A DNA stretch of 64,000 bases, from IMG/VR virus record IMGVR_UViG_3300025543_005580, positions 1-64,000 of that record. The stretch is one strand, 5' to 3'. Shown in pieces: positions 1 through 64,000 of this stretch; positions within the stretch are counted from its first letter, which is position 1; each line of letters starts with the position of its first letter. A program made the translations under genes and the position numbers. Below the pieces are notes generated by a model. That model ran no database searches and had not been told where the DNA came from. It was given only the letters and a program-made list of their open reading frames with translations. This stretch comes from a virus.

Positions 1-133
1 AAAACATAAAGGCACCATTTAATAAACCAACCATCACAACAGGTGTCTTATCCCCACGATGGTCATCAGCAATTTGTTTAGCTATAATTTTTGTTTGGAT
101 ATCAATATCCTTAGCTTTAATTAATTCCTTCAT
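1..133 (-). CDS. hpt: Hypoxanthine phosphoribosyltransferase-like protein, N-terminal part (runs off the window edge)
   Basis: Not in the ORF track. Manual translation from the ATG at 133 gives MKELIKAKDIDIQTKIIAKQIADDHRGDKTPVVMVGLLNGAFMF, which matches the HPRT N-terminus (VGxLxGxxxF loop). Confidence 0.8.
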   Translation of the reverse strand, partial: MKELIKAKDIDIQTKIIAKQIADDHRGDKTPVVMVGLLNGAFMF

Positions 134-134
134 A

Positions 135-1895
135 TTAGTATATTCTATAATCTTTTTTTTCTATAACTGTATTTTCTAATACTAAAGCAGGTAAACCATT
201 TTTTACATAACTTTTAATAGCATCTAAAGGTGTTTCAACAATTGGTTCTCCAGGTCCATTAAATGAAGTATTTAGTACTAAAGGAATACCACTTGCTTTG
301 TAAAATGTATTAATTAAATCATAATATGATTTATTCATTTCTTCAGTAACGGATTGGTATCTTGAAGTACCATCAATATGAACTACTGATGGGATTTTAT
401 TTCTCCATTTTTCCTTACAATATGATGTTACTAACATATAAGGTGAAAAAACATCTAAATCAAATACTTCACCTTGTTGTTCAAATAAGACTGATGGGGC
501 AAATGGTCTATACCATTCACGTTTTTTAATATCATGATTAATGTAATCCTTCATCCATACAGTAGATGGATTTGCGATAATACTTCTATTACCTAATGCT
601 CGAGGCCCAATTTCTGATCCTCCTTGTAATAATCCAATTGGTTTATTTTCCAAAAGCATTTCAGTAATATAACGGTCTCTTTCCTCTCGAGTATTAAAAT
701 GGGTAATATAGTTGTATTCAAAAAACTCACCATCTTCTTTTTTTAAGTATAATTGAATATCTTTAATGATATCATTTTTAGTATAAGTTTTACCAAAATA
801 AGGACTCATGAATGGGTTATTTTCAATAGGTTCCCATTTATTAAGATAATGCTTACCATAAAAAGCAGCTCCTAAAGGAATACCACTATCATCAGCTGGA
901 GGAGTAAAATAACATTCTTTAAATAATCCTGATGTAATAATAGCTTCATTAGCATTACAATTAAGGAAAGAACCCCCAGAACAACAAATTTTATCTAAAC
1001 CAGTAAGTTGTTTTACATATTTAGCTAACATAGTAGTTAAACGCACTTGTTCACGTTGATAGATACCTGCTACATTTGATTTACGTCTAAAATCAGCTTT
1101 ATATGTAATTTCAGGATAAACTTGAGTACCAGGAATAAAAAAATCTACAATATTACCTTCTTCATCTTCAATAATATTAGCAATATATTCCTGAGTTGCT
1201 AACCATTCTGGGTCAGCGTATGAAGCTAATCCCATTAATTTACCTGCTTGCCAATTTGATGTTTTTTCATCAAAAGTTAATTGCATAGTACCTTGAGCAT
1301 ACATACATCCAACGGATAATTCTTCATCATCAAATGTATAAGGTTCAGGATATTTAATCCATTTTTTTAATACTTCCTCGTATTTACCTTTATTAAATTT
1401 AAATAAAGTAATAGCTTCACCCCATTTTAAACCTGTGGGTAGTTTAGGGAGTTTACCATATTTTTCTGTAAAATATTGGTGTGCTTTAGAATTTGTATCA
1501 TGAACATTTCCCATAGCATCAGCAACAATTACAGCAGCTTCATCATAACCAGAAGCATAAAATGTTGAATATGCATGAGCTACGTGGTGGGGAACAAATT
1601 TTAACTTACTTAATGGTTGTGCAAGATATTGTTGGAATTGAGGTTCTACAACATCATCCATTTCTGCTGTATTATAACTATAAACATCCACATCATCATA
1701 TGTAAGTCCTAAAGTATCTAAACAATAGTTAATTGATAATAAGGGAATATCTGTATTAAAGGGCATATCACGTTTTACTCGTGATAGTCTTTCTTCCATA
1801 ATTCCTACTTGAACCTTATCATCAATTACAATAACTGCTCCTTTATCATGACCTACTGAAAAGCCAAGACTAATTAATTTTCCGTCTTTTGTCAT
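135..1895 (-). CDS. Carbamoyltransferase, NodU/CmcH/TobZ family
   Basis: Motifs GHD, EERLSRVK, HHVAHA, GKLMGLASY, SGGxFLNC, DxGxxLGAA, GPRALGNRSI, KxREWYRPFAP, HIDGTSR and LNTSFN. Confidence 0.93.
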   Translation of the reverse strand: MTKDGKLISLGFSVGHDKGAVIVIDDKVQVGIMEERLSRVKRDMPFNTDIPLLSINYCLDTLGLTYDDVDVYSYNTAEMDDVVEPQFQQYLAQPLSKLKFVPHHVAHAYSTFYASGYDEAAVIVADAMGNVHDTNSKAHQYFTEKYGKLPKLPTGLKWGEAITLFKFNKGKYEEVLKKWIKYPEPYTFDDEELSVGCMYAQGTMQLTFDEKTSNWQAGKLMGLASYADPEWLATQEYIANIIEDEEGNIVDFFIPGTQVYPEITYKADFRRKSNVAGIYQREQVRLTTMLAKYVKQLTGLDKICCSGGSFLNCNANEAIITSGLFKECYFTPPADDSGIPLGAAFYGKHYLNKWEPIENNPFMSPYFGKTYTKNDIIKDIQLYLKKEDGEFFEYNYITHFNTREERDRYITEMLLENKPIGLLQGGSEIGPRALGNRSIIANPSTVWMKDYINHDIKKREWYRPFAPSVLFEQQGEVFDLDVFSPYMLVTSYCKEKWRNKIPSVVHIDGTSRYQSVTEEMNKSYYDLINTFYKASGIPLVLNTSFNGPGEPIVETPLDAIKSYVKNGLPALVLENTVIEKKDYRIY

Positions 1896-2266
1896 CTTTT
1901 TCCTCCGTAATATTCTTTAGCGTGACCTTCATTGATTAAAATTTTATTTACACTTATCTCTGGTAAGTTAGGGTTATCATTATATGTGTTTTCAACATAA
2001 ATTTCACCTAAACAACGACCATATTTTCCTACCCCATGAGATACTAAAATAAATTTATTTTCATTATCTTTTAGAATTTCAATTAAGCGAGTTTTAGCTG
2101 CTAATCCTTTTTTCTTTTCTTCTTTATCTCGAGTTCTAGATTCCCAAGCATCCATCCCCATCATTCTAATTCTAACTTTTTTCCAAGTATCGAATCCTAA
2201 ATCTACTAAGGCGTCTACTGTATCTCCATCTACTACTCTATCTACTGTTGCGTGGTAAGTATACAT
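1892..2266 (-). CDS. Thermonuclease (SNase-like) family nuclease
   Basis: RVVDGDT, IRxxGxDAxE, GKYGRCLG and VNKILINEGHA motifs. Confidence 0.88.
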   Translation of the reverse strand: MYTYHATVDRVVDGDTVDALVDLGFDTWKKVRIRMMGMDAWESRTRDKEEKKKGLAAKTRLIEILKDNENKFILVSHGVGKYGRCLGEIYVENTYNDNPNLPEISVNKILINEGHAKEYYGGKR

Positions 2267-2394
2267 TATTTATTTTCTAAAATTGTTTTTAATTTATCTA
2301 TGAGAGCCAGAACTTCATCCGGCTCCATAGTGATTGCACAACACACTGAAACATTTTCTTCTATTTTTTCTAATATTTCAAGTGCTTCTTCCAT
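2266..2394 (-). CDS. Small hypothetical protein (42 aa)
   Basis: Manual translation MEEALEILEKIEENVSVCCAITMEPDEVLALIDKLKTILENK. It fills the gap exactly, with TAATG stop/start overlaps on both sides. Confidence 0.7.
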   Translation of the reverse strand: MEEALEILEKIEENVSVCCAITMEPDEVLALIDKLKTILENK

Positions 2395-3197
2395 TATACT
2401 TGTCGTTTAGTATCGTAAGCAATAATGTGATCTCTACCAGTCATGTTATAACCATGTTCAGCACACATTTCAAATACTAAAGGATACATTTCAATTAATG
2501 TTTCTCTAGTATCACCTGCGGGCATTACAAATGTTTTATCTTTAGGAATATCGAGCTCTTGTCTGTAAGCTTCGATTTCATCGAGGCCTTTATCAGTCCC
2601 ATCCCAGACAGGCTTATAATGATAGTCAGTATGATAATCAATAGTCTTTCTAATGGCTTCAGTATTAAGGCGAAGACGATTGTGCGTTTGAACCATCTTT
2701 TCATCCGTAACTGATCCATTGGGAGTAAGGGCACCAACAACAGGGACACTATTACTAAACTTAGGTGACAGAGAAATGAGACCAATCGGATAATCGGTTT
2801 CGAGGAAATGAGAGCCTTCAGTCTCGATAGTAATGAGAATTCCTCTTTCATGAGCAAAATGTGTTAATTCATTAACTAATGCTGGGTGCATTGTTGGGGA
2901 ACCACCAGTTAACATCATTTCTTTAACGTGAGGATTCTCATCATAAATTTTGATAATATCATTAAATGTGAACCCACCTTTCTCAGGATGGATAGAAGTA
3001 TACCAACTATCACACCAACCCCCTTCGCCAAAAAAGCAACGATGAGTGCAACCAGTAGTACGAACAGCAATAGTAGGGCGACCAAAGCGGCTGCCTTCAC
3101 TTTGAACACATCTATATACTTCCAATACGGGGAGTACTTTATCATAATCTGTAATTCGCCCTAATGGGGCTACTTTATTCCATAATTTTGGATTCAT
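2394..3197 (-). CDS. queE: 7-carboxy-7-deazaguanine synthase (radical SAM)
   Basis: QSEG..G.P...VRTTGCTHRC(x8)CDS, LTGGSP, ITIETEGS and SLSPK; adjacent to queD. Confidence 0.9.
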   Translation of the reverse strand: MNPKLWNKVAPLGRITDYDKVLPVLEVYRCVQSEGSRFGRPTIAVRTTGCTHRCFFGEGGWCDSWYTSIHPEKGGFTFNDIIKIYDENPHVKEMMLTGGSPTMHPALVNELTHFAHERGILITIETEGSHFLETDYPIGLISLSPKFSNSVPVVGALTPNGSVTDEKMVQTHNRLRLNTEAIRKTIDYHTDYHYKPVWDGTDKGLDEIEAYRQELDIPKDKTFVMPAGDTRETLIEMYPLVFEMCAEHGYNMTGRDHIIAYDTKRQV

Positions 3198-3199
3198 AT

Positions 3200-3664
3200 T
3201 TATTTTACGTAATATGCAGCATTTTTACCATGCTCCATAAATTTAACTTTAGTTACCCTAACTCTATTTTTTGTTTCCATTTTAACAAACTCATTTAATT
3301 TATTAAAGATATACTCAGCAAATTTTTCAGCACCTGTAGCAGGGATTACTCTAATTTGGGCTACTTCTGCTGCTTCCATTTGTCTAAAAGCATCTAACCA
3401 CGGATCATCTTCAGCGATAATCATTGTGTGATCAAACATATAATCCATCCATGCTTTAGGTTGCATTCCATCAATTAATGTTGAGGCACGTTTCATACCA
3501 CCAAAATCCCAAACCCAATTTCTATGGTCTAACTCACCTTCAAAATATACTTTAAATGAAATGCCATAACCATGTACAAATCTACAATGTGTGTCTTCTG
3601 CTTTCCATTGACGGAATACTGTACTAAATCCATCAAATACTTTACTTGATTGAAATTTACTCAT
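3200..3664 (-). CDS. queD: 6-carboxy-5,6,7,8-tetrahydropterin synthase
   Basis: HCRFVHGY, WVWDFG, FDHT and a C-terminal V.F.E motif. Confidence 0.9.
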   Translation of the reverse strand: MSKFQSSKVFDGFSTVFRQWKAEDTHCRFVHGYGISFKVYFEGELDHRNWVWDFGGMKRASTLIDGMQPKAWMDYMFDHTMIIAEDDPWLDAFRQMEAAEVAQIRVIPATGAEKFAEYIFNKLNEFVKMETKNRVRVTKVKFMEHGKNAAYYVK

Positions 3665-3917
3665 TTGTATAAAAATCTATTACTTGTTGTTTTGATAAAC
3701 CTCCTACTTTACGACCCAATTCATTCCCATCTAGATCAGTTAAAACTAATGTTGGTATACTTTTAACATTATATTTTTGTACTAAACTTGGTTCATAATC
3801 AACATTAATTTTCTTAACGTTCATTCCTTCACTAATTAGACTATCCATAACTGGTCCTAACATTTTACAAGGTCCACACCACGGGGCTGAGAAGTAAATA
3901 ATTCCTTTGTGATTCAT
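3657..3917 (-). CDS. Thioredoxin
   Basis: FSAPWCGPCK active site and the SIPT cis-Pro motif. Confidence 0.92.
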   Translation of the reverse strand: MNHKGIIYFSAPWCGPCKMLGPVMDSLISEGMNVKKINVDYEPSLVQKYNVKSIPTLVLTDLDGNELGRKVGGLSKQQVIDFYTNE

Positions 3918-3932
3918 AATTTTATTTTTTAT

Positions 3933-4190
3933 TTATACTAATTCTTCTATAATTCCTACTATTTCACTCAATATAAGTAAAATAGTTGCAGTAACCAAAT
4001 TAAAGGGGAGGAACACGTACCCTAAAATACGAATTCCAGATTTTATAAAACTTACATAACGATGCCATTTTTGGTCTGGCATGTGTTCTAATTTAGATCC
4101 TGTGTAAAGAGTTGCCGGGTTGGGATATATATTATCATTATCCCCTGGGTTACCTAACCCTTTAGCATTCATAATTTCTCTATCACTCAT
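3933..4190 (-). CDS. Small membrane protein
   Basis: Hydrophobic C-terminal half; overlaps the queC stop. Confidence 0.6.
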   Translation of the reverse strand: MSDREIMNAKGLGNPGDNDNIYPNPATLYTGSKLEHMPDQKWHRYVSFIKSGIRILGYVFLPFNLVTATILLILSEIVGIIEELV

Positions 4191-5022
4191 GGCTTTCTAA
4201 TACTTTAGTTACGTGTTCTACTACATGATCCCAACTAACAATACCTGTTTCATCCTCGTAAATTACAGGATCAGGACGACCTAATTTAATAAATGCTTCA
4301 ACTCGTTCTACACTTGATGCTGATTTATAATCACTATTTCCACTTGGATAAGGTTTATATGATGTATTTGTACGAGAATAAACTTCATTAAAATCAATAC
4401 CTAATGTTTCACATAATATTTCTCCATCTTGTAGGATAGTGAATTTATCTCCTAATAAATAAGGTGTCCAATAATGTACTCTTTCAGCTTCCCAATTACC
4501 TAATCTAAAAGCTTCATCATCTGCATCTCTAAATTCCTGTCTACAATCTGGATAAATTGAATGGTCTCCTGCGTGGATGCCTAAAGCAATATCTGTGTTT
4601 TCTTCTGTCCTATTTGCTACTGATAGAGCAACGGCTTGAGTAATAGAAGCAAATATTTTATTCCTATTAGGAACAACTGTTGCTTTCATATTATCTTCGG
4701 CATAATGCCCTTCAGGTACATCATCTCCACCTTCAACTAGTGCAGAATCAAGTAAATCAACTAACCCATTTAACTTAATAACTTGGTATTTAATTCTACA
4801 ACCTCCATAACAATCATTTTCATTACATTGTTCATTTAAATAATCAACTAATGATTGAGCTCGTTCTAATTCAACTCTATGTTTTTGACCATAATCAAAT
4901 GATAAAGCTGTTACTGTGTCATACTCATTTAGTGCCTTAAGCAACAACGTTGAGCTATCCATACCACCTGAAAGTGATACTACTACGTGTTTTCCTTTGT
5001 TAAAATTCATTTCTAATTGCAT
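4183..5022 (-). CDS. queC: 7-cyano-7-deazaguanine (preQ0) synthase
   Basis: SLSGGMDSS PP-loop, SFDYGQKH..EL, TVVPNRN and YPDCR. Confidence 0.93.
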   Translation of the reverse strand: MQLEMNFNKGKHVVVSLSGGMDSSTLLLKALNEYDTVTALSFDYGQKHRVELERAQSLVDYLNEQCNENDCYGGCRIKYQVIKLNGLVDLLDSALVEGGDDVPEGHYAEDNMKATVVPNRNKIFASITQAVALSVANRTEENTDIALGIHAGDHSIYPDCRQEFRDADDEAFRLGNWEAERVHYWTPYLLGDKFTILQDGEILCETLGIDFNEVYSRTNTSYKPYPSGNSDYKSASSVERVEAFIKLGRPDPVIYEDETGIVSWDHVVEHVTKVLESHE

Positions 5023-5056
5023 GTTTTATTTGCCAGGTATGTTTTAAGGATATAGG

Positions 5057-5311
5057 CTAATCCTGTGGTTTATCTTCTGGGGATGGGAAATCAAATTCTC
5101 CTTTACTATTACGGATTGGTTCAACAACTCGAATAATAAAGTTAATACCTTTTAATGTAAATTCCCCGCCTTGTTGTAACATTTTGCGGAAAAATTGTTC
5201 TTGGTTTTCATTCCAATCCTTACTCAAATTAATTATTACATCCTTATCTTCTACTCTTTTTCCATCTATATAGATTTTTTGAGTACTTCGTATTGCTTGT
5301 TTAGTTAACAT
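5057..5311 (-). CDS. Hypothetical protein
   Basis: ORF in the tightly packed co-directional gene array. Confidence 0.6.
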   Translation of the reverse strand: MLTKQAIRSTQKIYIDGKRVEDKDVIINLSKDWNENQEQFFRKMLQQGGEFTLKGINFIIRVVEPIRNSKGEFDFPSPEDKPQD

Positions 5312-5314
5312 ATT

Positions 5315-5872
5315 TTATATTTCTTTCATTACTTTATCTAATTTTTCTTGGAGTATAGTAAACTCAGGATCTACTACTTCTTCCCAAAAGTTTCTATCAT
5401 AGTCCTCCTCTTCTCCCTCAATTTCTTCTTCCCATTCATATTCATCTAAATCATGGTTTTCTTCTGAAATTATTTCTCCATAATAAACTTCGAATACCCC
5501 AATTGGTTGGTATCCTTCATCCCAATATTTACCTGAGACTTTGATTTCATCATCAATTTCAGCCATTTGTCTATAAATCTCTAAAATCATATCTGATGGA
5601 GGATACCAAGCTGAGTCTAAGTAGATTTCACATCTATTATCACTTGAACGATAATATCCTTCATCGTAAATCTCAACCCATTTTGAACCAATTCTATCGA
5701 TTAGTAGTTCTGCTTTAGCACCAAACTCATCTATGATGTGAGGATTTTCTTCTTGATTTGGGTAAGGTCCACTATGACACTTTTCAAATCGTTCTACAAA
5801 ATTGTCAATTGCTTCTTTAGATCCTTCTATATAGATCTCTGTTCTATTACTATTCGCCATCTTCGTCTTCAA
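5315..5872 (-). CDS. Acidic hypothetical protein, possibly YubB/DUF1281 ferredoxin-like fold (probable start M5, MANSN)
   Basis: N-terminal N...I.G pattern and a DSAWYPP motif resembling the family FxTAWxPP, plus Y.DEG. Confidence 0.5.
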   Translation of the reverse strand: MKTKMANSNRTEIYIEGSKEAIDNFVERFEKCHSGPYPNQEENPHIIDEFGAKAELLIDRIGSKWVEIYDEGYYRSSDNRCEIYLDSAWYPPSDMILEIYRQMAEIDDEIKVSGKYWDEGYQPIGVFEVYYGEIISEENHDLDEYEWEEEIEGEEEDYDRNFWEEVVDPEFTILQEKLDKVMKEI

Positions 5873-6059
5873 TTAATTCGGGCCATTCAGAATCTTCAAG
5901 ACATTTATCACGAGCTAATTCAAATTCAACTTCGTCTAAAACTTCTTCTTGTAGGTCCTCATCACCTGATTTCCACTTTTCAATTTGTTCAGGAGTTAAA
6001 TCCTCGGTTTCTTCCCATCTGTAATCAGTATAGGTCACCATTTTTCTTAATTTAGCCAT
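5850..6059 (-). CDS. Small acidic hypothetical protein
   Basis: ORF overlaps its neighbours in operon fashion. Confidence 0.6.
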   Translation of the reverse strand: MAKLRKMVTYTDYRWEETEDLTPEQIEKWKSGDEDLQEEVLDEVEFELARDKCLEDSEWPELIEDEDGE

Positions 6060-6243
6060 TTGCTTGAAAATATAATTTTAAAAAGTTTTCAGGGTAAAGC
6101 ACTACATCCCCTTTATATCCCTTTGTTTCAACATATCTAGTATCAAGTGGAATTCCCATTGAAACTGCAGAAGCTGTTGTTTGTGCTCCTAATTCTTTAC
6201 CACCAGCTTTGCCTAGGTAATCATATAAACTAATCATTTTCAT
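6052..6243 (-). CDS. Small hypothetical protein
   Basis: ORF packed in the operon (SLYDYLGKA...Y.G.V.LYP..FL). Confidence 0.6.
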   Translation of the reverse strand: MKMISLYDYLGKAGGKELGAQTTASAVSMGIPLDTRYVETKGYKGDVVLYPENFLKLYFQANG

Positions 6244-6244
6244 T

Positions 6245-7036
6245 TTATAAGTTATTTATTGTTCTAAATTTATTTAAATTATGAGTTAGTGTTTCAAAGT
6301 CAAAGTTATTATTCCCATCCATGTAAAAATAATCATTCATATTTGCTTTTGGTTTGCTGTCTAATCCCGCACTTGTATAACGAATATTTTCTAACGTCGC
6401 CATTACTGGGTTTGATGTATCTATTGATTCAATACATTCAAATCCGCGATACCAACCAAATTCTTGTGGTACTGAGCATCCTAATAAATGAATTCGATCG
6501 TTTTGTGAGATTACTTGGGTTTTATATAAAGCAGAAATTACTGATAATCGTCCCAGGGCCTTACCAATATCAGGATTAGGATGAGGGACAACATCATTAT
6601 AATAAGAAGCACCGTATGAAAAAGCAATTTTTTGATATCCTAAGTCTTTATATGTTTGATAACAAGTAGCAGCTTCATGGATTGTAGTTGCTTGGACTAC
6701 TGCCACTTTTTCTACTCCTTTAGGTAATTGGATTTGAGCCCATTTACGAGCATTTACTACAGATGCATTTCTATCACACCAAACATCAGGTATAATAAAT
6801 TCTTGGGGACGTAATTTATCAACCCATTTTAACAAACCATCATCACCATAACTTTCTCCAAGTTCATGAAGAGAATTATCTAGAATAATGTGCCTTCCTT
6901 TTTCTCTAGCATTTATAAAATAGGCAGCATAATCTGGTTCTTCATCTAATAAATGAACAAGAGCATAATCATAATCATTAAAGTATCTACTATCTTCTAG
7001 TAAAAATAAAGGAGTTTCATGACTTATTTTTATCAT
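6245..7036 (-). CDS. dpdA: TGT-fold guanine transglycosylase-like protein, probable DpdA
   Basis: IILDNS, IIPDV, AVVQ, IHLLG and SIDTS motifs of TGT-like barrels; lies upstream of queC/D/E. Confidence 0.7.
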   Translation of the reverse strand: MIKISHETPLFLLEDSRYFNDYDYALVHLLDEEPDYAAYFINAREKGRHIILDNSLHELGESYGDDGLLKWVDKLRPQEFIIPDVWCDRNASVVNARKWAQIQLPKGVEKVAVVQATTIHEAATCYQTYKDLGYQKIAFSYGASYYNDVVPHPNPDIGKALGRLSVISALYKTQVISQNDRIHLLGCSVPQEFGWYRGFECIESIDTSNPVMATLENIRYTSAGLDSKPKANMNDYFYMDGNNNFDFETLTHNLNKFRTINNL

Positions 7037-7166
7037 AACTTTTTAATTTAATATAAATATAATTTAAGGTTGGGGATATTCCAAGTCCACTTAAAAGAAA
7101 AGTAAAAATATTTGGATGCCAATGCTCTCCACAAAATCCTAAACTATGTTTTAATACTTCAATCAT
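7017..7166 (-). CDS. Small hypothetical protein (49 aa)
   Basis: Manual translation MIEVLKHSLGFCGEHWHPNIFTFLLSGLGISPTLNYIYIKLKSYDKNKS; starts a few nt after the thyA stop. Confidence 0.5.
   Translation of the reverse strand: MIEVLKHSLGFCGEHWHPNIFTFLLSGLGISPTLNYIYIKLKSYDKNKS
7054..7084 (-). promoter_or_regulatory. Bacteroidota-type promoter (TTG-N20-TATATTTA) upstream of the dpdA-like gene
   Basis: Plus strand TAAATATA at 7054-7061 and CAA at 7082-7084; same 20-nt spacing as five other sites. Confidence 0.65.
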
Positions 7167-7169
7167 AAT

Positions 7170-8096
7170 TTAATTACTTAAAGGTGCTTTAATTGCTGTT
7201 GCTGATTGGTAATCTATTAGTTCGTAATCAAACTCACCATTTAAAATATCTACATTGGATAATTTAATAGTCGGTAAATCAAATCCATCTCTACTAATCT
7301 GCTCTTTAGCTTGCTCAACATGGTTATTATATAAATGAACATCACCTAAATTACCGATTAAATCTCCTGGTTTGTATCCTGTTTCTTCACATAACAGCAT
7401 TAGTAACATTCCGTATGATGCAATGTTAAAAGGTAGTCCTAAGAACGTATCAACACTTCTCTGATTCCACATTAAAGATAGTTTACCATCTGCTACATAA
7501 ACTTGGAAGCCGTAATGGCATGGAGGAAGAGTCATCTGATCTAACTCACCTACATTCCAAGCACTAACCATCAATCTTCTACTATCAGGGTTTGTTTTAA
7601 GATCATGGATTAGATTAGCAATTTGGTCAAAATGTTGAGGTATTAGTTTTCCTAATTGAATAGTAGGTCTGCTCCAATATCTCCATTGTGCTCCATAGAT
7701 AGGACCTAACTCACCCCACTTTTTAGCAAACTCATTATTTGTTTTGATTTTGTTGATGAATTCTTCTTGTGTTAAAAAATTACCAATAGGAACACCCGGT
7801 TGCATATTAACTTTTATTACATAGTTTTTATATGCATCACCATTCCAAATGTTACAACCATTGTCAACCAAATACTTAATATTGGTATCTCCTTTTAGAA
7901 ACCACTTTAATTCAGTCATCATAGTTTTAACTGCCATCTTCTTTGTGGTTAACAGAGGAAAACCATCTGACATTTTATGTCTGATTTGCATTCCAAATTT
8001 AGATAAAGTTCCGGTTCCGGTTCTATCTTTTTTTTCTTTTCCATTGTACAGAAGTTCAGCTAAAATACCTCTGTATTGTTCGTCTAATTTATTCAT
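7170..8096 (-). CDS. thyA: Thymidylate synthase
   Basis: DRTGTGT, FPLLTTKK, ELKWFL, LGPIYG.QWR, LPPCH, QRSVDTFLGLPFNIASY and HLYNNH. Confidence 0.97.
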   Translation of the reverse strand: MNKLDEQYRGILAELLYNGKEKKDRTGTGTLSKFGMQIRHKMSDGFPLLTTKKMAVKTMMTELKWFLKGDTNIKYLVDNGCNIWNGDAYKNYVIKVNMQPGVPIGNFLTQEEFINKIKTNNEFAKKWGELGPIYGAQWRYWSRPTIQLGKLIPQHFDQIANLIHDLKTNPDSRRLMVSAWNVGELDQMTLPPCHYGFQVYVADGKLSLMWNQRSVDTFLGLPFNIASYGMLLMLLCEETGYKPGDLIGNLGDVHLYNNHVEQAKEQISRDGFDLPTIKLSNVDILNGEFDYELIDYQSATAIKAPLSN

Positions 8097-8673
8097 ATTT
8101 TCTAGGTCTTCCTCTTTTTCTTTTAATTAATGATTGTTCTGTTTTTAATTTTTTAGAGGGACGACCTCTCATTCGTTTACGATTTTCTGCTGGGGTTTTA
8201 TATAAAAAATTTTCAGCCATATCATAAAAGGAAGCAATGTCACCTGGCCATTTAAGGAATTGTTCCTCAAGTTCCTTATGAGTAATTTTAAACGCTTTAG
8301 TAAAAGCATCATATAATGCTTCCATTCGAGTTTTTTCTTCCTTTTCAAAATCTTCCATCAAACGTTTGTATCGTGCAAGATCAACAGATAATATTTCTAA
8401 TTGATCTGAGTGGTTATGTCGGGATAAATCAACTTTATCCTTAGCCTGATAAAGGGATAATTGTGCTTGCCATATGTAAGATGATGGGTTAAAATCTCCG
8501 TTAGCAATACGATCCTTTAGAGAAGCACGTTTACCTAGTGGGGTAACATTATCAGTATGTGTTCTCCACCACATAAATCTATTATAATTCATCGGCTGTA
8601 AGAGATTGATATGCTCCATAACAGTTTCTAAACTATGATTAATACAACTTTCTTTAATAAATCCGTAACCCAT
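8089..8673 (-). CDS. Hypothetical protein with two C-terminal AT-hook-like motifs
   Basis: RGRPSKK and KRKRGRPRK at the C-terminus. Confidence 0.6.
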   Translation of the reverse strand: MGYGFIKESCINHSLETVMEHINLLQPMNYNRFMWWRTHTDNVTPLGKRASLKDRIANGDFNPSSYIWQAQLSLYQAKDKVDLSRHNHSDQLEILSVDLARYKRLMEDFEKEEKTRMEALYDAFTKAFKITHKELEEQFLKWPGDIASFYDMAENFLYKTPAENRKRMRGRPSKKLKTEQSLIKRKRGRPRKYE

Positions 8674-8676
8674 AAA

Positions 8677-8958
8677 TTATTTGTCTAATGTATTACCTAG
8701 TTCAACATCTTCCCACTTGATTTTAGCAGTAATTTTGTTATCCAATAAATCATATGAATATAACATCAACCCACTTTTAGTAATTGAGTGAACATTCATG
8801 CTCTTACCAAATATACTTAATTCACTTACTTGACCATCTGAATAATTTGCTTCAGGGTCTTTTGGGGTAAATTCTAATACTTTTTTTATTGAGTATTTGT
8901 TAGGAATAGTAAATTCAAATTTTTCTGTTGCTGTTTCGAAATGTTTTTTTATGTTCAT
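8677..8958 (-). CDS. Hypothetical protein
   Basis: ORF directly downstream of the promoter motif at 8981-9011. Confidence 0.6.
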   Translation of the reverse strand: MNIKKHFETATEKFEFTIPNKYSIKKVLEFTPKDPEANYSDGQVSELSIFGKSMNVHSITKSGLMLYSYDLLDNKITAKIKWEDVELGNTLDK

Positions 8959-8980
8959 AACCTTTATTTTTTATTATACC

Positions 8981-9011
8981 TAAATATACAAAAGGGATAT
9001 GGCTAAACCAA
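8981..9011 (-). promoter_or_regulatory. Bacteroidota-type promoter (TTG-N20-TATATTTA)
   Basis: Plus strand TAAATATA at 8981-8988 and CAA at 9009-9011. Confidence 0.7.
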
Positions 9012-9019
9012 ATCCCCTT
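8989..9019 (-). terminator. Intrinsic terminator overlapping the promoter
   Basis: Minus-strand RNA GGGAU-UUGG-UUUAG-CCA-U-AUCCC-UUUU, just after the stop at 9044. Confidence 0.55.
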
Positions 9020-9043
9020 GTGGAAGTCTTTAATATATTTTTA

Positions 9044-9607
9044 TTATAATGGATTACCCATTAAAGTTTTAGTGTGTTTTTCACCACCTAAATAACGTTG
9101 ATAAGTTCCATCATCATTCATTTCGATGTTTTTACCTTTCATTACTTTCTGAATAGTTTCTTTATCGGTAACTACTGGAACACCTTTAGCTATAAGAATA
9201 TCTTTTATTTTACCTGAAACTTCAATGTAATGTCCTTTATTTTTAAGCATTATAGCTAAAAAATTAACGGCTAATGATCTTGCTTCTTTAGACCCATCAT
9301 GACCCATAGCTGCTCCTTTTACTCCTGATGATTTTGTTTTATCAACTACAACAGCATCAAATTCTGGGTCATCATCAAAATCTATTACTAGATAATTAGC
9401 ATCACCTTCACTACCATCTACATCTGATGGTGATTGGTAGTTTGGGTTACCTCCTATAGGAGAGTATGCATTATTTATTAAGTCAAATATTTCTTCTGAA
9501 AATTTTGATTTTTCTTCATCTGTAAGGTACTCCCAAGAGTTTTTCTCAAACCCTTCTTCTTCGTGTAATTTACCTTCAGCTAAATATTTTTTTAAATCAA
9601 AGTTCAT
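9044..9607 (-). CDS. Hypothetical, possibly virion-internal protein; start reassigned to MNFDLKKYLAEGKL
   Basis: The track ORF starts at 9676 but overlaps the upstream gene by 80 nt. The ATG at 9607 follows an A-rich leader and the ATATTTAT motif at 9631-9638. Confidence 0.65.
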   Translation of the reverse strand: MNFDLKKYLAEGKLHEEEGFEKNSWEYLTDEEKSKFSEEIFDLINNAYSPIGGNPNYQSPSDVDGSEGDANYLVIDFDDDPEFDAVVVDKTKSSGVKGAAMGHDGSKEARSLAVNFLAIMLKNKGHYIEVSGKIKDILIAKGVPVVTDKETIQKVMKGKNIEMNDDGTYQRYLGGEKHTKTLMGNPL

Positions 9608-10082
9608 TTTTGTATTTATTATATGTATCGATAAATATGTCGAGGGGGGTTCTATGTCCGTGTTCCCCCTCTTCAATTACAAATCTAGGGTCGTTTTCTA
9701 AAATAATTTTTGTCAATTGAGGAATGATAACATCATCATTCATTCCTAAAAGAATTATTTGACGTTCTTGGAATTTAGTATCAAAACCTAAAATAAAAGT
9801 ATCTAAATCAGGTTCAAAACTACGACTATGAAGTGCTGGGTTTAATAGAATAGCTGGTAAGTTAAATGCTTTAGCAAATTCATGAGCAACATATCCTCCC
9901 ATACTACTACCAATAATTAGATCCGGCTTAAAATTTAATATGATATTATGAATTTTACCATGAAGATCTTCTGCTTTGTAATCAATTTTAGGAGCATATA
10001 CTGCACACTCACTTGCTAAAAACTCAACTTTTGGACCTCCTTGATTGCTTTCAAGACCATGTAAATATAAAACATTTTTCAT
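9597..10082 (-). CDS. Alpha/beta hydrolase, YqiA/UPF0227 esterase family
   Basis: LYLHGL.S, GSSMGG nucleophile elbow, LLNPA, DDVI and GH. Confidence 0.85.
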   Translation of the reverse strand: MKNVLYLHGLESNQGGPKVEFLASECAVYAPKIDYKAEDLHGKIHNIILNFKPDLIIGSSMGGYVAHEFAKAFNLPAILLNPALHSRSFEPDLDTFILGFDTKFQERQIILLGMNDDVIIPQLTKIILENDPRFVIEEGEHGHRTPLDIFIDTYNKYKNEL

Positions 10083-10345
10083 TATCCTACCTCCATTTCA
10101 AATTGACGTTTTTCATGATCATGCTCACTATAAACGTTAAAATTTAAATAATCACCCATTTTACTATAATCACCAACATAACCGAAATTATTTTTTTCAG
10201 TAGGATCATAAGCAATGATGAATTCATATTCACCTTTAGTAACATACTCTTTAGTATTTACTAACATTTCGAAATGATTAAACTCTTGGAGTGCTTCGTA
10301 TTTTTCTAATTCTGTCATAACTTTTATTTGTGTTTCGTAACTCAT
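10082..10345 (-). CDS. Hypothetical protein
   Basis: ORF directly downstream of the promoter motif at 10354-10384. Confidence 0.6.
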   Translation of the reverse strand: MSYETQIKVMTELEKYEALQEFNHFEMLVNTKEYVTKGEYEFIIAYDPTEKNNFGYVGDYSKMGDYLNFNVYSEHDHEKRQFEMEVG

Positions 10346-10353
10346 TTACGGTG

Positions 10354-10384
10354 TAAATATACGAACGCTCTTTGGGGGAACCAA
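10354..10384 (-). promoter_or_regulatory. Bacteroidota-type promoter (TTG-N20-TATATTTA)
   Basis: Plus strand TAAATATA at 10354-10361 and CAA at 10382-10384. Confidence 0.7.
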
Positions 10385-10402
10385 CAAAGATTGCAGAAGT
10401 CT

Positions 10403-11497
10403 TTAATTATAAGTTATAGTATTATCTTTAGATAATTTATTGTTTTGTTCTTTTAATTTTTGTTGAGCTACTAATCTCCAATAATGGGCTCTTTCATTAG
10501 CATATTCCTCAGCTTCTTCTCTAGATATCAAACCATCATTATTTTTATCAATATTAGTTTCTTCTTGTTGGGTTTTAGGTTCTTCATCTAAAAGTATTTC
10601 TTCTAAACCTTGATCCCAATCTTCAAGTTCATCTAAACCATCATTTAATGTATTATCTAAATCTGAAAGATCATCGCTATCATTTTTCTTTTTAAGTTGT
10701 TCAAATGCGAAATTAGCAGCAATTACTAGAGCAATTGCTAGAGGATCAAATACAAAAATAATAGTTAATAAAAGATAATTAATTATATTATCCATTGGCA
10801 CTCCTGTTAATCCTGAAAGGTATTTGAGTGGACCTAATTCTCCTGCTATGTCATTATTTGTAGATACTTCCACCATTTCAGTTTCGTAATCAAATAATTG
10901 AGTATTTAGGATGTCAATTCTTGAATTAATTTCTGTTTGACGTTCAATAGCTTGATCTAATTGTTTTTCTAATGCCCTACGAGTTGAACTCGAAGTTGTT
11001 GTAATAATTTGGCCAGTTTCTTTGTCTTTATATTGTATAGTATTGTTTGATAAGCCTAAACGTAAATCAGATACTGCCTCGTTAATGGTACTTTTTTCTG
11101 CATTATATACCGTTAATTGTTCCCTAACATTATCTCGTTTAGTCTCTATTAATGCAATTTGTGAATCTATACTACCTGCTTTAGCTGATGTTTCTTGATA
11201 AGCAGATGAAAGGAAACCATATATCCCCATACTTGTAATTAAAATCAATACAAAACAAGCTACTGAAAGGTAAGTTTTAAGTAATAAAGGAAGTGATTTT
11301 CTATATTGATAAAGTAAGGAAGCAATAACTAATTTTGCTACTTCTAACGAAGCTGCCATAACTATAACAGCAAATGCCGCACCTGCAAATAGCTTGCTAA
11401 GGCCGCTAACTGAATAGAAAGCGGCCGAAGCAGAGACTGACAGGGCAGAGGTTGCTATTAAAAAAGGAAATATCCTTTCTTTTATTTTTTGTATCAT
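10403..11497 (-). CDS. Membrane protein: about 3 N-terminal TM helices, long coiled coil, C-terminal TM and acidic tail
   Basis: Hydrophobic segments at about 10-95 and 240-265 aa; IIFVFDPLAI motif; EF-hand-like DKNNDGLISREE. Confidence 0.65.
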   Translation of the reverse strand: MIQKIKERIFPFLIATSALSVSASAAFYSVSGLSKLFAGAAFAVIVMAASLEVAKLVIASLLYQYRKSLPLLLKTYLSVACFVLILITSMGIYGFLSSAYQETSAKAGSIDSQIALIETKRDNVREQLTVYNAEKSTINEAVSDLRLGLSNNTIQYKDKETGQIITTTSSSTRRALEKQLDQAIERQTEINSRIDILNTQLFDYETEMVEVSTNNDIAGELGPLKYLSGLTGVPMDNIINYLLLTIIFVFDPLAIALVIAANFAFEQLKKKNDSDDLSDLDNTLNDGLDELEDWDQGLEEILLDEEPKTQQEETNIDKNNDGLISREEAEEYANERAHYWRLVAQQKLKEQNNKLSKDNTITYN

Positions 11498-12204
11498 ACT
11501 AATTGTTTTTCTTCTACTTCTTTGATCATCTCAAAATGAATTTTAGCAATTCGATCTCTACCTTTTTCACTTAATAAATAAGAATGGCAGTTATCGTAAT
11601 TAGTCATAAAGAAATTTTCACTTAATATAGCAGGCATTACTGTTTTTCTTAACACCCAGAAATTCGATTCTTTATCAGCATCTCCATCCCTTGTATCTTT
11701 TCTCATTTTTTCATTAGGGAATTCATTTTCTGCTTTCTCAGCTAGAACGGATGCTATTATATCGGATTTAGTTTCACCTTCAGAAGTATACACTGACCAA
11801 CCATTAGCTGACTCTTTATTAAAGCCATTTGCGTGAATTGAAACATATATACATTTCCCTCCTTTATCTAATCGTTCACGGTATATATCGTTTGCTTTAT
11901 CTGTACGTTTACGTAATGAAATATCTTCTTGTGTATCTACTAAATTAATACATTCAATTCCTTCTTCAGCGCACATTTTAACTAAACGATCTACAATTGC
12001 TCTATTAAATTCACCTTCAAATAATTGAGATCCATCTTCCCAAATTGGAGATCTTTTTCCTGGGGTTTGGTATTCTCCGTTTATTATTCCTCCATGTCCG
12101 TTATCTAATATCCACAAATAATTGGATTTAGGGGTAGGGCAATGAGGTGTTACTGAGGGATCATATTCAGTATTACATTTAATACATTTTATTAATTTTT
12201 GCAT
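11494..12204 (-). CDS. N-acetylmuramoyl-L-alanine amidase (Amidase_3), probable endolysin
   Basis: LDNGHGG, E..FN, VSIHAN and PAILSENFFMTN zinc/catalytic motifs. Confidence 0.9.
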   Translation of the reverse strand: MQKLIKCIKCNTEYDPSVTPHCPTPKSNYLWILDNGHGGIINGEYQTPGKRSPIWEDGSQLFEGEFNRAIVDRLVKMCAEEGIECINLVDTQEDISLRKRTDKANDIYRERLDKGGKCIYVSIHANGFNKESANGWSVYTSEGETKSDIIASVLAEKAENEFPNEKMRKDTRDGDADKESNFWVLRKTVMPAILSENFFMTNYDNCHSYLLSEKGRDRIAKIHFEMIKEVEEKQLV

Positions 12205-12416
12205 TAATCTTTTGATTTTGGTACAAATTTTTCAACAACAGTTCCAAATACAGTTGCTATAGTTAAATATTCAATTGCTGATATTGTTGCAGTTTTATTT
12301 TCTTCTTTACAAATAAATAGGTATATTACTAAGGATATAAAACCGATAGTACCTAATACACGTTTATGTGAGGTACCACCTGTTCCTACAAACATGTTTA
12401 TAAAGAAATTTTTCAT
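12204..12416 (-). CDS. Small 2-TM membrane protein, holin candidate
   Basis: S.KRV followed by two hydrophobic segments; directly upstream of the amidase. Confidence 0.55.
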   Translation of the reverse strand: MKNFFINMFVGTGGTSHKRVLGTIGFISLVIYLFICKEENKTATISAIEYLTIATVFGTVVEKFVPKSKD

Positions 12417-12616
12417 GCTTTTTTAATTAATTTTTTTAATAAATCCCAGTTACGAGTAGCAAACACACCAAATGCAAATCCAGCGTATATTTTGTAACCA
12501 AAGGCCCAAAGACCTAAACCTACTAATAAACCTAAAATACCTTCAACTCCGTTAGCTAATACCCAATCTTTAACGATTGCAATAATTTTTTTAATAAAAT
12601 CTAATAATTTTTTCAT
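12413..12616 (-). CDS. Small membrane protein, holin/antiholin candidate
   Basis: Hydrophobic core with basic termini; next to the lysis genes. Confidence 0.5.
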   Translation of the reverse strand: MKKLLDFIKKIIAIVKDWVLANGVEGILGLLVGLGLWAFGYKIYAGFAFGVFATRNWDLLKKLIKKA

Positions 12617-12649
12617 AATAATTTATTTTTAATGTGTGGTTATACATAT

Positions 12650-12677
12650 AAAAAAAGAGGAGCTAATGCCCCTCTTT
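12650..12677 (-). terminator. Intrinsic terminator
   Basis: Minus-strand RNA AAAGAGGGGC-AUUA-GCUCCUCUUU followed by a U run. Confidence 0.75.
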
Positions 12678-12717
12678 AATTATTAGAAAATTTCAAATAT
12701 TAATAATAATACTTTTT

Positions 12718-14253
12718 TCATTGTTTTTTATTATTTAATTCTTTACCTAATTCCATAAGTGGAACTGGGGTACCAACAGGATAAGGTTTACCCTCTATTG
12801 CTGCTGTAATTGATTTCATACCGGATTTTACGGGAATTGCTTTACGTAGTGGAACAGCTGCTTCATTTAATGGTCCAAAACATCTAGCTAAAATAATACC
12901 TGTTTCTGTAGTGTCAATAATTTGACAAGGCATACAGAACATATTACTTTCACTTGTATGTGCTGAATCTGTATTTACTATAAATGAACGATTACTTGGT
13001 TTCATCATTTCCCAACTCATAGTTGCTGGGTTGAATTGAGGAATATAAGTTGATGTATCAAAATAATGATATAGTGACCAAACTGAGCTACCATCCCATC
13101 TTGTACTTCCATCATTTCCTGGAAATTGGAAATCTTTTTCAACGCTAAATTGACCTTCAGTACCCATAACTTTACCCCAACTTGGACTTACACCATACAT
13201 TGCTAGATTTGAAATTGATGTATCTGGAAAAACAGGGCAAATAGCACATCCTTCAGCATACATTTCACCTTGAACCATAATTGAGTCACCAGTTGGTACA
13301 GCACCTGATGCTCCACAAAATGCATAATAACCTTCGTGTAGTCTTACTATACTTTTTTCTTCACGTAAATTATCTCCTTCTTGTCCTATTTCTTCAACTA
13401 CACTTTCTGCAGTTACTCTAATATTTGATATTTTAAAAGTACCATCACATACGTTAGACCAATCTTTACAAGCAGGGTCATTGTAGTTATACCATTCATT
13501 CCCATTAATTTGATATTGGTCTGGTGAATATCCTTGCCAGTATGAGGCTACTATAGACCACCCGCTTTCCATGGTAGCTTTTAAATCATTAAGATTATCA
13601 ATACTACTATCATTACCTTTAGTATGTGATAGAAAATCATACACTACAACACTATTGCTACCTTGGGAGTAAGTAACAGTCATATTAGTATAATCCGTAT
13701 TAAAATCAATTGTAATATCAAATGGTTTTGTTGGGTCTATTTTAGTTGCATCATTAACTCCACTTCCAGGATTAGATAAATAATCTTGCTTCCAGCAACT
13801 GTTTGTATTTATTGAATTTAAATAAGAAAATTCTAAACTTTCTTTATTAGATGAATTACTTGAACCTAAATGAACTGTAGTTTGGGAAAGTACATTTCCG
13901 TTAGTTTCCATAAAGTCAATCTCGTTACAATATGTAGATGATCCCCCAGCATCACAATACCCCGGACCACCATTTACCATATAAAATGATGCATTTACAA
14001 AATTTAAATTGTTTAAACCCGATAAATCTACAGTAGCTGTAACTTTAGTTACGTTTTTGTATTTTTCAATAGATTGAACTCTACCTTCTCTAAAATCAAT
14101 TGACCCATCAGAGTTAATTGTAGGAACTACACCACAATATTGACCTTGAACTCCATTAAATGTTGGAGTAAATGTGGTTGTAGTTAGTGGTGATTTGTTG
14201 TTACAACTAAACAGCATTGTAGCTGTCACCATTAATAATAATACTTTTTTCAT
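12718..14253 (-). CDS. Lipoprotein with a GH7-like (clan GH-B jelly-roll) glycoside hydrolase domain and a Cys-rich C-terminal domain
   Basis: Lipoprotein signal MKKVLLLMVTATMLFS-C; motifs VDLS, NASFYMV, GYCDA, CNEIDFMETN (ExDxxE), IDPTKPF, GWSIVASYW and ISNIRV. Confidence 0.7.
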   Translation of the reverse strand: MKKVLLLMVTATMLFSCNNKSPLTTTTFTPTFNGVQGQYCGVVPTINSDGSIDFREGRVQSIEKYKNVTKVTATVDLSGLNNLNFVNASFYMVNGGPGYCDAGGSSTYCNEIDFMETNGNVLSQTTVHLGSSNSSNKESLEFSYLNSINTNSCWKQDYLSNPGSGVNDATKIDPTKPFDITIDFNTDYTNMTVTYSQGSNSVVVYDFLSHTKGNDSSIDNLNDLKATMESGWSIVASYWQGYSPDQYQINGNEWYNYNDPACKDWSNVCDGTFKISNIRVTAESVVEEIGQEGDNLREEKSIVRLHEGYYAFCGASGAVPTGDSIMVQGEMYAEGCAICPVFPDTSISNLAMYGVSPSWGKVMGTEGQFSVEKDFQFPGNDGSTRWDGSSVWSLYHYFDTSTYIPQFNPATMSWEMMKPSNRSFIVNTDSAHTSESNMFCMPCQIIDTTETGIILARCFGPLNEAAVPLRKAIPVKSGMKSITAAIEGKPYPVGTPVPLMELGKELNNKKQ

Positions 14254-14261
14254 TTTTGTTT

Positions 14262-14462
14262 TTATTTAATTACTTTTATAATTTTTGTTTCTGAAACTGC
14301 TGATACTTCATATTCCATACTTACCCCTTCAAAGTCTTTTACAACTTTAACTTCAGCATCGGTAACAGATACTGCATCTACTAAATAAGACTCAATTGTC
14401 TTTTTCATTTTACCATTTTCGTCTTCATGACGAATTTTTACTTTTGCAATGTAATAACTCAT
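14262..14462 (-). CDS. DUF4494-like small protein
   Basis: G..KK..ESYLVDAVSVTDAE..V....V.AV.ETKI pattern, typical of this Bacteroidota family. Confidence 0.7.
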   Translation of the reverse strand: MSYYIAKVKIRHEDENGKMKKTIESYLVDAVSVTDAEVKVVKDFEGVSMEYEVSAVSETKIIKVIK

Positions 14463-14508
14463 TTTTTATTTATTTTTATTTATTAATTTTATATATATTC
14501 AAGACCCA

Positions 14509-16224
14509 CTAGCCATCACAAGCCAAACAATCATCCGTTGTTCTTGAACCTAAATCACCTTTAATTACTGAATCTGTTCTTAAATAATATAATGTTTTAA
14601 TCCCTAATTTCCAGGCTTCCATATGTACTTGATTTATCCATCTAGGAGAATCAGTAGGATCAAAGGCAACATTTAATGATTGTGTTTGGTCAATATATTT
14701 TTGACGTACTGCTGCTTGCTGAACTAATGCTAATTGGTTGATTTCAGGGAATGTTAAAAATATTTCTTTTTCATCATCAGTTAAAACATCATGAGGTAAA
14801 TTAGCTACAGAACCATTATCTGCTAAAATTTGGTCCCATATTTTATTTTGGTTCTTACCTTTATCTGTAAGTAATTTTTCTAATTCAGGATTTTTAACAA
14901 TAAATGTTCCTTTGGCACCATTAAACACATAAACATTTGCTGGTTGAGGTTCAATACCTGCGGAACAACTATTAATGCGGGAATTAGATACAGTAGGGGC
15001 AATTGCCATTACGTGAGTATTTCTCATACCAGTTCCTCTACACCATAATGGTTCTCCATATTCTAAAGCCATTTGACGAGAAGCAGCTTCTGCTTTTTGT
15101 CTAATATCACTAAAAATAGTGTGAGTCCAAGCTGTTGATGCTAATGAATTAAATGGTAAATTTTTCTGTTGTAAGAAGGTATGCCAACCCATTACTCCTA
15201 AACCTAAGGCTCTACCTTTTTTAGCATGTCTATGAGAACGAACCATAGAATCCTTACCATTAGTTTTAACGATAAATTCTTCCATCACACCATCTAAAAA
15301 GTAGGTAGCCATTTCAACTACATCTGTGTTTTTCCATTCATCATACTTAGCTAGGTTTAAGGAAGATAAACAACAAATAAACGAATGTTCCTCATCTGTA
15401 TGTAAAGTAATTTCAGAACAAATATTCGTCATACTAACATCTAAATTATTCATACGATAAGCTAAAGGATTGTCTTTGTTAACATTATCCTTAAACATAA
15501 TGTATGGTTCTCCCGTTTCTACACGTGATTTAAGTATTTCTAACCACAACGACATAGCCTCGCCGTCACGATCTTGTAAGCGCTTCATAAACGCATCATC
15601 TACAACTACAGCCTGGTGTAAATTTAAACATTGTCTGTTAGGATCACCTTTAGGTCTACGAATTTGTAGATATTCTTTAATATCTTTGTGGTTGATATCC
15701 AAATTTACTGATGCTGCTCCTCTACGAACTGATCCCTGATTAGTGGCAACAATTGTTGAATCATAAATTTTAGCCCAAGGTACAATACCTTCGGATTTTC
15801 CATTTCCTGTTATTGCTTCACCTCTTCCTCTAATTCTGCTAAGGGATATACCCACGCCTCCCCCATAACTAGTAAGGCGCATAAGCTCTGCGTTAGTGAG
15901 TCCAATACCACGGATCGAATCCGGAGTATCAATACCAAAACAACTAATAGGCAAACCCCTATCAGTACCGGTATTGCTGAGAACAGGGCTAGCGAGACCA
16001 ATCCATCCATTCCAAATATATTTAAAAAATTTATTTGCTAAGTCTGGTCTGTTTAATCTATCAGCTACAGCATTAGCGACGCGTCTATACGCTTTACGGG
16101 GAGTTTCCCCTGGTAGTAAATATCCTTTACTAATAGTAGACAAAGCTACTTCATCCATATATTCAGGGAAGTCTTTACCACGTTCCCATTGAGTATAATC
16201 TGCTACTAAACTATTATTATCCAT
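14509..16224 (-). CDS. nrdA: Ribonucleotide reductase class I, alpha subunit (short, no ATP cone)
   Basis: SPVLSN, ISCF, GGGVG, QGSVRRGA, TNICSEI, LGLGVMG, AIAPT, KTLYY and a C-terminal CLAC. Confidence 0.95.
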   Translation of the reverse strand: MDNNSLVADYTQWERGKDFPEYMDEVALSTISKGYLLPGETPRKAYRRVANAVADRLNRPDLANKFFKYIWNGWIGLASPVLSNTGTDRGLPISCFGIDTPDSIRGIGLTNAELMRLTSYGGGVGISLSRIRGRGEAITGNGKSEGIVPWAKIYDSTIVATNQGSVRRGAASVNLDINHKDIKEYLQIRRPKGDPNRQCLNLHQAVVVDDAFMKRLQDRDGEAMSLWLEILKSRVETGEPYIMFKDNVNKDNPLAYRMNNLDVSMTNICSEITLHTDEEHSFICCLSSLNLAKYDEWKNTDVVEMATYFLDGVMEEFIVKTNGKDSMVRSHRHAKKGRALGLGVMGWHTFLQQKNLPFNSLASTAWTHTIFSDIRQKAEAASRQMALEYGEPLWCRGTGMRNTHVMAIAPTVSNSRINSCSAGIEPQPANVYVFNGAKGTFIVKNPELEKLLTDKGKNQNKIWDQILADNGSVANLPHDVLTDDEKEIFLTFPEINQLALVQQAAVRQKYIDQTQSLNVAFDPTDSPRWINQVHMEAWKLGIKTLYYLRTDSVIKGDLGSRTTDDCLACDG

Positions 16225-16226
16225 AA

Positions 16227-17210
16227 TTAAAAAATGCTTTCATCCCAACTCATATTTCCTTTAGAGTAGTTGGTTACCCGATTTGCAAAAAAGTCTGTGT
16301 GTTGTTTACCTGCTGAGAGGTGATCAAACCACTTCATTCTTTCAACAGCTGTCATATCAATGTCGGAAATAATTCCTTTATATCCCAAATCACCTAATTT
16401 AGTATTAATTCTATTTTTAATAAAGTTTTCTAAATCATATTGAGAACAACCTTCTAGATCTCCTAATGAATAACATTTACGGATAAAATCTGTTTCTAAT
16501 TTTAATGATAATAAAGCTGCTTCATTTATTGCTGCTTCAAGTTCTGGAGTTTTGAGTTCAGGATTCTCTTCGACAAGTGTTCTAAATAACCAGCATCCTG
16601 CTTCGGAATGTAATGATTCGTCTCTAATAGACCATTCAACAATTTGACCCACTCCTTTAAGCTTGTTTCGCATTTTGAAAGATAAAAGGACGGCGAAGGA
16701 AGAGAATAAATTAACTCCCTCGGTAAATGCTGAGAATATAGCGAGTGATTTAGCAACTTCGTGCAAATCCATTTCACCGTTAAAACTATCCCTAACAGCA
16801 GTAAGGTTTTCAATTTTAGCCATCGTAGCTTCGTCTTCCATAAACTCAGCGAAATTTTCAAGTCCAAGTGTTTCATTTAATAGTGAATATGCTTCGGCAT
16901 GGATTGTTTCAAATGCGCCGAATGTTGTAGCCATCATAATAACCTCAGGTTTTCTAAACCATTTTGTTACTAGTCCTGACCAATAATCATTTACAACTGT
17001 TTCCGTTTGGGCAAATCCTTTTAGGATTGAACCTATAATGTTTTTTTCTGTTTCATTTAAATTTGAATTCCAATCATTCAAATCTGACATCATTGGTACT
17101 TCTGTGTGTAACCAGTGGGCTTGTTGTTGTTTAAGCCAATAGTCAGCTGCTTCTTGGTATTCAAATGGTTTGTATACTATACGTGGTTCTATTAATCTAC
17201 TTTTACTCAT
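16227..17210 (-). CDS. nrdB: Ribonucleotide reductase class I, beta subunit
   Basis: YKPFEY, HW...E, ETIHAEAY, EGVNLFSSF, RDESLH and DFFANRVTNY. Confidence 0.95.
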   Translation of the reverse strand: MSKSRLIEPRIVYKPFEYQEAADYWLKQQQAHWLHTEVPMMSDLNDWNSNLNETEKNIIGSILKGFAQTETVVNDYWSGLVTKWFRKPEVIMMATTFGAFETIHAEAYSLLNETLGLENFAEFMEDEATMAKIENLTAVRDSFNGEMDLHEVAKSLAIFSAFTEGVNLFSSFAVLLSFKMRNKLKGVGQIVEWSIRDESLHSEAGCWLFRTLVEENPELKTPELEAAINEAALLSLKLETDFIRKCYSLGDLEGCSQYDLENFIKNRINTKLGDLGYKGIISDIDMTAVERMKWFDHLSAGKQHTDFFANRVTNYSKGNMSWDESIF

Positions 17211-18574
17211 ATCTTATTTAGTTCAAAATATTTTTGTGATAATTCTTTTCTTGTCATAAAATCTACCTCCTTAATAACCTGACGTTGTTGGGGTGCTGAT
17301 CCTTCTTCATCGTCGTTTTCTATATAGTCTGAAACTTCAAAATGTCCAGTTGAAGTATCTGCTTTTACACTATAAGTGATACCATCCATTCCATATCTAT
17401 TTTTCATAATATGAAATCTTCCAGTACCTTCAACCTTATCTTTACGTTTTCTTGAGAGTGAAATACAGAAATCAGTAATCATAATTTTATCATATGATCC
17501 TGCAGCTTTATCACCTTCAATGACATCATCTTTTGCACCTGCTCGGTTTACTTGAGAAACTGACCAAACTGGTAAATTTAATGTTCGAGCAAGTCCTTTA
17601 GTGCTAATATAAATATCATCAATTTCTCCCTTACGATCAGAAGTCTTTTTTCTTGTACCTAAAAGGTCAACGTAATCAATAATTATTAAATCTGGTTTAA
17701 ATCCTTGATCAGTACATTTTTGAATATGAGACTCTAATGTATGGATTGTTGCTTTTCCTGGAGAGAATTCTTTGATAATTAACTGCCCAACTAAATCTTC
17801 TACTGCTTGTTCTACTTTATTTCTATATTTCCCAATTGTGTCTACTGGGGTATTTGTAAAATAAGCATCATAACGTTTACCGACATATGCTTCTCCTAAT
17901 TCTAAAGTATAATGTAAGACATTATATCCCATTTTCACAGCATGTCCTCCTAAAGCAATTAAACTCCATGATTTACCACCCCCTGGGTTTCCAAAAATTA
18001 GTCCAAAATCACCTCCACCAATACCACCTTGCATTATATCATTAATACACGGCCAAGGGGAAGCGATTGGTGTTCTTTCGTCTACTCGATAACGAGACTC
18101 AACATCTTTATTATATTCATGACCAACATTTTTGTCTTGTCCCGCTTTTAGAGCGTTATCTACAATGGAACGAATTGAATCATAATCTCCGGCGTTGAGG
18201 AAATCTACACTTGTTAACAACGCTTTTTTAAGTTGTTGGTTTTTACAAAACCCAGAAAATTCTTCAATTACATATTTGAGATCTTCATCTGAGGCTTCAT
18301 ATGCTGCTCTAAGTTGTTCTTTAACAGATACTTGAAGAACTTCATTGTCTATTTTTTTAAGTTCTACCTTAAGAATATCCATTGAAGGTGTAGTATGATA
18401 TTTTTCGTAATTTTTTAGAATTTCTTTAATAATCCATTTTTGTGCTTGATTATCAAAATATTCTTCACTTAAAATATCATGAATGTTTACAAGGAAATCC
18501 TTGTGTGTCAGTAATGAGGATAAAACTTTTGTTTGAAAGCTTGGTCCATACTGAGAGAGATTAATTAATGTCAT
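17207..18574 (-). CDS. Replicative DNA helicase, DnaB/T4 gp41-like
   Basis: Walker A GNPGGGKS, YTLEL, IIIDYVDLL, SQVNR and KNRYG. Confidence 0.92.
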   Translation of the reverse strand: MTLINLSQYGPSFQTKVLSSLLTHKDFLVNIHDILSEEYFDNQAQKWIIKEILKNYEKYHTTPSMDILKVELKKIDNEVLQVSVKEQLRAAYEASDEDLKYVIEEFSGFCKNQQLKKALLTSVDFLNAGDYDSIRSIVDNALKAGQDKNVGHEYNKDVESRYRVDERTPIASPWPCINDIMQGGIGGGDFGLIFGNPGGGKSWSLIALGGHAVKMGYNVLHYTLELGEAYVGKRYDAYFTNTPVDTIGKYRNKVEQAVEDLVGQLIIKEFSPGKATIHTLESHIQKCTDQGFKPDLIIIDYVDLLGTRKKTSDRKGEIDDIYISTKGLARTLNLPVWSVSQVNRAGAKDDVIEGDKAAGSYDKIMITDFCISLSRKRKDKVEGTGRFHIMKNRYGMDGITYSVKADTSTGHFEVSDYIENDDEEGSAPQQRQVIKEVDFMTRKELSQKYFELNKI

Positions 18575-18577
18575 AAC

Positions 18578-19621
18578 TTATTTTTCTATAAAACTATTTA
18601 ATACTTTAAAAATATCTTTAATCCAAAAATCTACATTTCGGATCATTTTACCAATTCCATCTTCATTATAAAGTCGTAAAAAAGCTTCAGGATTCAAAGC
18701 TGGAGGTGGAGAAGATTCAATTGCTTTTAGGTATTCTTTATCATTATCATCTATTAAGGGTTTATCTAAGTTCATTAATTTGAAATTAGTCTCTAAACGT
18801 TTAATATCTTGAACAACCCTAGCATATACAACATGGTCTTTTAGTTTATCTACTGAAATATTATATATATCATCTAAAGTTATATGTTGTGTTTTTAATT
18901 CAGGAAATTTTTTAAAAATACCTTTCTCTCCTAATCCTTTAATACCTGGGATTTTATCTGAATTATCACCCAATAAGGTTTTATATATAATAAAATTTTC
19001 AGCTAAACAACCAAATTTTTCTTCAATAAGTTGTTTTGTATAATATGTTTTTTCCATCGGTCTCCAAACAGTAACATTTTCATTTACTAGTTGTAAGAAG
19101 TCTTTATCACTAGATACAATAACTACTTTGGAATCATGTTTTTTAGGTAAATGTTTACTATAAAAAGCAATAATATCATCGGCTTCAGCCTTATCTATAG
19201 ATACAGTTTTAACAGGTAAACATTTTAAATAATGAATTAATCGTACAATTTGATCAATTTTTGAATTATGTTCATCATCTAAATCCTCAAATATCTCCCA
19301 ATTAGTAATACGTGAAGTATGTCTACCAGATTTGTATTCGGGGAGAAGATTCTTCCTATTATTAGAAGAACCAACTCCATCGAACACAACATAAACTGAA
19401 GTAGGTTGGATTTGATTAATCAAAGAACCAACTGAGCGTATAAAACCACCTAATCCACCAATATGAACTCCATCCTGATTGATGATATTCATCATTGCAA
19501 AATTTCTAAAAAATAAATTTAACCCATCGATCAATATAACTCGATCGTGTTCATTTTGGGATTCTATATCATTACCCTCACTTATTTCATTGAGTAGTTT
19601 AAGGTAGTCTTTTTGTTTCAT
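18578..19621 (-). CDS. 5'-3' exonuclease / flap endonuclease (T4 RNase H-like)
   Basis: LIDGLN, VVFDG, YKSGR, EADDII, SSDKDFLQL and GDNSDKIPGIKGLG. Confidence 0.92.
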   Translation of the reverse strand: MKQKDYLKLLNEISEGNDIESQNEHDRVILIDGLNLFFRNFAMMNIINQDGVHIGGLGGFIRSVGSLINQIQPTSVYVVFDGVGSSNNRKNLLPEYKSGRHTSRITNWEIFEDLDDEHNSKIDQIVRLIHYLKCLPVKTVSIDKAEADDIIAFYSKHLPKKHDSKVVIVSSDKDFLQLVNENVTVWRPMEKTYYTKQLIEEKFGCLAENFIIYKTLLGDNSDKIPGIKGLGEKGIFKKFPELKTQHITLDDIYNISVDKLKDHVVYARVVQDIKRLETNFKLMNLDKPLIDDNDKEYLKAIESSPPPALNPEAFLRLYNEDGIGKMIRNVDFWIKDIFKVLNSFIEK

Positions 19622-19637
19622 AACTTTTTATTTAACG

Positions 19638-19668
19638 TAAATATACAAAAAGAGGTTGGATAAACCAA
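19638..19668 (-). promoter_or_regulatory. Bacteroidota-type promoter (TTG-N20-TATATTTA)
   Basis: Plus strand TAAATATA at 19638-19645 and CAA at 19666-19668. Confidence 0.7.
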
Positions 19669-19672
19669 CCCC
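19647..19672 (-). terminator. Intrinsic terminator after the recA-like gene, overlapping the promoter
   Basis: Minus-strand RNA GGUUGG-UUUAU-CCAACC-UCUUUUU. Confidence 0.6.
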
Positions 19673-19680
19673 ATTTGCAT

Positions 19681-20763
19681 TTATTCAGGCTCATTTGAAA
19701 AAATATTAGTTGGGGCTTCTGATGATTCTTCTTCAAAAATATCAAAATCCATTCCTCCTAGTATTTTACTCCATGCCTCTACTTGTTCACTTTTATAATT
19801 CTTAAGTGCTTTTTCATCGTCATTGATAAAGCCGTGAGGTGTCATAATAATTCTACCTCTAGTAGTAATACCATTAATATGGTTTTTATCAATCTGTAGA
19901 TTTGTACGTTTAGCAAATTCTACTTGCTTACCGTCTTTAACTGCTTTGATTTTATTAGTACCTGCATTAGCAATATTACCAAATGTAACTACAAACGTTG
20001 CGTCATACCACATAGCAAACCCACCTTTGTTCATCATTTTGGGTTGTCCCATAGGCATTTCAGCTTTAGCAGCCCATACCTTATTTACACAAACTAAAGT
20101 ATTAGTATAAGGGGATGACTCTTTACGAGACATAACTACTTTCTGATTGACATTGTTGCTAAATTGGGTAGACATAGCACCTGCATTCCATTCATTGTTA
20201 TTTTTGTTTGATTTAATAGACATTTCACAAGGAATAGAACCAATTGAATCCCAGAAAAAACATAAATCATAAGGTAAATTACCTTTTTTCTGTTCATCCA
20301 TTAAATCTAAAATAAATCCAGCTACATCTTCAATTGAATTTAGGTTTTCTCTATCTATATAAATAAAATTACCTTCATAATTAATAATTTCACCTGTTTC
20401 TTCGTCTACCACTTCATCAAACTCTAAACCCATTTGTTTAGCGTGTTCCCAATTCCATTTCATCTCAGTAACAATAAAAACAGGTAGAATACCTGCTTTT
20501 TGAGCATTAACTGCTGCTTCGATAAGTGCAGTGGTTTTACCTGTGTCACTATGGCCTCGAAGAAGAACAATATGCCCAGTTGGAATACCGGGCACACTTG
20601 TTACTTCTTGAAAGGCAGGGGAAAGTGGGATCCACTGTTGAGGTTTAAACTTAACACTATTGTTAAGCATTTTCTTTTCCTTAAACTTATTAAGGTCGAA
20701 TCCTTTTTTAAGTTCTTTGGAGACCGCTTCCGTTAGCGAATCGCTTTTCTTTCTTTTTGCCAT
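19681..20763 (-). CDS. RecA/UvsX-like recombinase
   Basis: GIP.G.I, Walker A GHSDTGKT, FFWDSIGS, and a GG.A..Y loop. Confidence 0.85.
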   Translation of the reverse strand: MAKRKKSDSLTEAVSKELKKGFDLNKFKEKKMLNNSVKFKPQQWIPLSPAFQEVTSVPGIPTGHIVLLRGHSDTGKTTALIEAAVNAQKAGILPVFIVTEMKWNWEHAKQMGLEFDEVVDEETGEIINYEGNFIYIDRENLNSIEDVAGFILDLMDEQKKGNLPYDLCFFWDSIGSIPCEMSIKSNKNNNEWNAGAMSTQFSNNVNQKVVMSRKESSPYTNTLVCVNKVWAAKAEMPMGQPKMMNKGGFAMWYDATFVVTFGNIANAGTNKIKAVKDGKQVEFAKRTNLQIDKNHINGITTRGRIIMTPHGFINDDEKALKNYKSEQVEAWSKILGGMDFDIFEEESSEAPTNIFSNEPE

Positions 20764-20777
20764 AATGTATTAATTAA

Positions 20778-21596
20778 TTAAAATGGTAAATCGTCATTAT
20801 CATCCTCAAACAATGAATCAAACTTTTCAGCCTTAGTTACCTTAGGTGCTGGGGTCTTCATTGTATAATTTTTCTGTGGAGTTGATACTTCTGGTTCTTT
20901 TTCATCATCGATGATTGAACCTTCTTCATTTTCATCCTCTGGAGATAACCAATTCTGTAGGTGTGTTTTCATATCATCAAATGAATGACGTTTGAAAATC
21001 TCTAATGGGTTAGGTTGGTTCTCTAACCAATCATTTACTACATCAGCATTAGTATCAAGAGGTGTCTCTTTAACTTTAGGCATAATAGATGATTTGTTAT
21101 AAGAAGTACCTGTAACCTCAGGACCTACAGTAGTAATAGTAATATCACGACCAGTAGCTACATCAGTAAAGTCACCTACATCTTCATTATCAGCAAGGTT
21201 CAAGAAATCCATATACATTTCTTTACCAAACTGCCATAGTTTAACACCTTCATCTTCTTTACCACGAACGATAACTGGAGCAAATACACGCATTTTAGCA
21301 TCTAGTTTTTTAGCTAAACGCCAGTTTTCACTTTCGTTAGTTTGACGTAGTTGCTTTGCGAATTCAGCAATAGGATCTTTTTCACCAAAATTAGTAGGTG
21401 AGATCATTACTTTTGGACCAATACCATAGTAGAAGAATGCTTCTGTAAATGGGTTAGCTTTGTTATACTTATTAGGTACAACACGGATTGTTTGTTTACC
21501 GACTTCTGGTCGCCAAAAAACATTTTTACGTTCTCCTTGGGGAGCATTTTTTGTCTGAATGGAGTTCAGACGGTTTCTGATTTCATTTAAATCCAT
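20778..21596 (-). CDS. Single-stranded DNA-binding protein, T4 gp32-like
   Basis: FW.P..G...IR..P, G..LW.FGK, D...GRD and an acidic C-terminus DDLPF; adjacent to the recombinase. Confidence 0.8.
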   Translation of the reverse strand: MDLNEIRNRLNSIQTKNAPQGERKNVFWRPEVGKQTIRVVPNKYNKANPFTEAFFYYGIGPKVMISPTNFGEKDPIAEFAKQLRQTNESENWRLAKKLDAKMRVFAPVIVRGKEDEGVKLWQFGKEMYMDFLNLADNEDVGDFTDVATGRDITITTVGPEVTGTSYNKSSIMPKVKETPLDTNADVVNDWLENQPNPLEIFKRHSFDDMKTHLQNWLSPEDENEEGSIIDDEKEPEVSTPQKNYTMKTPAPKVTKAEKFDSLFEDDNDDLPF

Positions 21597-21624
21597 AACT
21601 TGTTATTATTATTATTAAAACGGT

Positions 21625-21655
21625 TAAATATACAAAACGGGGATTAAACCTCCAA
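21625..21655 (-). promoter_or_regulatory. Bacteroidota-type promoter (TTG-N20-TATATTTA)
   Basis: Plus strand TAAATATA at 21625-21632 and CAA at 21653-21655. Confidence 0.7.
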
Positions 21656-21656
21656 A

Positions 21657-22139
21657 TTAAAGTTCAATAATATTATGAACTTTTGTATTTAGTTGTTTAA
21701 TTTCATTTCCTTGAGTAAGGAGGATACAATTACGATAATGTTGCCAATCAACCCTAAATTTAGGATCTACAACACCTCCATTAAGTGACTTAATTAAAGT
21801 ATTAAGAGCATTAATAGTATAAAGTGTATTAGTATCTTTTTTACGATGAACTAGAATTGTGTTAGATGGGATACCATCTACATTTCCTTGTTCAACATTA
21901 TAAGTAATAACATATTCGCCCGTACTTTTAATAAAAAGTACAAACATTTTATTATACATTATATCATATGATCTAGAAATATCATCTACCATAGAATCAA
22001 TATTCTCTTCATTTACGAAAGTACAAAATAATTTATTATTCACATCAACTGTATTTATGTTTTGGTCGAAATCATATCGACCAGTATACATATTTAGTTT
22101 TGATGTTAAAATTGGATTAGAAGTTGTATGTTGTTCCAT
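21657..22139 (-). CDS. Hypothetical protein in the replication module
   Basis: ORF between the PolA-like and SSB genes (HRKK.TNTLYTINALN). Confidence 0.65.
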   Translation of the reverse strand: MEQHTTSNPILTSKLNMYTGRYDFDQNINTVDVNNKLFCTFVNEENIDSMVDDISRSYDIMYNKMFVLFIKSTGEYVITYNVEQGNVDGIPSNTILVHRKKDTNTLYTINALNTLIKSLNGGVVDPKFRVDWQHYRNCILLTQGNEIKQLNTKVHNIIEL

Positions 22140-23397
22140 AACCTGTTTTTGTTTGTAGTTTTTTATTTTTAAATATTTTATTTATCTCTTGTTCTAAATT
22201 TTCACTCTCATCTATATCGAATAAAAAACTATCATAAGTATATAATACTATTTTAGACTTTTTACCTTTTAATAACTTATTTATTTCTATCAATATACAA
22301 ACGTTGGTCGCGGTCTCCAAGTTTTGAAGAACATAATTAAACAACTTTTGAGGGTTCATATTATCTAATTTCGATTTCTCGAGCCAATACCCAGAGCGTA
22401 AAACTTCAATATGACCATCCTCGTTAAATTTTTTCCAATTATCATCTATATATCTCTTTACTTTTTGGAAAAATTCAAGGTGTTCGTATTCCTTAAATAT
22501 TCCTCCGTATAGTTGTTTAAATGTTAATTCTTTGGCTTTTTTATAATCCACTCCGTACATATCGGCAAATGCTTGATGTACATCATCTACATCAAACTCA
22601 TAGTCTACTAAATGTGCTGCTAAATTAGGGTGATAAGCACTAATATCTATTTCTACAAATTTATCATTTTGTGGAACAAAACTTTCTCTAGCACCCGAGT
22701 CTTTATTTAAGGCTGCAAAATTAATGCCATTGTAAGAATTACTTGGTCGCTTAGTAGTTGTAAATAAATTGAAATTTGTGTAAATTTTATCATCTGAAAT
22801 TGAGTATATTGGGTTATTGGGATTAAAGTGTTTATCAAACAACTCTCTATTTATGTGAATACCATTTTTCTCAATCCCAAAAAAAGCTAACGTAGTATAC
22901 TCATTGTAGAATCTAAAATAGGGTGGCAATTCTTTATCAAGTGATGGACGAATTGTCTCATATATTTTTTCACACACCTCATAATGTTTTACTATAGGTA
23001 CTATTTTATTTATATCCTTTTTATTAGGATATTTTTGATATAATATATTGTGAGCTTGTGTTTGTTCTTGTATATACGGAGGAACGATTATGGAGCTGTC
23101 GAGCAAGGCTTTAATTTGAAAATAAAACAATGCCGATTTTTTATCGCGTACCCATAATTTATCTACTTGTGTTAATAACTCGTCTACTAGCGTTTTACTT
23201 ACACCTAAACACTCGCTATGCGTAATGCATAACATAAAACCTTTAGTTTCTATAAACGGTTTAAAATAAACTAGGGAAACATCATTTAGGGCAGGATGAA
23301 CATTATTATGAAATGGGATTATTTCAATGAATGCTTCTTTATACTGCCTATTTATTAAATAATTTATTTGTTCTTCAGTCTCTATTAACCAATACAT
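22117..23397 (-). CDS. Short, divergent family A DNA polymerase-like protein
   Basis: T.T.RPS, motif A VEIDISAYHP, motif B KKAKELTFKQLYG and motif C LYTYDSFLFD. Confidence 0.8.
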   Translation of the reverse strand: MYWLIETEEQINYLINRQYKEAFIEIIPFHNNVHPALNDVSLVYFKPFIETKGFMLCITHSECLGVSKTLVDELLTQVDKLWVRDKKSALFYFQIKALLDSSIIVPPYIQEQTQAHNILYQKYPNKKDINKIVPIVKHYEVCEKIYETIRPSLDKELPPYFRFYNEYTTLAFFGIEKNGIHINRELFDKHFNPNNPIYSISDDKIYTNFNLFTTTKRPSNSYNGINFAALNKDSGARESFVPQNDKFVEIDISAYHPNLAAHLVDYEFDVDDVHQAFADMYGVDYKKAKELTFKQLYGGIFKEYEHLEFFQKVKRYIDDNWKKFNEDGHIEVLRSGYWLEKSKLDNMNPQKLFNYVLQNLETATNVCILIEINKLLKGKKSKIVLYTYDSFLFDIDESENLEQEINKIFKNKKLQTKTGYGTTYNF

Positions 23398-23408
23398 TTA
23401 TAACCATT

Positions 23409-24050
23409 TTACTTGTAGTACTTAATATAATTATGTTTTAAGTAATCTCCAAGTTTAGGTAATCTATTTCTAAAAGCAGTTAATTTTACTATGTTTTCGT
23501 TTGTTGTTGCTACCTTATTTTTATCTCCACTTATATTCCAAGGTAAAGTAAAAGGTATGTACATTGCAAACATTATTGATGGGTTTTTGTTAATAATTAA
23601 ATCATATTGTTCTTTATCTATTTCAATATAAATTATATTATTAGCCCTTTTAACAAAATATCTTCTAAATTCACCTATAGTATAATCTTCATCTGTTGGG
23701 TAAGTTGGATTATAATATGGATTTTGAATTGATGTAGGGACAGAAGTTAAAGCTACATAGTCAGAATAAATATTTTGTGTTGATTGGAATTCAGGTAGGA
23801 TAGTAGGGTCAGCATCATTTGATTTAAATGCGGCTACTATCTGTTTTGTTTGGGGTATAGAATTTAACTTAACATTAGGAATTTCAACTATTTCTTGAGG
23901 TTGGTCTGATTGTGGTGATTTACCTGTATAGTATTTTCCCGTTGATATTTTGTAGTAAAATCCTTTGTATGGGGTACCATCTAGATATTGATACTCTGTA
24001 CCATCTGTTTGGAGATTTGTTTTTATTTGAGATAAAGGATAATAAGGCAT
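23409..24050 (-). CDS. Hypothetical protein, probably structural
   Basis: Ends the baseplate gene run; no recognisable catalytic motif. Confidence 0.55.
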   Translation of the reverse strand: MPYYPLSQIKTNLQTDGTEYQYLDGTPYKGFYYKISTGKYYTGKSPQSDQPQEIVEIPNVKLNSIPQTKQIVAAFKSNDADPTILPEFQSTQNIYSDYVALTSVPTSIQNPYYNPTYPTDEDYTIGEFRRYFVKRANNIIYIEIDKEQYDLIINKNPSIMFAMYIPFTLPWNISGDKNKVATTNENIVKLTAFRNRLPKLGDYLKHNYIKYYK

Positions 24051-24054
24051 AATT

Positions 24055-27000
24055 TTAAAAATCTGTATTTACTGACACTTTGGTTTTTCCACCATATTCA
24101 TTTATATAAAAATAATATACTACTCCCTTTTTATTAATCATATTTGTTCTTATCAAGAGGAGCCACGCTTTGAAATTTGCTAAGTTAGGTTCTTGAATTT
24201 TGTATATTTGTTTTTGTATTGATGGTTGTGATAGCCATTTATTAAATGCGTCTCTAGCTCCTTCTTCGTTATCATTAAGTATACCTCCACTATAAGGACT
24301 AAATAAGTGTCCTCCATTTTTTCCTTCATTATCTCTTAGGTTAAAAATCTCAATAATTCTACTATTTAAATCAGAAAGTGCTCGTAAAGATTCCTCTTCT
24401 TTTGGACGAGTTGGATTGAATATGTCTCCATTGTCACCAGTGTTACCAGTGTTACCTGCTAAATTTAAATAAAGTTTACGGATTTTAGGAGTTGGTAGCA
24501 TATCTGATTTACCTGTGTCACTAGAATTATGTGTGTACCATCCAGGTTTGTCTATCTTCCATGATGTTGTTCCTTTTTTAGGGAATAAACGATTCCAATT
24601 TTCTTGGTTAAAAATAAATTTAGGGATACTACTATGTTCGGATTGGAGTTTTTTAAAAAGAGATAAAAGAGTGTTATATTGAGCATCGGTTATTTCTTGA
24701 CCATATGTATGACCTTTATATGGGGATGGTTTTCCATCAAATCCAACTAATTTTACCATAGGGGATTGGTTAGGTTGTTTTAATGTACCATCTGCATTTG
24801 TATTTGAACTACTTTTGAAACCAATGTTTTGAAGACTTATACCAATAGAAGGTGAATTTGCATTACCAGCATGAAAAGCTCTATATTTATTATTCATAAT
24901 TTGTTCATTATGACCAGCACCATCTATAATGTAATGATAAGATAATCCTTTTTGATCACCTCCTGCTTTTGTTTGGTCTCTATTGTTAAGGAATTGGATT
25001 GTTTGTAAACCCTTATCAGTAAGTTGCCATCCAGCACTATAGTGGAGGAATATTTGGCTTTTTTCAAATTCTTTTGCTTGGTATGCTGTTGGTTTTAATG
25101 GGAATCCACTTGTGATTGTTACATTAGTATCCCCATAATCTTGGTTAGTCCCCCTTGAACTATTATCGTAATTAGTATTATTGTTTCGTTTTCTACCCTC
25201 TACAGATTCTAATTTTGTATCTGATTTGGGTGAGAATGGGTTTTTAGGGACTGCTATAGAATTTATTTTAGTTTCCCATTTATTTCCAATAATACTATGT
25301 TCTACCCCACTAATTAAAAATTCTAAGGAATTTGGATAATTTGATGGGAGAAATGAAGTATCAGTTATAAATTTTTGATATACCCTCATCCCAGATAACC
25401 CATCCATTGTTAATGAAAGATTAAAAGGTAAGAATCCTGAACTTGCAGTAGCATATTTGTTATATTTTAATCCTTCTGTTGAATTTTCATCTTCAGTTTC
25501 GTTTTTTAATTGAGTTTTCTTTGATTGATCAAATTCAATTATAGTTTGAACACAAGTTTTAAAAGCACTTACATTTTCGGGGTTAAAGGTTGGTTTTCCT
25601 TCACCATTAGGAGAACCTATTTCTTGCAAAAATGCACCTAAGTTTTTTAATGTTTGGGTATAATTTTTTTCAGTTGATTCTTCTTCTGCTTTATCTGCTT
25701 CTTCATCAGTAATACCGGGGGATGTAATTATTGGTTTTATTCTGTCTGCAAAACCATTATTCATTCTAGAAACTCCAGTAGCATCTTCTCCTGTAATTTG
25801 TCCATTACTATTAGCCCCTATAGTAATCATAGTAGCTAGGTTAGGAGAAATTGAAGTTTCAAATGAGAAATCAGTAATAAACCCTGAGGTTTGGTTTCCC
25901 TTTTCGGGGATGTAGTAACCATATATATCAAAAGCAGCTAATTTAGTTGATATCGGGGGGTTGTATAGGTTTTCTAAAAAATAGTCTCTATCAGGAAGTG
26001 GGTTTGTATCTATAATTCTTAAAGTATTTGTTTCTTCAACAAATGTAGGTTCTATTTTACTATAGTTACCTGTTGAATCGTTCCAACCATTACATAATGA
26101 ATTTATAAAATCAATTAATGCTACTTTTCCTTCTACAACATTATTAGATAAGCAAGATAAAACAAAATCTATATTAAAATAGATATTCATTAACTTTCCA
26201 TATCTATTTTCTCCTCTTTCTTTTTCAAATTCTTCTCCTTTAGGTAGATATTTCATAATAACTCCATTAGAAAATTCATTACTATAAGAAACTTGACATA
26301 CTCTGTTATCTGTTGGGTATTGGCGAGCGGCTAGAATTATTAAATTAGTTTCTGCATCAGTATCTATAAAAAATAATTTTTGTTTTTCTACATCGGGAAC
26401 TATATTAGTAGATATCCAATCTAAAAGTCTACCAAAATGGATGAAGTAATGAGGAGGAACCCCATTTTCATATTCTTGTCTTATATAAGATGTTATTTTT
26501 TCATTTTTTGCATTTCTACCTGTAATCCTTGTTATTCCTGCATTATTTGCTGCTAGTGTATCAAATAGAATAATATTATCATATATCCATCTTCCTAAGG
26601 AATTAGCATCTCTATTAGCATAAACACCTGCTTGTCCTATAGCTTCTGCATTTGCTTTTTTTTCTTCAAACTGCTTAATTGCGTCTAGTGCCTTTTTAAC
26701 ATTTAATTGTTCATTAAATTCAGCATATTGATCATTAAGTACCTGTTGATTTGAGGTTGATTCTGCAGGAAATGCACCTACATCATATGCAGCGGCGCTA
26801 GTGTTTGAACTTTTGTATATTTTATCTCTCTCTTTCTCACTTTGTTCTACTACTTCATACGCTCTATCTAAACCAGTATTGAATTTATCACCTAAAAGGA
26901 TATTAGTCCTTAATGATTCAATAACATCACCCATACTTCTAAGTATAACGGTAACATCATAGGAACCATCTTTATTAAAAGTCCAATTAAAATTAACTAC

Positions 27001-27690
27001 TTTACCTAAAAGAGCATCATAGTTACCATTGGAATCTAGTCTAAGTTTATTTATATATTCATAATAGGTTGAATATTTAATAGGTTTAGCTCCTTTTAAA
27101 CCTAAAAATGAATCCATTAAAGTAAATTCATTATCGGGGATATGTGTCCCATCATTTTGGTAATAAGAACTATGACCCCATTCTAATAACATTGTAAATC
27201 CTAAACGAAGATATAAAGTATCAATAATATCAAATTGAACTCTATTATGACATTTGATTTGTATTGTTGATGTTTTTAATGAACCTCTAGTTTCTGTTTT
27301 AGTACTCATAGCCACAATACCCGGCATAGGAGTTAAACCTTGTTCATTACCTCCAATACCATAAGCAAAATTACCATGAAGTGGGGTTACAGAGTCTGAG
27401 CCTGAGACTGAGGATGAAACTATTCCTGATCTTTGGGTAGGGATTTTTGACTCAAATCTAGAGACACCATTAAAAAGGACATATTCTTTAGCTAATTCAT
27501 TTGCTAAAAGACCTAAATTTCTAGCATCTATTTCTACATCTACAGAAGAACCCATTCGAACCCATCCCGTTCTTGAATTTAAAAACGTATTAATTGAATT
27601 ATCTCGGGTTTTAGAACCATATATTTCTTGACGTTTTTCAATTTGACTAACTATTGTTTGATTAAAACCTTCTCCTATTATATTTCCCAT
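24055..27690 (-). CDS. Baseplate hub / tail-associated lysin with an Amidase_2 domain
   Basis: N-terminal hub-like region (LRLGFTMLLEWG, G.V.NF.W); C-terminal LHYSAG, SYHYIID, AFHAG..N..SIGI and H......K.D zinc-amidase motifs. Confidence 0.75.
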   Translation of the reverse strand: MGNIIGEGFNQTIVSQIEKRQEIYGSKTRDNSINTFLNSRTGWVRMGSSVDVEIDARNLGLLANELAKEYVLFNGVSRFESKIPTQRSGIVSSSVSGSDSVTPLHGNFAYGIGGNEQGLTPMPGIVAMSTKTETRGSLKTSTIQIKCHNRVQFDIIDTLYLRLGFTMLLEWGHSSYYQNDGTHIPDNEFTLMDSFLGLKGAKPIKYSTYYEYINKLRLDSNGNYDALLGKVVNFNWTFNKDGSYDVTVILRSMGDVIESLRTNILLGDKFNTGLDRAYEVVEQSEKERDKIYKSSNTSAAAYDVGAFPAESTSNQQVLNDQYAEFNEQLNVKKALDAIKQFEEKKANAEAIGQAGVYANRDANSLGRWIYDNIILFDTLAANNAGITRITGRNAKNEKITSYIRQEYENGVPPHYFIHFGRLLDWISTNIVPDVEKQKLFFIDTDAETNLIILAARQYPTDNRVCQVSYSNEFSNGVIMKYLPKGEEFEKERGENRYGKLMNIYFNIDFVLSCLSNNVVEGKVALIDFINSLCNGWNDSTGNYSKIEPTFVEETNTLRIIDTNPLPDRDYFLENLYNPPISTKLAAFDIYGYYIPEKGNQTSGFITDFSFETSISPNLATMITIGANSNGQITGEDATGVSRMNNGFADRIKPIITSPGITDEEADKAEEESTEKNYTQTLKNLGAFLQEIGSPNGEGKPTFNPENVSAFKTCVQTIIEFDQSKKTQLKNETEDENSTEGLKYNKYATASSGFLPFNLSLTMDGLSGMRVYQKFITDTSFLPSNYPNSLEFLISGVEHSIIGNKWETKINSIAVPKNPFSPKSDTKLESVEGRKRNNNTNYDNSSRGTNQDYGDTNVTITSGFPLKPTAYQAKEFEKSQIFLHYSAGWQLTDKGLQTIQFLNNRDQTKAGGDQKGLSYHYIIDGAGHNEQIMNNKYRAFHAGNANSPSIGISLQNIGFKSSSNTNADGTLKQPNQSPMVKLVGFDGKPSPYKGHTYGQEITDAQYNTLLSLFKKLQSEHSSIPKFIFNQENWNRLFPKKGTTSWKIDKPGWYTHNSSDTGKSDMLPTPKIRKLYLNLAGNTGNTGDNGDIFNPTRPKEEESLRALSDLNSRIIEIFNLRDNEGKNGGHLFSPYSGGILNDNEEGARDAFNKWLSQPSIQKQIYKIQEPNLANFKAWLLLIRTNMINKKGVVYYFYINEYGGKTKVSVNTDF

Positions 27691-27691
27691 A

Positions 27692-27988
27692 TTAAGAGTT
27701 TATTCTTTTAAATTGTTGTACTATTGCTCCTTGATTTGTAGGGATTCTAATTTGAATACCTTCTGGGATTATTAATGAATTTTGTGGGATTGATGGGTTT
27801 GCTATTGATATGACCCACCATAATGAACTATCTTGATAGTACTGTTGTGCTAATATATCAAATCTGTCTCCCCTAGATGTATAAACATATATATCATTAT
27901 TAGATAAAGGAATCTCTGGGTAACGAGTTGTTACATAGGAGAGTTTTTTCTTAGTTCTAATTTTTGGTATGTTATTATATCTATTCAT
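27692..27988 (-). CDS. LysM-like baseplate wedge protein (gpX/gp53-like)
   Basis: GDRFDILAQQYY.D..LWWVI.IAN....G.QIRIP. Confidence 0.8.
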   Translation of the reverse strand: MNRYNNIPKIRTKKKLSYVTTRYPEIPLSNNDIYVYTSRGDRFDILAQQYYQDSSLWWVISIANPSIPQNSLIIPEGIQIRIPTNQGAIVQQFKRINS

Positions 27989-27991
27989 TTT

Positions 27992-29884
27992 TTATTTGAC
28001 ATAATTTGTTTGGAGAGATGAATTTGAAGTCCCTGTTGCTAGAGCAATGTATCTTTCATCTCCATATGTATTTTCATCTTCCAAATTAGGAAGAGGTTTA
28101 CTCATTGGAGTAGTAATATCTATTTTAGAGGGAATAAAGTTATGTATTGGAGTAAAGCTTGCTTGTACTTCTATTCTATGGGATAATTCTTTAACTGTAG
28201 AATCATAATCTCCATCATCATTTATTCCTATCTCCCAAGGAGAATCTTCAGGTATAGTATAATCTAAAGAAGTAAAAAACCCAGGTTGTTCATATAAATA
28301 ACCCCCAACAGTTAATTGCATTAAGTTACCTCTCATATACCCGTTTAAACTATAATCTGGGGCCATTGTTGATGCTAAATAATTTAATTTTTTATACATA
28401 GGAATAAGCTCTTCTTTTGACTGAGCTGCTACTGTCCAAGATAATGAAACTTGTCTGGAGAACCCATTGTAAGTATAAAAATTTTCACCTCTTCCTAGAT
28501 ACTGAGTTGGTGACCATTCACTATTATAGCTATCCCCCATACTATTTAATAATGCTCTAAAATGCATAAATGTTTTAAATGAAGGATTATCGTTGTCTAT
28601 GGCCGCTATTCTAAATTTAACTAAATCATTTTTAAAATCTCTAGCAGCATTAACATTTTCACTTCTATATATAGGTAATGCATTTATTCTATCTGTTGCT
28701 CCTCTAGAAGTTCCATCAAAATCCTTTTTCCCGGTAGTATAACTAAGAATATTTCCTTTTTTTCCAGGATCACCCATAAGTACTCTACCTTCTATAGTTT
28801 TATTATTTGAAGGATCATAATCTGGGGCTTTAGAAATAATAGAATTTGGTATTGTTTGAGTTAAAACACCATTTTGATTTCTTAATTCTTTTCTAAAATC
28901 TATTTGACGAATACCTGTAAATTGTGAAGAATCAGCTAAATCATTTATTAGGTTTTGGTCTAAAGTATTATTACCATTATTAAATACTAAAGGAGTTTGT
29001 TTAGGCCATGTATTACCTGGGGTTATGTCGGGATCGTAAACGTTAAAAAAATATGTTCCGTCTCGTTTCCCATCTTCAGTAAACCTATTATTAATTGGGT
29101 TATAAGTTAAATTTCCATATATTCCAGAAACAGATCCTGAAAATATATATGATTTATTATCCTCATTTGTTCTTGAGGGATCAAAACTACCTGATGATCC
29201 TGTAAAATATAGTGTGTTAAACCATTTATTTTGTTTACCTGTTCTTTGTTCAGGTGAAGCATATCTAATATTTGTTCTACCTATACCTAAATTAGCTCCA
29301 GGACCTCCACCATAAGATAATATACTAGTACCATCTAATGAATTTAATGTAATTCCATCTAATATACTAACACTACCATAATCAATTGATTCTTTTAACC
29401 TCCATAATCTATTTTCCTCTGGCTTTTGGTCTGTTTTAACTCTAACCCCATATAAACTATTATTGTTAGAATATGCTCCAGTGTCCTCAAATGGATTTTT
29501 ACCTTGTTTTTTAAGATGAATACCTAAAGCATTAACACCTGCTTGAGCTAGGGTATTTAATGGGTTATATGCTCCTTCATTTAATACACCGCTTGTTTGT
29601 GTGCGTACTGCTGTTCTAGATAATAATTGTTGTTTTGCTGTAAAAAATAACCCATTAGGTGATTTTAAATCAAAAAACATTTGGGTTAATCTACTTACGT
29701 CAGTAAGTGAGTCAGATACAGCATTTGCTCCTCCTCTAAGGATAAAATCTTCTTGAGAAAATAAATTACTAGCAGAATCCGGAATTGATTTTTGAATATA
29801 AGGTTGGCCACTATCCCCTCCTCCGAGGGTATCCTTCCCATATCTTAGGGACTTAAGATCTGTCTTTAAATCTATTAAAGGCAT
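27992..29884 (-). CDS. Baseplate / tail-tube initiator-like structural protein
   Basis: C-terminal FRA....DSY..EW....Y.GRGE..Y.Y.GF.R pattern; lies between the tape measure and LysM genes. Confidence 0.6.
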   Translation of the reverse strand: MPLIDLKTDLKSLRYGKDTLGGGDSGQPYIQKSIPDSASNLFSQEDFILRGGANAVSDSLTDVSRLTQMFFDLKSPNGLFFTAKQQLLSRTAVRTQTSGVLNEGAYNPLNTLAQAGVNALGIHLKKQGKNPFEDTGAYSNNNSLYGVRVKTDQKPEENRLWRLKESIDYGSVSILDGITLNSLDGTSILSYGGGPGANLGIGRTNIRYASPEQRTGKQNKWFNTLYFTGSSGSFDPSRTNEDNKSYIFSGSVSGIYGNLTYNPINNRFTEDGKRDGTYFFNVYDPDITPGNTWPKQTPLVFNNGNNTLDQNLINDLADSSQFTGIRQIDFRKELRNQNGVLTQTIPNSIISKAPDYDPSNNKTIEGRVLMGDPGKKGNILSYTTGKKDFDGTSRGATDRINALPIYRSENVNAARDFKNDLVKFRIAAIDNDNPSFKTFMHFRALLNSMGDSYNSEWSPTQYLGRGENFYTYNGFSRQVSLSWTVAAQSKEELIPMYKKLNYLASTMAPDYSLNGYMRGNLMQLTVGGYLYEQPGFFTSLDYTIPEDSPWEIGINDDGDYDSTVKELSHRIEVQASFTPIHNFIPSKIDITTPMSKPLPNLEDENTYGDERYIALATGTSNSSLQTNYVK

Positions 29885-30129
29885 TATCTAGGTGGATTAT
29901 CTAAATACTTTGATGGTGTTTTTCCATCTAAATCTAGTTGTGAAATTGCTAAATTTTGTTCAAATTTTGAATTTAAATTCATTTGTTCAGGATTTTTACC
30001 ATCTAAATCTAATTGTGATTTTTTAAATATTTTAGTAGCTTGGCTACTTAAATCCATTTTTGTGGGAGTCCCACCATCAGCATCTGTTAATGTTGATCCT
30101 TGTTTTTCTAATTTGTTTAAAAGTCCCAT
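29884..30129 (-). CDS. Small protein with a duplicated SQLDLDGKxP motif
   Basis: Two copies of SQLDLDGK(N/T)P in 81 aa; ATATTTAT motif upstream at 30144-30151. Confidence 0.65.
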   Translation of the reverse strand: MGLLNKLEKQGSTLTDADGGTPTKMDLSSQATKIFKKSQLDLDGKNPEQMNLNSKFEQNLAISQLDLDGKTPSKYLDNPPR

Positions 30130-30156
30130 AATTGTATTTTATTATAAATATTAAGT

Positions 30157-32841
30157 TTATTGCATTTTGTAATTAGATACAGACATTGCTGTTCCTACTT
30201 TAGTACCATCTAAATAAACATTTCCTCCTGATTTTACTGCTGCTAATAATTCATCAAATTTAGCATATAATTTATCAAGTGGAATAACAGCTTCTGCACC
30301 TGCTTCACCAACAAGAGCATTTGTGGGTTGATTTACAATACCTCCTTTAGCCATAGGTACCGCTCCTTCCATTGATACAGCCGTTGGAGTAATAGTACCT
30401 GCTCTATTTAAATCACGAGCAGCAATCCCAGCATCCGCAGCTAAAGATAAACCTGTACCTACTCCTGGTGCTACTAAATCTAAAAGTCCTAAACCAGCTG
30501 AGCCTAATTCCATTAATGCTCCAGCTCCATCGCCTTTTATTGCTCTATCAATAGCATATCCAACACCAACTACAGATCCTAAAATAGGAATTCTTTTTAA
30601 TAGACTTTTACCTGCAAACTTACCAGCGGTTTTACCAACTGTTTTTGCTAAACCTCCACCGACTTTTGCCGCTCCACCTAATAAACTTCCACCCATTTTA
30701 GAGGCACCACCTAATAATTTACCAGCACCACCTACTCCTTTTGATAATAATTTTCCAACTTTTCCAAATTTTCCCATTCTAGCAGCACGACCCAATACAG
30801 AACGTCCTCCCTTACTGCCTAATCTACCAAATACTCCTTTACCAGTCATACCTTTTCCAGGTATCATATCATTAATACCTCCACCTCCAAGACCTCCATC
30901 ACTAGTAACATGAAGAGGATCACCAATCCTTCCTGAAGGTTTGCCTCTTACTGAATTAACAATGCTTCTTCCTACAAGCATCATAGCTCCAATAGAACCA
31001 ACAACAGCGGCTATACCTCCAGCAAATTTTATTACTGCTTTAGCTGCTGGGTTGTTTTCTATCATCTCAAACATATGAGTAACACCATTTACTATTGACT
31101 CTAAGGGTCCCGCTATTAAAGATGTAAATCCATCTTTTATTCTTTGGACAGATGTAGCTAAAGCTTCACCTGATGCTTCTTGTTGTTCTTGGAGTTTTAC
31201 AGCATCTGCTATTGTTATTCCTTTGTCTTTTGCTATTTTTGCTAGTAATTCTTCTTTTCGTAATGAATCTGCTAATTCATCAGATGTCATATTTGCTGCT
31301 TTTGCTATAGCTTCTTGTTGTATAACATTTAGTTTTTGGAAATCAGTGTAGCTACCTACTTGTTTTCTAACTTCAGCAGCTGCTTCTGCTGATTTACCTT
31401 GAAGAGCTAAACTTCTTGCTCTTTCAAAATTTAAATCTTTACCAGTTAACAATTCTGCTTCTAATTCGGCGGATATTGATGATTCAAAATCTAATAATCC
31501 TTTTGTAGAATTTTTAGATTGTTCTAAAGTCATACCTAATTTTTGAGCTTGAGTTACTGCTCTAGCAAGTTCACCTGGGTTGTTTCTATAGTTAGCTCGT
31601 AAAGCACCACTTATACTAAGTGTTTCTTCTAATACTTTTTTATTACTTAATACTCCTTTATTAATACCACCTATAGTATCATATATACCTTCTTGACTTT
31701 CACCTGTAAGGATAGAATATTCGGCTATTTTAGCTGCTTCACTAGCTTGTAAACCTGCTCTATGTACTAATGCTGTTTGAGTATCTAATTGTTGTTGAGA
31801 ATATACAACGGATGTGCCTAAAGCCTCATTTAATTGTGCATTAGATTCTCTAGTACGTTGCATACTTTGAGCGGCTTCATGAGAGTTCATTGATATCTCT
31901 CTCATTTGTGCATTAAATTCTTTTGCAGTTGATGTACTAACTCCTAAATTACGTGCTATTTCTGCTGTTTGTAGACTAGTTTCAGTACCTATAGTATATA
32001 ACGTACTTGCTATTTTACCTAAAACGGCTAATTGTACTGCTGGGTCGTTAAGGAGAGAATCTTTTAAAGTACTAAATATACCCCCAATAGCAGCACCTAT
32101 AACTTTAAAGCCACTACCTGTTTTTGCAGCCGTTCGCATACTTTTAGAAATTTCATCTATTGATTCAGATTCAATTCCTATTTTACTTAAAGTACCTGCT
32201 ATTCCTTTAAATAATTGCCCTGTAATTCCTAGGGTTTTTTGAATTTCTCTTTCAAGTTCTACGTGCTCCTTTGTCTCTCTAACAATTTTGTGAAGTGAGG
32301 AGTATTCATCCTCTAATGCGTCATTTACTTCACTAATATATTTAGGAAGTTCTTTTAGTCTTTTTGCCTCGGAAGCATCAAGTTTTTCTGTTTTTTGCTT
32401 TTTTTCTAATTTTTCTTTTTCTAATATAGCATTTTGTCCAGATACTCTTAAACGTTCTAGCTCTGCCTTAAGTTGTTTATATTGGTTTTTTAATTGTTGT
32501 AAGGATAAAACATTTTCATCCTTTTTATGTTCTGAAAGTTTTTCTGAGGAGGAAATAATATTTCTATAAGACTTATTTATGTCTTTAAGGACTCCTGAGG
32601 TACCTGTTAATTCTTGATATGAATCATTAAGAGACTCTGTTAAACCATCATATACATTTGCTAATTCCTGAACCTCATTGTTCATGAGTCGAACTTGAGC
32701 ATTGGCTGATTTTAGATTTCCATCAAATGCTTTAGTTAATTTATCTAAATTAGCAAAACCATCCCCACCTAAACGCTTTATTTCTTCATTTAGTTGTTTT
32801 ATGCGTTTTATTGCATCATCATATTGTTGATTACTAGCCAT
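30157..32841 (-). CDS. Tail tape measure protein
   Basis: Long helical Ala/Gly-rich protein downstream of the tube and chaperone genes; C-terminal MAKGGIV..PT.ALVGEAG.EAVIPL. Confidence 0.85.
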   Translation of the reverse strand: MASNQQYDDAIKRIKQLNEEIKRLGGDGFANLDKLTKAFDGNLKSANAQVRLMNNEVQELANVYDGLTESLNDSYQELTGTSGVLKDINKSYRNIISSSEKLSEHKKDENVLSLQQLKNQYKQLKAELERLRVSGQNAILEKEKLEKKQKTEKLDASEAKRLKELPKYISEVNDALEDEYSSLHKIVRETKEHVELEREIQKTLGITGQLFKGIAGTLSKIGIESESIDEISKSMRTAAKTGSGFKVIGAAIGGIFSTLKDSLLNDPAVQLAVLGKIASTLYTIGTETSLQTAEIARNLGVSTSTAKEFNAQMREISMNSHEAAQSMQRTRESNAQLNEALGTSVVYSQQQLDTQTALVHRAGLQASEAAKIAEYSILTGESQEGIYDTIGGINKGVLSNKKVLEETLSISGALRANYRNNPGELARAVTQAQKLGMTLEQSKNSTKGLLDFESSISAELEAELLTGKDLNFERARSLALQGKSAEAAAEVRKQVGSYTDFQKLNVIQQEAIAKAANMTSDELADSLRKEELLAKIAKDKGITIADAVKLQEQQEASGEALATSVQRIKDGFTSLIAGPLESIVNGVTHMFEMIENNPAAKAVIKFAGGIAAVVGSIGAMMLVGRSIVNSVRGKPSGRIGDPLHVTSDGGLGGGGINDMIPGKGMTGKGVFGRLGSKGGRSVLGRAARMGKFGKVGKLLSKGVGGAGKLLGGASKMGGSLLGGAAKVGGGLAKTVGKTAGKFAGKSLLKRIPILGSVVGVGYAIDRAIKGDGAGALMELGSAGLGLLDLVAPGVGTGLSLAADAGIAARDLNRAGTITPTAVSMEGAVPMAKGGIVNQPTNALVGEAGAEAVIPLDKLYAKFDELLAAVKSGGNVYLDGTKVGTAMSVSNYKMQ

Positions 32842-32870
32842 AGAAGTATATTATATGTCAATAAATATGA

Positions 32871-32896
32871 AAGGGCATCATTTTTTTGATGCCCTT
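32871..32896 (-). terminator. Perfect 10-bp hairpin overlapping the stop of the frameshift ORF
   Basis: AAGGGCATCA-TTTTTT-TGATGCCCTT. Confidence 0.6.
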
Positions 32897-33156
32897 GTAA
32901 CATATGTTGGTACTTGAATTTTGTTATTTTCTTTTGCTATTTCTCTAGCAGAACCTTTAACCCAAGTGTCTTCTGGTTTTTCTTTATTATTTAATGATTC
33001 ATAATGTTCATGGATCATTTTAAATGTTAAATTCCTTAACCATATAGGCATGTTATAAATAGTATCATAATCATAACCTCCATTACCATGGAATATTATT
33101 TCATGGATTTGTCTAAACAGATTAAATCTGTAATCATGCGTCAGGCCAAAAAAAGT
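32878..33156 (-). CDS. gp51-like tail/hub assembly ORF, probably a frameshifted extension of the upstream gp26-like gene
   Basis: Not in the track. Open frame FFGLTHDYRFNLFRQIHEIIFHGNGGYDYDTIYNMPIWLRNLTF...RASKK*, beginning at a T7 run. The first ATG is only at 33051. Confidence 0.7.
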   Translation of the reverse strand, partial: TFFGLTHDYRFNLFRQIHEIIFHGNGGYDYDTIYNMPIWLRNLTFKMIHEHYESLNNKEKPEDTWVKGSAREIAKENNKIQVPTYVTRASKK

Positions 33157-33874
33157 TCATATTAATCGGAATATCGAGGTCCTCCTCTATCCCCTCTAAA
33201 AATTCATATTTGATTTTTGTATCAATCCCTGGATTAATTTTGTTGTAATAGTCTCTAAAAGATTTGGAATCACGAGCTAAAAATGCTGTATCTACAAAAT
33301 TATTTATTGTTGATCTTTCACTATCCCCATTAACTGAAAGGATCATAAATTTAAGTCGTGTAGTTAATTCTTTATTTTCTTCTTTACTTATTTTTTTATA
33401 ACCTTCAATCTCTTTATCAATGTTAGTATCATCTTTTTGGGATAAAAGTTTAAAAGTAATTTTATTACCTGAATGGGGTAATGTATATTCAAACTCATTT
33501 TTACGTGGTTTAAGAATTAAAGATTCATCTAAAGGTTTTTCTTTTAAAGTAGTTAAATCTACCTCAATTTCTTCTCCAGAAAACAAAAATTTATATTCTT
33601 TACCATATCCTAAAATACGAGAAGCAATTAAAATAGCATCTTTATCCCCTATTAGAAGATCTTCGTAATTTATATCACTAATAATTAATGATTGGAGGAG
33701 TTTATCAATTACAACGCCTTTACGTATATAATTTTGATTTGTGAGGATATCTTCTTCTTTTGCGGTCATGTATTTCATTTCAATACTACCAGAAGCTAAA
33801 GTAGATCCCTCAGGGTATAATAAACCTTTAGAAGGTAAATCAACCATTTCACTTGGAAACTTAAATTCGGTCAT
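33134..33874 (-). CDS. T4 gp26-like baseplate hub / tail assembly chaperone
   Basis: V.LPSKG..Y, MTAKEEDIL, L.IGD..AILIASRILGYG and a C-terminal FFWP; lies between the tube and tape measure genes. Confidence 0.75.
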   Translation of the reverse strand: MTEFKFPSEMVDLPSKGLLYPEGSTLASGSIEMKYMTAKEEDILTNQNYIRKGVVIDKLLQSLIISDINYEDLLIGDKDAILIASRILGYGKEYKFLFSGEEIEVDLTTLKEKPLDESLILKPRKNEFEYTLPHSGNKITFKLLSQKDDTNIDKEIEGYKKISKEENKELTTRLKFMILSVNGDSERSTINNFVDTAFLARDSKSFRDYYNKINPGIDTKIKYEFLEGIEEDLDIPINMNFFWPDA

Positions 33875-33920
33875 AATTTTTATTTGTTAATAACTTTGTT
33901 TTGTTAATACATATGAACAT

Positions 33921-33950
33921 AAAAAAAGAGCTTGACATAGCCAAGCTCTC
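33921..33950 (-). terminator. Intrinsic terminator after the tail tube gene
   Basis: Minus-strand RNA GAGCUUGG-CUAUG-UCAAGCUC-UUUUUUU. Confidence 0.8.
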
Positions 33951-33973
33951 CTTTAAAATATTTGTATTTCTTA

Positions 33974-34462
33974 TTAGAAGTTCAATACACAATAATCTGG
34001 TTGTACTTCCATAGCAATGTTAACTGCTGTACCATCATCATCCCAGTTATAATCACCCCAGTTAAGTGAAGTAATCATTGCACCTTTGATAATCCATTCA
34101 GATACGATATCACCTACAGGACCTAATACGTTAAATGTTAAGTCTTTTTTATAGAAATCACTATAACCATCTCTACCGGTTACTGATTCATGGTGTAAAC
34201 GAAGCCATTCGATAGTAGCTTGAGCACCTGAAGGGGTAATTGGGTCAAATAATGTAAACGATATAGGTCCCCAAGTGGTTTTACCTTTTACAAAACGTTG
34301 AACGTTAATATGGTTTAATGCTACACTTGATTGTGCTACATTAACACCACCTACCCCTTTAATTTCATACGAGGGGATACCATCAATATACATGATGAAG
34401 CGATTGGATTGTTTTGGTTCAAACGCTGTGAAAAATATTTCGTTGGGATCTAATACTGCCAT
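33974..34462 (-). CDS. Tail tube protein (T4 gp19-like)
   Basis: FEPK..NRF, GK..W..I..T..D and W...GA; directly follows the sheath gene. Confidence 0.85.
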   Translation of the reverse strand: MAVLDPNEIFFTAFEPKQSNRFIMYIDGIPSYEIKGVGGVNVAQSSVALNHINVQRFVKGKTTWGPISFTLFDPITPSGAQATIEWLRLHHESVTGRDGYSDFYKKDLTFNVLGPVGDIVSEWIIKGAMITSLNWGDYNWDDDGTAVNIAMEVQPDYCVLNF

Positions 34463-34510
34463 TTTATTTTTTATTTATTGCTTTATTATAAATATTTACT
34501 TTTTAAATTT

Positions 34511-36487
34511 TTACGCTGGGAAAGTTGCTCCTGTTGGTAAAATGTTGAAATCTAGGTAAATAAATTCTGCAGTTTTAGTAGGTTGGATGTAGATTTGACC
34601 AATCATTTGGTTTCTATCAATAACATCTGGTGTGTTATTTGAATCATCCATAATTACTTTAAATGCATATAAACCTTGACGTTGTTGAACTGATTCTAAG
34701 TAAGGATTTACTTGACTTAAAAATGCATTTCTAGTAGCAATAGTATTTTGTTCAAATACTAAATTTTGTCCTACTTGTGAAATGTATGATTTAAGTTGAA
34801 TCAATAATCTACGAACATTTACTCTATCTAAAGCACTTGCTCTAGTTTGTAATGTTTTTTGTCCATATACTACTGTTCCAGTTCCTGGGAATGTTGCAAT
34901 TGGGTTAACTTTAGCAGAATATAAAGTATCTCTATTTGCTTGAGTTAATTTTTGCTCAGCTCTAACAACTTGACCTAAACCACCTCTGTTTATACCTGCT
35001 GGTGCAAACCATGGTTCTGATACTGTATCGTTGTAAGCAAATACACCTGCCATTACCGTAGATGCCGGTACCCAAACGTTTTTGCCCGTATCAGGATCAA
35101 TTATCATTACCCATGGCCAATATGAAGCAGCATACGAAGTATTACGTGATGATGCTTGAGAAGTTGCGTCAGCAACTAATTTACCATATTTAACTAAATC
35201 TAATACTAATAAATTATCTCCTCTACCTTGAGTATTATTAATTAACTGAGTGCATTGAGCTGTATAATCAGCATTATATAAACCAGGAGTCATTAATATA
35301 TTGTATTGGTATTCATCTTGGTTAGCTAATAAGCTAATCATGTTATTATAGTTACCACCTTCTAAACCTTGAGTATTAGAAGCATCAATATTATTATAAA
35401 AATTAGCACCTGCTTTTACATCACCTACAGCACCTGTAAATGAACCACCTTGTGCTAATGGGAGATAAGTTGCGAATGCTGGTTTTGCAATCCCGTTATT
35501 ATCAAAATAATTTGGAGTTGGTTGATTTACTGATGAAACTGTTACGTATCTTGATCTATTAAAATATTCACCTGTTACTGCAATTTGATTAGTTACTGAG
35601 TTGTAACTTTCAACTTGGTTACCAATTACTTTAGTGATAAAATTATCAGCCATTGGATCTAATGATAAACCTGTCCAAGTTTCTAATACAATCTGATCGT
35701 TTGTATTATCATTACCTTGTCTAATAAGTAAATCAAAAGTACCATTTGCTGTAGATGGATTTGAAATTGCAAATCTAATATTATCTGAACTACCTGAAGC
35801 TAATGAACCTGAAGCATCTAATGAGCTTGAGCTGTTCATTATAACACCTTCGGAAATTGTTTTCAGCGTAAATGAAGTATTATTTACAATATCGGCATCT
35901 ACTAATGTTTTTACTGTTTGAATACCTGTTCCTCCTATACCTGTAACGGCACCGAATGTTATCACTTCACCAACTGCAAATCCAGTACCACCAGCAGTTA
36001 CTGTAGTACTTACTACAGCATCTGAGGTTACTACTACAGTTGCTACAGCACCTACACCTGAAAGTGAGCCTGTTAAAGCGATACCAGTATAAGTACCATC
36101 AACACTAGAATATGTACCTCCAGTTCCAGCACCAAGATCTGCTAATGCTAATACTCCACTTTCGTTACTATTTTGAATTGCTGTTGAAGTTGCTGAGGTA
36201 AATGAACCTGAGACTGTACGTGCAACTAATAGTGATTCACCACCATTTAGGAAATAATTATAAGCTGCAATAGAAGTAAAGTAAGTATAAGTATCACTAC
36301 CACTTTCTAAAACCGCACCAAATCTGTTTACGTAGCTGCTATATGATGTAACAACTGTTGGAACTTCGACTGGACCTTTTACTGTAGGACCAATAATAGC
36401 AGCCCCAACTGTAACGGGACCTTGAGTGATAAATGATTGATCATTTTCCCTTGCTAATACTCCAGGAGATATTAATGTTTCTGCCAT
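34511..36487 (-). CDS. Contractile tail sheath protein
   Basis: SPGV..RE.D, GP..KGP, PWFAPAG.NRG, VNPI, GQKT, RVNVRRL and PTKTAEFI. Confidence 0.95.
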   Translation of the reverse strand: MAETLISPGVLARENDQSFITQGPVTVGAAIIGPTVKGPVEVPTVVTSYSSYVNRFGAVLESGSDTYTYFTSIAAYNYFLNGGESLLVARTVSGSFTSATSTAIQNSNESGVLALADLGAGTGGTYSSVDGTYTGIALTGSLSGVGAVATVVVTSDAVVSTTVTAGGTGFAVGEVITFGAVTGIGGTGIQTVKTLVDADIVNNTSFTLKTISEGVIMNSSSSLDASGSLASGSSDNIRFAISNPSTANGTFDLLIRQGNDNTNDQIVLETWTGLSLDPMADNFITKVIGNQVESYNSVTNQIAVTGEYFNRSRYVTVSSVNQPTPNYFDNNGIAKPAFATYLPLAQGGSFTGAVGDVKAGANFYNNIDASNTQGLEGGNYNNMISLLANQDEYQYNILMTPGLYNADYTAQCTQLINNTQGRGDNLLVLDLVKYGKLVADATSQASSRNTSYAASYWPWVMIIDPDTGKNVWVPASTVMAGVFAYNDTVSEPWFAPAGINRGGLGQVVRAEQKLTQANRDTLYSAKVNPIATFPGTGTVVYGQKTLQTRASALDRVNVRRLLIQLKSYISQVGQNLVFEQNTIATRNAFLSQVNPYLESVQQRQGLYAFKVIMDDSNNTPDVIDRNQMIGQIYIQPTKTAEFIYLDFNILPTGATFPA

Positions 36488-36537
36488 TTTGTGTAGAATT
36501 TATGTTTTGTTATAAATATGTTAAAAGAGTTCAAAAT

Positions 36538-36786
36538 CTATTTTTTTACAAACTCACCTGTTTCAATATTGACATTACCGTCACCATATTTTTTCTGTAA
36601 CATAACTCCTAATTCTTCTGAGGATTTATTAACTTGTTGTAACTGATCTATTAATTTTTCTTTTGTTATTTCTAGAGATTGAATATCAAATTCTATAATA
36701 CCAAATTGGGAAATTAATTCATTTCTTGAATTATCTAAATTTTTAATTTGTAATAATTCTTCGGGTGTGAGAAACTGGTTGTCCAT
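36538..36786 (-). CDS. Small coiled-coil hypothetical protein
   Basis: Heptad-like ORF ending KYGDG.VN.ETGEF. Confidence 0.6.
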   Translation of the reverse strand: MDNQFLTPEELLQIKNLDNSRNELISQFGIIEFDIQSLEITKEKLIDQLQQVNKSSEELGVMLQKKYGDGNVNIETGEFVKK

Positions 36787-36806
36787 GATAAATATATTTT
36801 ATTTTT

Positions 36807-38006
36807 TTAAAGGTTAAGTATTTTATTAATTGATTCGATTACTTTTGTAGGTTTTATTGTTTTAGTACATTCAAACTGTCTTGTTGTATCTTTATGATCA
36901 GGGCACCATTCCCAATCACCTGGATTTAGCCATTCTCTATTAAAACATCCTGTACATACATTTTCATCATAGTTAAATACGCGTTCACAACTTAAAAACT
37001 CACTATATGGTAAACTAAATCCTGATATTAGAATTGTTGGAGTACCAACTGCCCATGATAACCAACTTAAACCACTTCCTAATCCTATAAACCCAGAAGC
37101 ATATTTTAAATCTACCATTCTGTCTTCAATCGGATAATCTCCAGTTTTATCAATTACTCCTGTTAATGTTCCCCCTAATTTAGAATCATGCCAATCATCT
37201 CCTAAACGTTCATGGGTAATCATTACTACTTTATATCCTTGATCTTTTAAATAGTTAATTATTGTTTGCCATCCTCCTGGATGATTCCAATACTTGGCAT
37301 GTGCCGAAGCGTGTGGGGCTATACAAACGTATTTCCCATCAATTTGTTGTCCTTTATTAGGTATTACAATACGTGGTTTTATTTCTGTATAATCTAAACC
37401 TAAAATAGAGGTTGAGGATTGTCCTAATGGGTGTTTTTTAAACTCAATAGGAATTTTATTTTCATTAACTGTCCTATCTTCATTATAATGCCAACCAATA
37501 CTATACATTGCGTATATGTTATTAACTTCAGTTCCTGGTTTTATAAATTCGATTTCAGGATATTCTGCTTCAAACCATTCATTGTGGAATGTAGAACATA
37601 CTACTTTACACTTGTGTTTTTTTCTAAATTCATCTACATAAGGAAACCAAGCTAATGTATCACCTAAGGCTGATGAATCTAAATGGATATAAACTCTTTT
37701 ATCCGTAGCATCATATAAGTATTCAAAATCAATTTCATTTGTTTCTTTATTAACAACTTCAATTTTCCACTTAACAAAATATTCAATATTAGCCTTAGTC
37801 CACATATTATTAGATACATCACAAGTATAACGAACTCTACCTGTCTTATGATCAATAAAATTAACAGTATACTTAGCTTCATTAGATCCTAAAACTTCTA
37901 AAAATGCTCCTTTTACAAAATTAAATTTAAAGGTGTTTGTACCTTTTTTAAAAGGTATATTTAATTGTTCTAAATTATTGTATTCTTGAATTAATACTTC
38001 TTTCAT
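36807..38006 (-). CDS. Aah/TibC-like protein O-heptosyltransferase family (GT-B)
   Basis: ALGDTLAWFPY..EF...H, AKYWN.P.GW, FIGLGSGLSWLSW..GTP..LISGFS.P..EF, and Cys cluster CTGC...CP.H....FEC. Confidence 0.85.
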   Translation of the reverse strand: MKEVLIQEYNNLEQLNIPFKKGTNTFKFNFVKGAFLEVLGSNEAKYTVNFIDHKTGRVRYTCDVSNNMWTKANIEYFVKWKIEVVNKETNEIDFEYLYDATDKRVYIHLDSSALGDTLAWFPYVDEFRKKHKCKVVCSTFHNEWFEAEYPEIEFIKPGTEVNNIYAMYSIGWHYNEDRTVNENKIPIEFKKHPLGQSSTSILGLDYTEIKPRIVIPNKGQQIDGKYVCIAPHASAHAKYWNHPGGWQTIINYLKDQGYKVVMITHERLGDDWHDSKLGGTLTGVIDKTGDYPIEDRMVDLKYASGFIGLGSGLSWLSWAVGTPTILISGFSLPYSEFLSCERVFNYDENVCTGCFNREWLNPGDWEWCPDHKDTTRQFECTKTIKPTKVIESINKILNL

Positions 38007-38947
38007 ATGATTTCTTTAAATAATTCTATTAATTCTCTTGAACGATTTAACCATGATAATTCATTCGCTGTATTTATAGAGCGAGTACGGTATTCTGGAT
38101 ATTCGTTTATAATTGTATCTAGGCCTCTTAGCATTTCTCCTAAATGACGTGGGGATCTCCATAATCCATGAAAATCAGTTTCCATCTCAATCCATCCTAA
38201 AATAGGTAAACCACAAGCTGCTGCTTCTACTAATGTAAGATTAGGATGTCCAGCTTCCAAATCTGAAGGATGGAGAAATATTGTATGTGATGTATATAAA
38301 TTTCTAAGTTCTTTATTTGAGGGTTCCCAAACAACATTTAATTTATCATACCCATAAGCCCAAGGGTTATCATTAAACCAATTTTCATTATTTTTAGGAC
38401 CTGCTATTGTAATTGGTAAATTACGAGACATAGCGGTTTGAATACCAAATGTAAATCCTTTTCTATCATATGCACCATAACCACCTAAACCATTATTTGC
38501 TAACATTAATAACTTATGATCTGTTGGATATGTGTTATTAGGATAAAAATCATTAGTATTCACACCATGTGAAAAATACATAACTTTATCCGTTTCAAAA
38601 TAATCAACTAAATAACGAGCAGGAACTAATGATAATACTGAGCGTTCCATTGCTTCTAGATTTTGTTTATATACATAAGAATTTTTACCATAATGATATG
38701 CATGATGGTCATGATGTTGGAAAACATAAGGTACACCCCTATCTGCTAATTCTAAGGCTAAATTAGCTACGTGTACCATTACTATATCATAATCTCCAGG
38801 TTGTACTTCACTTGACCATTTTAAATCAACTTCATGTCCTAATTCCTTAAGATTACATATAAATTCCCATACAATTTTTTCAATAGCTCCCCACGATGGT
38901 GGAGGTATTGGGATACCACAGCCTGGGTTTATTTGTGCTATTCTCAT
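38003..38947 (-). CDS. Glycosyltransferase, GT4-like
   Basis: IPP..WGAIEK, HGVN...F.P, RKG and PS..E....TLVEAAACGLPI (EX7E-like). Confidence 0.85.
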   Translation of the reverse strand: MRIAQINPGCGIPIPPPSWGAIEKIVWEFICNLKELGHEVDLKWSSEVQPGDYDIVMVHVANLALELADRGVPYVFQHHDHHAYHYGKNSYVYKQNLEAMERSVLSLVPARYLVDYFETDKVMYFSHGVNTNDFYPNNTYPTDHKLLMLANNGLGGYGAYDRKGFTFGIQTAMSRNLPITIAGPKNNENWFNDNPWAYGYDKLNVVWEPSNKELRNLYTSHTIFLHPSDLEAGHPNLTLVEAAACGLPILGWIEMETDFHGLWRSPRHLGEMLRGLDTIINEYPEYRTRSINTANELSWLNRSRELIELFKEII

Positions 38948-40905
38948 CTAATTGTTAATTGGCCGTTATTTGTTAAATCATCAGTTGATAATATTTTAGT
39001 ATCAACTAATCCTAATTTATCAATTATTGTAAATTTAATTCTACTACCTTTAATATAAGGAATAAGTTTATAATAATCTATTTTTTGATTAACTTCAATT
39101 ACATCTATATGGGTTTCTTCTCCATTGATATATGATGATATTTCAATTGTTTTACTTTCCTTAGCATTAGATATTCTAATAAAAGGAGCTATCATATTTT
39201 CTTTATTAGTAGGCAACACTGTATAATATTCTACTCTTGAAAAGTCTTCATGAATAAATGAAGTAGATATTAATTCATTGAATTTATCTTCAGATTCATA
39301 ATATATGTTTGAGAGATTTTTAAAAGCATGATACATCATATTTTCATACCCATTAGATTCACTACCCCATTCATTACGTAATAACTCATAATCATTAGTA
39401 TTCATTATTTTTGGGATATTATCTAAATAAAAACTAGAGTTAATTCCTAAAAAATAAGTATACACAGTATCTCCTTCAGCCGCTTTATATTTTCCTAAAT
39501 ACGCATTTTTATTATTTAAAATTTTAGATATTTTATCTATACCTTCTGAGTTGGTGAGGATATAATCATAATTTAGGAAATATACCTTTTTATAACCTAA
39601 ATTATTAGCTAATGCTGCTCCGTTATGATAATTAGAATAACAACTAGGACCGTGGTATATATCATTATCATTACCTCGTAAATTAATTTGAATATCTGCT
39701 TCTTGAGTTGAGGTATAATAATTACAATAATATGAATGTTTTGTTAAAATATTATTATTATCATTAATAGTATAATCTGCTAGTTTTGATAATTCCTCTG
39801 GGATAGGAATATGTGAAGTTAGTATTACTTTTCTACCTGTTGCTTTAACAGATTCAATACATTTTTTAGTTGTAGAGATTACACTATCGGAATTAGGATA
39901 AGTAGAAATTATAAATATTTCATTTTCCGGTGTTACTGTTATTTCCTCTCCTAAAGTTTGTAATATTAAATTTTTATTTTTATCTAAATCATCAAACTCT
40001 AAATAATTAACACTATCATATGAATCAAAGTAATTTTGATATACTTCTAAGTTATACAATAATTGGGGAATTTGATATGATAACGCCTCCCGAATTACTA
40101 AAGGCATAGTTTCCTTATCATTATTAGTACCGCGTGAAGTAAATAAAAATAAGTCCATTGATTGGTAAAAATTATTTACATCCGTACGTTCATTCCACCA
40201 AGTTAAGTTATCTGGTTTATTAGCCATTAATGGTTCCCAATACCATTTAAAATTATCTGCTTGATTACCTACACTATGAAATTCGATATCGGGTAACATT
40301 TTAGCATATTCAAAAAATTCTGCTTGATTTTTACGTGATGTAAATAATCCAATATGTAATACGTGTTTTTTATCTGGATTTAATCCTAATTTTTTTAATG
40401 CTTTACTCCTATCAGGACGATCAACATATTCAATAGGATATTCTACTAATATTTTAGGAATATCTATATCTTTATATTGATCAATTTGCCATTGAGATAC
40501 AAACATAAATTTGTCTGGAAAGAATTGTTTATTGTCTGTATCGAATGAAGAATCATGTGATGTTTCTACAATTTTATATGAACGATTAGTATCATATATT
40601 TTTTCCATAATATCCTTTGGAAAATGAGCTAATTCAGGAATTTCTTCTAAATGAATAATATCGGGTTTGATTCTATTAATTATATCTAAAATTTCTGTTT
40701 TATCTTCTCCTAAAGTATAAAATCTTTCTGTAGGTAATAGAGCTTTAATCTTATTACGAGTTACAACTAACACACCTCCAGTTACATCCGCCCATTCAAT
40801 TAAATGAATTTCATATTCATCTTTTAATAGTTCAATTTTTTTAGTTAAATATTGAGGTAAACCTCCAGTAGATAAATGGGGGGCAATGTATAATAACTTT
40901 TTCAT
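38944..40905 (-). CDS. Glycosyltransferase: GT4-like N-terminal domain plus a second domain
   Basis: PHLSTGG.PQ, HIGLFT.RKNQ, DLFLFTS and E.MPLV.REAL; C-terminal part contains a YD motif. Confidence 0.8.
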   Translation of the reverse strand: MKKLLYIAPHLSTGGLPQYLTKKIELLKDEYEIHLIEWADVTGGVLVVTRNKIKALLPTERFYTLGEDKTEILDIINRIKPDIIHLEEIPELAHFPKDIMEKIYDTNRSYKIVETSHDSSFDTDNKQFFPDKFMFVSQWQIDQYKDIDIPKILVEYPIEYVDRPDRSKALKKLGLNPDKKHVLHIGLFTSRKNQAEFFEYAKMLPDIEFHSVGNQADNFKWYWEPLMANKPDNLTWWNERTDVNNFYQSMDLFLFTSRGTNNDKETMPLVIREALSYQIPQLLYNLEVYQNYFDSYDSVNYLEFDDLDKNKNLILQTLGEEITVTPENEIFIISTYPNSDSVISTTKKCIESVKATGRKVILTSHIPIPEELSKLADYTINDNNNILTKHSYYCNYYTSTQEADIQINLRGNDNDIYHGPSCYSNYHNGAALANNLGYKKVYFLNYDYILTNSEGIDKISKILNNKNAYLGKYKAAEGDTVYTYFLGINSSFYLDNIPKIMNTNDYELLRNEWGSESNGYENMMYHAFKNLSNIYYESEDKFNELISTSFIHEDFSRVEYYTVLPTNKENMIAPFIRISNAKESKTIEISSYINGEETHIDVIEVNQKIDYYKLIPYIKGSRIKFTIIDKLGLVDTKILSTDDLTNNGQLTIR

Positions 40906-40911
40906 AAATTT

Positions 40912-41505
40912 TTATTTAAAATGTGAACCACCTAACCATAATACTAAGGATCTCCGGGTTCCCCTAGTTATAGGTGAAACTCTGTGGAGGATATATGAAG
41001 GAAACAATACAGCAACTCCTTTTCCTCTAATTGTTTTTTCTGGGGAACCACCTCTTAATACTTCTAAATCACCACCTTCATAATCATTTGTGTCTGATAA
41101 TTGTATTGTGACTGATACTTTTCTAATACTTAATTCTCCAGGGCCTATATCTTGGTGCCAATCATAATGACCTCCATTATCGAAATATTCTGTAAATTGG
41201 ATAGATTCAGGCATCGAGTGTAAATCAAAATTCCATATTGAATTTGCTTCTTTAGCTAATTCTGATATTCTCCAGTAGATCCAACTAAATTCATCAGTTT
41301 GGGGGACCCATCTAACTGTTGATTTTCTAATACCTGTGATTTCATCAGCTTCACCACCACCAGCTATACTAGCATGTTGGGTAGGAATTTTACTGCAATC
41401 CGTAATAATTTTATCTATCTCTTCGGGTGAAAATGCTTCTTGAAACCAATAAAATTCTGTTGGATTAGTATCGTAATTTGGATCAAAATTATAAAATGTT
41501 TTCAT
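40912..41505 (-). CDS. 2OG-Fe(II) oxygenase, prolyl-hydroxylase/PKHD-like
   Basis: Y.WHQD (HxD), RK.S...QLS, YEGG.L and FPS...HRV.P.T.G.R.SLV.W. Confidence 0.9.
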   Translation of the reverse strand: MKTFYNFDPNYDTNPTEFYWFQEAFSPEEIDKIITDCSKIPTQHASIAGGGEADEITGIRKSTVRWVPQTDEFSWIYWRISELAKEANSIWNFDLHSMPESIQFTEYFDNGGHYDWHQDIGPGELSIRKVSVTIQLSDTNDYEGGDLEVLRGGSPEKTIRGKGVAVLFPSYILHRVSPITRGTRRSLVLWLGGSHFK

Positions 41506-41508
41506 GTA

Positions 41509-42159
41509 TTAATATCTTGGGGGTTCTGGTTTATCACAATCAAAAAAGAACATATGAAAATATCTAGAGTTATAAATGTTATCTCCAAAATATTCACTAG
41601 CAGCATGAATTGTACGAGCATCCCATACTGCTAATCTATTATATACATTACCAATTTTATCTATTAATTCTAATTTAGTTTTATCATAATAGTTACCATT
41701 CGGGAAAGTATCATTATATATTTCGCTTCCATTTTCCCAAGGTTCAAACCTTGTTTTTCCTGTTATTCTAGAACGATAAAAATTAGTACCTGATTCTGGT
41801 GGAGCATCTGGGGTTAAAAATACTACAGCGGCATATTGTTGGGTATCACAATGGTATACTAATGAATCTTGGGCATTACAAAACTGAAATACGCCATTGT
41901 AATTATAATCCCAGTTAGTTATTTCACGTTGTAATATTTTTTCAATTTTTTCTTTTGTACCTTCAACTATTAATTTTTCATGACTACGTTGTCCTTTATG
42001 CCATTGAGATGGTTCAAAATTAAAATTATTTATAGTAAAATCCCTAATACCATCAGGGTCATTATAAAAATTATCTACAGCTAATACTGTGATTTCATGT
42101 CCATTATTAATACCTGAACGGGTTAATTCGTGAAATTGTTTAAATTGTTCTGTCATCAT
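41509..42159 (-). CDS. 2OG-Fe(II) oxygenase-like protein (DUF6445-like)
   Basis: VDNFY.DP, HCD (HxD), FLTP.AP..SGT and NVYNRL......HAA..FG....R. Confidence 0.75.
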   Translation of the reverse strand: MMTEQFKQFHELTRSGINNGHEITVLAVDNFYNDPDGIRDFTINNFNFEPSQWHKGQRSHEKLIVEGTKEKIEKILQREITNWDYNYNGVFQFCNAQDSLVYHCDTQQYAAVVFLTPDAPPESGTNFYRSRITGKTRFEPWENGSEIYNDTFPNGNYYDKTKLELIDKIGNVYNRLAVWDARTIHAASEYFGDNIYNSRYFHMFFFDCDKPEPPRY

Positions 42160-43400
42160 AGTTCTCTATATCCTGGTCTACGTTTATCACTTTTAATAGC
42201 ACTTAAATAAGCTCGAGTAACAGGGATATTATTTTCATACATAAATTCATCTGGGAAGTATGTATCTAGTACATATGATTGGAAATGGATTTTATCATTA
42301 TAAATAAAACCAGCATGTAATTTTTTAGTATAATACCAAAATGAATTTTCATTCCAATAACTTACGTGTGTAGGGTCTTGAAAAGCTCCTCTACCATCTG
42401 TAGAAGGGACTTCAATAAAAGCCCATGCACCATCTGCTAATACTCTATGCATTTCAGACATAGTAAATTGTTTATCAGGTAAATGTTCAATTACATGAGA
42501 TGCATTTATTACACCAATTGAATTATCTTCAAATGGCCATTTTTGCGTTAAATCCGCAGTAATATCTCCATTCGTAATATCCACCGACTCATATCCTTCA
42601 CGCGGGTATAAACCACCACCTATGTCAATTTTACGTAAACCTTTTAGGTCAGCATCTCGTTCAGCTAAACGTTGTTGCCATTCATACATCATAGCAACTG
42701 TTCCTTCTTGAATTTCTTGATTACGCTCTAACCATGTATTTTCTCCATAAATTCTATAAAAATAAAGTGTTTTAGGAATATATTTAAATAGAGTAATCAT
42801 GTATGTTCTCATCATTAATTCCTGATCATCCAAAATAGATAATTCTGGGTTATGACCTCCTACTTCTCTATAAATAGATGCTCTCCAAGAACGAACATGA
42901 TCAGGAGCAAACCAAATAAGAGATACACAATTTGCTGATGGTTCAAATGAATCCATAGAGATATAATGTTTACCTTTCCATTCAGCTTGTCTATAAGTCC
43001 AACCATATTCTTCTCCATAAGGAACAAAATCATCCTGTAGTTTAGCATTATCACTATATACAAAACCAATTTCAGGGTCTTCAAATGCTTTTGCTACTTC
43101 TGATAGACAATCAGGGGTAATAACATCATCATGATCTACTTCTACTAGAATATCACCAGTTGCAATATGGAATGCTTTGTTTTTTAGATACCCTACGTTT
43201 GTACTTAATGGGGTTTTAATATCATGGTGGATATTAACCCTAGGGTCATTAACTATTTCAGATGATAAATCATCTTTACGTAGACCTCCATTTAGATAAA
43301 GAAGCCATTCCCAATCTTGATATGTTTGGTCTTTTAATGAATCGTACAATTCATTTAAATATGTTCCCTTGTGGGTTGGTGTAACTACACTTAATTTCAT
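42156..43400 (-). CDS. GT2 glycosyltransferase fused to a class I SAM methyltransferase
   Basis: SVVTPT, VDHDD (DxD) and DD.EL..R; C-terminal IDIGGG, WPFEDNS, SHVIEH, EMHRVL and DPTH. Confidence 0.88.
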   Translation of the reverse strand: MKLSVVTPTHKGTYLNELYDSLKDQTYQDWEWLLYLNGGLRKDDLSSEIVNDPRVNIHHDIKTPLSTNVGYLKNKAFHIATGDILVEVDHDDVITPDCLSEVAKAFEDPEIGFVYSDNAKLQDDFVPYGEEYGWTYRQAEWKGKHYISMDSFEPSANCVSLIWFAPDHVRSWRASIYREVGGHNPELSILDDQELMMRTYMITLFKYIPKTLYFYRIYGENTWLERNQEIQEGTVAMMYEWQQRLAERDADLKGLRKIDIGGGLYPREGYESVDITNGDITADLTQKWPFEDNSIGVINASHVIEHLPDKQFTMSEMHRVLADGAWAFIEVPSTDGRGAFQDPTHVSYWNENSFWYYTKKLHAGFIYNDKIHFQSYVLDTYFPDEFMYENNIPVTRAYLSAIKSDKRRPGYREL

Positions 43401-43421
43401 AAAACTTATTTAATTTAAAAC

Positions 43422-43452
43422 TTAATATAATAACAAATTATTACATATCCAA
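43422..43452 (-). promoter_or_regulatory. Bacteroidota-type promoter variant (TTG-N20-TATATTAA) upstream of the modification cluster
   Basis: Plus strand TTAATATA at 43422-43429 and CAA at 43450-43452; same spacing as the other sites. Confidence 0.55.
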
Positions 43453-43453
43453 G

Positions 43454-46400
43454 TTAGTTTATTTTTTTAGCAATAAGGTGTGCACTTTTTATATAATGTT
43501 GGTTTGTTGCAGAAGCAAATGTATACATAGCTATTATATCACCATTATTAAGGTAAAAACAACCATATACTTTAGCAGCACATTGGTGACTAGTAGTTGA
43601 ACCTGTTACTTTAGTTCTACCTGAGGATAAATAGTTGTTTGTATTGGTTGTTTTAACTAATTTAACAATAGTAGCTCCTAAATCTTGAGATCCATTGTTT
43701 TCTTCAACATTTACAATACCTTCTATATAATACATTCCGGTAACACCAATTTGTAAACCACCATATGTTTGACCACCTACAACTACTGGGGTTACATTAC
43801 CATAAGGTAATGATATTATATTCATTGGTGCTGTTACTGCTGTAGCATCTGAGGTTCCTATAGTAACATTTAATCCTTGTCCCCATATACCATCACCACC
43901 TTCAGATAAACCACTATATCCTGAAGGACCTGTAGGACCATTTGAACCTGTATATCCTGTATATCCTTGGGCTCCTCTAGAACCTTGAGGTCCAGGATTA
44001 TTTGTACCTTGATATCCTTGAGCACCTTGAGAACCTGTTGGATTACTACCTTGATATCCTTGAACACCTTGAGAACCTTGGGGACCTCTACCTCCCTGTG
44101 CACCACTAGGTGCCCCTGGGTCTCCTGTAGGTCCTTGGGTACCTTGAGCACCTCTTGGATTTGGACCTGCTACTCCTTGATAACCTTGACTACCACGACC
44201 ACCTTGACCACCTTGAGAACCTGTACCACCTTGTGGACCGCGGTTTGCTCCTTGATAACCCTGAACACCTGGATTACCATTAGGAGTAGGACCAGATTGA
44301 CCTTGACCACCTCTACCACCTTGAGGACCTTGATAACCCTGAAATCCTCTAGTAGTATTTGCTGTACCTTGACTACCTTGATCACCTTGAGGACCTCTAT
44401 ATCCTGTTGGTTGATTACCTTGATATCCTTGAGGTCCTTGAGTTCCTTGAGAACCATTTGGCCCTCCATGTCCTTGATACCCTGTACTAACTCCTTGGGT
44501 ACCTTGAGGTCCAGTTGGTCCTATATATCCTGTTGGTTGATTACCTTGATATCCTTGAGGTCCTTGAGGACCTCTTGGTGTTGGTGATCCTTGAGTACCT
44601 TGAGGTCCTTTAACTCCACTTTGGGGTCCTTGATAACCTTGAGGTCCTATATATCCTGTTGGTTGATTACCTTGATATCCTTGAGGTCCTTGAGGACCTC
44701 TACCTGTACCAGGACCTGTGTATCCTTGAGGTCCTTGGGGACCACCTTGATAACCCTGAGGTCCTTGATAACCTCTATATCCTGTTGGTTGATTGCCTTG
44801 GTAACCCTGAGGTCCTTGAGGACCTCTACCTGTACCTGGTCCTGTATATCCTTGTGGTCCTTGAGGACCACCTTGATAACCTTGAGGTCCTTGATATCCT
44901 TGGTATCCAGTTGGTTGATTACCTTGATATCCTTGAGGTCCTTGAGGACCTCTACCTGTACCAGGACCTGTGTATCCTTGAGGTCCTTGGGGACCACCTT
45001 GATAACCCTGAGGTCCTTGATATCCTTGGGCTCCTGTAGGTTGATTACCTTGATAACCTTGAGGTCCTCTATATCCTTGATAACCTTGAGACCCACCTCC
45101 ACCTTGATCACCTTGTGGTCCTCCTTGGTAACCTTGAGAACCACCAAATCCTGTTCTACCACCTAATCCTGTTGGTGATGTACCTTGATATCCTTGAGGT
45201 CCTTGCGTTCCTCTACCACCTTGACCACCTTGTGGTCCTGTATTACCACCTTGATAACCTTGTGAACCCTGATTTCCTTGTGAACCTCTAGGTTCTGGTC
45301 CTCTAATACCTTGGTAACCTTGTGATCCCTGACCACCTCGTCCTCCTTGAGGTCCTCGATAACCATTAACACTACCTTGATAACCCTGAGGTCCTTGGTA
45401 ACCTAAATATCCTTGTAAGCCCTGGTAACCTTGGGCACCACCTCCACCTTGAGTACCAACAGTAGTATTTTGTCTACCTACACTATCAAATAACTCATTT
45501 GGATCAATCTGCCAAGTTGATGATCCTGGTTTTTGCCAGTATACTCGTAAACCATCTCCACCACCATATTCTTGCATTCTAGCTTTAAAGTTGTAAGCTA
45601 CACCTGCTGTTAACGAAATGGTACCTGTTGTAGTACCAATAGGAGGTGTACCTCTACCGCCGTAGAAGCCACATACAAACGTATTATTAATGTATAAATC
45701 ACCGGAATCATCCGATTCACATGAGAATGTATATGTACCTGTTTCTGTTGGTACAAATGTACCAAATACTACAAATGAGTAATAGTCACCTGAGTTTGGA
45801 ACAGGGACACCTGCATTTACGAGTGTGGTATAGTTTAAAAAGTCAATACCAACAGTAGCATCAATTTGACCTGAACCAACCAATGATGTGGCTGCTTGGG
45901 TTGTATTTAATAAAATATCAAATTGGGGTGAATTTAATGGGTAATTAGTAAATCCGTTATTAATATAATCTGCTGAGTTACCATTACCATAGTGGGTAGA
46001 AAATACTTCATATGATAATATACCTACATCTTTTTTAATACCTTGATATCCTTGAGGCCCTTGATAACCTTGTGAACCACCAACACCATTTATACCTATA
46101 ATTCCTTCATAACCTTGAACTCCTTGACTACCTTGAGCACCACCTGCACCTGGAGAAGGGGTTGCCCCTGTATTTCCTCCTTGTCCTGGGTTGCCACCTA
46201 AACCGGCACGTCCTAAATTTCCTGTTCTACCTCCAAAACCTTGAATTCCTTGACTACCTTGACCACCTTGAGATCCATTAGGACCTGAGTATCCAGAATG
46301 ACCAAAAAGACTATCTGTTTTTCGAAGTGTCTTAGATACAGGGTCTACTGTAAGATATGTTTCTATGCTAGGATGTGTTGTTATAGTTTGGATATCAGCA

Positions 46401-46489
46401 TATGATCCTGATAGTATAGCGTTTTCCACAATTGATTGTGTAGTAGAACCACTAACATATATCTTATTTCCAGTTATTTCTAAACCCAT
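43454..46489 (-). CDS. Collagen-like fibre protein with an inserted PA14 domain and a C-terminal beta-rich (C1q/BclA-like) head
   Basis: N-terminus MGLEITGN; GPQ/GYQ triplets; PA14 motifs G.F.P..TGTYTF...SDD..L.IN and W..PG; head motif VTGMYYI. Confidence 0.85.
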   Translation of the reverse strand: MGLEITGNKIYVSGSTTQSIVENAILSGSYADIQTITTHPSIETYLTVDPVSKTLRKTDSLFGHSGYSGPNGSQGGQGSQGIQGFGGRTGNLGRAGLGGNPGQGGNTGATPSPGAGGAQGSQGVQGYEGIIGINGVGGSQGYQGPQGYQGIKKDVGILSYEVFSTHYGNGNSADYINNGFTNYPLNSPQFDILLNTTQAATSLVGSGQIDATVGIDFLNYTTLVNAGVPVPNSGDYYSFVVFGTFVPTETGTYTFSCESDDSGDLYINNTFVCGFYGGRGTPPIGTTTGTISLTAGVAYNFKARMQEYGGGDGLRVYWQKPGSSTWQIDPNELFDSVGRQNTTVGTQGGGGAQGYQGLQGYLGYQGPQGYQGSVNGYRGPQGGRGGQGSQGYQGIRGPEPRGSQGNQGSQGYQGGNTGPQGGQGGRGTQGPQGYQGTSPTGLGGRTGFGGSQGYQGGPQGDQGGGGSQGYQGYRGPQGYQGNQPTGAQGYQGPQGYQGGPQGPQGYTGPGTGRGPQGPQGYQGNQPTGYQGYQGPQGYQGGPQGPQGYTGPGTGRGPQGPQGYQGNQPTGYRGYQGPQGYQGGPQGPQGYTGPGTGRGPQGPQGYQGNQPTGYIGPQGYQGPQSGVKGPQGTQGSPTPRGPQGPQGYQGNQPTGYIGPTGPQGTQGVSTGYQGHGGPNGSQGTQGPQGYQGNQPTGYRGPQGDQGSQGTANTTRGFQGYQGPQGGRGGQGQSGPTPNGNPGVQGYQGANRGPQGGTGSQGGQGGRGSQGYQGVAGPNPRGAQGTQGPTGDPGAPSGAQGGRGPQGSQGVQGYQGSNPTGSQGAQGYQGTNNPGPQGSRGAQGYTGYTGSNGPTGPSGYSGLSEGGDGIWGQGLNVTIGTSDATAVTAPMNIISLPYGNVTPVVVGGQTYGGLQIGVTGMYYIEGIVNVEENNGSQDLGATIVKLVKTTNTNNYLSSGRTKVTGSTTSHQCAAKVYGCFYLNNGDIIAMYTFASATNQHYIKSAHLIAKKIN
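44660..45060 (-). repeat. 126-bp (42-aa) tandem repeat, about 3 copies
   Basis: TACCTGTACC recurs at 44701, 44827 and 44953. Confidence 0.9.
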
Positions 46490-46503
46490 TATATTATTTT
46501 ATT

Positions 46504-46511
46504 ATAAATAT
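46504..46511 (-). promoter_or_regulatory. Putative late-promoter motif ATATTTAT (representative copy)
   Basis: Same motif just upstream of starts at 9631, 30144, 32861, 34488, 36512, 36788 and 49032; ATATGTAT variants at 12642 and 33907. Confidence 0.55.
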
Positions 46512-46512
46512 T

Positions 46513-49026
46513 TTAAATTGAAATGATGTTTATTGTAAGATAGTTCCATATTGATTGTAATCCTGCAGATGTTGTAGTATTAACTACTGCTACTTTAGCA
46601 GATAGTAATGCCCCTGAGTTATTAAAATCATACACCCCAGCCATACTAAATGTAGTAACGTGAGCGTTGCTACTAGCTGTATATCCTCCTGTACCTGATA
46701 ATGGTCCATTACTACTATCATATAAATAACAATATAGTTTATCGTTACTAAATTGATCATATATAGTAAAAGATGTTTGAATATAATATACTCCAGGATT
46801 TAATGATATTTGATTAGCATCCCTTCCACTTACAATTCCTGTAAATCCATTAGATGAATATAGAGTAAGTGATGGACTATCAGGCATTCCAGGATCAGGT
46901 AATTCTGGGTCTTTCCATATAGGTGCACCATCTGCACAAATCACACCCCATTCACTACCTCCATTATTAGCAGTTGTATCTGCTCCTCCTGGTCCTGTTG
47001 GTCCTGCACTACCACCAGCTCCTGTAGGACCTCCATATCCTTGTACTCCTTGAGGTCCAGTTGAACTTGTGCCTTGAGGACCTATAATACCTTGTGGACC
47101 TTGAGAACCCTGACCTCCTCTAGCATATCCTGTATAACCAGTAGGACCTCCATACCCTTGTGGACCCCTTGGTGCTTGAGATCCTTGAGATCCTTGTGAA
47201 CCTACATATCCATTATATCCTTGAGATCCTTGTGAACCTGCTCTATTTACACCTTGTACACCATTATACCCTTGTGGACCTTGTGGTCCTAAAGGAGAAA
47301 CAGGTCCTTGATAACCTTGAGGACCTTTATATCCTATAGCACCTTGAGCACCTTGAGGTCCTTGAGAGCCGGCTTTATTTACACCTTGGTAACCTTGAGG
47401 ACCTCTATATCCTGTATAACCATTATATCCTTGAGGTCCTCTACTACCTGTATATCCTTGAGGTCCTGTATATCCTTGAGGTCCTGTTAAACCTTGACCA
47501 CCTGCTATACCAGTATATCCTGTTCTACCTAAAGGACCTTGGGTACCTTGAGAACCCCTAAGACCTGTAGGGCCTTTAAATCCTTGACTACCTTGGGAAC
47601 CTCTACCACCTTGAGCACCTTGACCACCTGCTATACCAGTATAACCAGTATAACCACCTGGACCTTGGGTACCTTGGTATCCTCTACCACCTTGAGATCC
47701 ATAATGTCCTTGTGGACCTGGGTTACCGGCACCACCTTCAAGTCCGGTACCACCTGCTATACCAGTGTATCCTGTATAACCTCCAGGACCTTGAGTACCT
47801 TGAGGACCTCTATATCCCGTGTGACCTACTATACCAGTATAACCAGTATAACCACCTGGTCCTGTTAAACCTTGACCACCTGCTATACCAGTGTATCCTG
47901 TATAACCTCCAGGACCTTGAGTACCTTGAGGACCTCTATATCCCGTGTGACCTACTATACCTGTATTTCCTGTTCTACCTCCTGGTCCTGTTAAACCTTG
48001 ACCACCTGCTATACCAGTATAACCAGTATAACCACCTGGACCTTGGGTACCTTGAGGACCTCTATATCCCGTGTGACCTACTATACCTGTATTTCCTGTT
48101 CTACCTCCTGGTCCTGTTAAACCTTGACCACCTGCTATACCAGTGTATCCTGTAGGTCCTCCAATTCCTGTAAGACCTTGTGGACCTTGATAACCTTGAG
48201 GTCCTACATATCCTATAGATCCTTGACCACCACGACCACCTTGACCACCACGACCACCTTGAGCTCCTGTAAATCCGGTTGCATTTATATATCCTTGAGG
48301 ACCTTGATATCCTTGAGATCCTTGGGTACCTACAAATCCAGTTCTACCTGTATAACCAGTATATCCTTGTGGACCCTGATTACCTTGAGTACCTACTCTA
48401 CCTACATATCCATTATATCCTTGGGGACCCTGGTTACCTTGGGTACCTATAGGTCCAACATATCCTGTTCTACCTCCAGGTCCACCTGTACCGTTTATTC
48501 CAATTATACCATTAGCGCCTTGAGGTCCATAAAAACCTGAAAGTCCTTGGTTACCTGGGGCTCCTATTATACCTGTATATCCTAAGTTACCTGTTCTACC
48601 ATTAACACCTTGACCACCTTGTGGTCCTTGTATACCTAATATTCCCTTAGGACCAACATATCCAGTAGGTCCTTGAGCACCTTGAGGTCCTTGATTACCT
48701 CCACCACCTTGATTACCCCTACCACCTTGAGTACCTCTACCACCTTGACCACCTTGAGGACCTCCAGTACCAGTAGGACCAGTATATCCAGTTCTACCTT
48801 GATTACCTTGTGAACCTTGACTACCACGTCCTCCTGTGTGTCCTGGTGTTTTAGCACGTCTATATAATACTCCATTAGTATCTACACCAATGTAATTACC
48901 TGTGGATGGATTTGAAGATAATACATCAACAACGGGAACATTTCCATCAAAAATCACATTTTCAATGTGAACTTCTGTATCAGTTCCTGTTGCTATTATC
49001 GTATTATTTGTTATTTGTAATCCCAT
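46513..49026 (-). CDS. Collagen-like fibre protein with a C-terminal globular head
   Basis: N-terminus MGLQITNN; about 620 aa of Gly-X-Y (GYT, GPQ, GGR); head motif NPGVYYI. Confidence 0.88.
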   Translation of the reverse strand: MGLQITNNTIIATGTDTEVHIENVIFDGNVPVVDVLSSNPSTGNYIGVDTNGVLYRRAKTPGHTGGRGSQGSQGNQGRTGYTGPTGTGGPQGGQGGRGTQGGRGNQGGGGNQGPQGAQGPTGYVGPKGILGIQGPQGGQGVNGRTGNLGYTGIIGAPGNQGLSGFYGPQGANGIIGINGTGGPGGRTGYVGPIGTQGNQGPQGYNGYVGRVGTQGNQGPQGYTGYTGRTGFVGTQGSQGYQGPQGYINATGFTGAQGGRGGQGGRGGQGSIGYVGPQGYQGPQGLTGIGGPTGYTGIAGGQGLTGPGGRTGNTGIVGHTGYRGPQGTQGPGGYTGYTGIAGGQGLTGPGGRTGNTGIVGHTGYRGPQGTQGPGGYTGYTGIAGGQGLTGPGGYTGYTGIVGHTGYRGPQGTQGPGGYTGYTGIAGGTGLEGGAGNPGPQGHYGSQGGRGYQGTQGPGGYTGYTGIAGGQGAQGGRGSQGSQGFKGPTGLRGSQGTQGPLGRTGYTGIAGGQGLTGPQGYTGPQGYTGSRGPQGYNGYTGYRGPQGYQGVNKAGSQGPQGAQGAIGYKGPQGYQGPVSPLGPQGPQGYNGVQGVNRAGSQGSQGYNGYVGSQGSQGSQAPRGPQGYGGPTGYTGYARGGQGSQGPQGIIGPQGTSSTGPQGVQGYGGPTGAGGSAGPTGPGGADTTANNGGSEWGVICADGAPIWKDPELPDPGMPDSPSLTLYSSNGFTGIVSGRDANQISLNPGVYYIQTSFTIYDQFSNDKLYCYLYDSSNGPLSGTGGYTASSNAHVTTFSMAGVYDFNNSGALLSAKVAVVNTTTSAGLQSIWNYLTINIISI
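47750..48150 (-). repeat. 126-bp (42-aa) tandem repeat, about 3 copies
   Basis: GTGACCTACT recurs at 47821, 47947 and 48073. Confidence 0.9.
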
Positions 49027-49039
49027 TATATATAAATAT

Positions 49040-51598
49040 TTAAGACAATTTTGTTATCATTAAGCAAGATGATCCTTGTTCTGGGGATTGGCTAAAATTC
49101 ATTAGACCTCCTGTTAAGTTGTAAACTCTAGGATACCTGGTTGATATAGATCCAAAAGTATAAGTCATAGCTATTGTTAATCCTGTTACTATTAAACCTG
49201 CAGTAGCATAGTTAGATACATTTTCAAAGGTTGCTAATTCAGCCCCACCATTTCCAGGAATTATTGATTGTTGATCGTTAAAATCAATCATTACAGTTTC
49301 TGATGTTGTACCTACATTAAGTCCTCCTTGTATTGGTTGGTTGCAACTAAATATAACACTATATTCTATATAATAAGTACCTGCATTGAATTGAATATTA
49401 TTTGCATTTACTGTTATACCGGCAATACTACCAATAGGAGAACCACAACTCAAAATAGACATTGTATTATTAGCTATTCCATTTTCACTTAATGGGACTA
49501 TAACTTTAGAACCACCATTTGGATCACCTAAACCAGGTGATCCTGTAGGTCCAGTACCTGAACCAGAACTACCTTGACCACCTTGAGAACCTCTTCTACC
49601 ATTAGGCCCATCTTCTCCATTAACTCCTGTAGGTCCTTGTGATCCTCTATATCCAGAATAACCTGTATTTGCTGCTGTTCCTTGGGGACCTCTACCACCT
49701 GGTCCTCCTGTATATCCTCCTGGTCCTCCAAATCCAGTATAACCAACTCCACCAGTACCACCTTGTGGACCTCTATATCCTGTATTTGCTGTTGAACCAA
49801 CTTGACCTTGTGGTCCTTGATAACCACTACTACCTCCTCTTGTAACACCGGCAAATCCAGTAAGACCTTGACCACCTTGATTTCCTCTATGTCCTTGATA
49901 ACCTGTATATGAAGTAGAACCTGTAGGTCCAGTATATCCTGCTAATCCACCACCTCCTTGTGGTCCTCTATATCCTTGAGAACCATTAATACCATTAAGA
50001 CCTTTTGGTCCATTATTACCTTGAGGACCTTGAGGTCCTGGGCCTGCTCCTTGAGGACCTCTAGGTCCAGTAGGTGGGGCATATGAACCATATCCTTGTG
50101 GTCCTTGATTACCTTGACCACCAACAATACCATTATATCCTTGTGGTCCTTGATTACCTTGAGGTCCAGGACCTGATCCTTGAGGACCTCTTCCACCAGT
50201 AGCGGCTAGGAAGGCTGTATATCCTTGAAGACCGGGTTGGCCTTGAGGTCCAGTGGCTCCTTGATTACCTTGACCACCTTGAGGACCTTGAGGTCCTGTA
50301 GTACCACTTTGAGCACCTCGAGCTCCTGGGGCTGCTGTTCGACCAGTATATCCTTGAGAACCACGTCCACCTTGGCCGCCTTGAGTACCTCTACCACCTT
50401 GACCACCTTGAGGACCTTGAGGTCCTGTTGTTGAGCTTTGAGCACCTCGAGCTCCTGGGGCTGCTGTTAGACCAGTATATCCTTGGGAACCACGTCCACC
50501 TTGGCCGCCTTGAGTACCTCTACCACCTTGACCACCTTGAGGACCTTGAGGTCCTGTAGTACCACTTTGAGCACCTCGAGCTCCTGGGGCTGCTGTTCGA
50601 CCAGTATATCCTTGAGAACCACGTCCACCTTGGCCGCCTTGAGTACCTCTACCACCTTGACCACCTTGAGGACCTTGAGGTCCTGTTGTTGAGCTTTGAG
50701 CACCTCTACCACCTTGACCACCCTGAGGGCCTCTATACCCAGATATACCCCTAGGTCCTGTACCTCCTTGATTTCCTATATATCCTTGAACACCTTGGTA
50801 TCCTTGAGGGCCTGTAGGACCTGAACCACCTTGTGGACCTCTAGGTCCATTAAATCCAGTGTATCCTCCTAATCCAGTAGGACCTTGTCCCCCTTGATTA
50901 CCTCTACCTCCAGTAGGTCCAGTATAACCTGTAGGACCATTTACTGTACTTTGGGTACCTTGAGAACCTTGAGGTCCTCCAAATCCTGTTATACCGTTAT
51001 TACCTTGAGGACCTTGACCACCTTGATTACCACGTCCACCTTGACCACCTTGAGAACCTTGTCCACCTTGTACACCTCTTAAACCTGTATTTCCTCCAGC
51101 TCCTCCTGAAGCACCCGGAGTACCTTGTTGTCCAACAGGTCCTTGTGAACCTCTACCTCCTTGTGGACCTCTATATCCTGTAAATCCTTGATTTCCTTGT
51201 GTACCTTGACTACCACGTCCTCCAGTAGGTCCAGTGTAACCACCTCTACCTCCAGGACCTGGGGTACCTTGATACCCAGGTACTCCTTGATATCCTGTAA
51301 CACCTTGATTACCTTGTGATCCTTGGTTTCCTTGAGCACCTTGACTTCCACCATTACCTGTACGGCCTGTATTTCCTGTATATCCTTGGGGTCCTTGAGG
51401 TCCTTGTGAACCCGCACTTCTTACAGTATCATATACTCTAGCTCCGGAAGTTGTGAAGGTTACAAAATCACCATCATTAGAATGAGTTTGCAGGTTTAGG
51501 ACGACAGGGTTCATTGACCCTGTCATCACTACTGTCCTCATATCTATATCATTAGAACCTGTTGGAAAGATTCTATTGCCTGTTATTTCTAAACCCAT
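49040..51598 (-). CDS. Collagen-like fibre protein with a C-terminal globular head
   Basis: N-terminus MGLEITGN; about 630 aa of Gly-X-Y; head motif NAGTYYI. Confidence 0.88.
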   Translation of the reverse strand: MGLEITGNRIFPTGSNDIDMRTVVMTGSMNPVVLNLQTHSNDGDFVTFTTSGARVYDTVRSAGSQGPQGPQGYTGNTGRTGNGGSQGAQGNQGSQGNQGVTGYQGVPGYQGTPGPGGRGGYTGPTGGRGSQGTQGNQGFTGYRGPQGGRGSQGPVGQQGTPGASGGAGGNTGLRGVQGGQGSQGGQGGRGNQGGQGPQGNNGITGFGGPQGSQGTQSTVNGPTGYTGPTGGRGNQGGQGPTGLGGYTGFNGPRGPQGGSGPTGPQGYQGVQGYIGNQGGTGPRGISGYRGPQGGQGGRGAQSSTTGPQGPQGGQGGRGTQGGQGGRGSQGYTGRTAAPGARGAQSGTTGPQGPQGGQGGRGTQGGQGGRGSQGYTGLTAAPGARGAQSSTTGPQGPQGGQGGRGTQGGQGGRGSQGYTGRTAAPGARGAQSGTTGPQGPQGGQGNQGATGPQGQPGLQGYTAFLAATGGRGPQGSGPGPQGNQGPQGYNGIVGGQGNQGPQGYGSYAPPTGPRGPQGAGPGPQGPQGNNGPKGLNGINGSQGYRGPQGGGGLAGYTGPTGSTSYTGYQGHRGNQGGQGLTGFAGVTRGGSSGYQGPQGQVGSTANTGYRGPQGGTGGVGYTGFGGPGGYTGGPGGRGPQGTAANTGYSGYRGSQGPTGVNGEDGPNGRRGSQGGQGSSGSGTGPTGSPGLGDPNGGSKVIVPLSENGIANNTMSILSCGSPIGSIAGITVNANNIQFNAGTYYIEYSVIFSCNQPIQGGLNVGTTSETVMIDFNDQQSIIPGNGGAELATFENVSNYATAGLIVTGLTIAMTYTFGSISTRYPRVYNLTGGLMNFSQSPEQGSSCLMITKLS
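50270..50720 (-). repeat. 129-bp (43-aa) tandem repeat, about 3.5 copies
   Basis: AGCTCCTGGG recurs at 50321, 50450 and 50579. Confidence 0.9.
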
Positions 51599-51607
51599 AT
51601 TCGTTTA

Positions 51608-54600
51608 TTAAATATTAATGTAAGCATTAATAACATACGAGTCACCACTTCCGCTTTCGAGAGCTTTTGCAAATACTACATCTTGTAAGTTTTCGTTAAT
51701 CATTTCTTCTCTCGTTATTGCTTTAGCATGTCCTACTTTATCTGAAGTAACAAGATAATCACCTTCTTTTACTATTCCAATTACAAGTACTGGTTCAGCA
51801 CCTTGAACAATTGGAATATTTTTATCAGGTACCATGACTCCCATTCTCATGTGATCTTTTTCGTTTGTACATGGAACTAAATCTCCATCTTTCCAAACCA
51901 TTACAGTACCTAATTCGTGATTATTATTATCTTCTTTATTATTACCTGCTAAGTTCTGTTCAAATATACCACAAGTATTAAATGCGATTGCCCAAACATC
52001 TCTCCAACATAAATCTGGTCTACCAATATCCCAAACTCTATCTTGTATTGGGTTCATATTACCATCCCAATTGAAATCTGGGGCTGTATAATTGGCAACT
52101 GTTAATCTATTTGGTCTACCTGCGTTGTAACTAACAATTTCACCGTTATTAGCTGTATTGCTCCAGTTAATAGCAATATCATTAGCATTAACAGTAATAC
52201 CTGTACCTGAACCTATGTTTAATGTTCTATCAGTTGATAACGCACCTCCACCAGTTAAACCTGAACCTGCGATAATTGACACGTAAGTACCGCTTGTACC
52301 CACATTACCTGATATACCACTAGTACCATCTATACCTGAAGTTCCTGATGTTCCTGAACCACCTGATACTCCACTAGCACCACCAACACCTGAGGTACCG
52401 TTTGAACCTGTTGAACCTGATGTTCCTGATAATCTACTTAATCCGCTTGTTCCAGCTACACCACTTGTACCAATTGTACCTGAAGAACCGCTAGTTCCAC
52501 TAGTAGCGCTTAATCCTGATAAACCAGCATTACCTGTTGTACCATTTGAACCTGTTGAACCACTAGTTCCAGATACTCTACTTAATCCATTTGTACCATT
52601 ATTACCTGTTGTACCATTTGAACCTGAACTACCTGATGTTCCAGATAATTTACTCAATCCATTTGTACCAGTATTACCTGAAGTACCATTTGAACCTGTT
52701 GATCCACTTGTTCCTGATGCTCTACTTAATCCATTTGTACCAGTATTACCTGAAGTACCTGATGAACCACTAGTACCTGAAGTTCTACTAGCACCTGAGG
52801 CACCATTGACACCTGATGTACCGTTTGAACCTGAACTACCTGAAGTACCTGATAATCTAGATAATCCATTACCACCATTAACACCTGAAGTACCATTTGA
52901 ACCACTTGATCCTGAAGTACCTGATACTCTAGATAATCCTGAAGTTCCAGCTACACCGCTTGTACCTATTGTACCTGAACTTCCTGAAGTTCCTGATGTA
53001 GCACTTAATGCTGATTGTCCTGCATTTCCAATAGTACCATTTGAACCTGATGAACCTGAAGTTCCTGAAGTTCCTGAAGTTCTACTAATACCTGAAGCAC
53101 CATTAACACCTGAGGTACCATTTGAACCACTTGATCCTGAAGTACCTGATACTCTACTTAATCCTGAAGTACCATTAACACCTGAAGTACCATTTGAACC
53201 TGTTGATCCACTTGCACCTGATGTTCTGCTTAATCCGGAAGTACCTGCAACTCCACTTGTACCAATTGTGCCTGATGAACCACTTGTTCCACTAGTAGCA
53301 CTTAATCCTGATAAACCAGCATTACCTGTTGTACCATTTGAACCTGTAGAACCTGATGTTCCAGAAGTTTTACTAGCACCTGAAACACCATTATTACCTG
53401 ATGTACCTGATGAACCACTTGTTCCTGAAGTTCTAGATATTCCGGAGGCACCATTATTACCATTTGTACCTGTTGAACCTGAAGAACCACTAGTTCCACT
53501 AGTTCTTGAAGCACCTGAAGCACCATTATTACCTGATGTACCTGAACTACCTGTTGAACCACTAGTTCCGGAAACATTACTTGTTCCGTTAGCACCTGCA
53601 TTTCCTGAAGTACCATTTGAACCTGTAGAACCACTAGTTCCGGAAACATTACTTGTTCCGTTAGCACCTGCGTTTCCTGAAGTACCATTTGAACCTGTAC
53701 TACCTGAAGTACCTGATACTCTAGATAATCCTGAAGTTCCAGCTACACCGCTTGTACCTATTGTACCTGAAGATCCTGAAGTACCACTTGTAGCGCTTAA
53801 TCCTGATAAACCAGCATTACCTGTTGTACCATTTGAACCTGATGAACCTGAAGTACCACTTGAACCTGAAGTTCTACTAATACCTGAAGCACCGTTAACA
53901 CCTGAGGTACCGTTTGAACCACTAGAACCACTTGTTCCAGAGAATCTACTTAATCCATTTGTACCATTATTACCTGTTGTACCATTTGAACCTGAACTAC
54001 CTGATGTTCCTGATAATCTACTTAATCCGTTTGTTCCAGCTACCCCACTTGTACCTATTGTACCTGAAGATCCTGATGTACCTGAAGTAGCACTTAAACC
54101 ACTTTGTCCTGCGTTTCCAGTAGTACCTGTTGAACCTGATGAACCTGATGTTCCAGAAGTTCTACTAGCACCTGAAGCACCATTAGTACCATTTGAACCA
54201 CTTGATCCTGAAGTACCTGATATATTACTTGTTCCGTTATTTCCAGCTACACCACTTGTACCATTTGAACCAGTTGAACCTGAAGTACCGGATACATTAC
54301 TTGTTCCATTAGCTCCTGCGTTTCCTGAGGTACCATTTGAACCTGTTGATCCAGAAGTTCCGGACAATGCACTTAATCCGTTTGTACCCGCAACTCCACT
54401 TGTACCTACTGTACCTGAAGATCCACTAGTTCCACTTGTAGCGCTTAATCCTGATTGTCCTGCATTACCTGTAGTACCGTTTGAACCGGTTGAACCTGAA
54501 GTACCTGATGTTTTACTTAATGCACTAGCTCCAGCATTTCCTGTTGTACCTGATGAACCTGATGAACCGCTTGTTCCTGATGTAGCACTTAATGCACTAG

Positions 54601-57600
54601 CACCTGCAACACCTGCGTTTCCTGATGTACCATTTGAACCTGTTGATCCGGAAGTACCTGAAGTCTTACTTAGTCCGGAAGTACCTGCTAATCCGCTTGT
54701 ACCAATTGTACCTGATGAACCACTAGTTCCTGATGTAGCACTTAATCCTGATAAACCAGCATTACCTGTTGTACCATTTGAACCTGTAGAACCTGATGTT
54801 CCAGAAGTACCACTTGTAGCACTTAGAGCACTTGCTCCTGCATTTCCTGCAGTACCGTTTGAACCAGTTGAACCTGAAGTTCCCGATGTTCCTGAAGTAG
54901 CACTTAGTGCTGAAGCACCTGCGTTTCCAGCTGTACCATTTGAACCAGTACTACCTGATGTACCTGAAGTACCTGCTGTAGCACTTAATCCTGAAGTACC
55001 TGCTACTCCTGAAGTACCTATTGTACCTGATGAACCTGAAGTTCCACTAGTAGCACTTAATCCTGATAAACCAGCATTACCTGTTGTACCATTTGAACCT
55101 GTAGAACCTGATGTTCCAGAAGTACCACTTGTAGCACTTAGAGCACTTGCTCCTGCATTTCCTGCAGTACCGTTTGAACCAGTTGAACCTGAAGTTCCCG
55201 ATGTTCCTGAAGTAGCACTTAGTGCTGAAGCACCTGCGTTTCCAGCTGTACCATTTGAACCAGTACTACCTGATGTACCTGAAGTACCTGCTGTAGCACT
55301 TAATCCTGAAGTACCTGCTACTCCTGAAGTACCTATTGTACCTGATGAACCTGAAGTTCCACTAGTAGCACTTAATCCTGATAAACCAGCATTACCTGAA
55401 GTACCATTTGAACCTGAAGAACCAGATGAACCAGATGAACCACTTGTTCCTGATGTAGCACTTAATGCGCTATCACCTGCGTTTCCAGCTGTACCATTTG
55501 AACCTGATGAACCGCTTGTTCCTGATGTATTACTTAATGCACTTGCACCTGCATCTCCGGCGGTACCTGATGAACCTGTACTACCTGATGTTCCACTTGT
55601 TTCACTATTACCTGAAGTTCCAGCTACACCTGATGTACCTACTGTACCTGAAGAACCACTAGTACCTGATGTAGCACTTAAACCACTTTGTCCTGAGTTT
55701 CCTGATGTACCGTTTGAACCAGTTGAACCTGAACTACCAGATGTACCTGAAGTAGCACTTAAGGCTGAAGCTCCTGCGTTTCCAGCAGTACCATTTGAAC
55801 CTGAACTTCCTGAAGTACCTGAAGTAGCACTTAGTGCTGAAGCTCCTGCATCTCCTGAAGTACCACTTGAACCTGTTGAACCTGATGTTCCACTTGTTTC
55901 GCTATTTCCTGAAGTACCTGCAACTCCACTTGTACCTATTGTACCTGAGCTTCCTGAAGTACCTGAAGTTGAACTTAATGCACTTTGTCCTGCATTTCCA
56001 GCAGTACCATTTGAGCCACTTGAACCACTAGTTCCTGATGTAGCACTTAATGCGCTAGCACCTGCATTTCCTGCTGTACCTGATGAACCTGTAGAACCAC
56101 TTGTTCCACTGGTGGCACTTAGAGCACTTACTCCTGCTTCACCTGCTGTACCTGATGAACCTGTACTACCTGATGAACCTGAAGTTCCTGAAGTTCCTGC
56201 AGATGCACTAGCACCTGAAGTACCTGCAACTCCACTTGTACCTACTGTACCTGAAGAACCACTAGTACCTGATGTAGCACTTAAACCACTTTGTCCTGCG
56301 TTTCCTGATGTACCATTTGAACCTGTACTACCTGATGAACCTGAAGTACCTGCTGATCCTGATGTTGCACTAGCACCTGAAGCACCTATACTACCGTTTG
56401 AACCTGTACTACCTGATGTACCTGAAGTACCTGATGTATTACTAATACCTGATTCACCTGCGTTACCAGACGTTCCTGTTGAACCTGTAGAACCTGATGT
56501 TCCTGAAGTTGAACTATTTCCTGATGTACCAGCAACTCCACTTGTACCAATTGTACCTGAAGAACCTGAAGTACCACTTGTAGCACTTAGTGCACTTTGT
56601 CCTGCATTTCCAGCAGTACCGTTTGAACCTGAACTACCAGATGTACCTGATGTTGCACTTAAAGCACTTGCACCAGCATCTCCAGCTGTACCTGAACTAC
56701 CAGATGAACCACTTGTTCCTGAAGTAGCACTTAAAGCTGAAGCACCTGCTTCACCTGCTGTACCATTTGAACCAGTTGAACCTGATGTACCTGAAGTACC
56801 TGCTGATCCTGATGTTGTACTATTACCGCTAGTACCAGCAACTCCACTAGTACCTACTGTACCTGAACTACCAGATGTACCTGATGTTGCGCTTAATCCT
56901 GATTGACCTGCATTACCTGAAGTACCATTTGAACCCGTTGATCCACTTGTTCCACTAGTTGCACTTAATGCACTAGCACCTGCATCTCCAGCAGTACCTG
57001 ATGAACCTGACGAACCTGAAGTACCTGAAGTAGCACTTAAAGCTGAAGCACCTGCGTCTCCTGCTGTACCTGTTGATCCTGATGAACCTGAAGTTCCTGA
57101 TGAACCTGAACTTGCACTATTTCCTGACGTACCTGCAACTCCTGAAGTACCAATTGTACCTGAAGATCCTGAAGTACCACTTGTAGCACTTAGTGCACTT
57201 TGTCCTGCATTACCTGAAGTACCATTTGAGCCACTTGAACCGCTTGTTCCGGATGTAGCACTTAATGCGCTAGCACCTGCATTTCCTGCTGTACCACTAG
57301 AACCAGTTGAACCTGATGTACCCGAAGTACCTGAAGTTGAACTTAATGCACTAGCACCTGCTTCACCTGCTGTACCATTTGAACCAGTTGAACCTGAAGT
57401 ACCTGAAGTACCTGAAGATCCTGATGAAGCACTGGCACCTGAAGTTCCAGCAACTCCACTAGTACCTACTGTACCTGAAGAACCGCTAGTTCCACTTGTA
57501 GCGCTTAATCCTGATTGACCAGCATTTCCATTTGTACCGTTTGATCCAGTACTACCTGATGATCCACTTGTACCACTAGTAGCACTTAAGGCTGAAGCTC

Positions 57601-60600
57601 CTGCTTCACCTGCTGTACCATTTGAACCTGAAGAACCACTTGTTCCACTAGTTGCACTTAGAGCACTTGCTCCTGCTTCACCTGAAGTACCTGAGCTACC
57701 CGTTGAACCACTAGTTCCTGATGTTTCGCTATTTCCTGAAGTACCTGCAACTCCACTTGTACCTATTGTACCTGAAGAACCTGAAGTACCTGAAGTAGCA
57801 CTTAAACCACTTTGACCATCATTACCTGTAGTACCGTTTGAACCACTTGAACCTGATGTTCCTGAGGTTGCACTTAGGGCTGAAGCACCTGCATCTCCAG
57901 CAGTACCTGAACTACCTGTTGAACCTGAGGTTCCGCTAGTAGCACTTAAAGCACTAGCACCTGCTTCACCTGCTGTACCATTTGAACCAGTTGAACCTGA
58001 AGTACCTGAAGTTCCTGAAGAACCTGAACTTGCACTATCTCCACTTGTTCCAGCTACACCTGATGTACCTATAGTACCTGATGAACCACTAGTTCCTGAA
58101 GTAGCACTTAATCCTGATTGTCCTGCATTACCTGAAGTACCATTTGAACCTGTACTACCTGAACTACCAGATGTACCTGAAGTTGCACTTAAGGCTGAAG
58201 CTCCGGCTTCACCTGCTGTACCACTTGAACCACTAGAACCACTTGTTCCAGATGTATTACTTAGAGCCGAAGCACCTGCATCTCCAGCAGTACCTGAACT
58301 ACCTGTTGAACCTGAGGTTCCACTTGTTTCGCTATTTCCTGAAGTACCTGCAACTCCACTTGTACCAATTGTACCTGAAGAACCTGAAGTACCCGATGTT
58401 GCACTTAGTGCTGATTGACCAGCATTCCCCGCCGTACCATTTGAACCAGATGAACCACTAGTTCCTGAAGTAGCACTTAAAGCACTTGCTCCTGCATCTC
58501 CTGCAGTACCTGAACTACCTGTTGAACCGCTTGTTCCACTTGTTTCACTATTACCTGAAGTTCCAGCTACACCTGATGTACCGTTTGTACCCGTACTACC
58601 TGATGAACCTGAAGTACCTGCTGATCCTGATGTTGCACTAGCACCTGAAGTGCCTGCTACTCCTGAAGTACCAATTGTACCTGAAGATCCTGAAGTTCCA
58701 CTTGTAGCACTTAGAGCACTTTGTCCTGCGTTTCCTGCTGTACCATTTGAACCACTAGATCCAGATGTACCTGATGTAGCACTTAAAGCTGAAGCACCTG
58801 CGTCTCCTGCTGTACCACTAGAACCTGTTGAACCTGAAGTACCTGAAGTAGCACTTAAAGCTGAAGCACCTGCTTCACCTGCTGTACCACTAGAACCAGT
58901 TGAACCTGAAGTTCCTGATGAACCTGAACTTGCACTATTTCCTGAAGTTCCAGCTACACCTGAGGTACCTACTGTACCTGAACTTCCTGAAGTTCCACTT
59001 GTAGCACTTAATGCGCTTTGTCCTGCGTTTCCTGCTGTACCATTTGAACCACTTGAACCACTTGAACCACTTGTTCCACTTGTAGCACTTTCAGCGGAAG
59101 CACCTGCTTCACCTGCTGTACCTGATGAACCACTTGAACCTGAAGTACCACTTGTAGCACTTAAAGCGCTTTCTCCAGCATCACCTGCTGTACCTGTTGA
59201 ACCTGATGAACCTGAAGTTCCTGATGAACCTGAACTTGCACTATTTCCTGACGTACCTGCAACTCCTGAAGTACCAATTGTACCTGAAGAACCGCTAGTT
59301 CCACTTGTATCACTTAAGCCACTTTCACCTGCATTACCTGATGTACCTGTTGAACCACTAGAACCCGAAGTACCACTTGTTGCACTATCTCCTGACTCAC
59401 CTGTTGTACCTGATGATCCTGTAGAACCACTTGTACCTGATTCTCCACTTGTAGCTGCAATTCCATTTTCTCCTGAAGTACCTGATGAACCTGTTGTTCC
59501 ACTAGTAGCACTAATTCCTGAAGTACCTGCAATTCCGTTTTCACCACTTGTACCTGATGAGCCTGTTGTACCTGAGGTGGCACTATCACCACTTGTTCCA
59601 GCTACACCGCTTGTACCTATTGTACCTGATGAACCACTAGTTCCACTCGTAGCACTTAGTGCACTTTGACCAGCATTACCTGCTGTACCATTTGAACCTG
59701 AAGAACCACTAGTTCCACTAGTAGCACTATCGGCTGAAGCACCTGCTTCACCTGCTGTACCACTTGAACCACTAGAACCACTTGTACCACTTGTCTCACT
59801 TAAGGCAGAAGCACCAGCTTCACCTGCTGTACCTGAACTACCTGTTGAACCGCTTGTTCCACTTGAACCACTTGTTTCACTATTTCCTGATGTACCTGCA
59901 ACTCCTGAAGTACCTATTGTACCTGATGAACCTGAAGTACCTGAAGTAGCGCTTAAACCACTTTCTCCAGCATTACCATTCGTTCCTGTTGAACCTGAAG
60001 AACCACTAGTTCCACTTGTTTCACTATTTCCTGATTGACCAGCACTACCTGAAGAACCTGTAGAACCTGAAGTTCCTGATTCTCCACTAGTTGCAGCAAC
60101 TCCATCAGCACCTGAAGTACCTGATGAACCTGTTGTTCCACTAGTAGCACTTATACCACTTGTTCCAGCAATTCCATCAGCACCTGCTGAACCTGAACTA
60201 CCTGTTGTACCTGAGGTGGCACTATCTCCACTTGTTCCAGCTACACCACTTGTACCTATTGTACCTGAAGATCCTGATGTACCTGAAGTAGCACTATTTC
60301 CTGATTGACCTGCGTTTCCAGCAGTACCATTTGAACCCGTTGATCCACTTGTACCACTTGTGGCACTTAAAGCGGAAGCGCCTGCATCTCCTGCTGTACC
60401 TGATGAACCTGAACTTCCTGAGGTACCTGAAGTAGCACTTAAAGCTGAAGCACCTGCGTCTCCTGCTGTACCTGAACTACCTGATGAACCTGAAGTTCCT
60501 GATGAACCTGATGAAGCACTAGCACCTGAAGTACCTGCAACTCCACTTGTACCTATTGTACCACTTGAACCAGCAGTACCTGAAGTAGCACTTAAACCAC

Positions 60601-63600
60601 TTTGTCCTGCGTTTCCAGCAGTTCCTGTTGAACCACTTGAACCTGAAGTACCACTTGTAGCACTATTTCCTGATTCTCCTACGGTACCGTTTGATCCTGT
60701 TGAACCACTTGTTCCTGATTCTCCACTTGTACCTGAAATTCCATCAGCTCCATTTGAACCTGATGAACCTGTTGTACCTGAAGTTGCACTTGCGCCACTT
60801 GTACCTGAAATTCCATCAGCTCCATTTGAACCTGATGAACCTGTTGTACCTGAAGTTGCACTTGCGCCACTTGTACCATTAATTCCGCTAGTACCTATTG
60901 TACCTGATGAACCGCTTGTTCCGGATGTAGCACTTAAACCACTTTGTCCTGCGTTTCCAGCAGTTCCTGTTGAACCACTTGAACCGCTTGAACCGCTTGT
61001 TCCACTAGTAGCACTATCGGCTGAAGCACCTGCGTCTCCTGCTGTACCTGATGAACCTGATGAACCACTTGTTCCTGATGTTGCACTATCTGCTGAAGCA
61101 CCTGCTTCACCTACTGTACCACTTGAACCTGTTGAACCACTTGTTCCTGATGTTGCACTATCTCCACTTGTACCTGCGACTCCTGAAGTACCTATTGTAC
61201 CTGAGCTACCTGAAGTACCTGAAGTAGCACTTAAACCACTTTGTCCTGCGTTTCCAGCAGTTCCTGTTGAACCACTTGAACCTGAAGTACCTGAAGTGGC
61301 ACTATTTCCTGATTGACCTGCAATTCCATTATCTCCTGAAGTACCACTTGAACCAGTTGTACCTGAAGTACCTGATTCACCTGAAGTTCCTGCAACTCCA
61401 TCAGCACCTGATGAACCTGAGCTACCTGTTGTTCCACTTGTAGCACTTTCACCACTTGTTCCAGCAATTCCATCAGCTCCGTTTGAACCTGATGAACCTG
61501 TTGTTCCACTAGTAGTACTTTCACCTGAAGTACCTGCTACACCTGAGGTACCTATTGTACCTGATGAACCACTAGTTCCTGAAGTTGCACTTTGAGCAGA
61601 TTGACCTGCGTTACCTGATGTACCAGTTGAACCACTAGTACCACTAGTTCCACTTGAAGCACTATCTCCTGAATTACCAGCAGTACCTGAACTACCTGTT
61701 GTACCTGAAGTACCTGATTCACCGCTAGTTGCTGCTATTCCATTTTCACCTGAAGTACCTGAAGAACCTGTTGTTCCTGAAGTACTTGATTCGCCACTTG
61801 TGCCTGCAACTCCATCAGCACCTGCTGAACCTGAACTACCTGTTGTACCTGAGGTGGCACTATCTCCACTTGTACCAGCAACTCCTGAAGTACCTATTGT
61901 ACCTGAAGAACCTGATGAACCGCTTGTAGCAGAAGCACCTGATTGACCTGCATTTCCTGAAGTACCTGAAGAACCATCTTCACCACTTGTACCTGAAGTA
62001 CCTGTAGCACCTGATTGCCCAGCGGCACCTGTTGTACCTGAAGATCCGTCAATACCACTTGTACCTGATGTACCATCAACTCCTGAAGTACCAACTGTAC
62101 CTGAAGCACCTGATGTTCCACTTGTTGCTGAAACACCTGACTGACCTGCATTTCCTGAAGTACCTGTAGAACCGGTTGAACCTGAAGTTCCTGAGGTAGA
62201 ACTTAAACCGCTTTCTCCAGCAATTCCATTATCCCCTGATGTACCTGAGCTACCTGTTGTACCTGATGTACCACTAAATCCACTAATTCCATCATTACCT
62301 GCTTCACCTGTTGTACCACTAGAACCAGTTGAACCTGAAGTACCTGATTCACCTGATGTACCTGATGTACCTGAATCTCCTGAAGTACCTGAAACTCCTG
62401 AAGTACCTATTGTACCACTTTCTCCAGACGTACCTGAAGTAGCTGTTAACCCTGATTGACCTGCATTTCCTGAAGTACCTGAAGAACCATCTTCACCACT
62501 TGTACCTGAAGTACCTGTAGCACCTGATTGTCCAGCGGCACCTGTTGAACCTGATGAACCATCTATACCACTAGTACCTGAGGTACCATCAACTCCACTT
62601 GTACCTATTGTACCTGAGTCTCCTGAAGTACCTGAAGTGGCACTATTTCCTGATTGACCTGCATTTCCTGAAGTACCTGAAGAACCATCTTCACCACTTG
62701 TACCTGAAGTTCCATCGGCTCCTGATTGTCCAGCAGCACCTGTTGTACCTGAAGATCCGTCAATACCACTTGTACCTGATGTACCTGCAACTCCTGAAGT
62801 ACCTATTGTACCTGAGTCTCCTGACGTACCTGAAGTACCTGCAACTCCGCTTTGTCCATCGGCACCATTTGTTCCTGATGTACCTGATTGTCCTGTTGTA
62901 CCTGAAGAACCAGCTTGTCCTGATGTACCTGATGTAGCTGCTACATATCCTAGTGTTCCTGTAATAGGATCGTATGTTACTACATTTACTATATCTTGTA
63001 CAGGTAAAGTATCTACATTAAAACTACCTGTTACTTCTAAACTACCTGAAATTATTGCTGAACCAGTATATGGGAAAGCTCCTATACCTGATGTACCTGA
63101 GGTAGCAGCAATTTGACCTGTAGTAGTAATTACATATGAGTAATGTGAAGTACCTTCAGTATAGAAAGTTGTATTTAGATTTTGGTTTTCGTTGTTTTTA
63201 ACCCAAATCTCAACCATCATACGATATGATGGATCAATAGTACTTCCTACTAATGTAATATCAGTTTCAAGTAATACTGGGGTTGTATTATTGTTATTCC
63301 ATCCTATTAGTGTGGGTTGAGAATTACCTAGGGTTTGTAATACGTTACCTGAACCGTCTGTAATTTTTAATGTAATAAATAATTCTACATCATCGTTTAT
63401 AGCTGGTTTAGTAGCCCATAATTTAAATTGTTGAACACCACCTGGGATTACATTAAATCCAAATGGAGTTGAAATATATGTTTGTAACTTAGTATCTGTG
63501 TTTTGAATAGCAGATACAGTAACTGATTGTTCGGCAGATACTGTTACATCTTTAGATAATTGTTTATAGGGTGATACTTCAACTACTGATTCATTAAAGT

Positions 63601-64000
63601 AGTAAATAGCACCTGTTGTAAGACCATCTCTACCGGATGTACCTGATTCACCTGATGTACCTGATGTACCTGATGTACCTGATGTACCTGAAGTACCTGA
63701 AGTACCATTAGCACCTGAAGTACCTGCTGTAGCTGCTGCTCCACCAGTAATATCTACTAATACTCCGTTTGATCCCGAAGTTGTTACTACAACACCAGAT
63801 CCGGTAAAATTAATATCAGCATTATTTTTAGACACTAACGAACCGGTATAATATATATCAGTTTGTGTTAAATCATCTAGGAAATTTTGAACTTCAATTT
63901 GATAAGCAGCAAATTCTTGACCTGTATTTAAATCTGTAAATCCTGGGAAATTAGATTTAAACATTGGTGCTAAACTTTCGTTTTCTGAAAGAGCAACAAC
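51608..64000 (-). CDS. Giant Gly/Ser/Thr-rich fibre protein (at least 4118 aa, 5' end probably outside the window) with a C-terminal tail-fibre/chaperone-like domain
   Basis: About 3500 aa of G-T-S/G-S-S triplets; C-terminal AGSGLTGGG, P..D..WDIG....W.DVW and GDYLVTS...GHA...VFAKALE. The 12 codons upstream of the track ATG (VVALSENESLAP) remain open to position 64000. Confidence 0.88.
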   Translation of the reverse strand, partial: VVALSENESLAPMFKSNFPGFTDLNTGQEFAAYQIEVQNFLDDLTQTDIYYTGSLVSKNNADINFTGSGVVVTTSGSNGVLVDITGGAAATAGTSGANGTSGTSGTSGTSGTSGTSGESGTSGRDGLTTGAIYYFNESVVEVSPYKQLSKDVTVSAEQSVTVSAIQNTDTKLQTYISTPFGFNVIPGGVQQFKLWATKPAINDDVELFITLKITDGSGNVLQTLGNSQPTLIGWNNNNTTPVLLETDITLVGSTIDPSYRMMVEIWVKNNENQNLNTTFYTEGTSHYSYVITTTGQIAATSGTSGIGAFPYTGSAIISGSLEVTGSFNVDTLPVQDIVNVVTYDPITGTLGYVAATSGTSGQAGSSGTTGQSGTSGTNGADGQSGVAGTSGTSGDSGTIGTSGVAGTSGTSGIDGSSGTTGAAGQSGADGTSGTSGEDGSSGTSGNAGQSGNSATSGTSGDSGTIGTSGVDGTSGTSGIDGSSGSTGAAGQSGATGTSGTSGEDGSSGTSGNAGQSGLTATSGTSGESGTIGTSGVSGTSGDSGTSGTSGESGTSGSTGSSGTTGEAGNDGISGFSGTSGTTGSSGTSGDNGIAGESGLSSTSGTSGSTGSTGTSGNAGQSGVSATSGTSGASGTVGTSGVDGTSGTSGIDGSSGTTGAAGQSGATGTSGTSGEDGSSGTSGNAGQSGASATSGSSGSSGTIGTSGVAGTSGDSATSGTTGSSGSAGADGVAGTSGESSTSGTTGSSGTSGENGIAATSGESGTSGTTGSSGTAGNSGDSASSGTSGTSGSTGTSGNAGQSAQSATSGTSGSSGTIGTSGVAGTSGESTTSGTTGSSGSNGADGIAGTSGESATSGTTGSSGSSGADGVAGTSGESGTSGTTGSSGTSGDNGIAGQSGNSATSGTSGSSGSTGTAGNAGQSGLSATSGTSGSSGTIGTSGVAGTSGDSATSGTSGSTGSSGTVGEAGASADSATSGTSGSSGSSGTAGDAGASADSATSGTSGSSGSSGSTGTAGNAGQSGLSATSGTSGSSGTIGTSGINGTSGASATSGTTGSSGSNGADGISGTSGASATSGTTGSSGSNGADGISGTSGESGTSGSTGSNGTVGESGNSATSGTSGSSGSTGTAGNAGQSGLSATSGTAGSSGTIGTSGVAGTSGASASSGSSGTSGSSGSSGTAGDAGASALSATSGTSGSSGSSGTAGDAGASALSATSGTSGSTGSNGTAGNAGQSGNSATSGTSGSSGTIGTSGVAGTSGDSATSGTTGSSGSAGADGIAGTSGISATSGTTGSSGTSGADGVAATSGESGTSGSTGSSGSAGQSGNSETSGTSGSSGSTGTNGNAGESGLSATSGTSGSSGTIGTSGVAGTSGNSETSGSSGTSGSTGSSGTAGEAGASALSETSGTSGSSGSSGTAGEAGASADSATSGTSGSSGSNGTAGNAGQSALSATSGTSGSSGTIGTSGVAGTSGDSATSGTTGSSGTSGENGIAGTSGISATSGTTGSSGTSGENGIAATSGESGTSGSTGSSGTTGESGDSATSGTSGSSGSTGTSGNAGESGLSDTSGTSGSSGTIGTSGVAGTSGNSASSGSSGTSGSSGSTGTAGDAGESALSATSGTSGSSGSSGTAGEAGASAESATSGTSGSSGSSGSNGTAGNAGQSALSATSGTSGSSGTVGTSGVAGTSGNSASSGSSGTSGSTGSSGTAGEAGASALSATSGTSGSTGSSGTAGDAGASALSATSGTSGSSGSNGTAGNAGQSALSATSGTSGSSGTIGTSGVAGTSGASATSGSAGTSGSSGSTGTNGTSGVAGTSGNSETSGTSGSTGSSGTAGDAGASALSATSGTSGSSGSNGTAGNAGQSALSATSGTSGSSGTIGTSGVAGTSGNSETSGTSGSTGSSGTAGDAGASALSNTSGTSGSSGSSGTAGEAGASALSATSGTSGSSGSTGSNGTSGNAGQSGLSATSGTSGSSGTIGTSGVAGTSGDSASSGSSGTSGTSGSTGSNGTAGEAGASALSATSGTSGSTGSSGTAGDAGASALSATSGTSGSSGSNGTTGNDGQSGLSATSGTSGSSGTIGTSGVAGTSGNSETSGTSGSTGSSGTSGEAGASALSATSGTSGSSGSNGTAGEAGASALSATSGTSGSSGSTGSNGTNGNAGQSGLSATSGTSGSSGTVGTSGVAGTSGASASSGSSGTSGTSGSTGSNGTAGEAGASALSSTSGTSGTSGSTGSSGTAGNAGASALSATSGTSGSSGSNGTSGNAGQSALSATSGTSGSSGTIGTSGVAGTSGNSASSGSSGTSGSSGSTGTAGDAGASALSATSGTSGSSGSSGTAGDAGASALSATSGTSGSTGSNGTSGNAGQSGLSATSGTSGSSGTVGTSGVAGTSGNSTTSGSAGTSGTSGSTGSNGTAGEAGASALSATSGTSGSSGSSGTAGDAGASALSATSGTSGSSGSNGTAGNAGQSALSATSGTSGSSGTIGTSGVAGTSGNSSTSGTSGSTGSTGTSGNAGESGISNTSGTSGTSGSTGSNGSIGASGASATSGSAGTSGSSGSTGSNGTSGNAGQSGLSATSGTSGSSGTVGTSGVAGTSGASASAGTSGTSGSSGSTGSSGTAGEAGVSALSATSGTSGSTGSSGTAGNAGASALSATSGTSGSSGSNGTAGNAGQSALSSTSGTSGSSGTIGTSGVAGTSGNSETSGTSGSTGSSGTSGDAGASALSATSGTSGSSGSNGTAGNAGASALSATSGTSGSSGSTGSNGTSGNSGQSGLSATSGTSGSSGTVGTSGVAGTSGNSETSGTSGSTGSSGTAGDAGASALSNTSGTSGSSGSNGTAGNAGDSALSATSGTSGSSGSSGSSGSNGTSGNAGLSGLSATSGTSGSSGTIGTSGVAGTSGLSATAGTSGTSGSTGSNGTAGNAGASALSATSGTSGTSGSTGSNGTAGNAGASALSATSGTSGTSGSTGSNGTTGNAGLSGLSATSGTSGSSGTIGTSGVAGTSGLSATAGTSGTSGSTGSNGTAGNAGASALSATSGTSGTSGSTGSNGTAGNAGASALSATSGTSGTSGSTGSNGTTGNAGLSGLSATSGTSGSSGTIGTSGLAGTSGLSKTSGTSGSTGSNGTSGNAGVAGASALSATSGTSGSSGSSGTTGNAGASALSKTSGTSGSTGSNGTTGNAGQSGLSATSGTSGSSGTVGTSGVAGTNGLSALSGTSGSTGSNGTSGNAGANGTSNVSGTSGSTGSNGTSGVAGNNGTSNISGTSGSSGSNGTNGASGASRTSGTSGSSGSTGTTGNAGQSGLSATSGTSGSSGTIGTSGVAGTNGLSRLSGTSGSSGSNGTTGNNGTNGLSRFSGTSGSSGSNGTSGVNGASGISRTSGSSGTSGSSGSNGTTGNAGLSGLSATSGTSGSSGTIGTSGVAGTSGLSRVSGTSGSTGSNGTSGNAGANGTSNVSGTSGSTGSNGTSGNAGANGTSNVSGTSGSTGSSGTSGNNGASGASRTSGTSGSSGSTGTNGNNGASGISRTSGTSGSSGTSGNNGVSGASKTSGTSGSTGSNGTTGNAGLSGLSATSGTSGSSGTIGTSGVAGTSGLSRTSGASGSTGSNGTSGVNGTSGLSRVSGTSGSSGSNGTSGVNGASGISRTSGTSGTSGSSGSNGTIGNAGQSALSATSGTSGSSGTIGTSGVAGTSGLSRVSGTSGSSGSNGTSGVNGGNGLSRLSGTSGSSGSNGTSGVNGASGASRTSGTSGSSGTSGNTGTNGLSRASGTSGSTGSNGTSGNTGTNGLSKLSGTSGSSGSNGTTGNNGTNGLSRVSGTSGSTGSNGTTGNAGLSGLSATSGTSGSSGTIGTSGVAGTSGLSRLSGTSGSTGSNGTSGVGGASGVSGGSGTSGTSGIDGTSGISGNVGTSGTYVSIIAGSGLTGGGALSTDRTLNIGSGTGITVNANDIAINWSNTANNGEIVSYNAGRPNRLTVANYTAPDFNWDGNMNPIQDRVWDIGRPDLCWRDVWAIAFNTCGIFEQNLAGNNKEDNNNHELGTVMVWKDGDLVPCTNEKDHMRMGVMVPDKNIPIVQGAEPVLVIGIVKEGDYLVTSDKVGHAKAITREEMINENLQDVVFAKALESGSGDSYVINAYINI
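54741..55390 (-). repeat. Near-perfect 315-bp (105-aa) tandem duplication inside the giant fibre gene
   Basis: CTTAATCCTGATAAACC recurs at 54741, 55056 and 55371, and the intervening sequence looks identical by eye. Confidence 0.85.

Follow-up and report, generated by a model that had tools for sequence, protein, structure and literature searches.

At the start of the window (the whole analysed stretch of 64,000 nucleotides), an immuto-like aquatic myophage, whose host is probably among the Flavobacteria, carries a minus-strand gene run that constitutes a 7-deazaguanine DNA-modification module of the DpdA3 type. We lean towards an explanation in three parts: the module would place dPreQ0 in the phage DNA, an HGPRT would salvage guanine, and a carbamoyltransferase (CT) encoded in the same run would be an inserted cargo gene directed at glycans. 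The window belongs to a 111,989-bp IMG/VR record from an uncultured aquatic phage, and window position 1 is the contig end.

The run consists of minus-strand genes for DpdA3, QueC, thioredoxin, QueD, QueE, a staphylococcal-nuclease-like endonuclease (SNase), the CT and the start of the HGPRT. Gaps or overlaps of at most 34 bases separate neighbouring genes; only QueE and SNase lie further apart (127 bases). The DpdA3-type DNA guanine transglycosylase (6245-7036, 263 aa) is followed by QueC (7-cyano-7-deazaguanine synthase; 4183-5022, 279 aa; PF06508 with E 3e-38, TIGR00364), thioredoxin (3657-3917, 86 aa; PF00085, E 2e-17), QueD (6-carboxytetrahydropterin synthase; 3200-3664, 154 aa; PF01242), QueE (radical-SAM CDG synthase; 2394-3197, 267 aa; Radical_SAM, with QueE as the top NCBIfam models) and SNase (1892-2266, 124 aa; PF00565, phrog_452 endonuclease). 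SNase overlaps the start of the CT by 4 bases and is also present in relatives that have no CT. All genes named in the first-pass annotation are found on this strand where it had put them, and its proposal of a DpdA-type 7-deazaguanine DNA-modification operon is supported by the homology of DpdA3 together with QueC, QueD and QueE in the same run. Five small ORFs of the run were missing from that reading: 6052-6243 (63 aa, between DpdA3 and QueC), 5850-6059 (69 aa) and 5315-5872 (185 aa), both kept beside QueC in immuto and relatives according to the tblastn map, 5057-5311 (84 aa, no match in family searches), and 3933-4190 (85 aa, kept in relatives). A sub-threshold match to DUF1281_C is the sole family signal among the three ORFs in 5315-6243. 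The promoter proposed for the run (7056-7084) is a 9/12 match to sigma-70; such matches are no more frequent than expected by chance (35 sites seen versus 44 ± 5.5 in shuffled sequences).

As references for DpdA3 we used the proteins named in PMC10516641 (immuto, CP220 and phiST CGPG_00065), where the subfamily was recognised via HHpred. By tblastn, the DpdA3 of the window aligns over its full length with the immuto 'DNA guanine transglycosylase' (37.6% identity, E 5e-51), from which it is set apart in a separate subclade, and with proteins of the Campylobacter phage CP220 group (35-37% identity). It also matches phrog_19058 (E 7e-46), and hmmscan returned no Pfam or NCBIfam match for it, TGT (PF01702) included. 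Beyond the three pathway enzymes co-encoded with DpdA3, FolE is found at the syntenic place in relatives: where the CT is 87-88% identical to that of the window, FolE, HGPRT, MazG and PolB lie directly downstream. The catalytic Cys of QueD is kept (CRFVHGY, CxxxHG motif), and the alternative identity of this protein as DpdL (PMC10516641) was rejected because of it.

The first-pass annotation had noted that the window contains no dCMP hydroxymethylase, QueF or FolE, which is borne out, and had pointed to the rest of the genome as the place to look for them; this search recovered FolE (in relatives, just past the contig end), and neither QueF nor a D177 ThyA homologue. For QueF, PF14489 had no match in the 112 kb of the contig (about 20 kb of the genome lies outside it) or in the contigs of three relatives that reach about 28 kb past the window's contig end, and tblastn with the QueF and DpdN of immuto had no match either. 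In the related loci, QueF and DpdN are seen only alongside the immuto-type DpdA (L176, L192 and L249), never with the DpdA3 type of the window. Since QueF is absent, the pathway is expected to stop at preQ0, which has no hydroxyl or aminomethyl group to serve as an acceptor. FolE, QueD, QueE and QueC would thus convert GTP to preQ0, and DpdA3 would exchange guanine in the phage DNA for it, so that dPreQ0 is the DNA base predicted from gene content; its occupancy is probably high, as it is for the bases inserted in other phages with DpdA3. Complete G replacement has been reported for the DpdA3 class, and none of the measured phages pairs DpdA3 with a preQ0 end point (PMC10516641). The prediction of complete dPreQ0 DNA from DpdA3 plus a full preQ0 pathway without QueF is worth a bench test. 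We note that DpdA3 is only 37% identical to its immuto counterpart, compared with 61-76% for the pathway enzymes, so the base that it inserts may be a different one.

The closest isolated phage is immuto, with 82% nucleotide identity over 4379-6059 (QueC and neighbouring ORFs), 69% identity in QueD and 67% in QueE (the range of 61-76% covers QueD, QueE, FolE, MazG and a thioesterase). It shares the order QueD, QueE ... PRTase, FolE, x, MazG as well as the ThyA type. The DNA of immuto carries fdPreQ1 and its genome has QueF and the formyltransferase DpdN, whereas the window has neither gene; the PRTase is HGPRT-type in the window lineage and Gpt-type in immuto, the polymerase is PolB rather than PolA, and the slot after QueE is occupied by the CT and SNase, unlike in immuto. 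CP220 (dADG) and phiST (dDG), the other phages with DpdA3 homologues (37% identity to CP220), stop at CDG or ADG, while in the window the preQ0 pathway is complete and its QueC closely resembles that of immuto.

Upstream of the operon is a thymidylate synthase, ThyA (7170-8096, minus strand, 308 aa; PF00303, 317 bits), with C146-H147 and N177 ('LPFN'), which matches bacterial thymidylate synthases (E 4e-84). It is a canonical dUMP enzyme, as first annotated, and is outside the modification chemistry. No second ThyA homologue of the D177 dCMP hydroxymethylase type was found on the contig (with about 20 kb of the genome outside it), and the ThyAs of relatives likewise lack D177. The DNA of immuto contains dT (PMC10516641), and the immuto ThyA shares the sequence features of the window ThyA.

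The HGPRT is represented by its first 44 residues (2-133, minus strand), the remainder being cut off because the contig ends at position 1. A full-length, HGPRT-like orthologue in the relative L006 (167 aa) scores 144.7 bits with TIGR01203 (cut-off 150) and matches solved HPRTs (E 1e-28). Among 113 evaluable related loci, 91 have a 6-oxopurine PRTase adjoining FolE (52 HGPRT-type and 39 Gpt-type), as do 55 of the 59 loci where DpdA3 is seen, and immuto carries the same PRTase-FolE-x-MazG block. The HGPRT had been taken as an extension of the operon; because a PRTase beside FolE is near-universal in this cluster family, immuto included, it is not one. The guanine salvage proposed at the same time is plausible and, from sequence, its likeliest role. 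The HGPRT would recycle guanine released by DpdA3 into GMP, and the MazG-like pyrophosphatase by FolE in relatives would be its usual companion, both being conserved in such clusters. The near-universal presence of a PRTase in two non-orthologous forms suggests a guanine-recycling loop in this cluster family, which is not discussed in the literature searched and is also worth a bench test.

Comparison of operon order in 159 related IMG/VR loci (the phage family comprises at least 599 IMG/VR contigs) shows a recurrent arrangement of DpdA3, QueC, thioredoxin, QueD, QueE, a slot, PRTase, FolE, MazG and PolB, in which the slot between QueE and PRTase is hypervariable. Apart from the window, L004-L006 alone have the CT at this position. 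The locus with a 79% identical DpdA3 (L174) has SNase-thioesterase-PRTase and no CT, four more relatives sharing the same DpdA3 (L182, L269, L298 and L316) are also CT-less, and no CT was found on any of 14 long contigs from relatives, 5 of which are 95% complete or more. Given L174 and these long contigs, the CT is a lineage-specific insertion in a variable slot and not, as had been thought, part of an extended operon. Slot cargo in relatives includes DegT aminotransferase with GNAT, Methyltransf_24, 2OG oxygenase and DUF6445; other slot cargo consists of two GlcNAc-transferases with HtrL and a CT that shares its motif type with that of the window, or of a CT with an FkbM methyltransferase. 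This cargo is of the sugar- or protein-tailoring kind. Since variable slots gather such cargo, the pattern warns that adjacency in this operon says little about whether two genes work together.

The CT itself (135-1895, minus strand, 586 aa) is of the NodU/CmcH/TobZ family, with Pfam Carbam_trans_N and Carbam_trans_C (PF02543 and PF16861), i.e. a Kae1-like N domain and a YrdC-like C domain. Its best solved match is TobZ (E 1e-52, about 30% identity), and the alignment with TobZ shows that its HxxxH and D metal ligands are kept, along with GPRALGNRS and REWYRPFAP; the catalytic motif columns are invariant in alignment A1. The metal-binding His/Asp, GPRALGNRS and REW(Y/W)RPFAP are common to the CT and to TobZ, NovN, GdmN and NodU, and with the NodU equivalog model the CT scores 150 bits (cut-off 1000). 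The top match in 185,579 prokaryotic genomes has 32% identity, and the CT clade appears viral. Neighbourhoods of this clade, a check proposed in the first-pass annotation, place the nearest homologues (42-51% identity) in complete phages of 297-321 kb that have neither QueC nor DpdA3, with a second CT, a sulfotransferase, an APS kinase and a cytidylyltransferase among the neighbouring genes. The proposed decoration of a deazaguanine by the CT is thus not supported, as these phages have no deazaguanine genes and preQ0 offers no obvious acceptor.

The CT would accordingly stand outside the deazaguanine chemistry, as cargo of one lineage in the QueE–PRTase slot. The solved relatives TobZ, NovN and GdmN are all O-carbamoyltransferases on sugar or small-molecule hydroxyls, and the CT is most likely an O-carbamoyltransferase as well, with a sugar-type hydroxyl as its putative acceptor. 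Among candidate acceptors, a glycan of the collagen-like, glycosylated fibres that the phage itself encodes ranks first; beside these fibres the window has a decoration cluster with a GT2-methyltransferase fusion, DUF6445, a 2OG oxygenase, two GT1-family (Glycos_transf_1) transferases and a TibC/GT9-like transferase. Against this reading, the CT gene runs in the same direction as the nucleotide operon around it, shares bases with the nuclease gene and is separated from the fibre-glycosylation cluster by about 35 kb. If this conservative reading holds, the phage joins a highly abundant family of aquatic phages in which a 7-deazaguanine takes the place of guanine.

The CT could also be an auxiliary gene unlinked to fibres or DNA, whose product acts off the virion on a small metabolite or on a polysaccharide of the host envelope. 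The PHROGs category of the CT family is 'moron, auxiliary metabolic gene', CTs of a similar, 'Nol-like' kind have a scattered occurrence among cyanophages and pelagiphages, and the jumbo-phage homologues sit among Nod-factor-like tailoring genes (sulfotransferase, APS kinase and an ATP-sulfurylase-like gene). However, no transporter, signal sequence evidence or sugar-nucleotide pathway adjoins the CT, and we consider this role rather unlikely, although the tested evidence does not separate it from action on fibre glycans.

Tailoring of the deazaguanine, in which the CT would replace the DpdN of immuto and N-carbamoylate dPreQ1 (using a host or unseen QueF) to 7-(ureidomethyl)-7-deazaguanine, or act on the exocyclic N2, is improbable. 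It would fit the embedding of the CT between QueE and the PRTase-FolE pair, the divergent DpdA3, and a lineage without DpdN and QueF, both of which immuto carries at the corresponding locus; among the reactions of the Kae1/TsaD-like domain family there is also a transfer of the N-carbamoyl type onto an amine of a nucleobase (t6A). The CTs of this single DpdA3 subclade fall into three non-orthologous types, which are 25-35% identical to one another, occupy three operon positions and were acquired independently at least three times. About half of the evaluable members carry one, whereas none was seen among at least 20 evaluable loci of other subclades. This recurrence could mean a functional tie to the DNA chemistry of the subclade. 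That the CT of the window and the non-orthologous CTs of sister phages carbamoylate phage DNA (e.g. ureidomethyl- or N2-carbamoyl-7-deazaguanine), with the slots as a hot spot of hypermodification diversification, would be a new class of DNA base decoration, and we give it equally little credence. The missing QueF (contig and three relatives alike), the lack of an acceptor on preQ0, the five CT-less relatives with the same DpdA3, the nearest homologues in phages without QueC or DpdA3, and the plainly sugar-directed enzymes in the same slots all speak against it.

Modification of another DNA base, e.g. a hydroxymethyl-pyrimidine made by a hydroxymethylase or oxygenase in the unseen part of the genome, is very improbable: a phage CT of the superfamily does make 5-carbamoyloxymethylcytosine (MetaGPA, eLife 2021, PMC8670742), and the Pfams co-occurring with it (ThyA family, PRA-PH/MazG) adjoin here too, but the sole ThyA homologue has N177 and H147, like that of immuto with its dT-containing DNA, the ThyAs of CT-bearing relatives are all N177, and the CT motifs are TobZ-like. 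A Tet_JBP search had no match, and its positive control was also silent. Like the CT of the window, the published enzyme is encoded by a phage, combines the two domains Carbam_trans_N and Carbam_trans_C and has ThyA-family and MazG-like genes nearby, but it has C421, T423 and MPFAP where the CT of the window has G421, R423 and REWYRPFAP, and the window has no D177 ThyA homologue to go with it. The part of the published enzyme that was compared, a fragment of 59 residues, has its best match in the 'MPFAP' type of CT found in L047, L021 and L009_B, and not in the CT of the window.

The record that holds the window (its first 64 kb) is 111,989 bp long and is estimated to be 69% complete. Since all genes considered here are encoded on the minus strand, the operon leaves the contig at position 1. 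According to Pfam, NCBIfam and PHROGs, the gene set described in the first-pass annotation is present, including QueC (4183-5022), thioredoxin (3657-3917), QueD (3200-3664), QueE (2394-3197), an SNase-type nuclease (1892-2266) and a two-domain NodU/TobZ-type carbamoyltransferase (CT; 135-1895). The 263-aa protein encoded at 6245-7036 (also minus strand) has no Pfam match, and we call it DpdA3-like from its full-length alignments to the 'DNA guanine transglycosylase' of Flavobacterium phage immuto, the nearest isolated relative (37.6% identity), and to proteins of the CP220 group (35-37%); the immuto and CP220-group transglycosylases are DpdA3 proteins of Cui et al. (PMC10516641). The run also contains five small ORFs of unassigned family missing from the earlier gene list, and the promoter once placed at 7054-7084 did not hold up (the site, 7056-7084, matches the consensus at chance level). 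A 69-aa and a 185-aa ORF (5315-6059) adjoin QueC from the window phage through immuto, at 82% nucleotide identity, and may contribute to the pathway in a way so far overlooked; they are present too in a 72-kb phage contig (L052:894-5360), where one run encodes an orf185-like protein, a glutamine-synthetase-like protein, a thioredoxin, a 585-aa CT and a glutaredoxin.

To follow the operon beyond the contig end, we used three IMG/VR contigs (L004-L006) whose CTs are 87-88% identical to that of the window. In these contigs the CT is followed on its 3' side by a 4HBT thioesterase, HGPRT, FolE, a 99-aa ORF, a MazG-like pyrophosphatase and PolB, and FolE therefore belongs to the operon; the window differs in that the thioesterase is missing and HGPRT directly follows CT. 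In line with the earlier statement that folE and queF are not in the window, the search of the 112-kb record found no QueF, FolE or second ThyA homologue. QueF was not found in L004-L006 either, which extend about 28 kb beyond the end of the record, and tblastn with immuto QueF and DpdN gave no match. With an assumed genome size of 160 kb, about 20 kb lies outside the sequence covered by the QueF searches; bridging this segment from a relative's contig-end gene reached only more distant phages, with no QueF or DpdN there. A CT 90% identical to that of the window (P0002) is found on a 156,774-bp contig from a near-complete relative. A Tet_JBP search was empty and its control silent as well, so it carries no weight either way.

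We scanned IMG/VR with QueE and FolE as anchors, mapping 80 loci for each by tblastn (from at least 599 and at least 431 matching contigs, respectively, with some contigs in both sets). The conserved order across these loci is DpdA3, small ORFs, QueC, thioredoxin, QueD, QueE, a variable slot, a 6-oxopurine phosphoribosyltransferase (PRTase), FolE, MazG and PolB. Of 113 evaluable loci, 91 encode a PRTase (52 HGPRT-type, 39 Gpt-type) no more than 2.5 kb from FolE, as do 55 of the 59 loci where DpdA3 was seen. Thus the HGPRT, which had been taken for an extension of the operon, is a standard companion rather than a peculiarity of the window phage. Its gene is cut by the end of the record (44 residues, minus strand); the 167-aa orthologue in relatives scores 144.7 bits with TIGR01203 (cut-off 150) and matches solved HPRTs at E 1e-28. 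The Gpt/XGPRT-like (131 aa, L171:3932-4327) and HGPRT-like (167 aa, L006:12141-12644) enzymes are non-orthologous and alternate as the neighbour of FolE in the DpdA3 clusters, and two non-orthologous enzymes in the same place argue for a real role. HGPRT chemistry relies on N7, so guanine salvage fits this enzyme better than phosphoribosylation of a deazapurine. The deazaguanine papers searched do not mention two alternating 6-oxopurine PRTases, and a literature search for HPRT or phage CTs linked to deazaguanine returned nothing beyond PMC8670742 and PMC10516641.

In immuto DNA, fdPreQ1 replaces dG (PMC10516641), and the gene order is ThyA ... thioesterase ... QueD, QueE, two small ORFs, PRTase, FolE, DUF4494, NTP pyrophosphohydrolase, DpdA, DpdN, Tmk and QueF. 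While the pathway enzymes of the two phages are 61-76% identical, their DpdA proteins share just 37.6% identity, and the immuto PRTase is a Gpt/XGPRT-like 6-oxopurine enzyme whereas that of the window phage is HGPRT-type. Immuto has QueF and DpdN, neither of which was found for the window phage in the record or the relatives' contigs; among the scanned loci, the two were seen only with immuto-type DpdA (L176, L192 and L249) and never with window-type DpdA3. The module belongs to a known kind of deazaguanine system, the DpdA3 type, in a variant form: the preQ0 pathway is complete, QueF and DpdN are missing, and the DpdA3 falls in a subclade of its own. The base predicted for the DNA is dPreQ0, and HGPRT would act as a conserved salvage companion. 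With the CT most likely a glycan-directed cargo, this whole reading is the one we favor, at somewhat better than even confidence.

The CT is an insertion into a variable slot. Of the relatives whose DpdA3 shares at least 60% identity with that of the window, L174 encodes QueE, SNase, thioesterase and PRTase without CT, which is missing too in L182, L269, L298 and L316. None of 14 long relatives' contigs (five of these at least 95% complete) has a CT of any kind, and on this count we rejected the idea that such a gene is a common accessory throughout the phage family. A functional SNase-CT pair was also rejected, since many relatives have SNase without CT and the two genes are convergent in a distant lineage (L046-L051). 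The QueE-to-PRTase interval is hypervariable among relatives, holding a DegT/DnrJ sugar aminotransferase and a GNAT acetyltransferase (L182, L181), a Methyltransf_24 enzyme (L185), a prolyl-hydroxylase-type 2OG oxygenase with Endonuclease_NS (L190), or DUF6445 (L189). Between MazG and PolB, L327 and L315 encode two GlcNAc-type glycosyltransferases, a CT (with 'REWYRPFAP' as in the window CT) and an HtrL-like protein; after a split PolB, L178 and L216 encode a CT, ORFs without assigned family and an FkbM methyltransferase. The families of this slot cargo are those of the window's own fibre-decoration cluster (36.8-43.4 kb, beside collagen-like fibre genes), which encodes a GT2-methyltransferase fusion, DUF6445, a 2OG oxygenase, two GT1-family (Glycos_transf_1) transferases and a TibC/GT9-like transferase. 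The glycosylation/hydroxylation cluster and fibre genes together span 36807-63964; the fibre genes include a 4,118-aa ORF in a region of about 45% G+C, versus about 31% in most of the rest of the window. The split PolB (parts of 560-592 and 309-310 aa, with CT directly after the second) is seen in L173:15929-18540, L178:13171-15878 and L216:9332-11943, and PolB is intact (893 aa) in L006.

The solved relatives TobZ, NovN and GdmN all carbamoylate sugar or small-molecule hydroxyls, and the window CT keeps the catalytic motifs. Its best match in prokaryotes (one genome each of 185,579 species) is 32% identical; metagenomic proteins at about 50% identity number in the thousands. The IMG/VR contigs that encode CTs at this level come from phages, reach 321 kb and share a conserved block (HNH, two small ORFs, CT-A, often CT-B, an unassigned ORF and ClpP). 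Close to it are genes for a sulfotransferase, an APS kinase and either a cytidylyltransferase or an ATP-sulfurylase-like protein. This neighborhood resembles a Nod-factor-like tailoring set. In complete jumbo phages (contigs of 297-321 kb; L009:8902-14596, L071:5627-13275), two tandem non-orthologous CTs lie between the HNH gene and ClpP, with a HAD hydrolase also nearby. Three complete CT-bearing phage genomes (G001, G002 and G005) have ThyA of the N177 type; QueC and DpdA3 were not found in them, so the CT clade works without deazaguanine.

That the CT instead tailors the deazaguanine we consider unlikely. In the DpdA3 tree, every CT-bearing locus falls in one subclade, where about half of the evaluable lineages have a CT (none in at least 20 evaluable loci of other subclades). 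The CTs there fall into three types that are not orthologous to one another (25-35% mutual identity) and occupy three positions: the window type between SNase and thioesterase, the L187 type between QueC and thioredoxin or after PolB, and the L178 type after PolB. Such repeated acquisition in one subclade speaks for this alternative and suggests selection for function in these phages; however, the pattern fits a DNA role and a glycan role alike, because DpdA3 identity is also a proxy for relatedness, host and fibre type. Besides the clade's independence of deazaguanine in complete phages, preQ0 has no hydroxyl or aminomethyl acceptor, and carbamoylation would require a host or unseen QueF, or unprecedented N2 chemistry. 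More distant contigs (L341, L342, L344, L349, L364 and L374) have an 'MPFAP'-type CT that shares 52% identity with the L187 type. Two of them, L341 and L349, also encode a ThyA a few kb away from the CT, with no hydroxymethylase visible and the key residue readable only in L349 (N177).

Modification of another DNA base by the CT, for which the MetaGPA CT (acting on 5hmC and co-occurring with D177 ThyA homologues; PMC8670742) is the model, is more doubtful still, as no D177 ThyA was seen in the record or any CT-bearing relative examined, and the MetaGPA enzyme, compared from a 59-residue fragment only, best matches the 'MPFAP' type (jumbo CT-B, L047) and has C421 and T423 where the window CT has TobZ-like G421 and R423. 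The window ThyA (7170-8096) is, as first annotated, a canonical dUMP enzyme (C146-H147, N177; bacterial thymidylate synthases match at E 4e-84). We also considered it as a dUMP hydroxymethylase because of its odd 'IWNGDAY' and C-terminal 'APLSN'; this role is unlikely, since the immuto enzyme shares these features and dT is nevertheless present in immuto DNA (PMC10516641). Across ThyAs of the phage group (window 7170-8096; L002:105-1376; L165-L169), 'IW(N/D)GDAY' replaces the usual 'IWDEW' and the C-terminus reads 'IKAPLSN', and some carry long insertions (up to 423 aa in immuto).

Follow-up and report, generated by a model that had tools for sequence, protein, structure and literature searches.

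Why should an uncultured aquatic phage carry, directly behind its collagen-like fibre genes, six genes for soluble enzymes, and what would those enzymes modify? The whole fibre and enzyme block lies on the minus strand of the window (the entire stretch of DNA analysed, 64,000 nucleotides), where the Gly-X-Y genes are followed by genes for a GT2-methyltransferase, a DUF6445 oxygenase, a P4H-like oxygenase, two GT4 enzymes and a TibC-like enzyme, and then by the tail sheath and tube genes (Table 1). An original prediction had described Gly-X-Y genes running into a six-enzyme cluster upstream of the tail sheath, which the open reading frame map and Pfam scans confirm; its count of four fibre genes is right for the window, and a fifth lies just outside it, giving five in total. 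The stop of the GT2-methyltransferase gene and the start of the DUF6445 gene overlap by 4 bases, and the 314-aa GT4 gene has a 4-base overlap with its neighbour on either side. The sheath shares 53.5% identity with its counterpart in Flavobacterium phage immuto. In almost every related locus tblastn matches the adjoining 82-aa ORF at the corresponding position; Pfam and PHROG searches gave no hit for it, and a megablast search of the enzyme block against cultured phages gave no match.

Table 1. Genes of the fibre, enzyme and tail block
Feature	Coordinates	Strand	Evidence or remark
Giant collagen-like fibre gene	51608-64000 in window; full gene, genome 51608-64609	-	Pfam Collagen 1079 bits
Collagen-like fibre paralogue, 852 aa, Gly-Pro-Gln type	49040-51598	-	Pfam Collagen 114 bits
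Collagen-like fibre paralogue, 837 aa, Gly-Pro-Gln / Gly-Tyr-Thr type	46513-49026	-	Pfam Collagen 175 bits
Collagen-like fibre paralogue, 1011 aa, with PA14 domain	43454-46489	-	Pfam Collagen 81 bits, PA14 40.7 bits
Fifth collagen-like gene, ~675 aa, GTG start	genome 64710-66737	-	just beyond window
GT2 + SAM-dependent methyltransferase, 414 aa	42156-43400	-	Pfam Glycos_transf_2 45.3 bits, Methyltransf_11 31.9 bits
DUF6445 2OG/Fe(II) oxygenase, 216 aa	41509-42159	-	Pfam DUF6445 33.2 bits
P4H-like 2OG/Fe(II) oxygenase, 197 aa	40912-41505	-	Pfam 2OG-FeII_Oxy_3 (PF13640) 52.5 bits
GT4 glycosyltransferase, 653 aa	38944-40905	-	Pfam Glycos_transf_1 41 bits
Short GT4-like glycosyltransferase, 314 aa	38003-38947	-	Pfam Glycos_transf_1 31.1 bits, cut-off 26.4
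TibC/Aah-family (BAHT) O-glycosyltransferase homologue, 399 aa	36807-38006	-	GT9 + TibC_1st
Conserved 82-aa ORF between TibC-like and sheath genes	36538-36786	-	tblastn conservation
Tail sheath	34511-36487	-	Pfam Phage_sheath_1, Phage_sheath_1C
Tail tube	33974-34462	-	position and homology to Flavobacterium phage immuto tube locus

The recurrent coding-strand motif of this region is ATATTTATA, a late-promoter candidate found at 46503-46510 (minus strand), with other copies at 49031, 36511, 34487, 33054 and 30143; these copies sit 5-40 nt upstream of genes for fibres, sheath and tube. With 19 occurrences against 12.5 expected, the T4 late-promoter word TATAAATA is not enriched and was set aside. 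None of the six enzyme genes is preceded by ATATTTATA; they come after the fibre genes, overlapping by 4 bases or set apart by short spacers. RNA libraries from three studies hold contigs that are identical to several of the enzyme genes and cover the block in part, which is weak evidence of its expression.

The fibre proteins have long runs with glycine at every third residue, with collagen-model scores of 81-1079 bits and 52%-72% of their residues in Gly-X-Y runs, and would form triple-helical fibres on the virion. The giant fibre is 4333 aa in full, its gene starting outside the window, so that the ATG at 63964 is internal. It begins with a globular part of ~560 aa that includes a single short GTS run, continues with a Gly-Thr/Ser-Ser core of 3550 aa (as a helix, this would measure about 1 micrometre) and ends in a domain of ~220 aa for which the ESM atlas points to a Peptidase_G2 intramolecular-chaperone domain (0.93, 187 features). 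Fifty stretches of this protein are matched by Pfam Collagen, and its triplets carry T/S at X and S at Y. The core holds no proline at all, 1042 Ser and 599 Thr, and is divided into 133 Gly-X-Y runs by 132 interruptions, every one of them 3 or 6 residues long, with an in-phase replacement of Gly about every eighth triplet. The three shorter fibres of the window have Pro at X in 0.20-0.22 of their triplets and Q, T or R at Y (852-aa fibre: Pro at X 0.22, Y = Q 0.45, T 0.20, R 0.12; 837-aa fibre: Pro at X 0.22; 1011-aa fibre: Pro at X 0.20, Y = Q 0.60), a composition that had been correctly described beforehand as Pro mostly at X with Q, T, R or S at Y. All three share an MGLxIT N-terminus. The 837-aa protein matches PHROG tail-fibre families with E values down to 1.6e-87, a match driven by the repeat, and the PA14 domain of the 1011-aa protein, of carbohydrate-binding type, spans aa 234-328. 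Lysine is scarce (24/4333 in the giant, 3/852, 8/837, 15/1011, and 3 in the ~675-aa fifth fibre) and is not among the common Y residues, leaving the fibres without the Y-position Lys acceptors of hydroxylysine-linked glycosylation, the route of animal LH/GLT25D and mimivirus L230.

The identities first proposed for the six enzymes have all held up, and the last of them is a genuine TibC/Aah homologue. To our knowledge, the only known activity of the TibC/Aah family is the cytoplasmic O-glycosylation of Ser in repetitive proteins, and ADP-heptose is the donor sugar nucleotide. The phage protein aligns over residues 18-396 with residues 16-386 of PDB 4rap (phmmer, E 5.5e-67) and scores 336.4 bits against NCBIfam TIGR04414, for which the equivalog cut-off is 200. 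The catalytic base of TibC is Asp110, and its sugar-binding residues are Thr226, Lys230, Arg286 and Trp305 (PMC4358343); the matching residues here are D116, S234, K238, R296 and W315. A set of 104 distinct homologues from phages shows the catalytic D, the S/T and the W in all 104, the K in 103 and the R in 72. Similarly, the iron-finger cysteines 339, 342, 358 and 370 of TibC are found as C351, C354, C368 and C380, and are kept in 103/104 homologues. The hydrophobic thumb tip that the TibC dodecamer needs (Phe265-Val266) aligns instead to Asp270-Asp271 beside a 5-residue insertion, in a loop where the alignment is uncertain, and the phage homologues have D, N, K, E or a gap at this position. 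The residue for heptose stereoselectivity, Pro300 in TibC and Ser294 in Aah, is Gly in the phage enzyme. Genes of the ADP-heptose pathway, including a PfkB-type kinase, were not found in the 112 kb searched, which is 69% of the genome; the single cytidylyltransferase-like match, of uncertain type, lies within a 783-aa multidomain protein and its adenylyltransferase scores are only weak. An autotransporter gene is absent from the phage.

The remaining transferases carry the features of their families. The GT2-methyltransferase has a DxD-type motif, VDHDD. In the 653-aa GT4 (model pLDDT 82.6) the GT-B fold occupies residues 1-321 and is followed by alpha/beta and beta-sandwich domains, and E265 and E273, in EX7E spacing, are invariant. 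Structural matches of residues 1-321 (VIA-align) supporting the GT-B fold score Z 19-21, with Z 21 for sucrose-phosphate synthase, BshA, WbnH and PimA; further matches include GtfA at Z 18.6 and SdgB at Z 17.2. Sequence searches of the PDB gave no useful match for the C-terminal half of this protein or for the 314-aa GT4, which is placed in the family by its Pfam Glycos_transf_1 match only. A GT25-like motif in longer relatives of the 653-aa enzyme was discarded, as Pfam did not confirm it in locus L032 and GT25 occurs only in a fusion protein of locus L117.

Both oxygenases retain the residues expected of 2OG/Fe(II) enzymes. In the DUF6445 protein, for which a PDB sequence search found nothing useful, H103, D105, H185 and R199 are unchanged across 11 relatives, and the model (pLDDT 80) combines the facial triad with a DSBH fold, with OGFOD1, PHD2, Tpa1 and P. 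putida P4H as the top Foldseek matches (E 2e-6 to 1e-4, TM 0.45-0.57). In the P4H-like protein, the HxD...H motif and the basic 2OG-binding residue are present as H117, D119, H174 and R184, invariant in 17 relatives. The PDB entries nearest to its profile are the PKHD-type Sbal_3634 and PiuC (E 5e-10 to 1e-9), followed by prolyl 4-hydroxylase 6iuq (6.5e-4) and human P4H-TM and C-P4H alpha-2 (0.17-0.33), so that it would be nearer in sequence to PKHD-type hydroxylases than to collagen P4Hs.

In a comparison of about 200 related phage loci, the block falls into two modules, a core made up of the proline-free giant fibre and GT4-GT4-TibC-like, and an accessory cassette. Searches with the TibC-like protein found 80 loci, 77 of which keep the order TibC-like-orf82-sheath-tube; GT4-GT4 lies upstream of the TibC-like gene in every locus where the contig reaches that far, and a proline-free G(T/S/N)S collagen ORF stands directly upstream of the enzymes wherever the accessory cassette is absent. 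A Winogradskyella MAG includes a 17-kb contig with the same core order. Adjacency in a conserved late operon can come from shared ancestry alone. Distant TibC homologues (34-45% identity) still adjoin Ser/Thr collagens, often in altered gene order, as in Microcystis phage Mel-JY01 (where a GT4-TibC fusion adjoins a Gly-Thr-Ser collagen ORF), the huge phage LR756501 and loci L095, L169-172, L184/185, L197 and L202/203. In distant phages the transferase domains are also fused to one another, as FkbM-MT+GT4; GT4+TibC-like+FkbM; FkbM+GT32-like+GT4+TibC-like; GT8+GT25+GT4+TibC-like+FkbM; and GT4+TibC-like, and in LR756501 a short GT4 is fused to a TibC-like domain. Flavobacterium phage immuto, a relative in culture, lacks both the TibC-like enzyme and any collagen match. 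Kept adjacency, domain fusions and joint presence or absence in relatives all favour the idea, put forward before this comparison, that the enzymes act on the adjoining fibres.

The accessory cassette comprises the three Gly-Pro-Gln-type collagens, the GT2-methyltransferase and both oxygenases, and is either there or missing as a whole. One relative, G001 (93% complete), has just two proline-free collagens followed by GT4-GT4-TibC-like; protein-query searches with positive controls found no P4H, DUF6445, GT2-methyltransferase or proline collagen anywhere in its genome. The 60 callable TibC loci divide into 35 that lack both P4H and proline collagen, 19 that have both, 5 with P4H alone, 3 of them contig-edge artefacts, and 1 with proline collagen alone. 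Where the P4H relative reaches >=40% identity, proline collagen is found in 26/42 loci (18/25 when at least 5 kb of upstream sequence is available); where it is more distant, in 0/16. The exceptions are L095, where P4H stands beside a proline-poor fibre, L101, L116, L122 and L125, with P4H and no collagen in 7-10 kb, and L193, with small proline collagens and no P4H. The P4H-like gene goes with proline collagens and does not occur where every fibre lacks proline, which suggests that the cassette serves to hydroxylate proline. P4H presence changes at least 8 times on the TibC tree, with only 7 independent pairs, in which collagen type follows P4H in ~4.4, opposes it in 0.4 and is unchanged in 2.2 (median sign-test p 0.125); these contrasts are too few to decide the link between P4H and proline collagen. 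Co-occurrence of enzymes and repeat genes across relatives had been proposed as a check; for the P4H-like gene and proline collagens it holds in the raw counts (35 + 19 concordant loci against 6). The original prediction had also held that canonical Y-position 4-Hyp stabilisation is largely unavailable to these fibres; a marginal role for hydroxylation is not supported, given the tracking of proline-containing collagens by the P4H-like gene. It had named Ser/Thr glycosylation as the likelier stabiliser of the collagens with Pro at X, a role that fits the proline-free giant class instead.

The best-supported reading, which we consider probable, is that the phage-encoded enzymes decorate the phage's own collagen-like virion fibres. 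Each chemical step and each substrate in the following scheme is one that we infer from sequence comparisons. The TibC-type enzyme, at work in the cytoplasm of the host late in infection, would place the first sugar from a nucleotide sugar onto the repeat Ser, and perhaps Thr, of the core fibres, namely the 4333-aa giant and the upstream ~675-aa fibre, both of the proline-free Gly-Thr/Ser-Ser kind, and the two retaining GT4 enzymes would lengthen the glycan so begun. The P4H-like enzyme would hydroxylate Pro, mostly at the X position, in the Gly-Pro-Gln/Thr paralogues, the DUF6445 oxygenase may hydroxylate another position or residue, and the GT2-methyltransferase could attach a methylated sugar, either at the hydroxyl so created or at Thr. 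These modifications may keep very long helices that are poor in proline stable or soluble, and coat the fibres with glycan. A stronger, combined version, in which the cassette is a portable hydroxylate-then-glycosylate/methylate kit (acting on X-Pro, with the GT2-methyltransferase capping the hydroxyl) and the giant core folds only after dense TibC-primed O-glycosylation, is tentative, and we hold it to be rather unlikely as a whole.

Several characterised systems resemble parts of this scheme. In TibC-TibA and Aah-AIDA-I of E. coli (PDB 4rap/4rb4), the transferase gene also adjoins the gene for a long, repetitive, Ser-rich protein, and TibC and Aah hyperglycosylate this adjoining surface protein; the phage enzyme is a full-length match above the equivalog cut-off. 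The E. coli substrate is a beta-helical autotransporter, whereas the phage neighbour is a viral collagen-like Gly-Thr/Ser-Ser fibre, and, unlike TibC and Aah, the phage enzyme is partnered by, and elsewhere fused to, GT4 and methyltransferase domains. Mimivirus likewise combines viral collagens with 2OG oxygenases and glycosyltransferases inferred to modify them (the lysyl hydroxylase/glucosyltransferase L230 and the glucosyltransferase R699) before assembly into surface fibres (PMC9546862). The mimivirus route goes through hydroxylysine, whereas the phage fibres are almost Lys-free (3-24 per protein) and the phage oxygenase co-varies with Pro; moreover, the main phage transferase is of the Ser-directed TibC type and, in a bacterial host, all steps would be cytoplasmic.

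The idea that glycosylation may stabilise such helices also has precedents. The peptide (Gly-Pro-Thr)10 forms a triple helix only with galactosylated Thr, and BclA of the Bacillus exosporium and Riftia cuticle collagen, which like the phage fibres have proline-poor or hydroxyproline-free Gly-X-Thr/Ser triplets, need Thr O-glycosylation for their helix (PMC11923368). They also share with the phage fibres a globular C-terminal domain after the helix. The giant phage core differs in that it lacks Pro altogether and has Ser, not Thr, at Y, and its transferases have no relationship to the rhamnosyl/anthrose pathway of BclA. The phage genes are viral and clustered with their putative substrate. In the serine-rich-repeat adhesin systems of Gram-positive cocci (GtfA/GtfB with accessory transferases, SdgA/SdgB), a cluster of soluble GT-B/GT-A enzymes similarly builds an O-glycan stepwise in the cytoplasm, on the Ser residues of a giant repeat protein; in the phage, the priming enzyme is of TibC type, the substrate would be collagen-like and there is no dedicated secretion system.

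A viral parallel to transferases working on structural proteins comes from mycobacteriophages (Freeman et al. 2023, as given in PMC12582341), in which transferases encoded inside the structural operon glycosylate the phage's own virion proteins. The targets in that system are capsid and tail-tube proteins, and it has no collagen-like fibres, TibC-type enzyme or oxygenases. The parallel gives weight to an alternative in which the enzymes modify other virion proteins (capsid, sheath, baseplate or other fibres) and the collagens are mere neighbours in the late operon, as does locus L150, which has a TibC homologue and no collagen within 20 kb, together with the collagen-less enzyme loci L116, L122 and L125. 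This alternative leaves the tracking of proline collagens by the P4H-like gene unexplained, does not account for the joint absence of enzyme and collagen in immuto, and sits poorly with a TibC-like gene that follows Ser/Thr collagens across gene orders and lineages; we regard it as unlikely, if the most credible of the rivals.

The transferases might otherwise remodel the host envelope (LPS O-chain or capsule), blocking superinfection or changing a receptor, as has been proposed for glycosyltransferases among the tail-fibre genes, in the host-recognition cluster, of SAR11 pelagimyophages (PMC7029224), and GT2, GT4 and GT9 are families typical of LPS and polysaccharide synthesis. The GT9 member, however, is a TibC/Aah equivalog and not of the WaaC/F/Q type, scoring 20 bits against the RfaQ model (cut-off 467), and none of the six enzymes has a transmembrane-like segment. 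The cluster is conserved rather than hypervariable, and in a sample of 401 Bacteroidota genomes a TibC-like enzyme turned up in just 1, on a phage-like contig. Since envelope remodelling also provides no role for two oxygenases or their link to proline collagens, we give it little credence. Slightly less still is due to the proposal that enzymes and collagens are functionally unlinked, independent cargo hitch-hiking in a recombination-prone island: frequent gain and loss of modules and the non-significant contrast test would suit it, whereas the fusion of enzyme domains in at least five architectures, a pairing that survives rearrangement in distant lineages and a consistent direction of co-variation (4.4 same against 0.4 opposite) would not. 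Phages pair 2OG oxygenases with glycosyltransferases in DNA hypermodification, and the GT-B structural matches of the 653-aa GT4 include T4 DNA alpha-glucosyltransferase (Z 17.7), yet TET/JBP-type base hydroxylation followed by glycosylation is very improbable here, as the oxygenases match PF13640, DUF6445 and prolyl-hydroxylase-type folds rather than TET_JBP, the genes belong to the late structural operon and are not with the replication genes at 7-22 kb, and the TibC equivalog is a protein glycosyltransferase.

Searches of the literature on phage collagen-like proteins with prolyl hydroxylase, TibC in bacteriophage, Mel-JY01 and PiuC found no such system described. Should the stronger, combined version hold, no earlier collagen made in a bacterium would unite hydroxyproline with stabilisation by enzymes. 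If the phage does decorate its own collagen-like fibres, the common statement that prokaryotes lack collagen prolyl hydroxylation would come into question. The locus would be a natural system in which to see whether glycosylation can stand in for hydroxyproline as a stabiliser of the triple helix, and its modules would form a small set of enzymes, cytoplasmic and compatible with E. coli, for making recombinant collagens that are hydroxylated or glycosylated. The TibC family would grow from a handful of enterobacterial adhesin systems to a large viral clade with a new class of substrate. Phage "host-recognition" glycosyltransferases, at present read as LPS modifiers, would need other annotation, and many aquatic phages would make glycan-coated collagen fibres with their own enzymes.

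The record to which the window contributes the first 64 kb is 111,989 bp long, with an estimated completeness of 69%. Judged by its sheath protein, the cultured phage closest to it is Flavobacterium phage immuto, at 53.5% identity. T4-like replication genes occupy the left part of the window. In the fibre and enzyme region, all genes lie on the minus strand. A 17,317-bp phage-like contig (L206, NZ_JABDKL010000107.1, GC 33%), binned in a Winogradskyella MAG, has a matching gene order: fibre, GT4, GT4, TibC-like, sheath, tube. This binning faintly hints at a flavobacterial (Flavobacteriaceae) host, or is an artefact.

Features of the record, in the numbering of the whole record (positions up to 64,000 are also window positions)
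Feature	Position	Strand	Details
Replication/nucleotide block	7170-21596		Thymidylate synthase, class I ribonucleotide reductase (large and small subunits), DnaB-like helicase, 5'-3' exonuclease, RecA/UvsX-like protein, gp32-like protein, Amidase_3 lysin
ATATTTATA copies	30143, 33054, 34487, 36511, 46503, 49031; about 64650 and 66760
Late operon, start (transcription order)			Portal, protease, major head protein, PhoH, a few small ORFs
675-aa collagen-like gene	64710-66737 (locus L160:710-2737)	minus	Outside window; GTG start; fifth collagen-like gene
Giant collagen-like gene, 4333 aa	51608-64609	minus	First 203 codons beyond window edge; repeat core 51900-62930
Three more collagen-like genes		minus	852, 837, 1011 aa; downstream of giant gene
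Six enzyme genes, conserved 82-aa ORF, tail sheath, tail tube		minus	In this order, after the collagen genes
Long GT4 gene	38944-40905	minus
783-aa multidomain protein	97626-99977 (locus L204:13626-15977)

The fibres fall into two classes, proline-free and proline-at-X. The core of the giant protein contains 3550 residues, with no Pro, 1042 Ser and 599 Thr, and its triplets have Thr or Ser at X and Ser at Y. It consists of 133 Gly-X-Y runs, separated by 132 interruptions that each measure exactly 3 or 6 residues, mostly ATS or ALSATS. Triplet phase is kept throughout, with Gly replaced in phase, mostly by Ala, at about every eighth triplet, and this regular replacement may indicate a structure that is not a canonical triple helix. 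If collagen-helical, at the standard rise of 0.286 nm per residue, the core would be about 1 micrometre long. For the C-terminal 226 residues, a language model points to Peptidase_G2, an intramolecular-chaperone domain known from phage fibres and spikes, which we treat as a lead only. The 675-aa fibre is similar in type to the giant (X is Thr or Ala; Y is Ser, Pro or Ala), with Pro at Y in 0.15 of triplets and N- and C-terminal domains of its own. In the 852-, 837- and 1011-aa fibres, 20-22% of triplets have Pro at X, and Y is Gln, Thr or Arg. An N-terminal MGLxIT domain of some 50 residues is common to all three (34-37% identity). Their C-terminal ends are mutually unrelated globular domains, and one of the three has a PA14 domain. 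A PA14-like region also occurs in the near-complete relative genome G001 (106935-107435), though without a PA14-bearing collagen. As Lys is almost missing from these fibres, modification through lysine, as in animals and mimivirus, is ruled out for them.

The last of the six enzymes had been called Aah/TibC-like in the original prediction, and this assignment holds: TibC is its sole phmmer match in the PDB (E 5.5e-67, full length), and it reaches 336 bits with the NCBIfam equivalog model TIGR04414, whose cut-off is 200. Mapping the functional residues of the published TibC structure (PMC4358343) onto the phage enzyme shows that it keeps the catalytic Asp, all four Cys of the iron finger and the residues that bind the sugar (Lys, Trp, Arg, and Ser in place of Thr). 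Across 104 distinct phage homologues these positions hardly vary, except for Arg, which is kept in 72. In contrast, the hydrophobic thumb tip of TibC (Phe265-Val266), whose mutation to Asp gives an inactive dimer, is Asp-Asp in the phage enzyme, and the stereoselectivity residue is Gly. Judging from these substitutions, the phage enzyme probably has a quaternary structure other than that of TibC, and its donor sugar should not be assumed.

Among the other enzymes, residues 1-321 of the 653-aa protein form a GT4 domain of GT-B fold (Z about 21) with invariant EX7E glutamates, followed by two further C-terminal domains, and the 314-aa protein scores above the Glycos_transf_1 cut-off. In the nearest relatives, an FkbM methyltransferase is fused N-terminally to the long GT4 (L091:2744-5365, L090:10601-13966), a domain that the window protein lacks; in most other relatives the long GT4 is about 885 aa with an additional C-terminal domain. 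The 197-aa protein (P4H-like) belongs to the 2OG oxygenases of PF13640, and its HxD...H...R motif is invariant; among solved structures it comes closest to PKHD-type hydroxylases without known substrate, prolyl 4-hydroxylases being more distant. The motif is likewise invariant in the DUF6445 protein, whose predicted fold resembles those of protein prolyl hydroxylases (OGFOD1, PHD2, Tpa1) and also of some amino-acid hydroxylases or halogenases. The 414-aa protein combines GT2 with a SAM methyltransferase (GT2-MT). Relatives at L103-L105, L116, L122 and L127 have DUF6445 with an additional N-terminal domain (about 100 residues) and a GT2-MT of 600-632 aa. Four-base overlaps join GT2-MT to DUF6445, the long GT4 gene to the short one, and the short one to the TibC-like gene.

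TibC-like relatives occur on 321 viral contigs. Among the best 80 of these, the order TibC-like, 82-aa ORF, sheath, tube is kept in 77, GT4-GT4 lies upstream wherever the contig extends, and in every case the enzyme cluster is immediately preceded by a collagen-like ORF, which is proline-free G(T/S/N)S wherever no accessory genes intervene. G001 has an additional gene of about 1.9 kb (74380-76285) between the TibC-like gene and the 82-aa ORF. The reading we favour, and hold to be somewhat probable, is that the enzymes modify these fibres in two modules, each specific step being held less firmly. That they target other virion proteins is unlikely. Remodelling of the host envelope, as proposed for pelagimyophage clusters (PMC7029224), is quite unlikely; none of the six enzymes has membrane-like segments. 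Very unlikely is the absence of any functional link between enzymes and fibres. As conserved order in close relatives could be plain synteny, more distant TibC homologues were compared: at 34-45% identity they adjoin Ser/Thr collagens, often reordered or on the opposite strand (Microcystis phage Mel-JY01, huge phage LR756501, loci L095, L169-172, L184/185, L197, L202/203). In the cultured 190-kb Mel-JY01, collagen matches flank the TibC-like gene on both sides and occur nowhere else, and the complete genome of immuto contains neither a TibC-like enzyme nor a collagen match. A huge phage with a TibC homologue (L150) has no collagen within 20 kb. DNA modification is hardly credible.

Self-modification of the fibres is also consistent with TibC-like domain fusions in at least five architectures, with GT4, FkbM methyltransferase, GT8, GT25 and GT32-like domains, which argue that the fused activities belong to one pathway. 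In Mel-JY01, a gene annotated 'cytidylyltransferase like protein' lies 3 kb away from the TibC fusion, and the 783-aa protein has an N-terminal adenylyl/cytidylyltransferase-like motif.

In relatives, the accessory cassette of three enzymes (GT2-MT, DUF6445 and P4H) is either present or absent between giant fibre and first GT4. Where absent, the collagen adjoining the enzymes is proline-free; where present on a long enough contig, the adjoining collagens have Pro at X (0.20-0.78). In G001 (93% complete), the three core enzymes accompany two proline-free collagens, and the whole record has no P4H, DUF6445, GT2-MT or proline collagen. A PF13640 family search of whole records missed the window genome's own gene, and family-search negatives for divergent phage proteins need a protein-query control. 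Of 60 callable loci, in raw counts, 35 have neither P4H nor proline collagen, 19 have both, and six are discordant (P4H only at five, three of them contig-edge artefacts; proline collagen only at one). Loci retrieved with the P4H-like protein, many without the TibC core, follow the same pattern, and proline collagen occurs at 26 of 42 loci with a P4H relative of at least 40% identity and at 0 of 16 with more distant ones. The loci are not independent of one another, however, and the TibC tree, on which P4H state changes at least eight times, gives only seven independent pairs. Collagen type follows P4H in about 4.4 of these and goes against it in 0.4, with no difference in collagen type in 2.2; the direction is consistent, but the sign test (median p 0.125) lacks power and is not decisive. 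L195 and L196 have DUF6445 and GT2-MT without a P4H-like gene, adjoining proline-poor Ser/Thr collagens, and so these two enzymes may be independent of proline hydroxylation. L103-L105 carry the cassette and proline collagens without any TibC-like or GT4 gene. L127 also has a proline collagen. No collagen of either kind occurs in the 7-10 kb covered at L116 and L122.

On the coding strand, ATATTTATA occurs 5-40 nt ahead of late structural genes (fibres, 82-aa ORF, sheath, tube and the 894-aa gene) and is a candidate late promoter distinct from T4's TATAAATA. It precedes none of the six enzyme genes, which are therefore probably transcribed by read-through from fibre promoters. RNA-library contigs from three studies, one DNase-treated, are identical to parts of the GT2-MT, P4H, both GT4 and TibC-like genes, with DNA carry-over possible.

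In the proposed scheme, priming on Ser/Thr in the proline-free fibres would fall to the TibC-like enzyme, and lengthening of the glycan to the GT4 enzymes. The P4H-like enzyme would hydroxylate Pro of the Gly-Pro-Gln/Thr fibres, and the second oxygenase and GT2-MT would act on the same chains. 4-Hydroxyproline at X with Thr at Y, as Bann and Bachinger reportedly found in 2000, can stabilise the triple helix, which would suit X-position hydroxylation here. According to published peptide work (PMC11923368), (Gly-Pro-Thr)10 is a random coil unless its Thr is galactosylated, and viral collagens are enriched in Thr triplets, making a stabilising role for such modifications chemically plausible.

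Dedicated transferases paired with repeat adhesins, mycobacteriophage virion glycosylation and mimivirus collagen modification are already known, and literature searches found no published description of such a phage system. This analysis adds the division into two modules, the association of the P4H-like gene specifically with proline-containing fibres, a natural cassette-less comparator in G001, the residue-level TibC comparison and the independent-contrast test. What would be new is the union of the three known themes in bacteriophages, along with a class of substrate not previously known for TibC-type enzymes.

Follow-up and report, generated by a model that had tools for sequence, protein, structure and literature searches.

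Three length-matched collagen-like fibre chains in a marine T4-like phage: candidates for a mixed triple helix

To our knowledge, collagen heterotrimers, with the problems of chain selection and register that they pose, are restricted to animals, and the characterised bacterial and phage collagens that we know of are homotrimers encoded by a single gene. C1q is a proven heterotrimer in which a Gly-X-Y break is found in the A and C chains and none in B, and the TNF/C1q fold class includes known heterotrimers. BclA, of the Bacillus exosporium, has a glycosylated Gly-X-Y region of variable repeat number followed by a TNF/C1q-like trimeric C-terminal domain. Among viral fibres, EPclA, the collagen fibre of an E. 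coli O157 prophage, self-trimerises from a single chain (PMC3368898). In the tail of the virophage DSLV2 a heterotrimer is built from the products of three consecutive paralogous fibre genes, according to AlphaFold3 modelling and co-purification (PMC12724248).

We analysed a window of 64,000 nucleotides from an uncultured marine T4-like phage, whose host probably belongs to the Flavobacteria. Three adjacent, paralogous collagen-like fibre genes, named A, B and C, lie on the same strand, separated by spacers of 23 nt (A/B) and 13 nt (B/C) (Table 1). A preliminary description had attributed to the three chains a shared start, an N-domain of about 62 aa, a rod of 610-630 aa and a head of about 150 aa with a G.YYI strand, and all these features are borne out. 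Net rod length is 618 aa in A (after subtracting the 192-aa PA14 insert), 622 aa in B and 629 aa in C, with 188, 202 and 187 perfect Gly-X-Y triplets, respectively. In a Pfam search the Collagen family (PF01391) is matched at E = 5e-23 (A), 2e-52 (B) and 2e-33 (C), and PA14 (PF07691) at aa 234-328 of chain A (E = 2.6e-10; 40.7 bits, the gathering cut-off being 24); at E <= 0.01 nothing beyond these two families, and no C1q or TNF model, was found in A, B or C, nor did Peptidase_S74 (PF13884) match any of them. The tail fibre PHROGs 5073, 6320 and 819 match at E = 1e-42 to 1e-87, mostly inside the collagen repeat, and none of these matches covers identifying anchor or head sequence. The best explanation is that A, B and C are virion fibre chains, whether of tail or head.

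Table 1. Features of the collagen-like locus and of its neighbours (window coordinates)
Feature	Position	Strand	Size	Remarks
GT9/TibC-like enzyme	36807-38006	-		downstream cassette (36807-43400)
Two GT1-type glycosyltransferases	38944-40905, 38003-38947	-		downstream cassette
2OG-Fe(II) oxygenase	40912-41505	-		downstream cassette
DUF6445	41509-42159	-		downstream cassette
GT2+methyltransferase	42156-43400	-		downstream cassette
Chain A	43454-46489	-	1011 aa	ORF call
A head	43457-43873	-	aa 873-1011 (139 aa)	
A rod part 2	43874-45457	-	aa 345-872	~28 breaks
A tandem array	44394-45068	-	5.4 copies	period 126 bp (42 aa), 81%; Tandem Repeats Finder
A globular insert with PA14	45458-46033	-	aa 153-344 (192 aa)	
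A rod part 1	46034-46303	-	aa 63-152	
A N-domain	46304-46489	-	aa 1-62	
Chain B	46513-49026	-	837 aa	ORF call
B head	46516-46977	-	aa 684-837 (154 aa)	modelled as TNF/C1q-like
B rod	46978-48843	-	aa 62-683	7 breaks
Looser array around B tandem	47491-48259	-		
B tandem array	47749-48154	-	3.2 copies	period 126 bp (42 aa), 93%; Tandem Repeats Finder
B N-domain	48844-49026	-	aa 1-61	
Chain C	49040-51598	-	852 aa	ORF call
C head	49043-49525	-	aa 692-852 (161 aa)	
C rod, collagen-like	49526-51412	-	aa 63-691	15 breaks
C tandem array	50267-50706	-	3.4 copies	period 129 bp (43 aa), 93% DNA identity; Tandem Repeats Finder
C N-domain	51413-51598	-	aa 1-62	
Giant Gly-Thr/Ser-rich, proline-poor triplet-repeat protein	51608-64000 (to 64609 in genome)	-	4333 aa	upstream, 9 nt from C

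The N-domains, all beginning with MGL(E/Q)IT(G/N)N, are clearly homologous (shuffle z = 8-15, and by alignment). The heads have a G-x-YYI strand in common and are hardly alignable in pairs (shuffle z = 1-4); by profile comparison B and C are related at 89.5% probability over 79 columns, A and C at 92.8% over only 19 columns, and A and B at 24.8%. The AF2 monomer model of the B head is a 10-strand jelly roll (pLDDT 70), for which Foldseek returned 243 PDB matches at E <= 0.001, mostly TNF-family ligands, including TNF, TL1A, EDA and BxpB at E ~1e-5. The fold, modelled for the B head, is TNF/C1q-like. Among orthologues of B, N-domains are 79-90% identical; heads are 21-54% identical between distinct lineages.

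The giant protein encoded next to C is not matched in length to the triad. On the other side lies the modification cassette, which is syntenic with collagen genes both in this phage family and in the second one described below; its putative hydroxylases and glycosyltransferases probably modify the fibre rods.

Within the rods, tandem units of 42, 42 and 43 aa had been claimed to differ in sequence between the genes, and they do: core copies within one gene share 95-100% protein identity (95-98% for the three core copies of A), while units of different genes share 33-45% in the best cyclic phase, largely the glycines. The same units had been read as a parallel expansion in the three genes, but the 42-aa period is no novelty of this genome, since it occurs in all orthologues examined, where the number of near-identical copies varies at constant total length. 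Orthologues differ in which units are amplified; those of B, for example, reach 622 aa with one or two "NAT" units and 663-664 aa with three or four. The comparison shows that 42-aa units inside the rods are constantly gained, lost and homogenised.

Relatives were recovered on 15 metagenomic and 2 viral contigs, representing about nine related lineages. The order giant-C-B-A-GT2/MT is identical in all of them, and none has lost or added a member of the triad. In this comparison net rods (C/B/A, in aa) measure 619/622/608 in the window, 618/622/605 in L010, 657/664/647 in L009, 625/631/611 in L012-14, 656/663 (C/B) in L018, 615/622/605 in L019-22 and 633/634/~626 in L024+25, a range of 605-664 aa across lineages. 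The correlation between C and B is r = 0.99 when the outlier L015 is left out (permutation p ~0.001), and that between A and B is r = 0.97-0.997. Co-variation in relatives had been named beforehand as a test of the heterotrimer; total rod length passes it, near-identical copy number does not.

Matched lengths could in principle be unselected, arising from paralogue ancestry, growth in quanta of 42 aa and assembly artefacts in repeat-rich contigs. All paralogues and orthologues have the 42-aa period and a centrally placed array, which would fit one ancestral gene; moreover, short-read assemblers may collapse or expand near-identical 126-bp repeats, and L013, L021, L015 and L023 do differ by whole units (in L013 and L021 a single unit, and in B alone; in L015 there is an in-frame TAA in C, together with two unit deletions, and B is intact). 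Against this stands, besides the permutation result, the fact that lengths vary between lineages, and from 180 to 608 aa in the second family, and match within each genome, total length staying constant while unit composition turns over. The long forms L009 and L018 are each nearer to short forms than to the other, and since they are not sisters the coordinated gain of about 42 aa arose at least twice, in every readable gene. In L009 each of the three genes has its own tandem duplication, different in sequence and inserted outside the near-identical arrays. This reading is already disfavoured and we regard it as highly improbable. As lengths co-vary in relatives, the match appears to be kept by selection and not by chance, and the locking of rod length is very probably maintained in this way. 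Chain A of L025 is without PA14 and its rod is still matched, so PA14 is not counted toward length. A, B and C probably belong to one physical assembly.

Length locking is repeated in a second family of phage collagens, whose chains end in Peptidase_S74 and have rods of 180 to 608 aa. Its sets measure 509/508/497, 384/389/384, 300/296, 400/411, 180/189, 593/608 and 341/345 aa. The chains are old paralogues (41-56% identity) and sets hold two or three genes, no matched set of more than three genes being present among those found. L029/L055 has a comparable triad that does carry the S74 domain (SD-x-R-x-K motif). Typically one chain of a set is perfect and another periodically broken, and the breaks never coincide.

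In the window too, the Gly-X-Y breaks (29 in A, 7 in B, 15 in C) are out of step. Chain B has unbroken runs of 62 and of 100 triplets, and over the longer one (303 aa) it faces ~17 breaks in A and ~7 in C. In the window, L009 and L010 alike, every break of B is more than 3 aa away from any in C, and in the window breaks of B and A coincide about as often as expected by chance; C and A coincide at 8/15, which their equal period and a paralogous C-terminal stretch can explain. The reading frame of A alternates every 15-27 aa, so that a perfect partner chain would need ~28 local distortions to follow it. Each pattern is strongly kept among orthologues (28/30 in A), as if every chain had a separate rod design.

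Such conserved, chain-specific breaks would suit three rods of differing stiffness, that is, separate homotrimeric fibres (A3, B3 and C3) whose equal length is imposed externally, a serious alternative to which we give somewhat less than even credence. These fibres would dock via the homologous N-domains and present three different TNF-like receptor-binding heads, with three PA14 sugar-binding knobs added on A3; their length could be set by stowage between two fixed points of the virion (a tail-length ruler), by lateral bundling of rods or by the need to hold heads at one level. The length spread summed over 16 sets is 143 aa for total residues and 498 aa for perfect triplets, which indicates that total residues are what is matched, a point in favour of this alternative. 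It is also favoured by the stable N-domains and fast-changing heads, a usual pattern of phage receptor-binding proteins, by the fibre tips found as nearest phage structures to the B head, by the stop codon in C of L015 with B intact, by single-gene unit variants, by S74-type sets of two or three genes and by EPclA, whose trimers form from one chain (PMC3368898). On the other hand, there is no known cause for lengths of independent flexible fibres to stay equal to within 1-3% over 180-664 aa, nor for a 42-aa compensation in all genes, twice, and the constancy of the triad over some nine lineages also counts against it. A further difficulty is that the tape measure protein of 894 aa predicts a tail of at most ~134 nm (0.15 nm per residue), which a rod of ~178 nm exceeds. 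Phages with several fibre sets, moreover, usually have unequal fibre lengths.

Our leading reading, held tentatively and with just under even confidence, is that A, B and C form a mixed (ABC) collagen triple helix. Constancy of gene order, length co-variation, the fold of the B head, length locking in the S74 family and the DSLV2 precedent all count for it, and a 7% difference in length would hardly be important to three independent, flexible 180-nm fibres, which also favours it. The non-aligned breaks, the L015 stop in C with B intact, the B-only unit variants and the unmatched sets of L060 and L075 count against it, as does, by analogy, EPclA, which trimerises alone (PMC3368898). According to this model, three co-transcribed chains would form one collagen-like virion fibre system, each consisting of a 62-aa N-terminal anchor, a ~620-aa rod (~178 nm if triple-helical) and a trimerising head of the TNF/C1q type. 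Co-assembly would hold the chains to one length, and the helix would be nucleated in the manner of C1q by a heterotrimeric head, by the N-domains or by both. The breaks and the PA14 of A may be single-chain bulges, the near-perfect B chain serving as a splint for two heavily interrupted, probably glycosylated chains; adjacent oxygenases and glycosyltransferases would modify the rods. In its strongest form, an obligate ABC helix of ~180 nm with a heterotrimeric TNF/C1q-like cap, this would be a C1q-style phage collagen and the first outside animals, a possibility that we place slightly below an even chance.

This phage operon bears a strong evolutionary signature, three different collagen chains kept at one length, and offers a natural length series, from 605 to 664 aa in this family and from 180 to 608 aa in its sister family, with adjacent modifying enzymes. 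Should the chains co-assemble, it would be a small microbial system, amenable to expression, in which to study how heterotrimeric collagens assemble and to design registered ABC collagens; should they not, an unrecognised ruler would set the length of several phage fibres together.

Among the features that mark heterotrimeric collagens (C1q; animal types I, IV, VIII and IX), three chains made together and an equal helix length are found here, as judged from gene arrangement and rod lengths; interruptions at corresponding axial positions are not. C1q is similar in its three tandem paralogous genes (A, B and C chains), short N-terminal region, equal-length rods and jelly-roll head of the TNF/C1q fold, here modelled for B only; its rod is ~80 aa against ~620 aa, and its breaks lie at one matched level, while some 50 here are unmatched. 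With no Pfam C1q match, the likeness is at fold level only. The C1q analogy of the preliminary description holds for the B head, and the non-coincident breaks speak against its in-register helix. BclA shares a collagen-like rod and a TNF/C1q-like C-terminal domain, and BxpB (8D02) matches the B head at E = 2.8e-5 in Foldseek, but BclA is a single-gene homotrimer of a bacterial spore, with neither N-anchor homology nor length-locked paralogues. The best phage matches of the B head, the short tail fibre CBD of cyanophage A-1(L) (8KE9) and a chain of the A4 portal-tail complex (9K09_A), are TNF-like fibre tips (E = 1.4e-5 to 2.1e-5, TM ~0.54-0.58, 13-14% sequence identity) without such a collagen rod or paralogous triad. 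The DSLV2 fibre is gp37-tip-like, ~16 nm long and not collagen, and its genes are unrelated to A, B and C. In the side tail fibres EPclA-D, which are prophage proteins, a collagen triple helix is combined with trimerisation domains at the ends (PMC3368898); the collagen part is short, and the end domains, PfN, PfC and a coiled coil, differ from those here. The S74-tipped fibres (PF13884) of marine phage contigs L055, L058, L064, L066, L067, L087 and L113 are similar in having two or three tandem, length-matched paralogous collagens beside the cassette also seen in the window, with its 2OG-oxygenase, glycosyltransferases and GT2/MT; they differ in having another type of N-domain (35 aa), no PA14 and, instead of a TNF-like head, a self-cleaving intramolecular chaperone at the C-terminus.

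The three adjacent collagen-like fibre genes A, B and C encode chains built on one plan, an N-domain followed by a Gly-X-Y rod and a head, and all the details given for them in the preliminary description were correct. The proteins share the start MGL(E/Q)IT(G/N)N. In the order A/B/C, they have homologous N-domains of 62/61/62 aa (shuffle z = 8-15), matched rods of 618/622/629 aa once the 192-aa insert of A is set aside (aa 153-344, containing PA14, PF07691, E = 2.6e-10), and heads of 139/154/161 aa with a common G-x-YYI strand and little else alike. Tandem Repeats Finder returns periods of 126, 126 and 129 bp, and the repeat units are gene-specific, with core identity of 95-100% within a gene and 33-45% between genes. 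The N-domain alignment gave an AF2 model with pLDDT 56, too low to interpret.

The IMG/VR phage record is 112 kb long and estimated to be 69% complete, and the window is its initial 64 kb, with ~31% G+C and all genes on the minus strand. Transcription runs from the head genes, outside the window, through a giant triplet-repeat gene, C, B and A to a modification cassette and the tail genes. The ribonucleotide reductase shares 75% identity with its counterpart in Flavobacterium phage vB_FspM_immuto. A marine Flavobacterium is the probable host. In the phage GenBank collection, immuto included, the triad DNA had no near match and the A N-domain no match, and whole-protein matches of B were collagen low complexity only; a homologous-protein search with the B N-domain found nothing at E <= 0.001.

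Coordinates of the collagen triad, its neighbours and related loci
Feature	Location	Strand
Giant, Gly-Thr/Ser triplet-repeat, 4333 aa	51608-64609 (window part 51608-64000)	-
C, 852 aa	49040-51598	-
B, 837 aa	46513-49026	-
A, 1011 aa	43454-46489	-
Modification cassette after A: GT2+methyltransferase, DUF6445, 2OG-Fe(II) oxygenase, two GT1 enzymes, GT9/TibC-like enzyme	36807-43400	-
Tail genes after cassette: tail sheath, tail tube, baseplate hub, 894-aa tape measure protein		-
Tape measure protein	30157-32841	-
Cassette in contig L029	L029:6946-11257	
Cassette in contig L058	L058:6882-11152	
C with in-frame TAA	L015:5400-5620	
A orthologue continuing into GT2/methyltransferase	L025:4491-7250	

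The giant lies 9 nt upstream of C and is unmatched to the triad in length; between globular N- and C-terminal domains it has ~3800 aa of Gly-Thr/Ser triplets (GTSGSSGT...) that are poor in proline and in which the Gly position is regularly swapped (ASALSAT, LSRTS), and it would be longer than 1 micrometre if extended like collagen. The tape measure protein has a peptidase/lysin-like C-terminal region (PHROG endolysin and peptidase matches, aa 650-857). Two phage families that differ in other respects both have, behind their collagen genes, a cassette of 2OG-Fe(II) oxygenases, DUF6445, GT2/methyltransferase and more glycosyltransferases, which suggests, from gene content, that the fibres are hydroxylated and glycosylated by dedicated enzymes. 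The interruptions of the Gly-X-Y pattern (breaks) are rich in S/T/N, e.g. GNQPTG, Y-I/T-NATG and TAAPGARGAQSGTT, and B carries an N-A-T sequon.

A pattern search with the N-domain recovered 2 viral and 15 metagenomic contigs as relatives, and the gene order giant-C-B-A-GT2/MT (the GT2+methyltransferase gene) is kept in every one of these N-domain-bearing contigs. Repeat copy numbers had been expected to co-vary among the three genes of relatives. It is the rod lengths that do so, with r(C,B) = 0.99 minus one outlier (permutation p about 0.001) and r(A,B) = 0.97-0.997, while the number of near-identical copies varies among orthologues at constant length. The 'NAT' units of B range from 0 to 4 across lineages, and its rod measures 622 aa with 1 or 2 units and 663-664 aa with 3 or 4. 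A parallel recent expansion of three near-identical arrays, peculiar to the window genome, was rejected, since every orthologue examined has the 42-aa period and copy number differs among them. This period dates from the ancestor, the arrays themselves keep turning over, and the conserved quantity is total length.

Net rod lengths (aa) in the window and in related contigs
Genome	C	B	A
Window	619	622	608
L010	618	622	605
L009	657	664	647
L012-14	625	631	611
L018	656	663	
L019-22	615	622	605
L024+L025	633	634	about 626

The two long forms, L009 and L018, are each closer to short forms than to each other, and the coordinated gain of ~42 aa therefore has two or more independent origins. All three genes of L009 contain a separate tandem duplication, different in sequence from gene to gene; the insertion sites (axial ~173-265 in all three chains) are uninformative because tandem duplications arise only within the central arrays. 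The A orthologue of L025 is without the PA14 insert and its rod is still matched; its frame continues from the head into the internal part of the GT2/methyltransferase (PYGVEYGW, EWKGKHYI), a join that is due to deletion, to gene fusion or to chimeric assembly.

Length locking also extends beyond this family. Other marine phage contigs, reached via the GT2/MT neighbour, carry 2-3 tandem collagen genes, each ending in a Peptidase_S74 intramolecular chaperone. Scanning with this domain yielded seven distinct sets, whose rods measure 509/508/497, 384/389/384, 300/296, 400/411, 180/189, 593/608 and 341/345 aa; the paralogues are a mere 41-56% identical in the chaperone domain. The locking of tandem collagen paralogues is thus general, covering a more than three-fold size range and old paralogues. 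We consider the length lock very probably real and selected, and an unselected coincidence highly improbable.

Within the S74 genes of L055, L066 and L067, interrupted paralogues are broken at an exact 35-aa period (GSSPTG, GTSVAG) and the sister chain is unbroken; in L055 and L113 the perfect chain exceeds the interrupted one in length by as much as the latter has breaks. Five further phage contigs (L040, L041, L050-L052) have a related GT2 and 2OG oxygenase but one collagen-like gene and no triad; these genes start with MALTLRSQKGSALTWQEMDDNW and encode between 599 aa, in what may be a truncated copy, and 915 aa, and they form a natural comparison group with a single collagen gene.

Several contigs depart from the lock. 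In L015 (JAAHTG010002734.1) C is 83 aa short, with two ~42 aa deletions in the rod and an in-frame TAA 24 codons ahead of the conserved ...LMISKLA end, and the neighbouring B gene is intact; this C is possibly a pseudogene or a sequencing error. L013 (+42 aa) and L021 (-42 aa) depart from near-identical contigs by B alone, on contigs that do not extend over the partner arrays, and in the S74 sets of L060 and L075 rod lengths are unmatched. All five exceptions may be true segregating variants or short-read misassemblies of the 126-bp repeats.

Co-assembly of A, B and C into one mixed triple helix would account directly for the length locking, for the strict keeping of exactly three genes and for PA14 being outside the length matching; moreover, a 42-aa change (about 12 nm, 7%) should be minor for independent flexible 180-nm rods. 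The breaks (29/7/15 in A/B/C) argue against it, as they are out of alignment: a 303-aa break-free stretch of B faces ~17 breaks in A and ~7 in C, and across three genomes B and C share no break position to within 3 aa. C and A do coincide at 8/15 breaks (p about 0.005-0.01), a match discounted as a signal of helix register because equal-period arrays in one chance phase and the paralogous C-terminal 100 aa yield most of it. Also against a mixed helix, each chain keeps its own break pattern in orthologues (28/30 in A), the frame of A shifts at intervals of 15-27 aa, the S74 sets again pair a perfect chain with a periodically broken one, and L015 suggests that B can survive damage to C. The summed length spread is 120 aa in triplet 'slots' and 143 aa in residues, against 498 in perfect triplets; what is matched between chains is total residues or slots including breaks, rather than perfect triplets, which fits a mixed helix and homotrimers alike.

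Three separate homotrimers are a substantial possibility, which we put somewhat below even; an external constraint (a ruler for stowage, bundling, or heads that must sit level) would then keep them equally long. As for a ruler, the tape measure frame of L010 has 862 aa vs 894 aa in the window at equal fibre lengths, with 24% identity where the fibre genes are well conserved; the L009 contig is without a tape measure gene, and the comparison in S74-type genomes gave no usable match. The mixed helix we hold tentatively, at just short of an even chance, and other arrangements take the remaining probability.

The likeness to C1q drawn in the preliminary description holds at the level of fold for B, whose head is modelled as a ten-strand jelly roll (AF2, 10 orthologues, pLDDT 70) with TNF-family ligands, Bacillus BxpB and two cyanophage fibre tips as best PDB matches (E about 1e-5); for A and C a C1q-like architecture is plausible. 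A head of C1q type agrees with a mixed helix. Among characterised fibres, the prophage collagen EPclA is a single self-trimerising chain (PMC3368898), which speaks against the mixed helix, and virophage DSLV2, with its reported heterotrimeric fibre (PMC12724248), provides the viral precedent for it.
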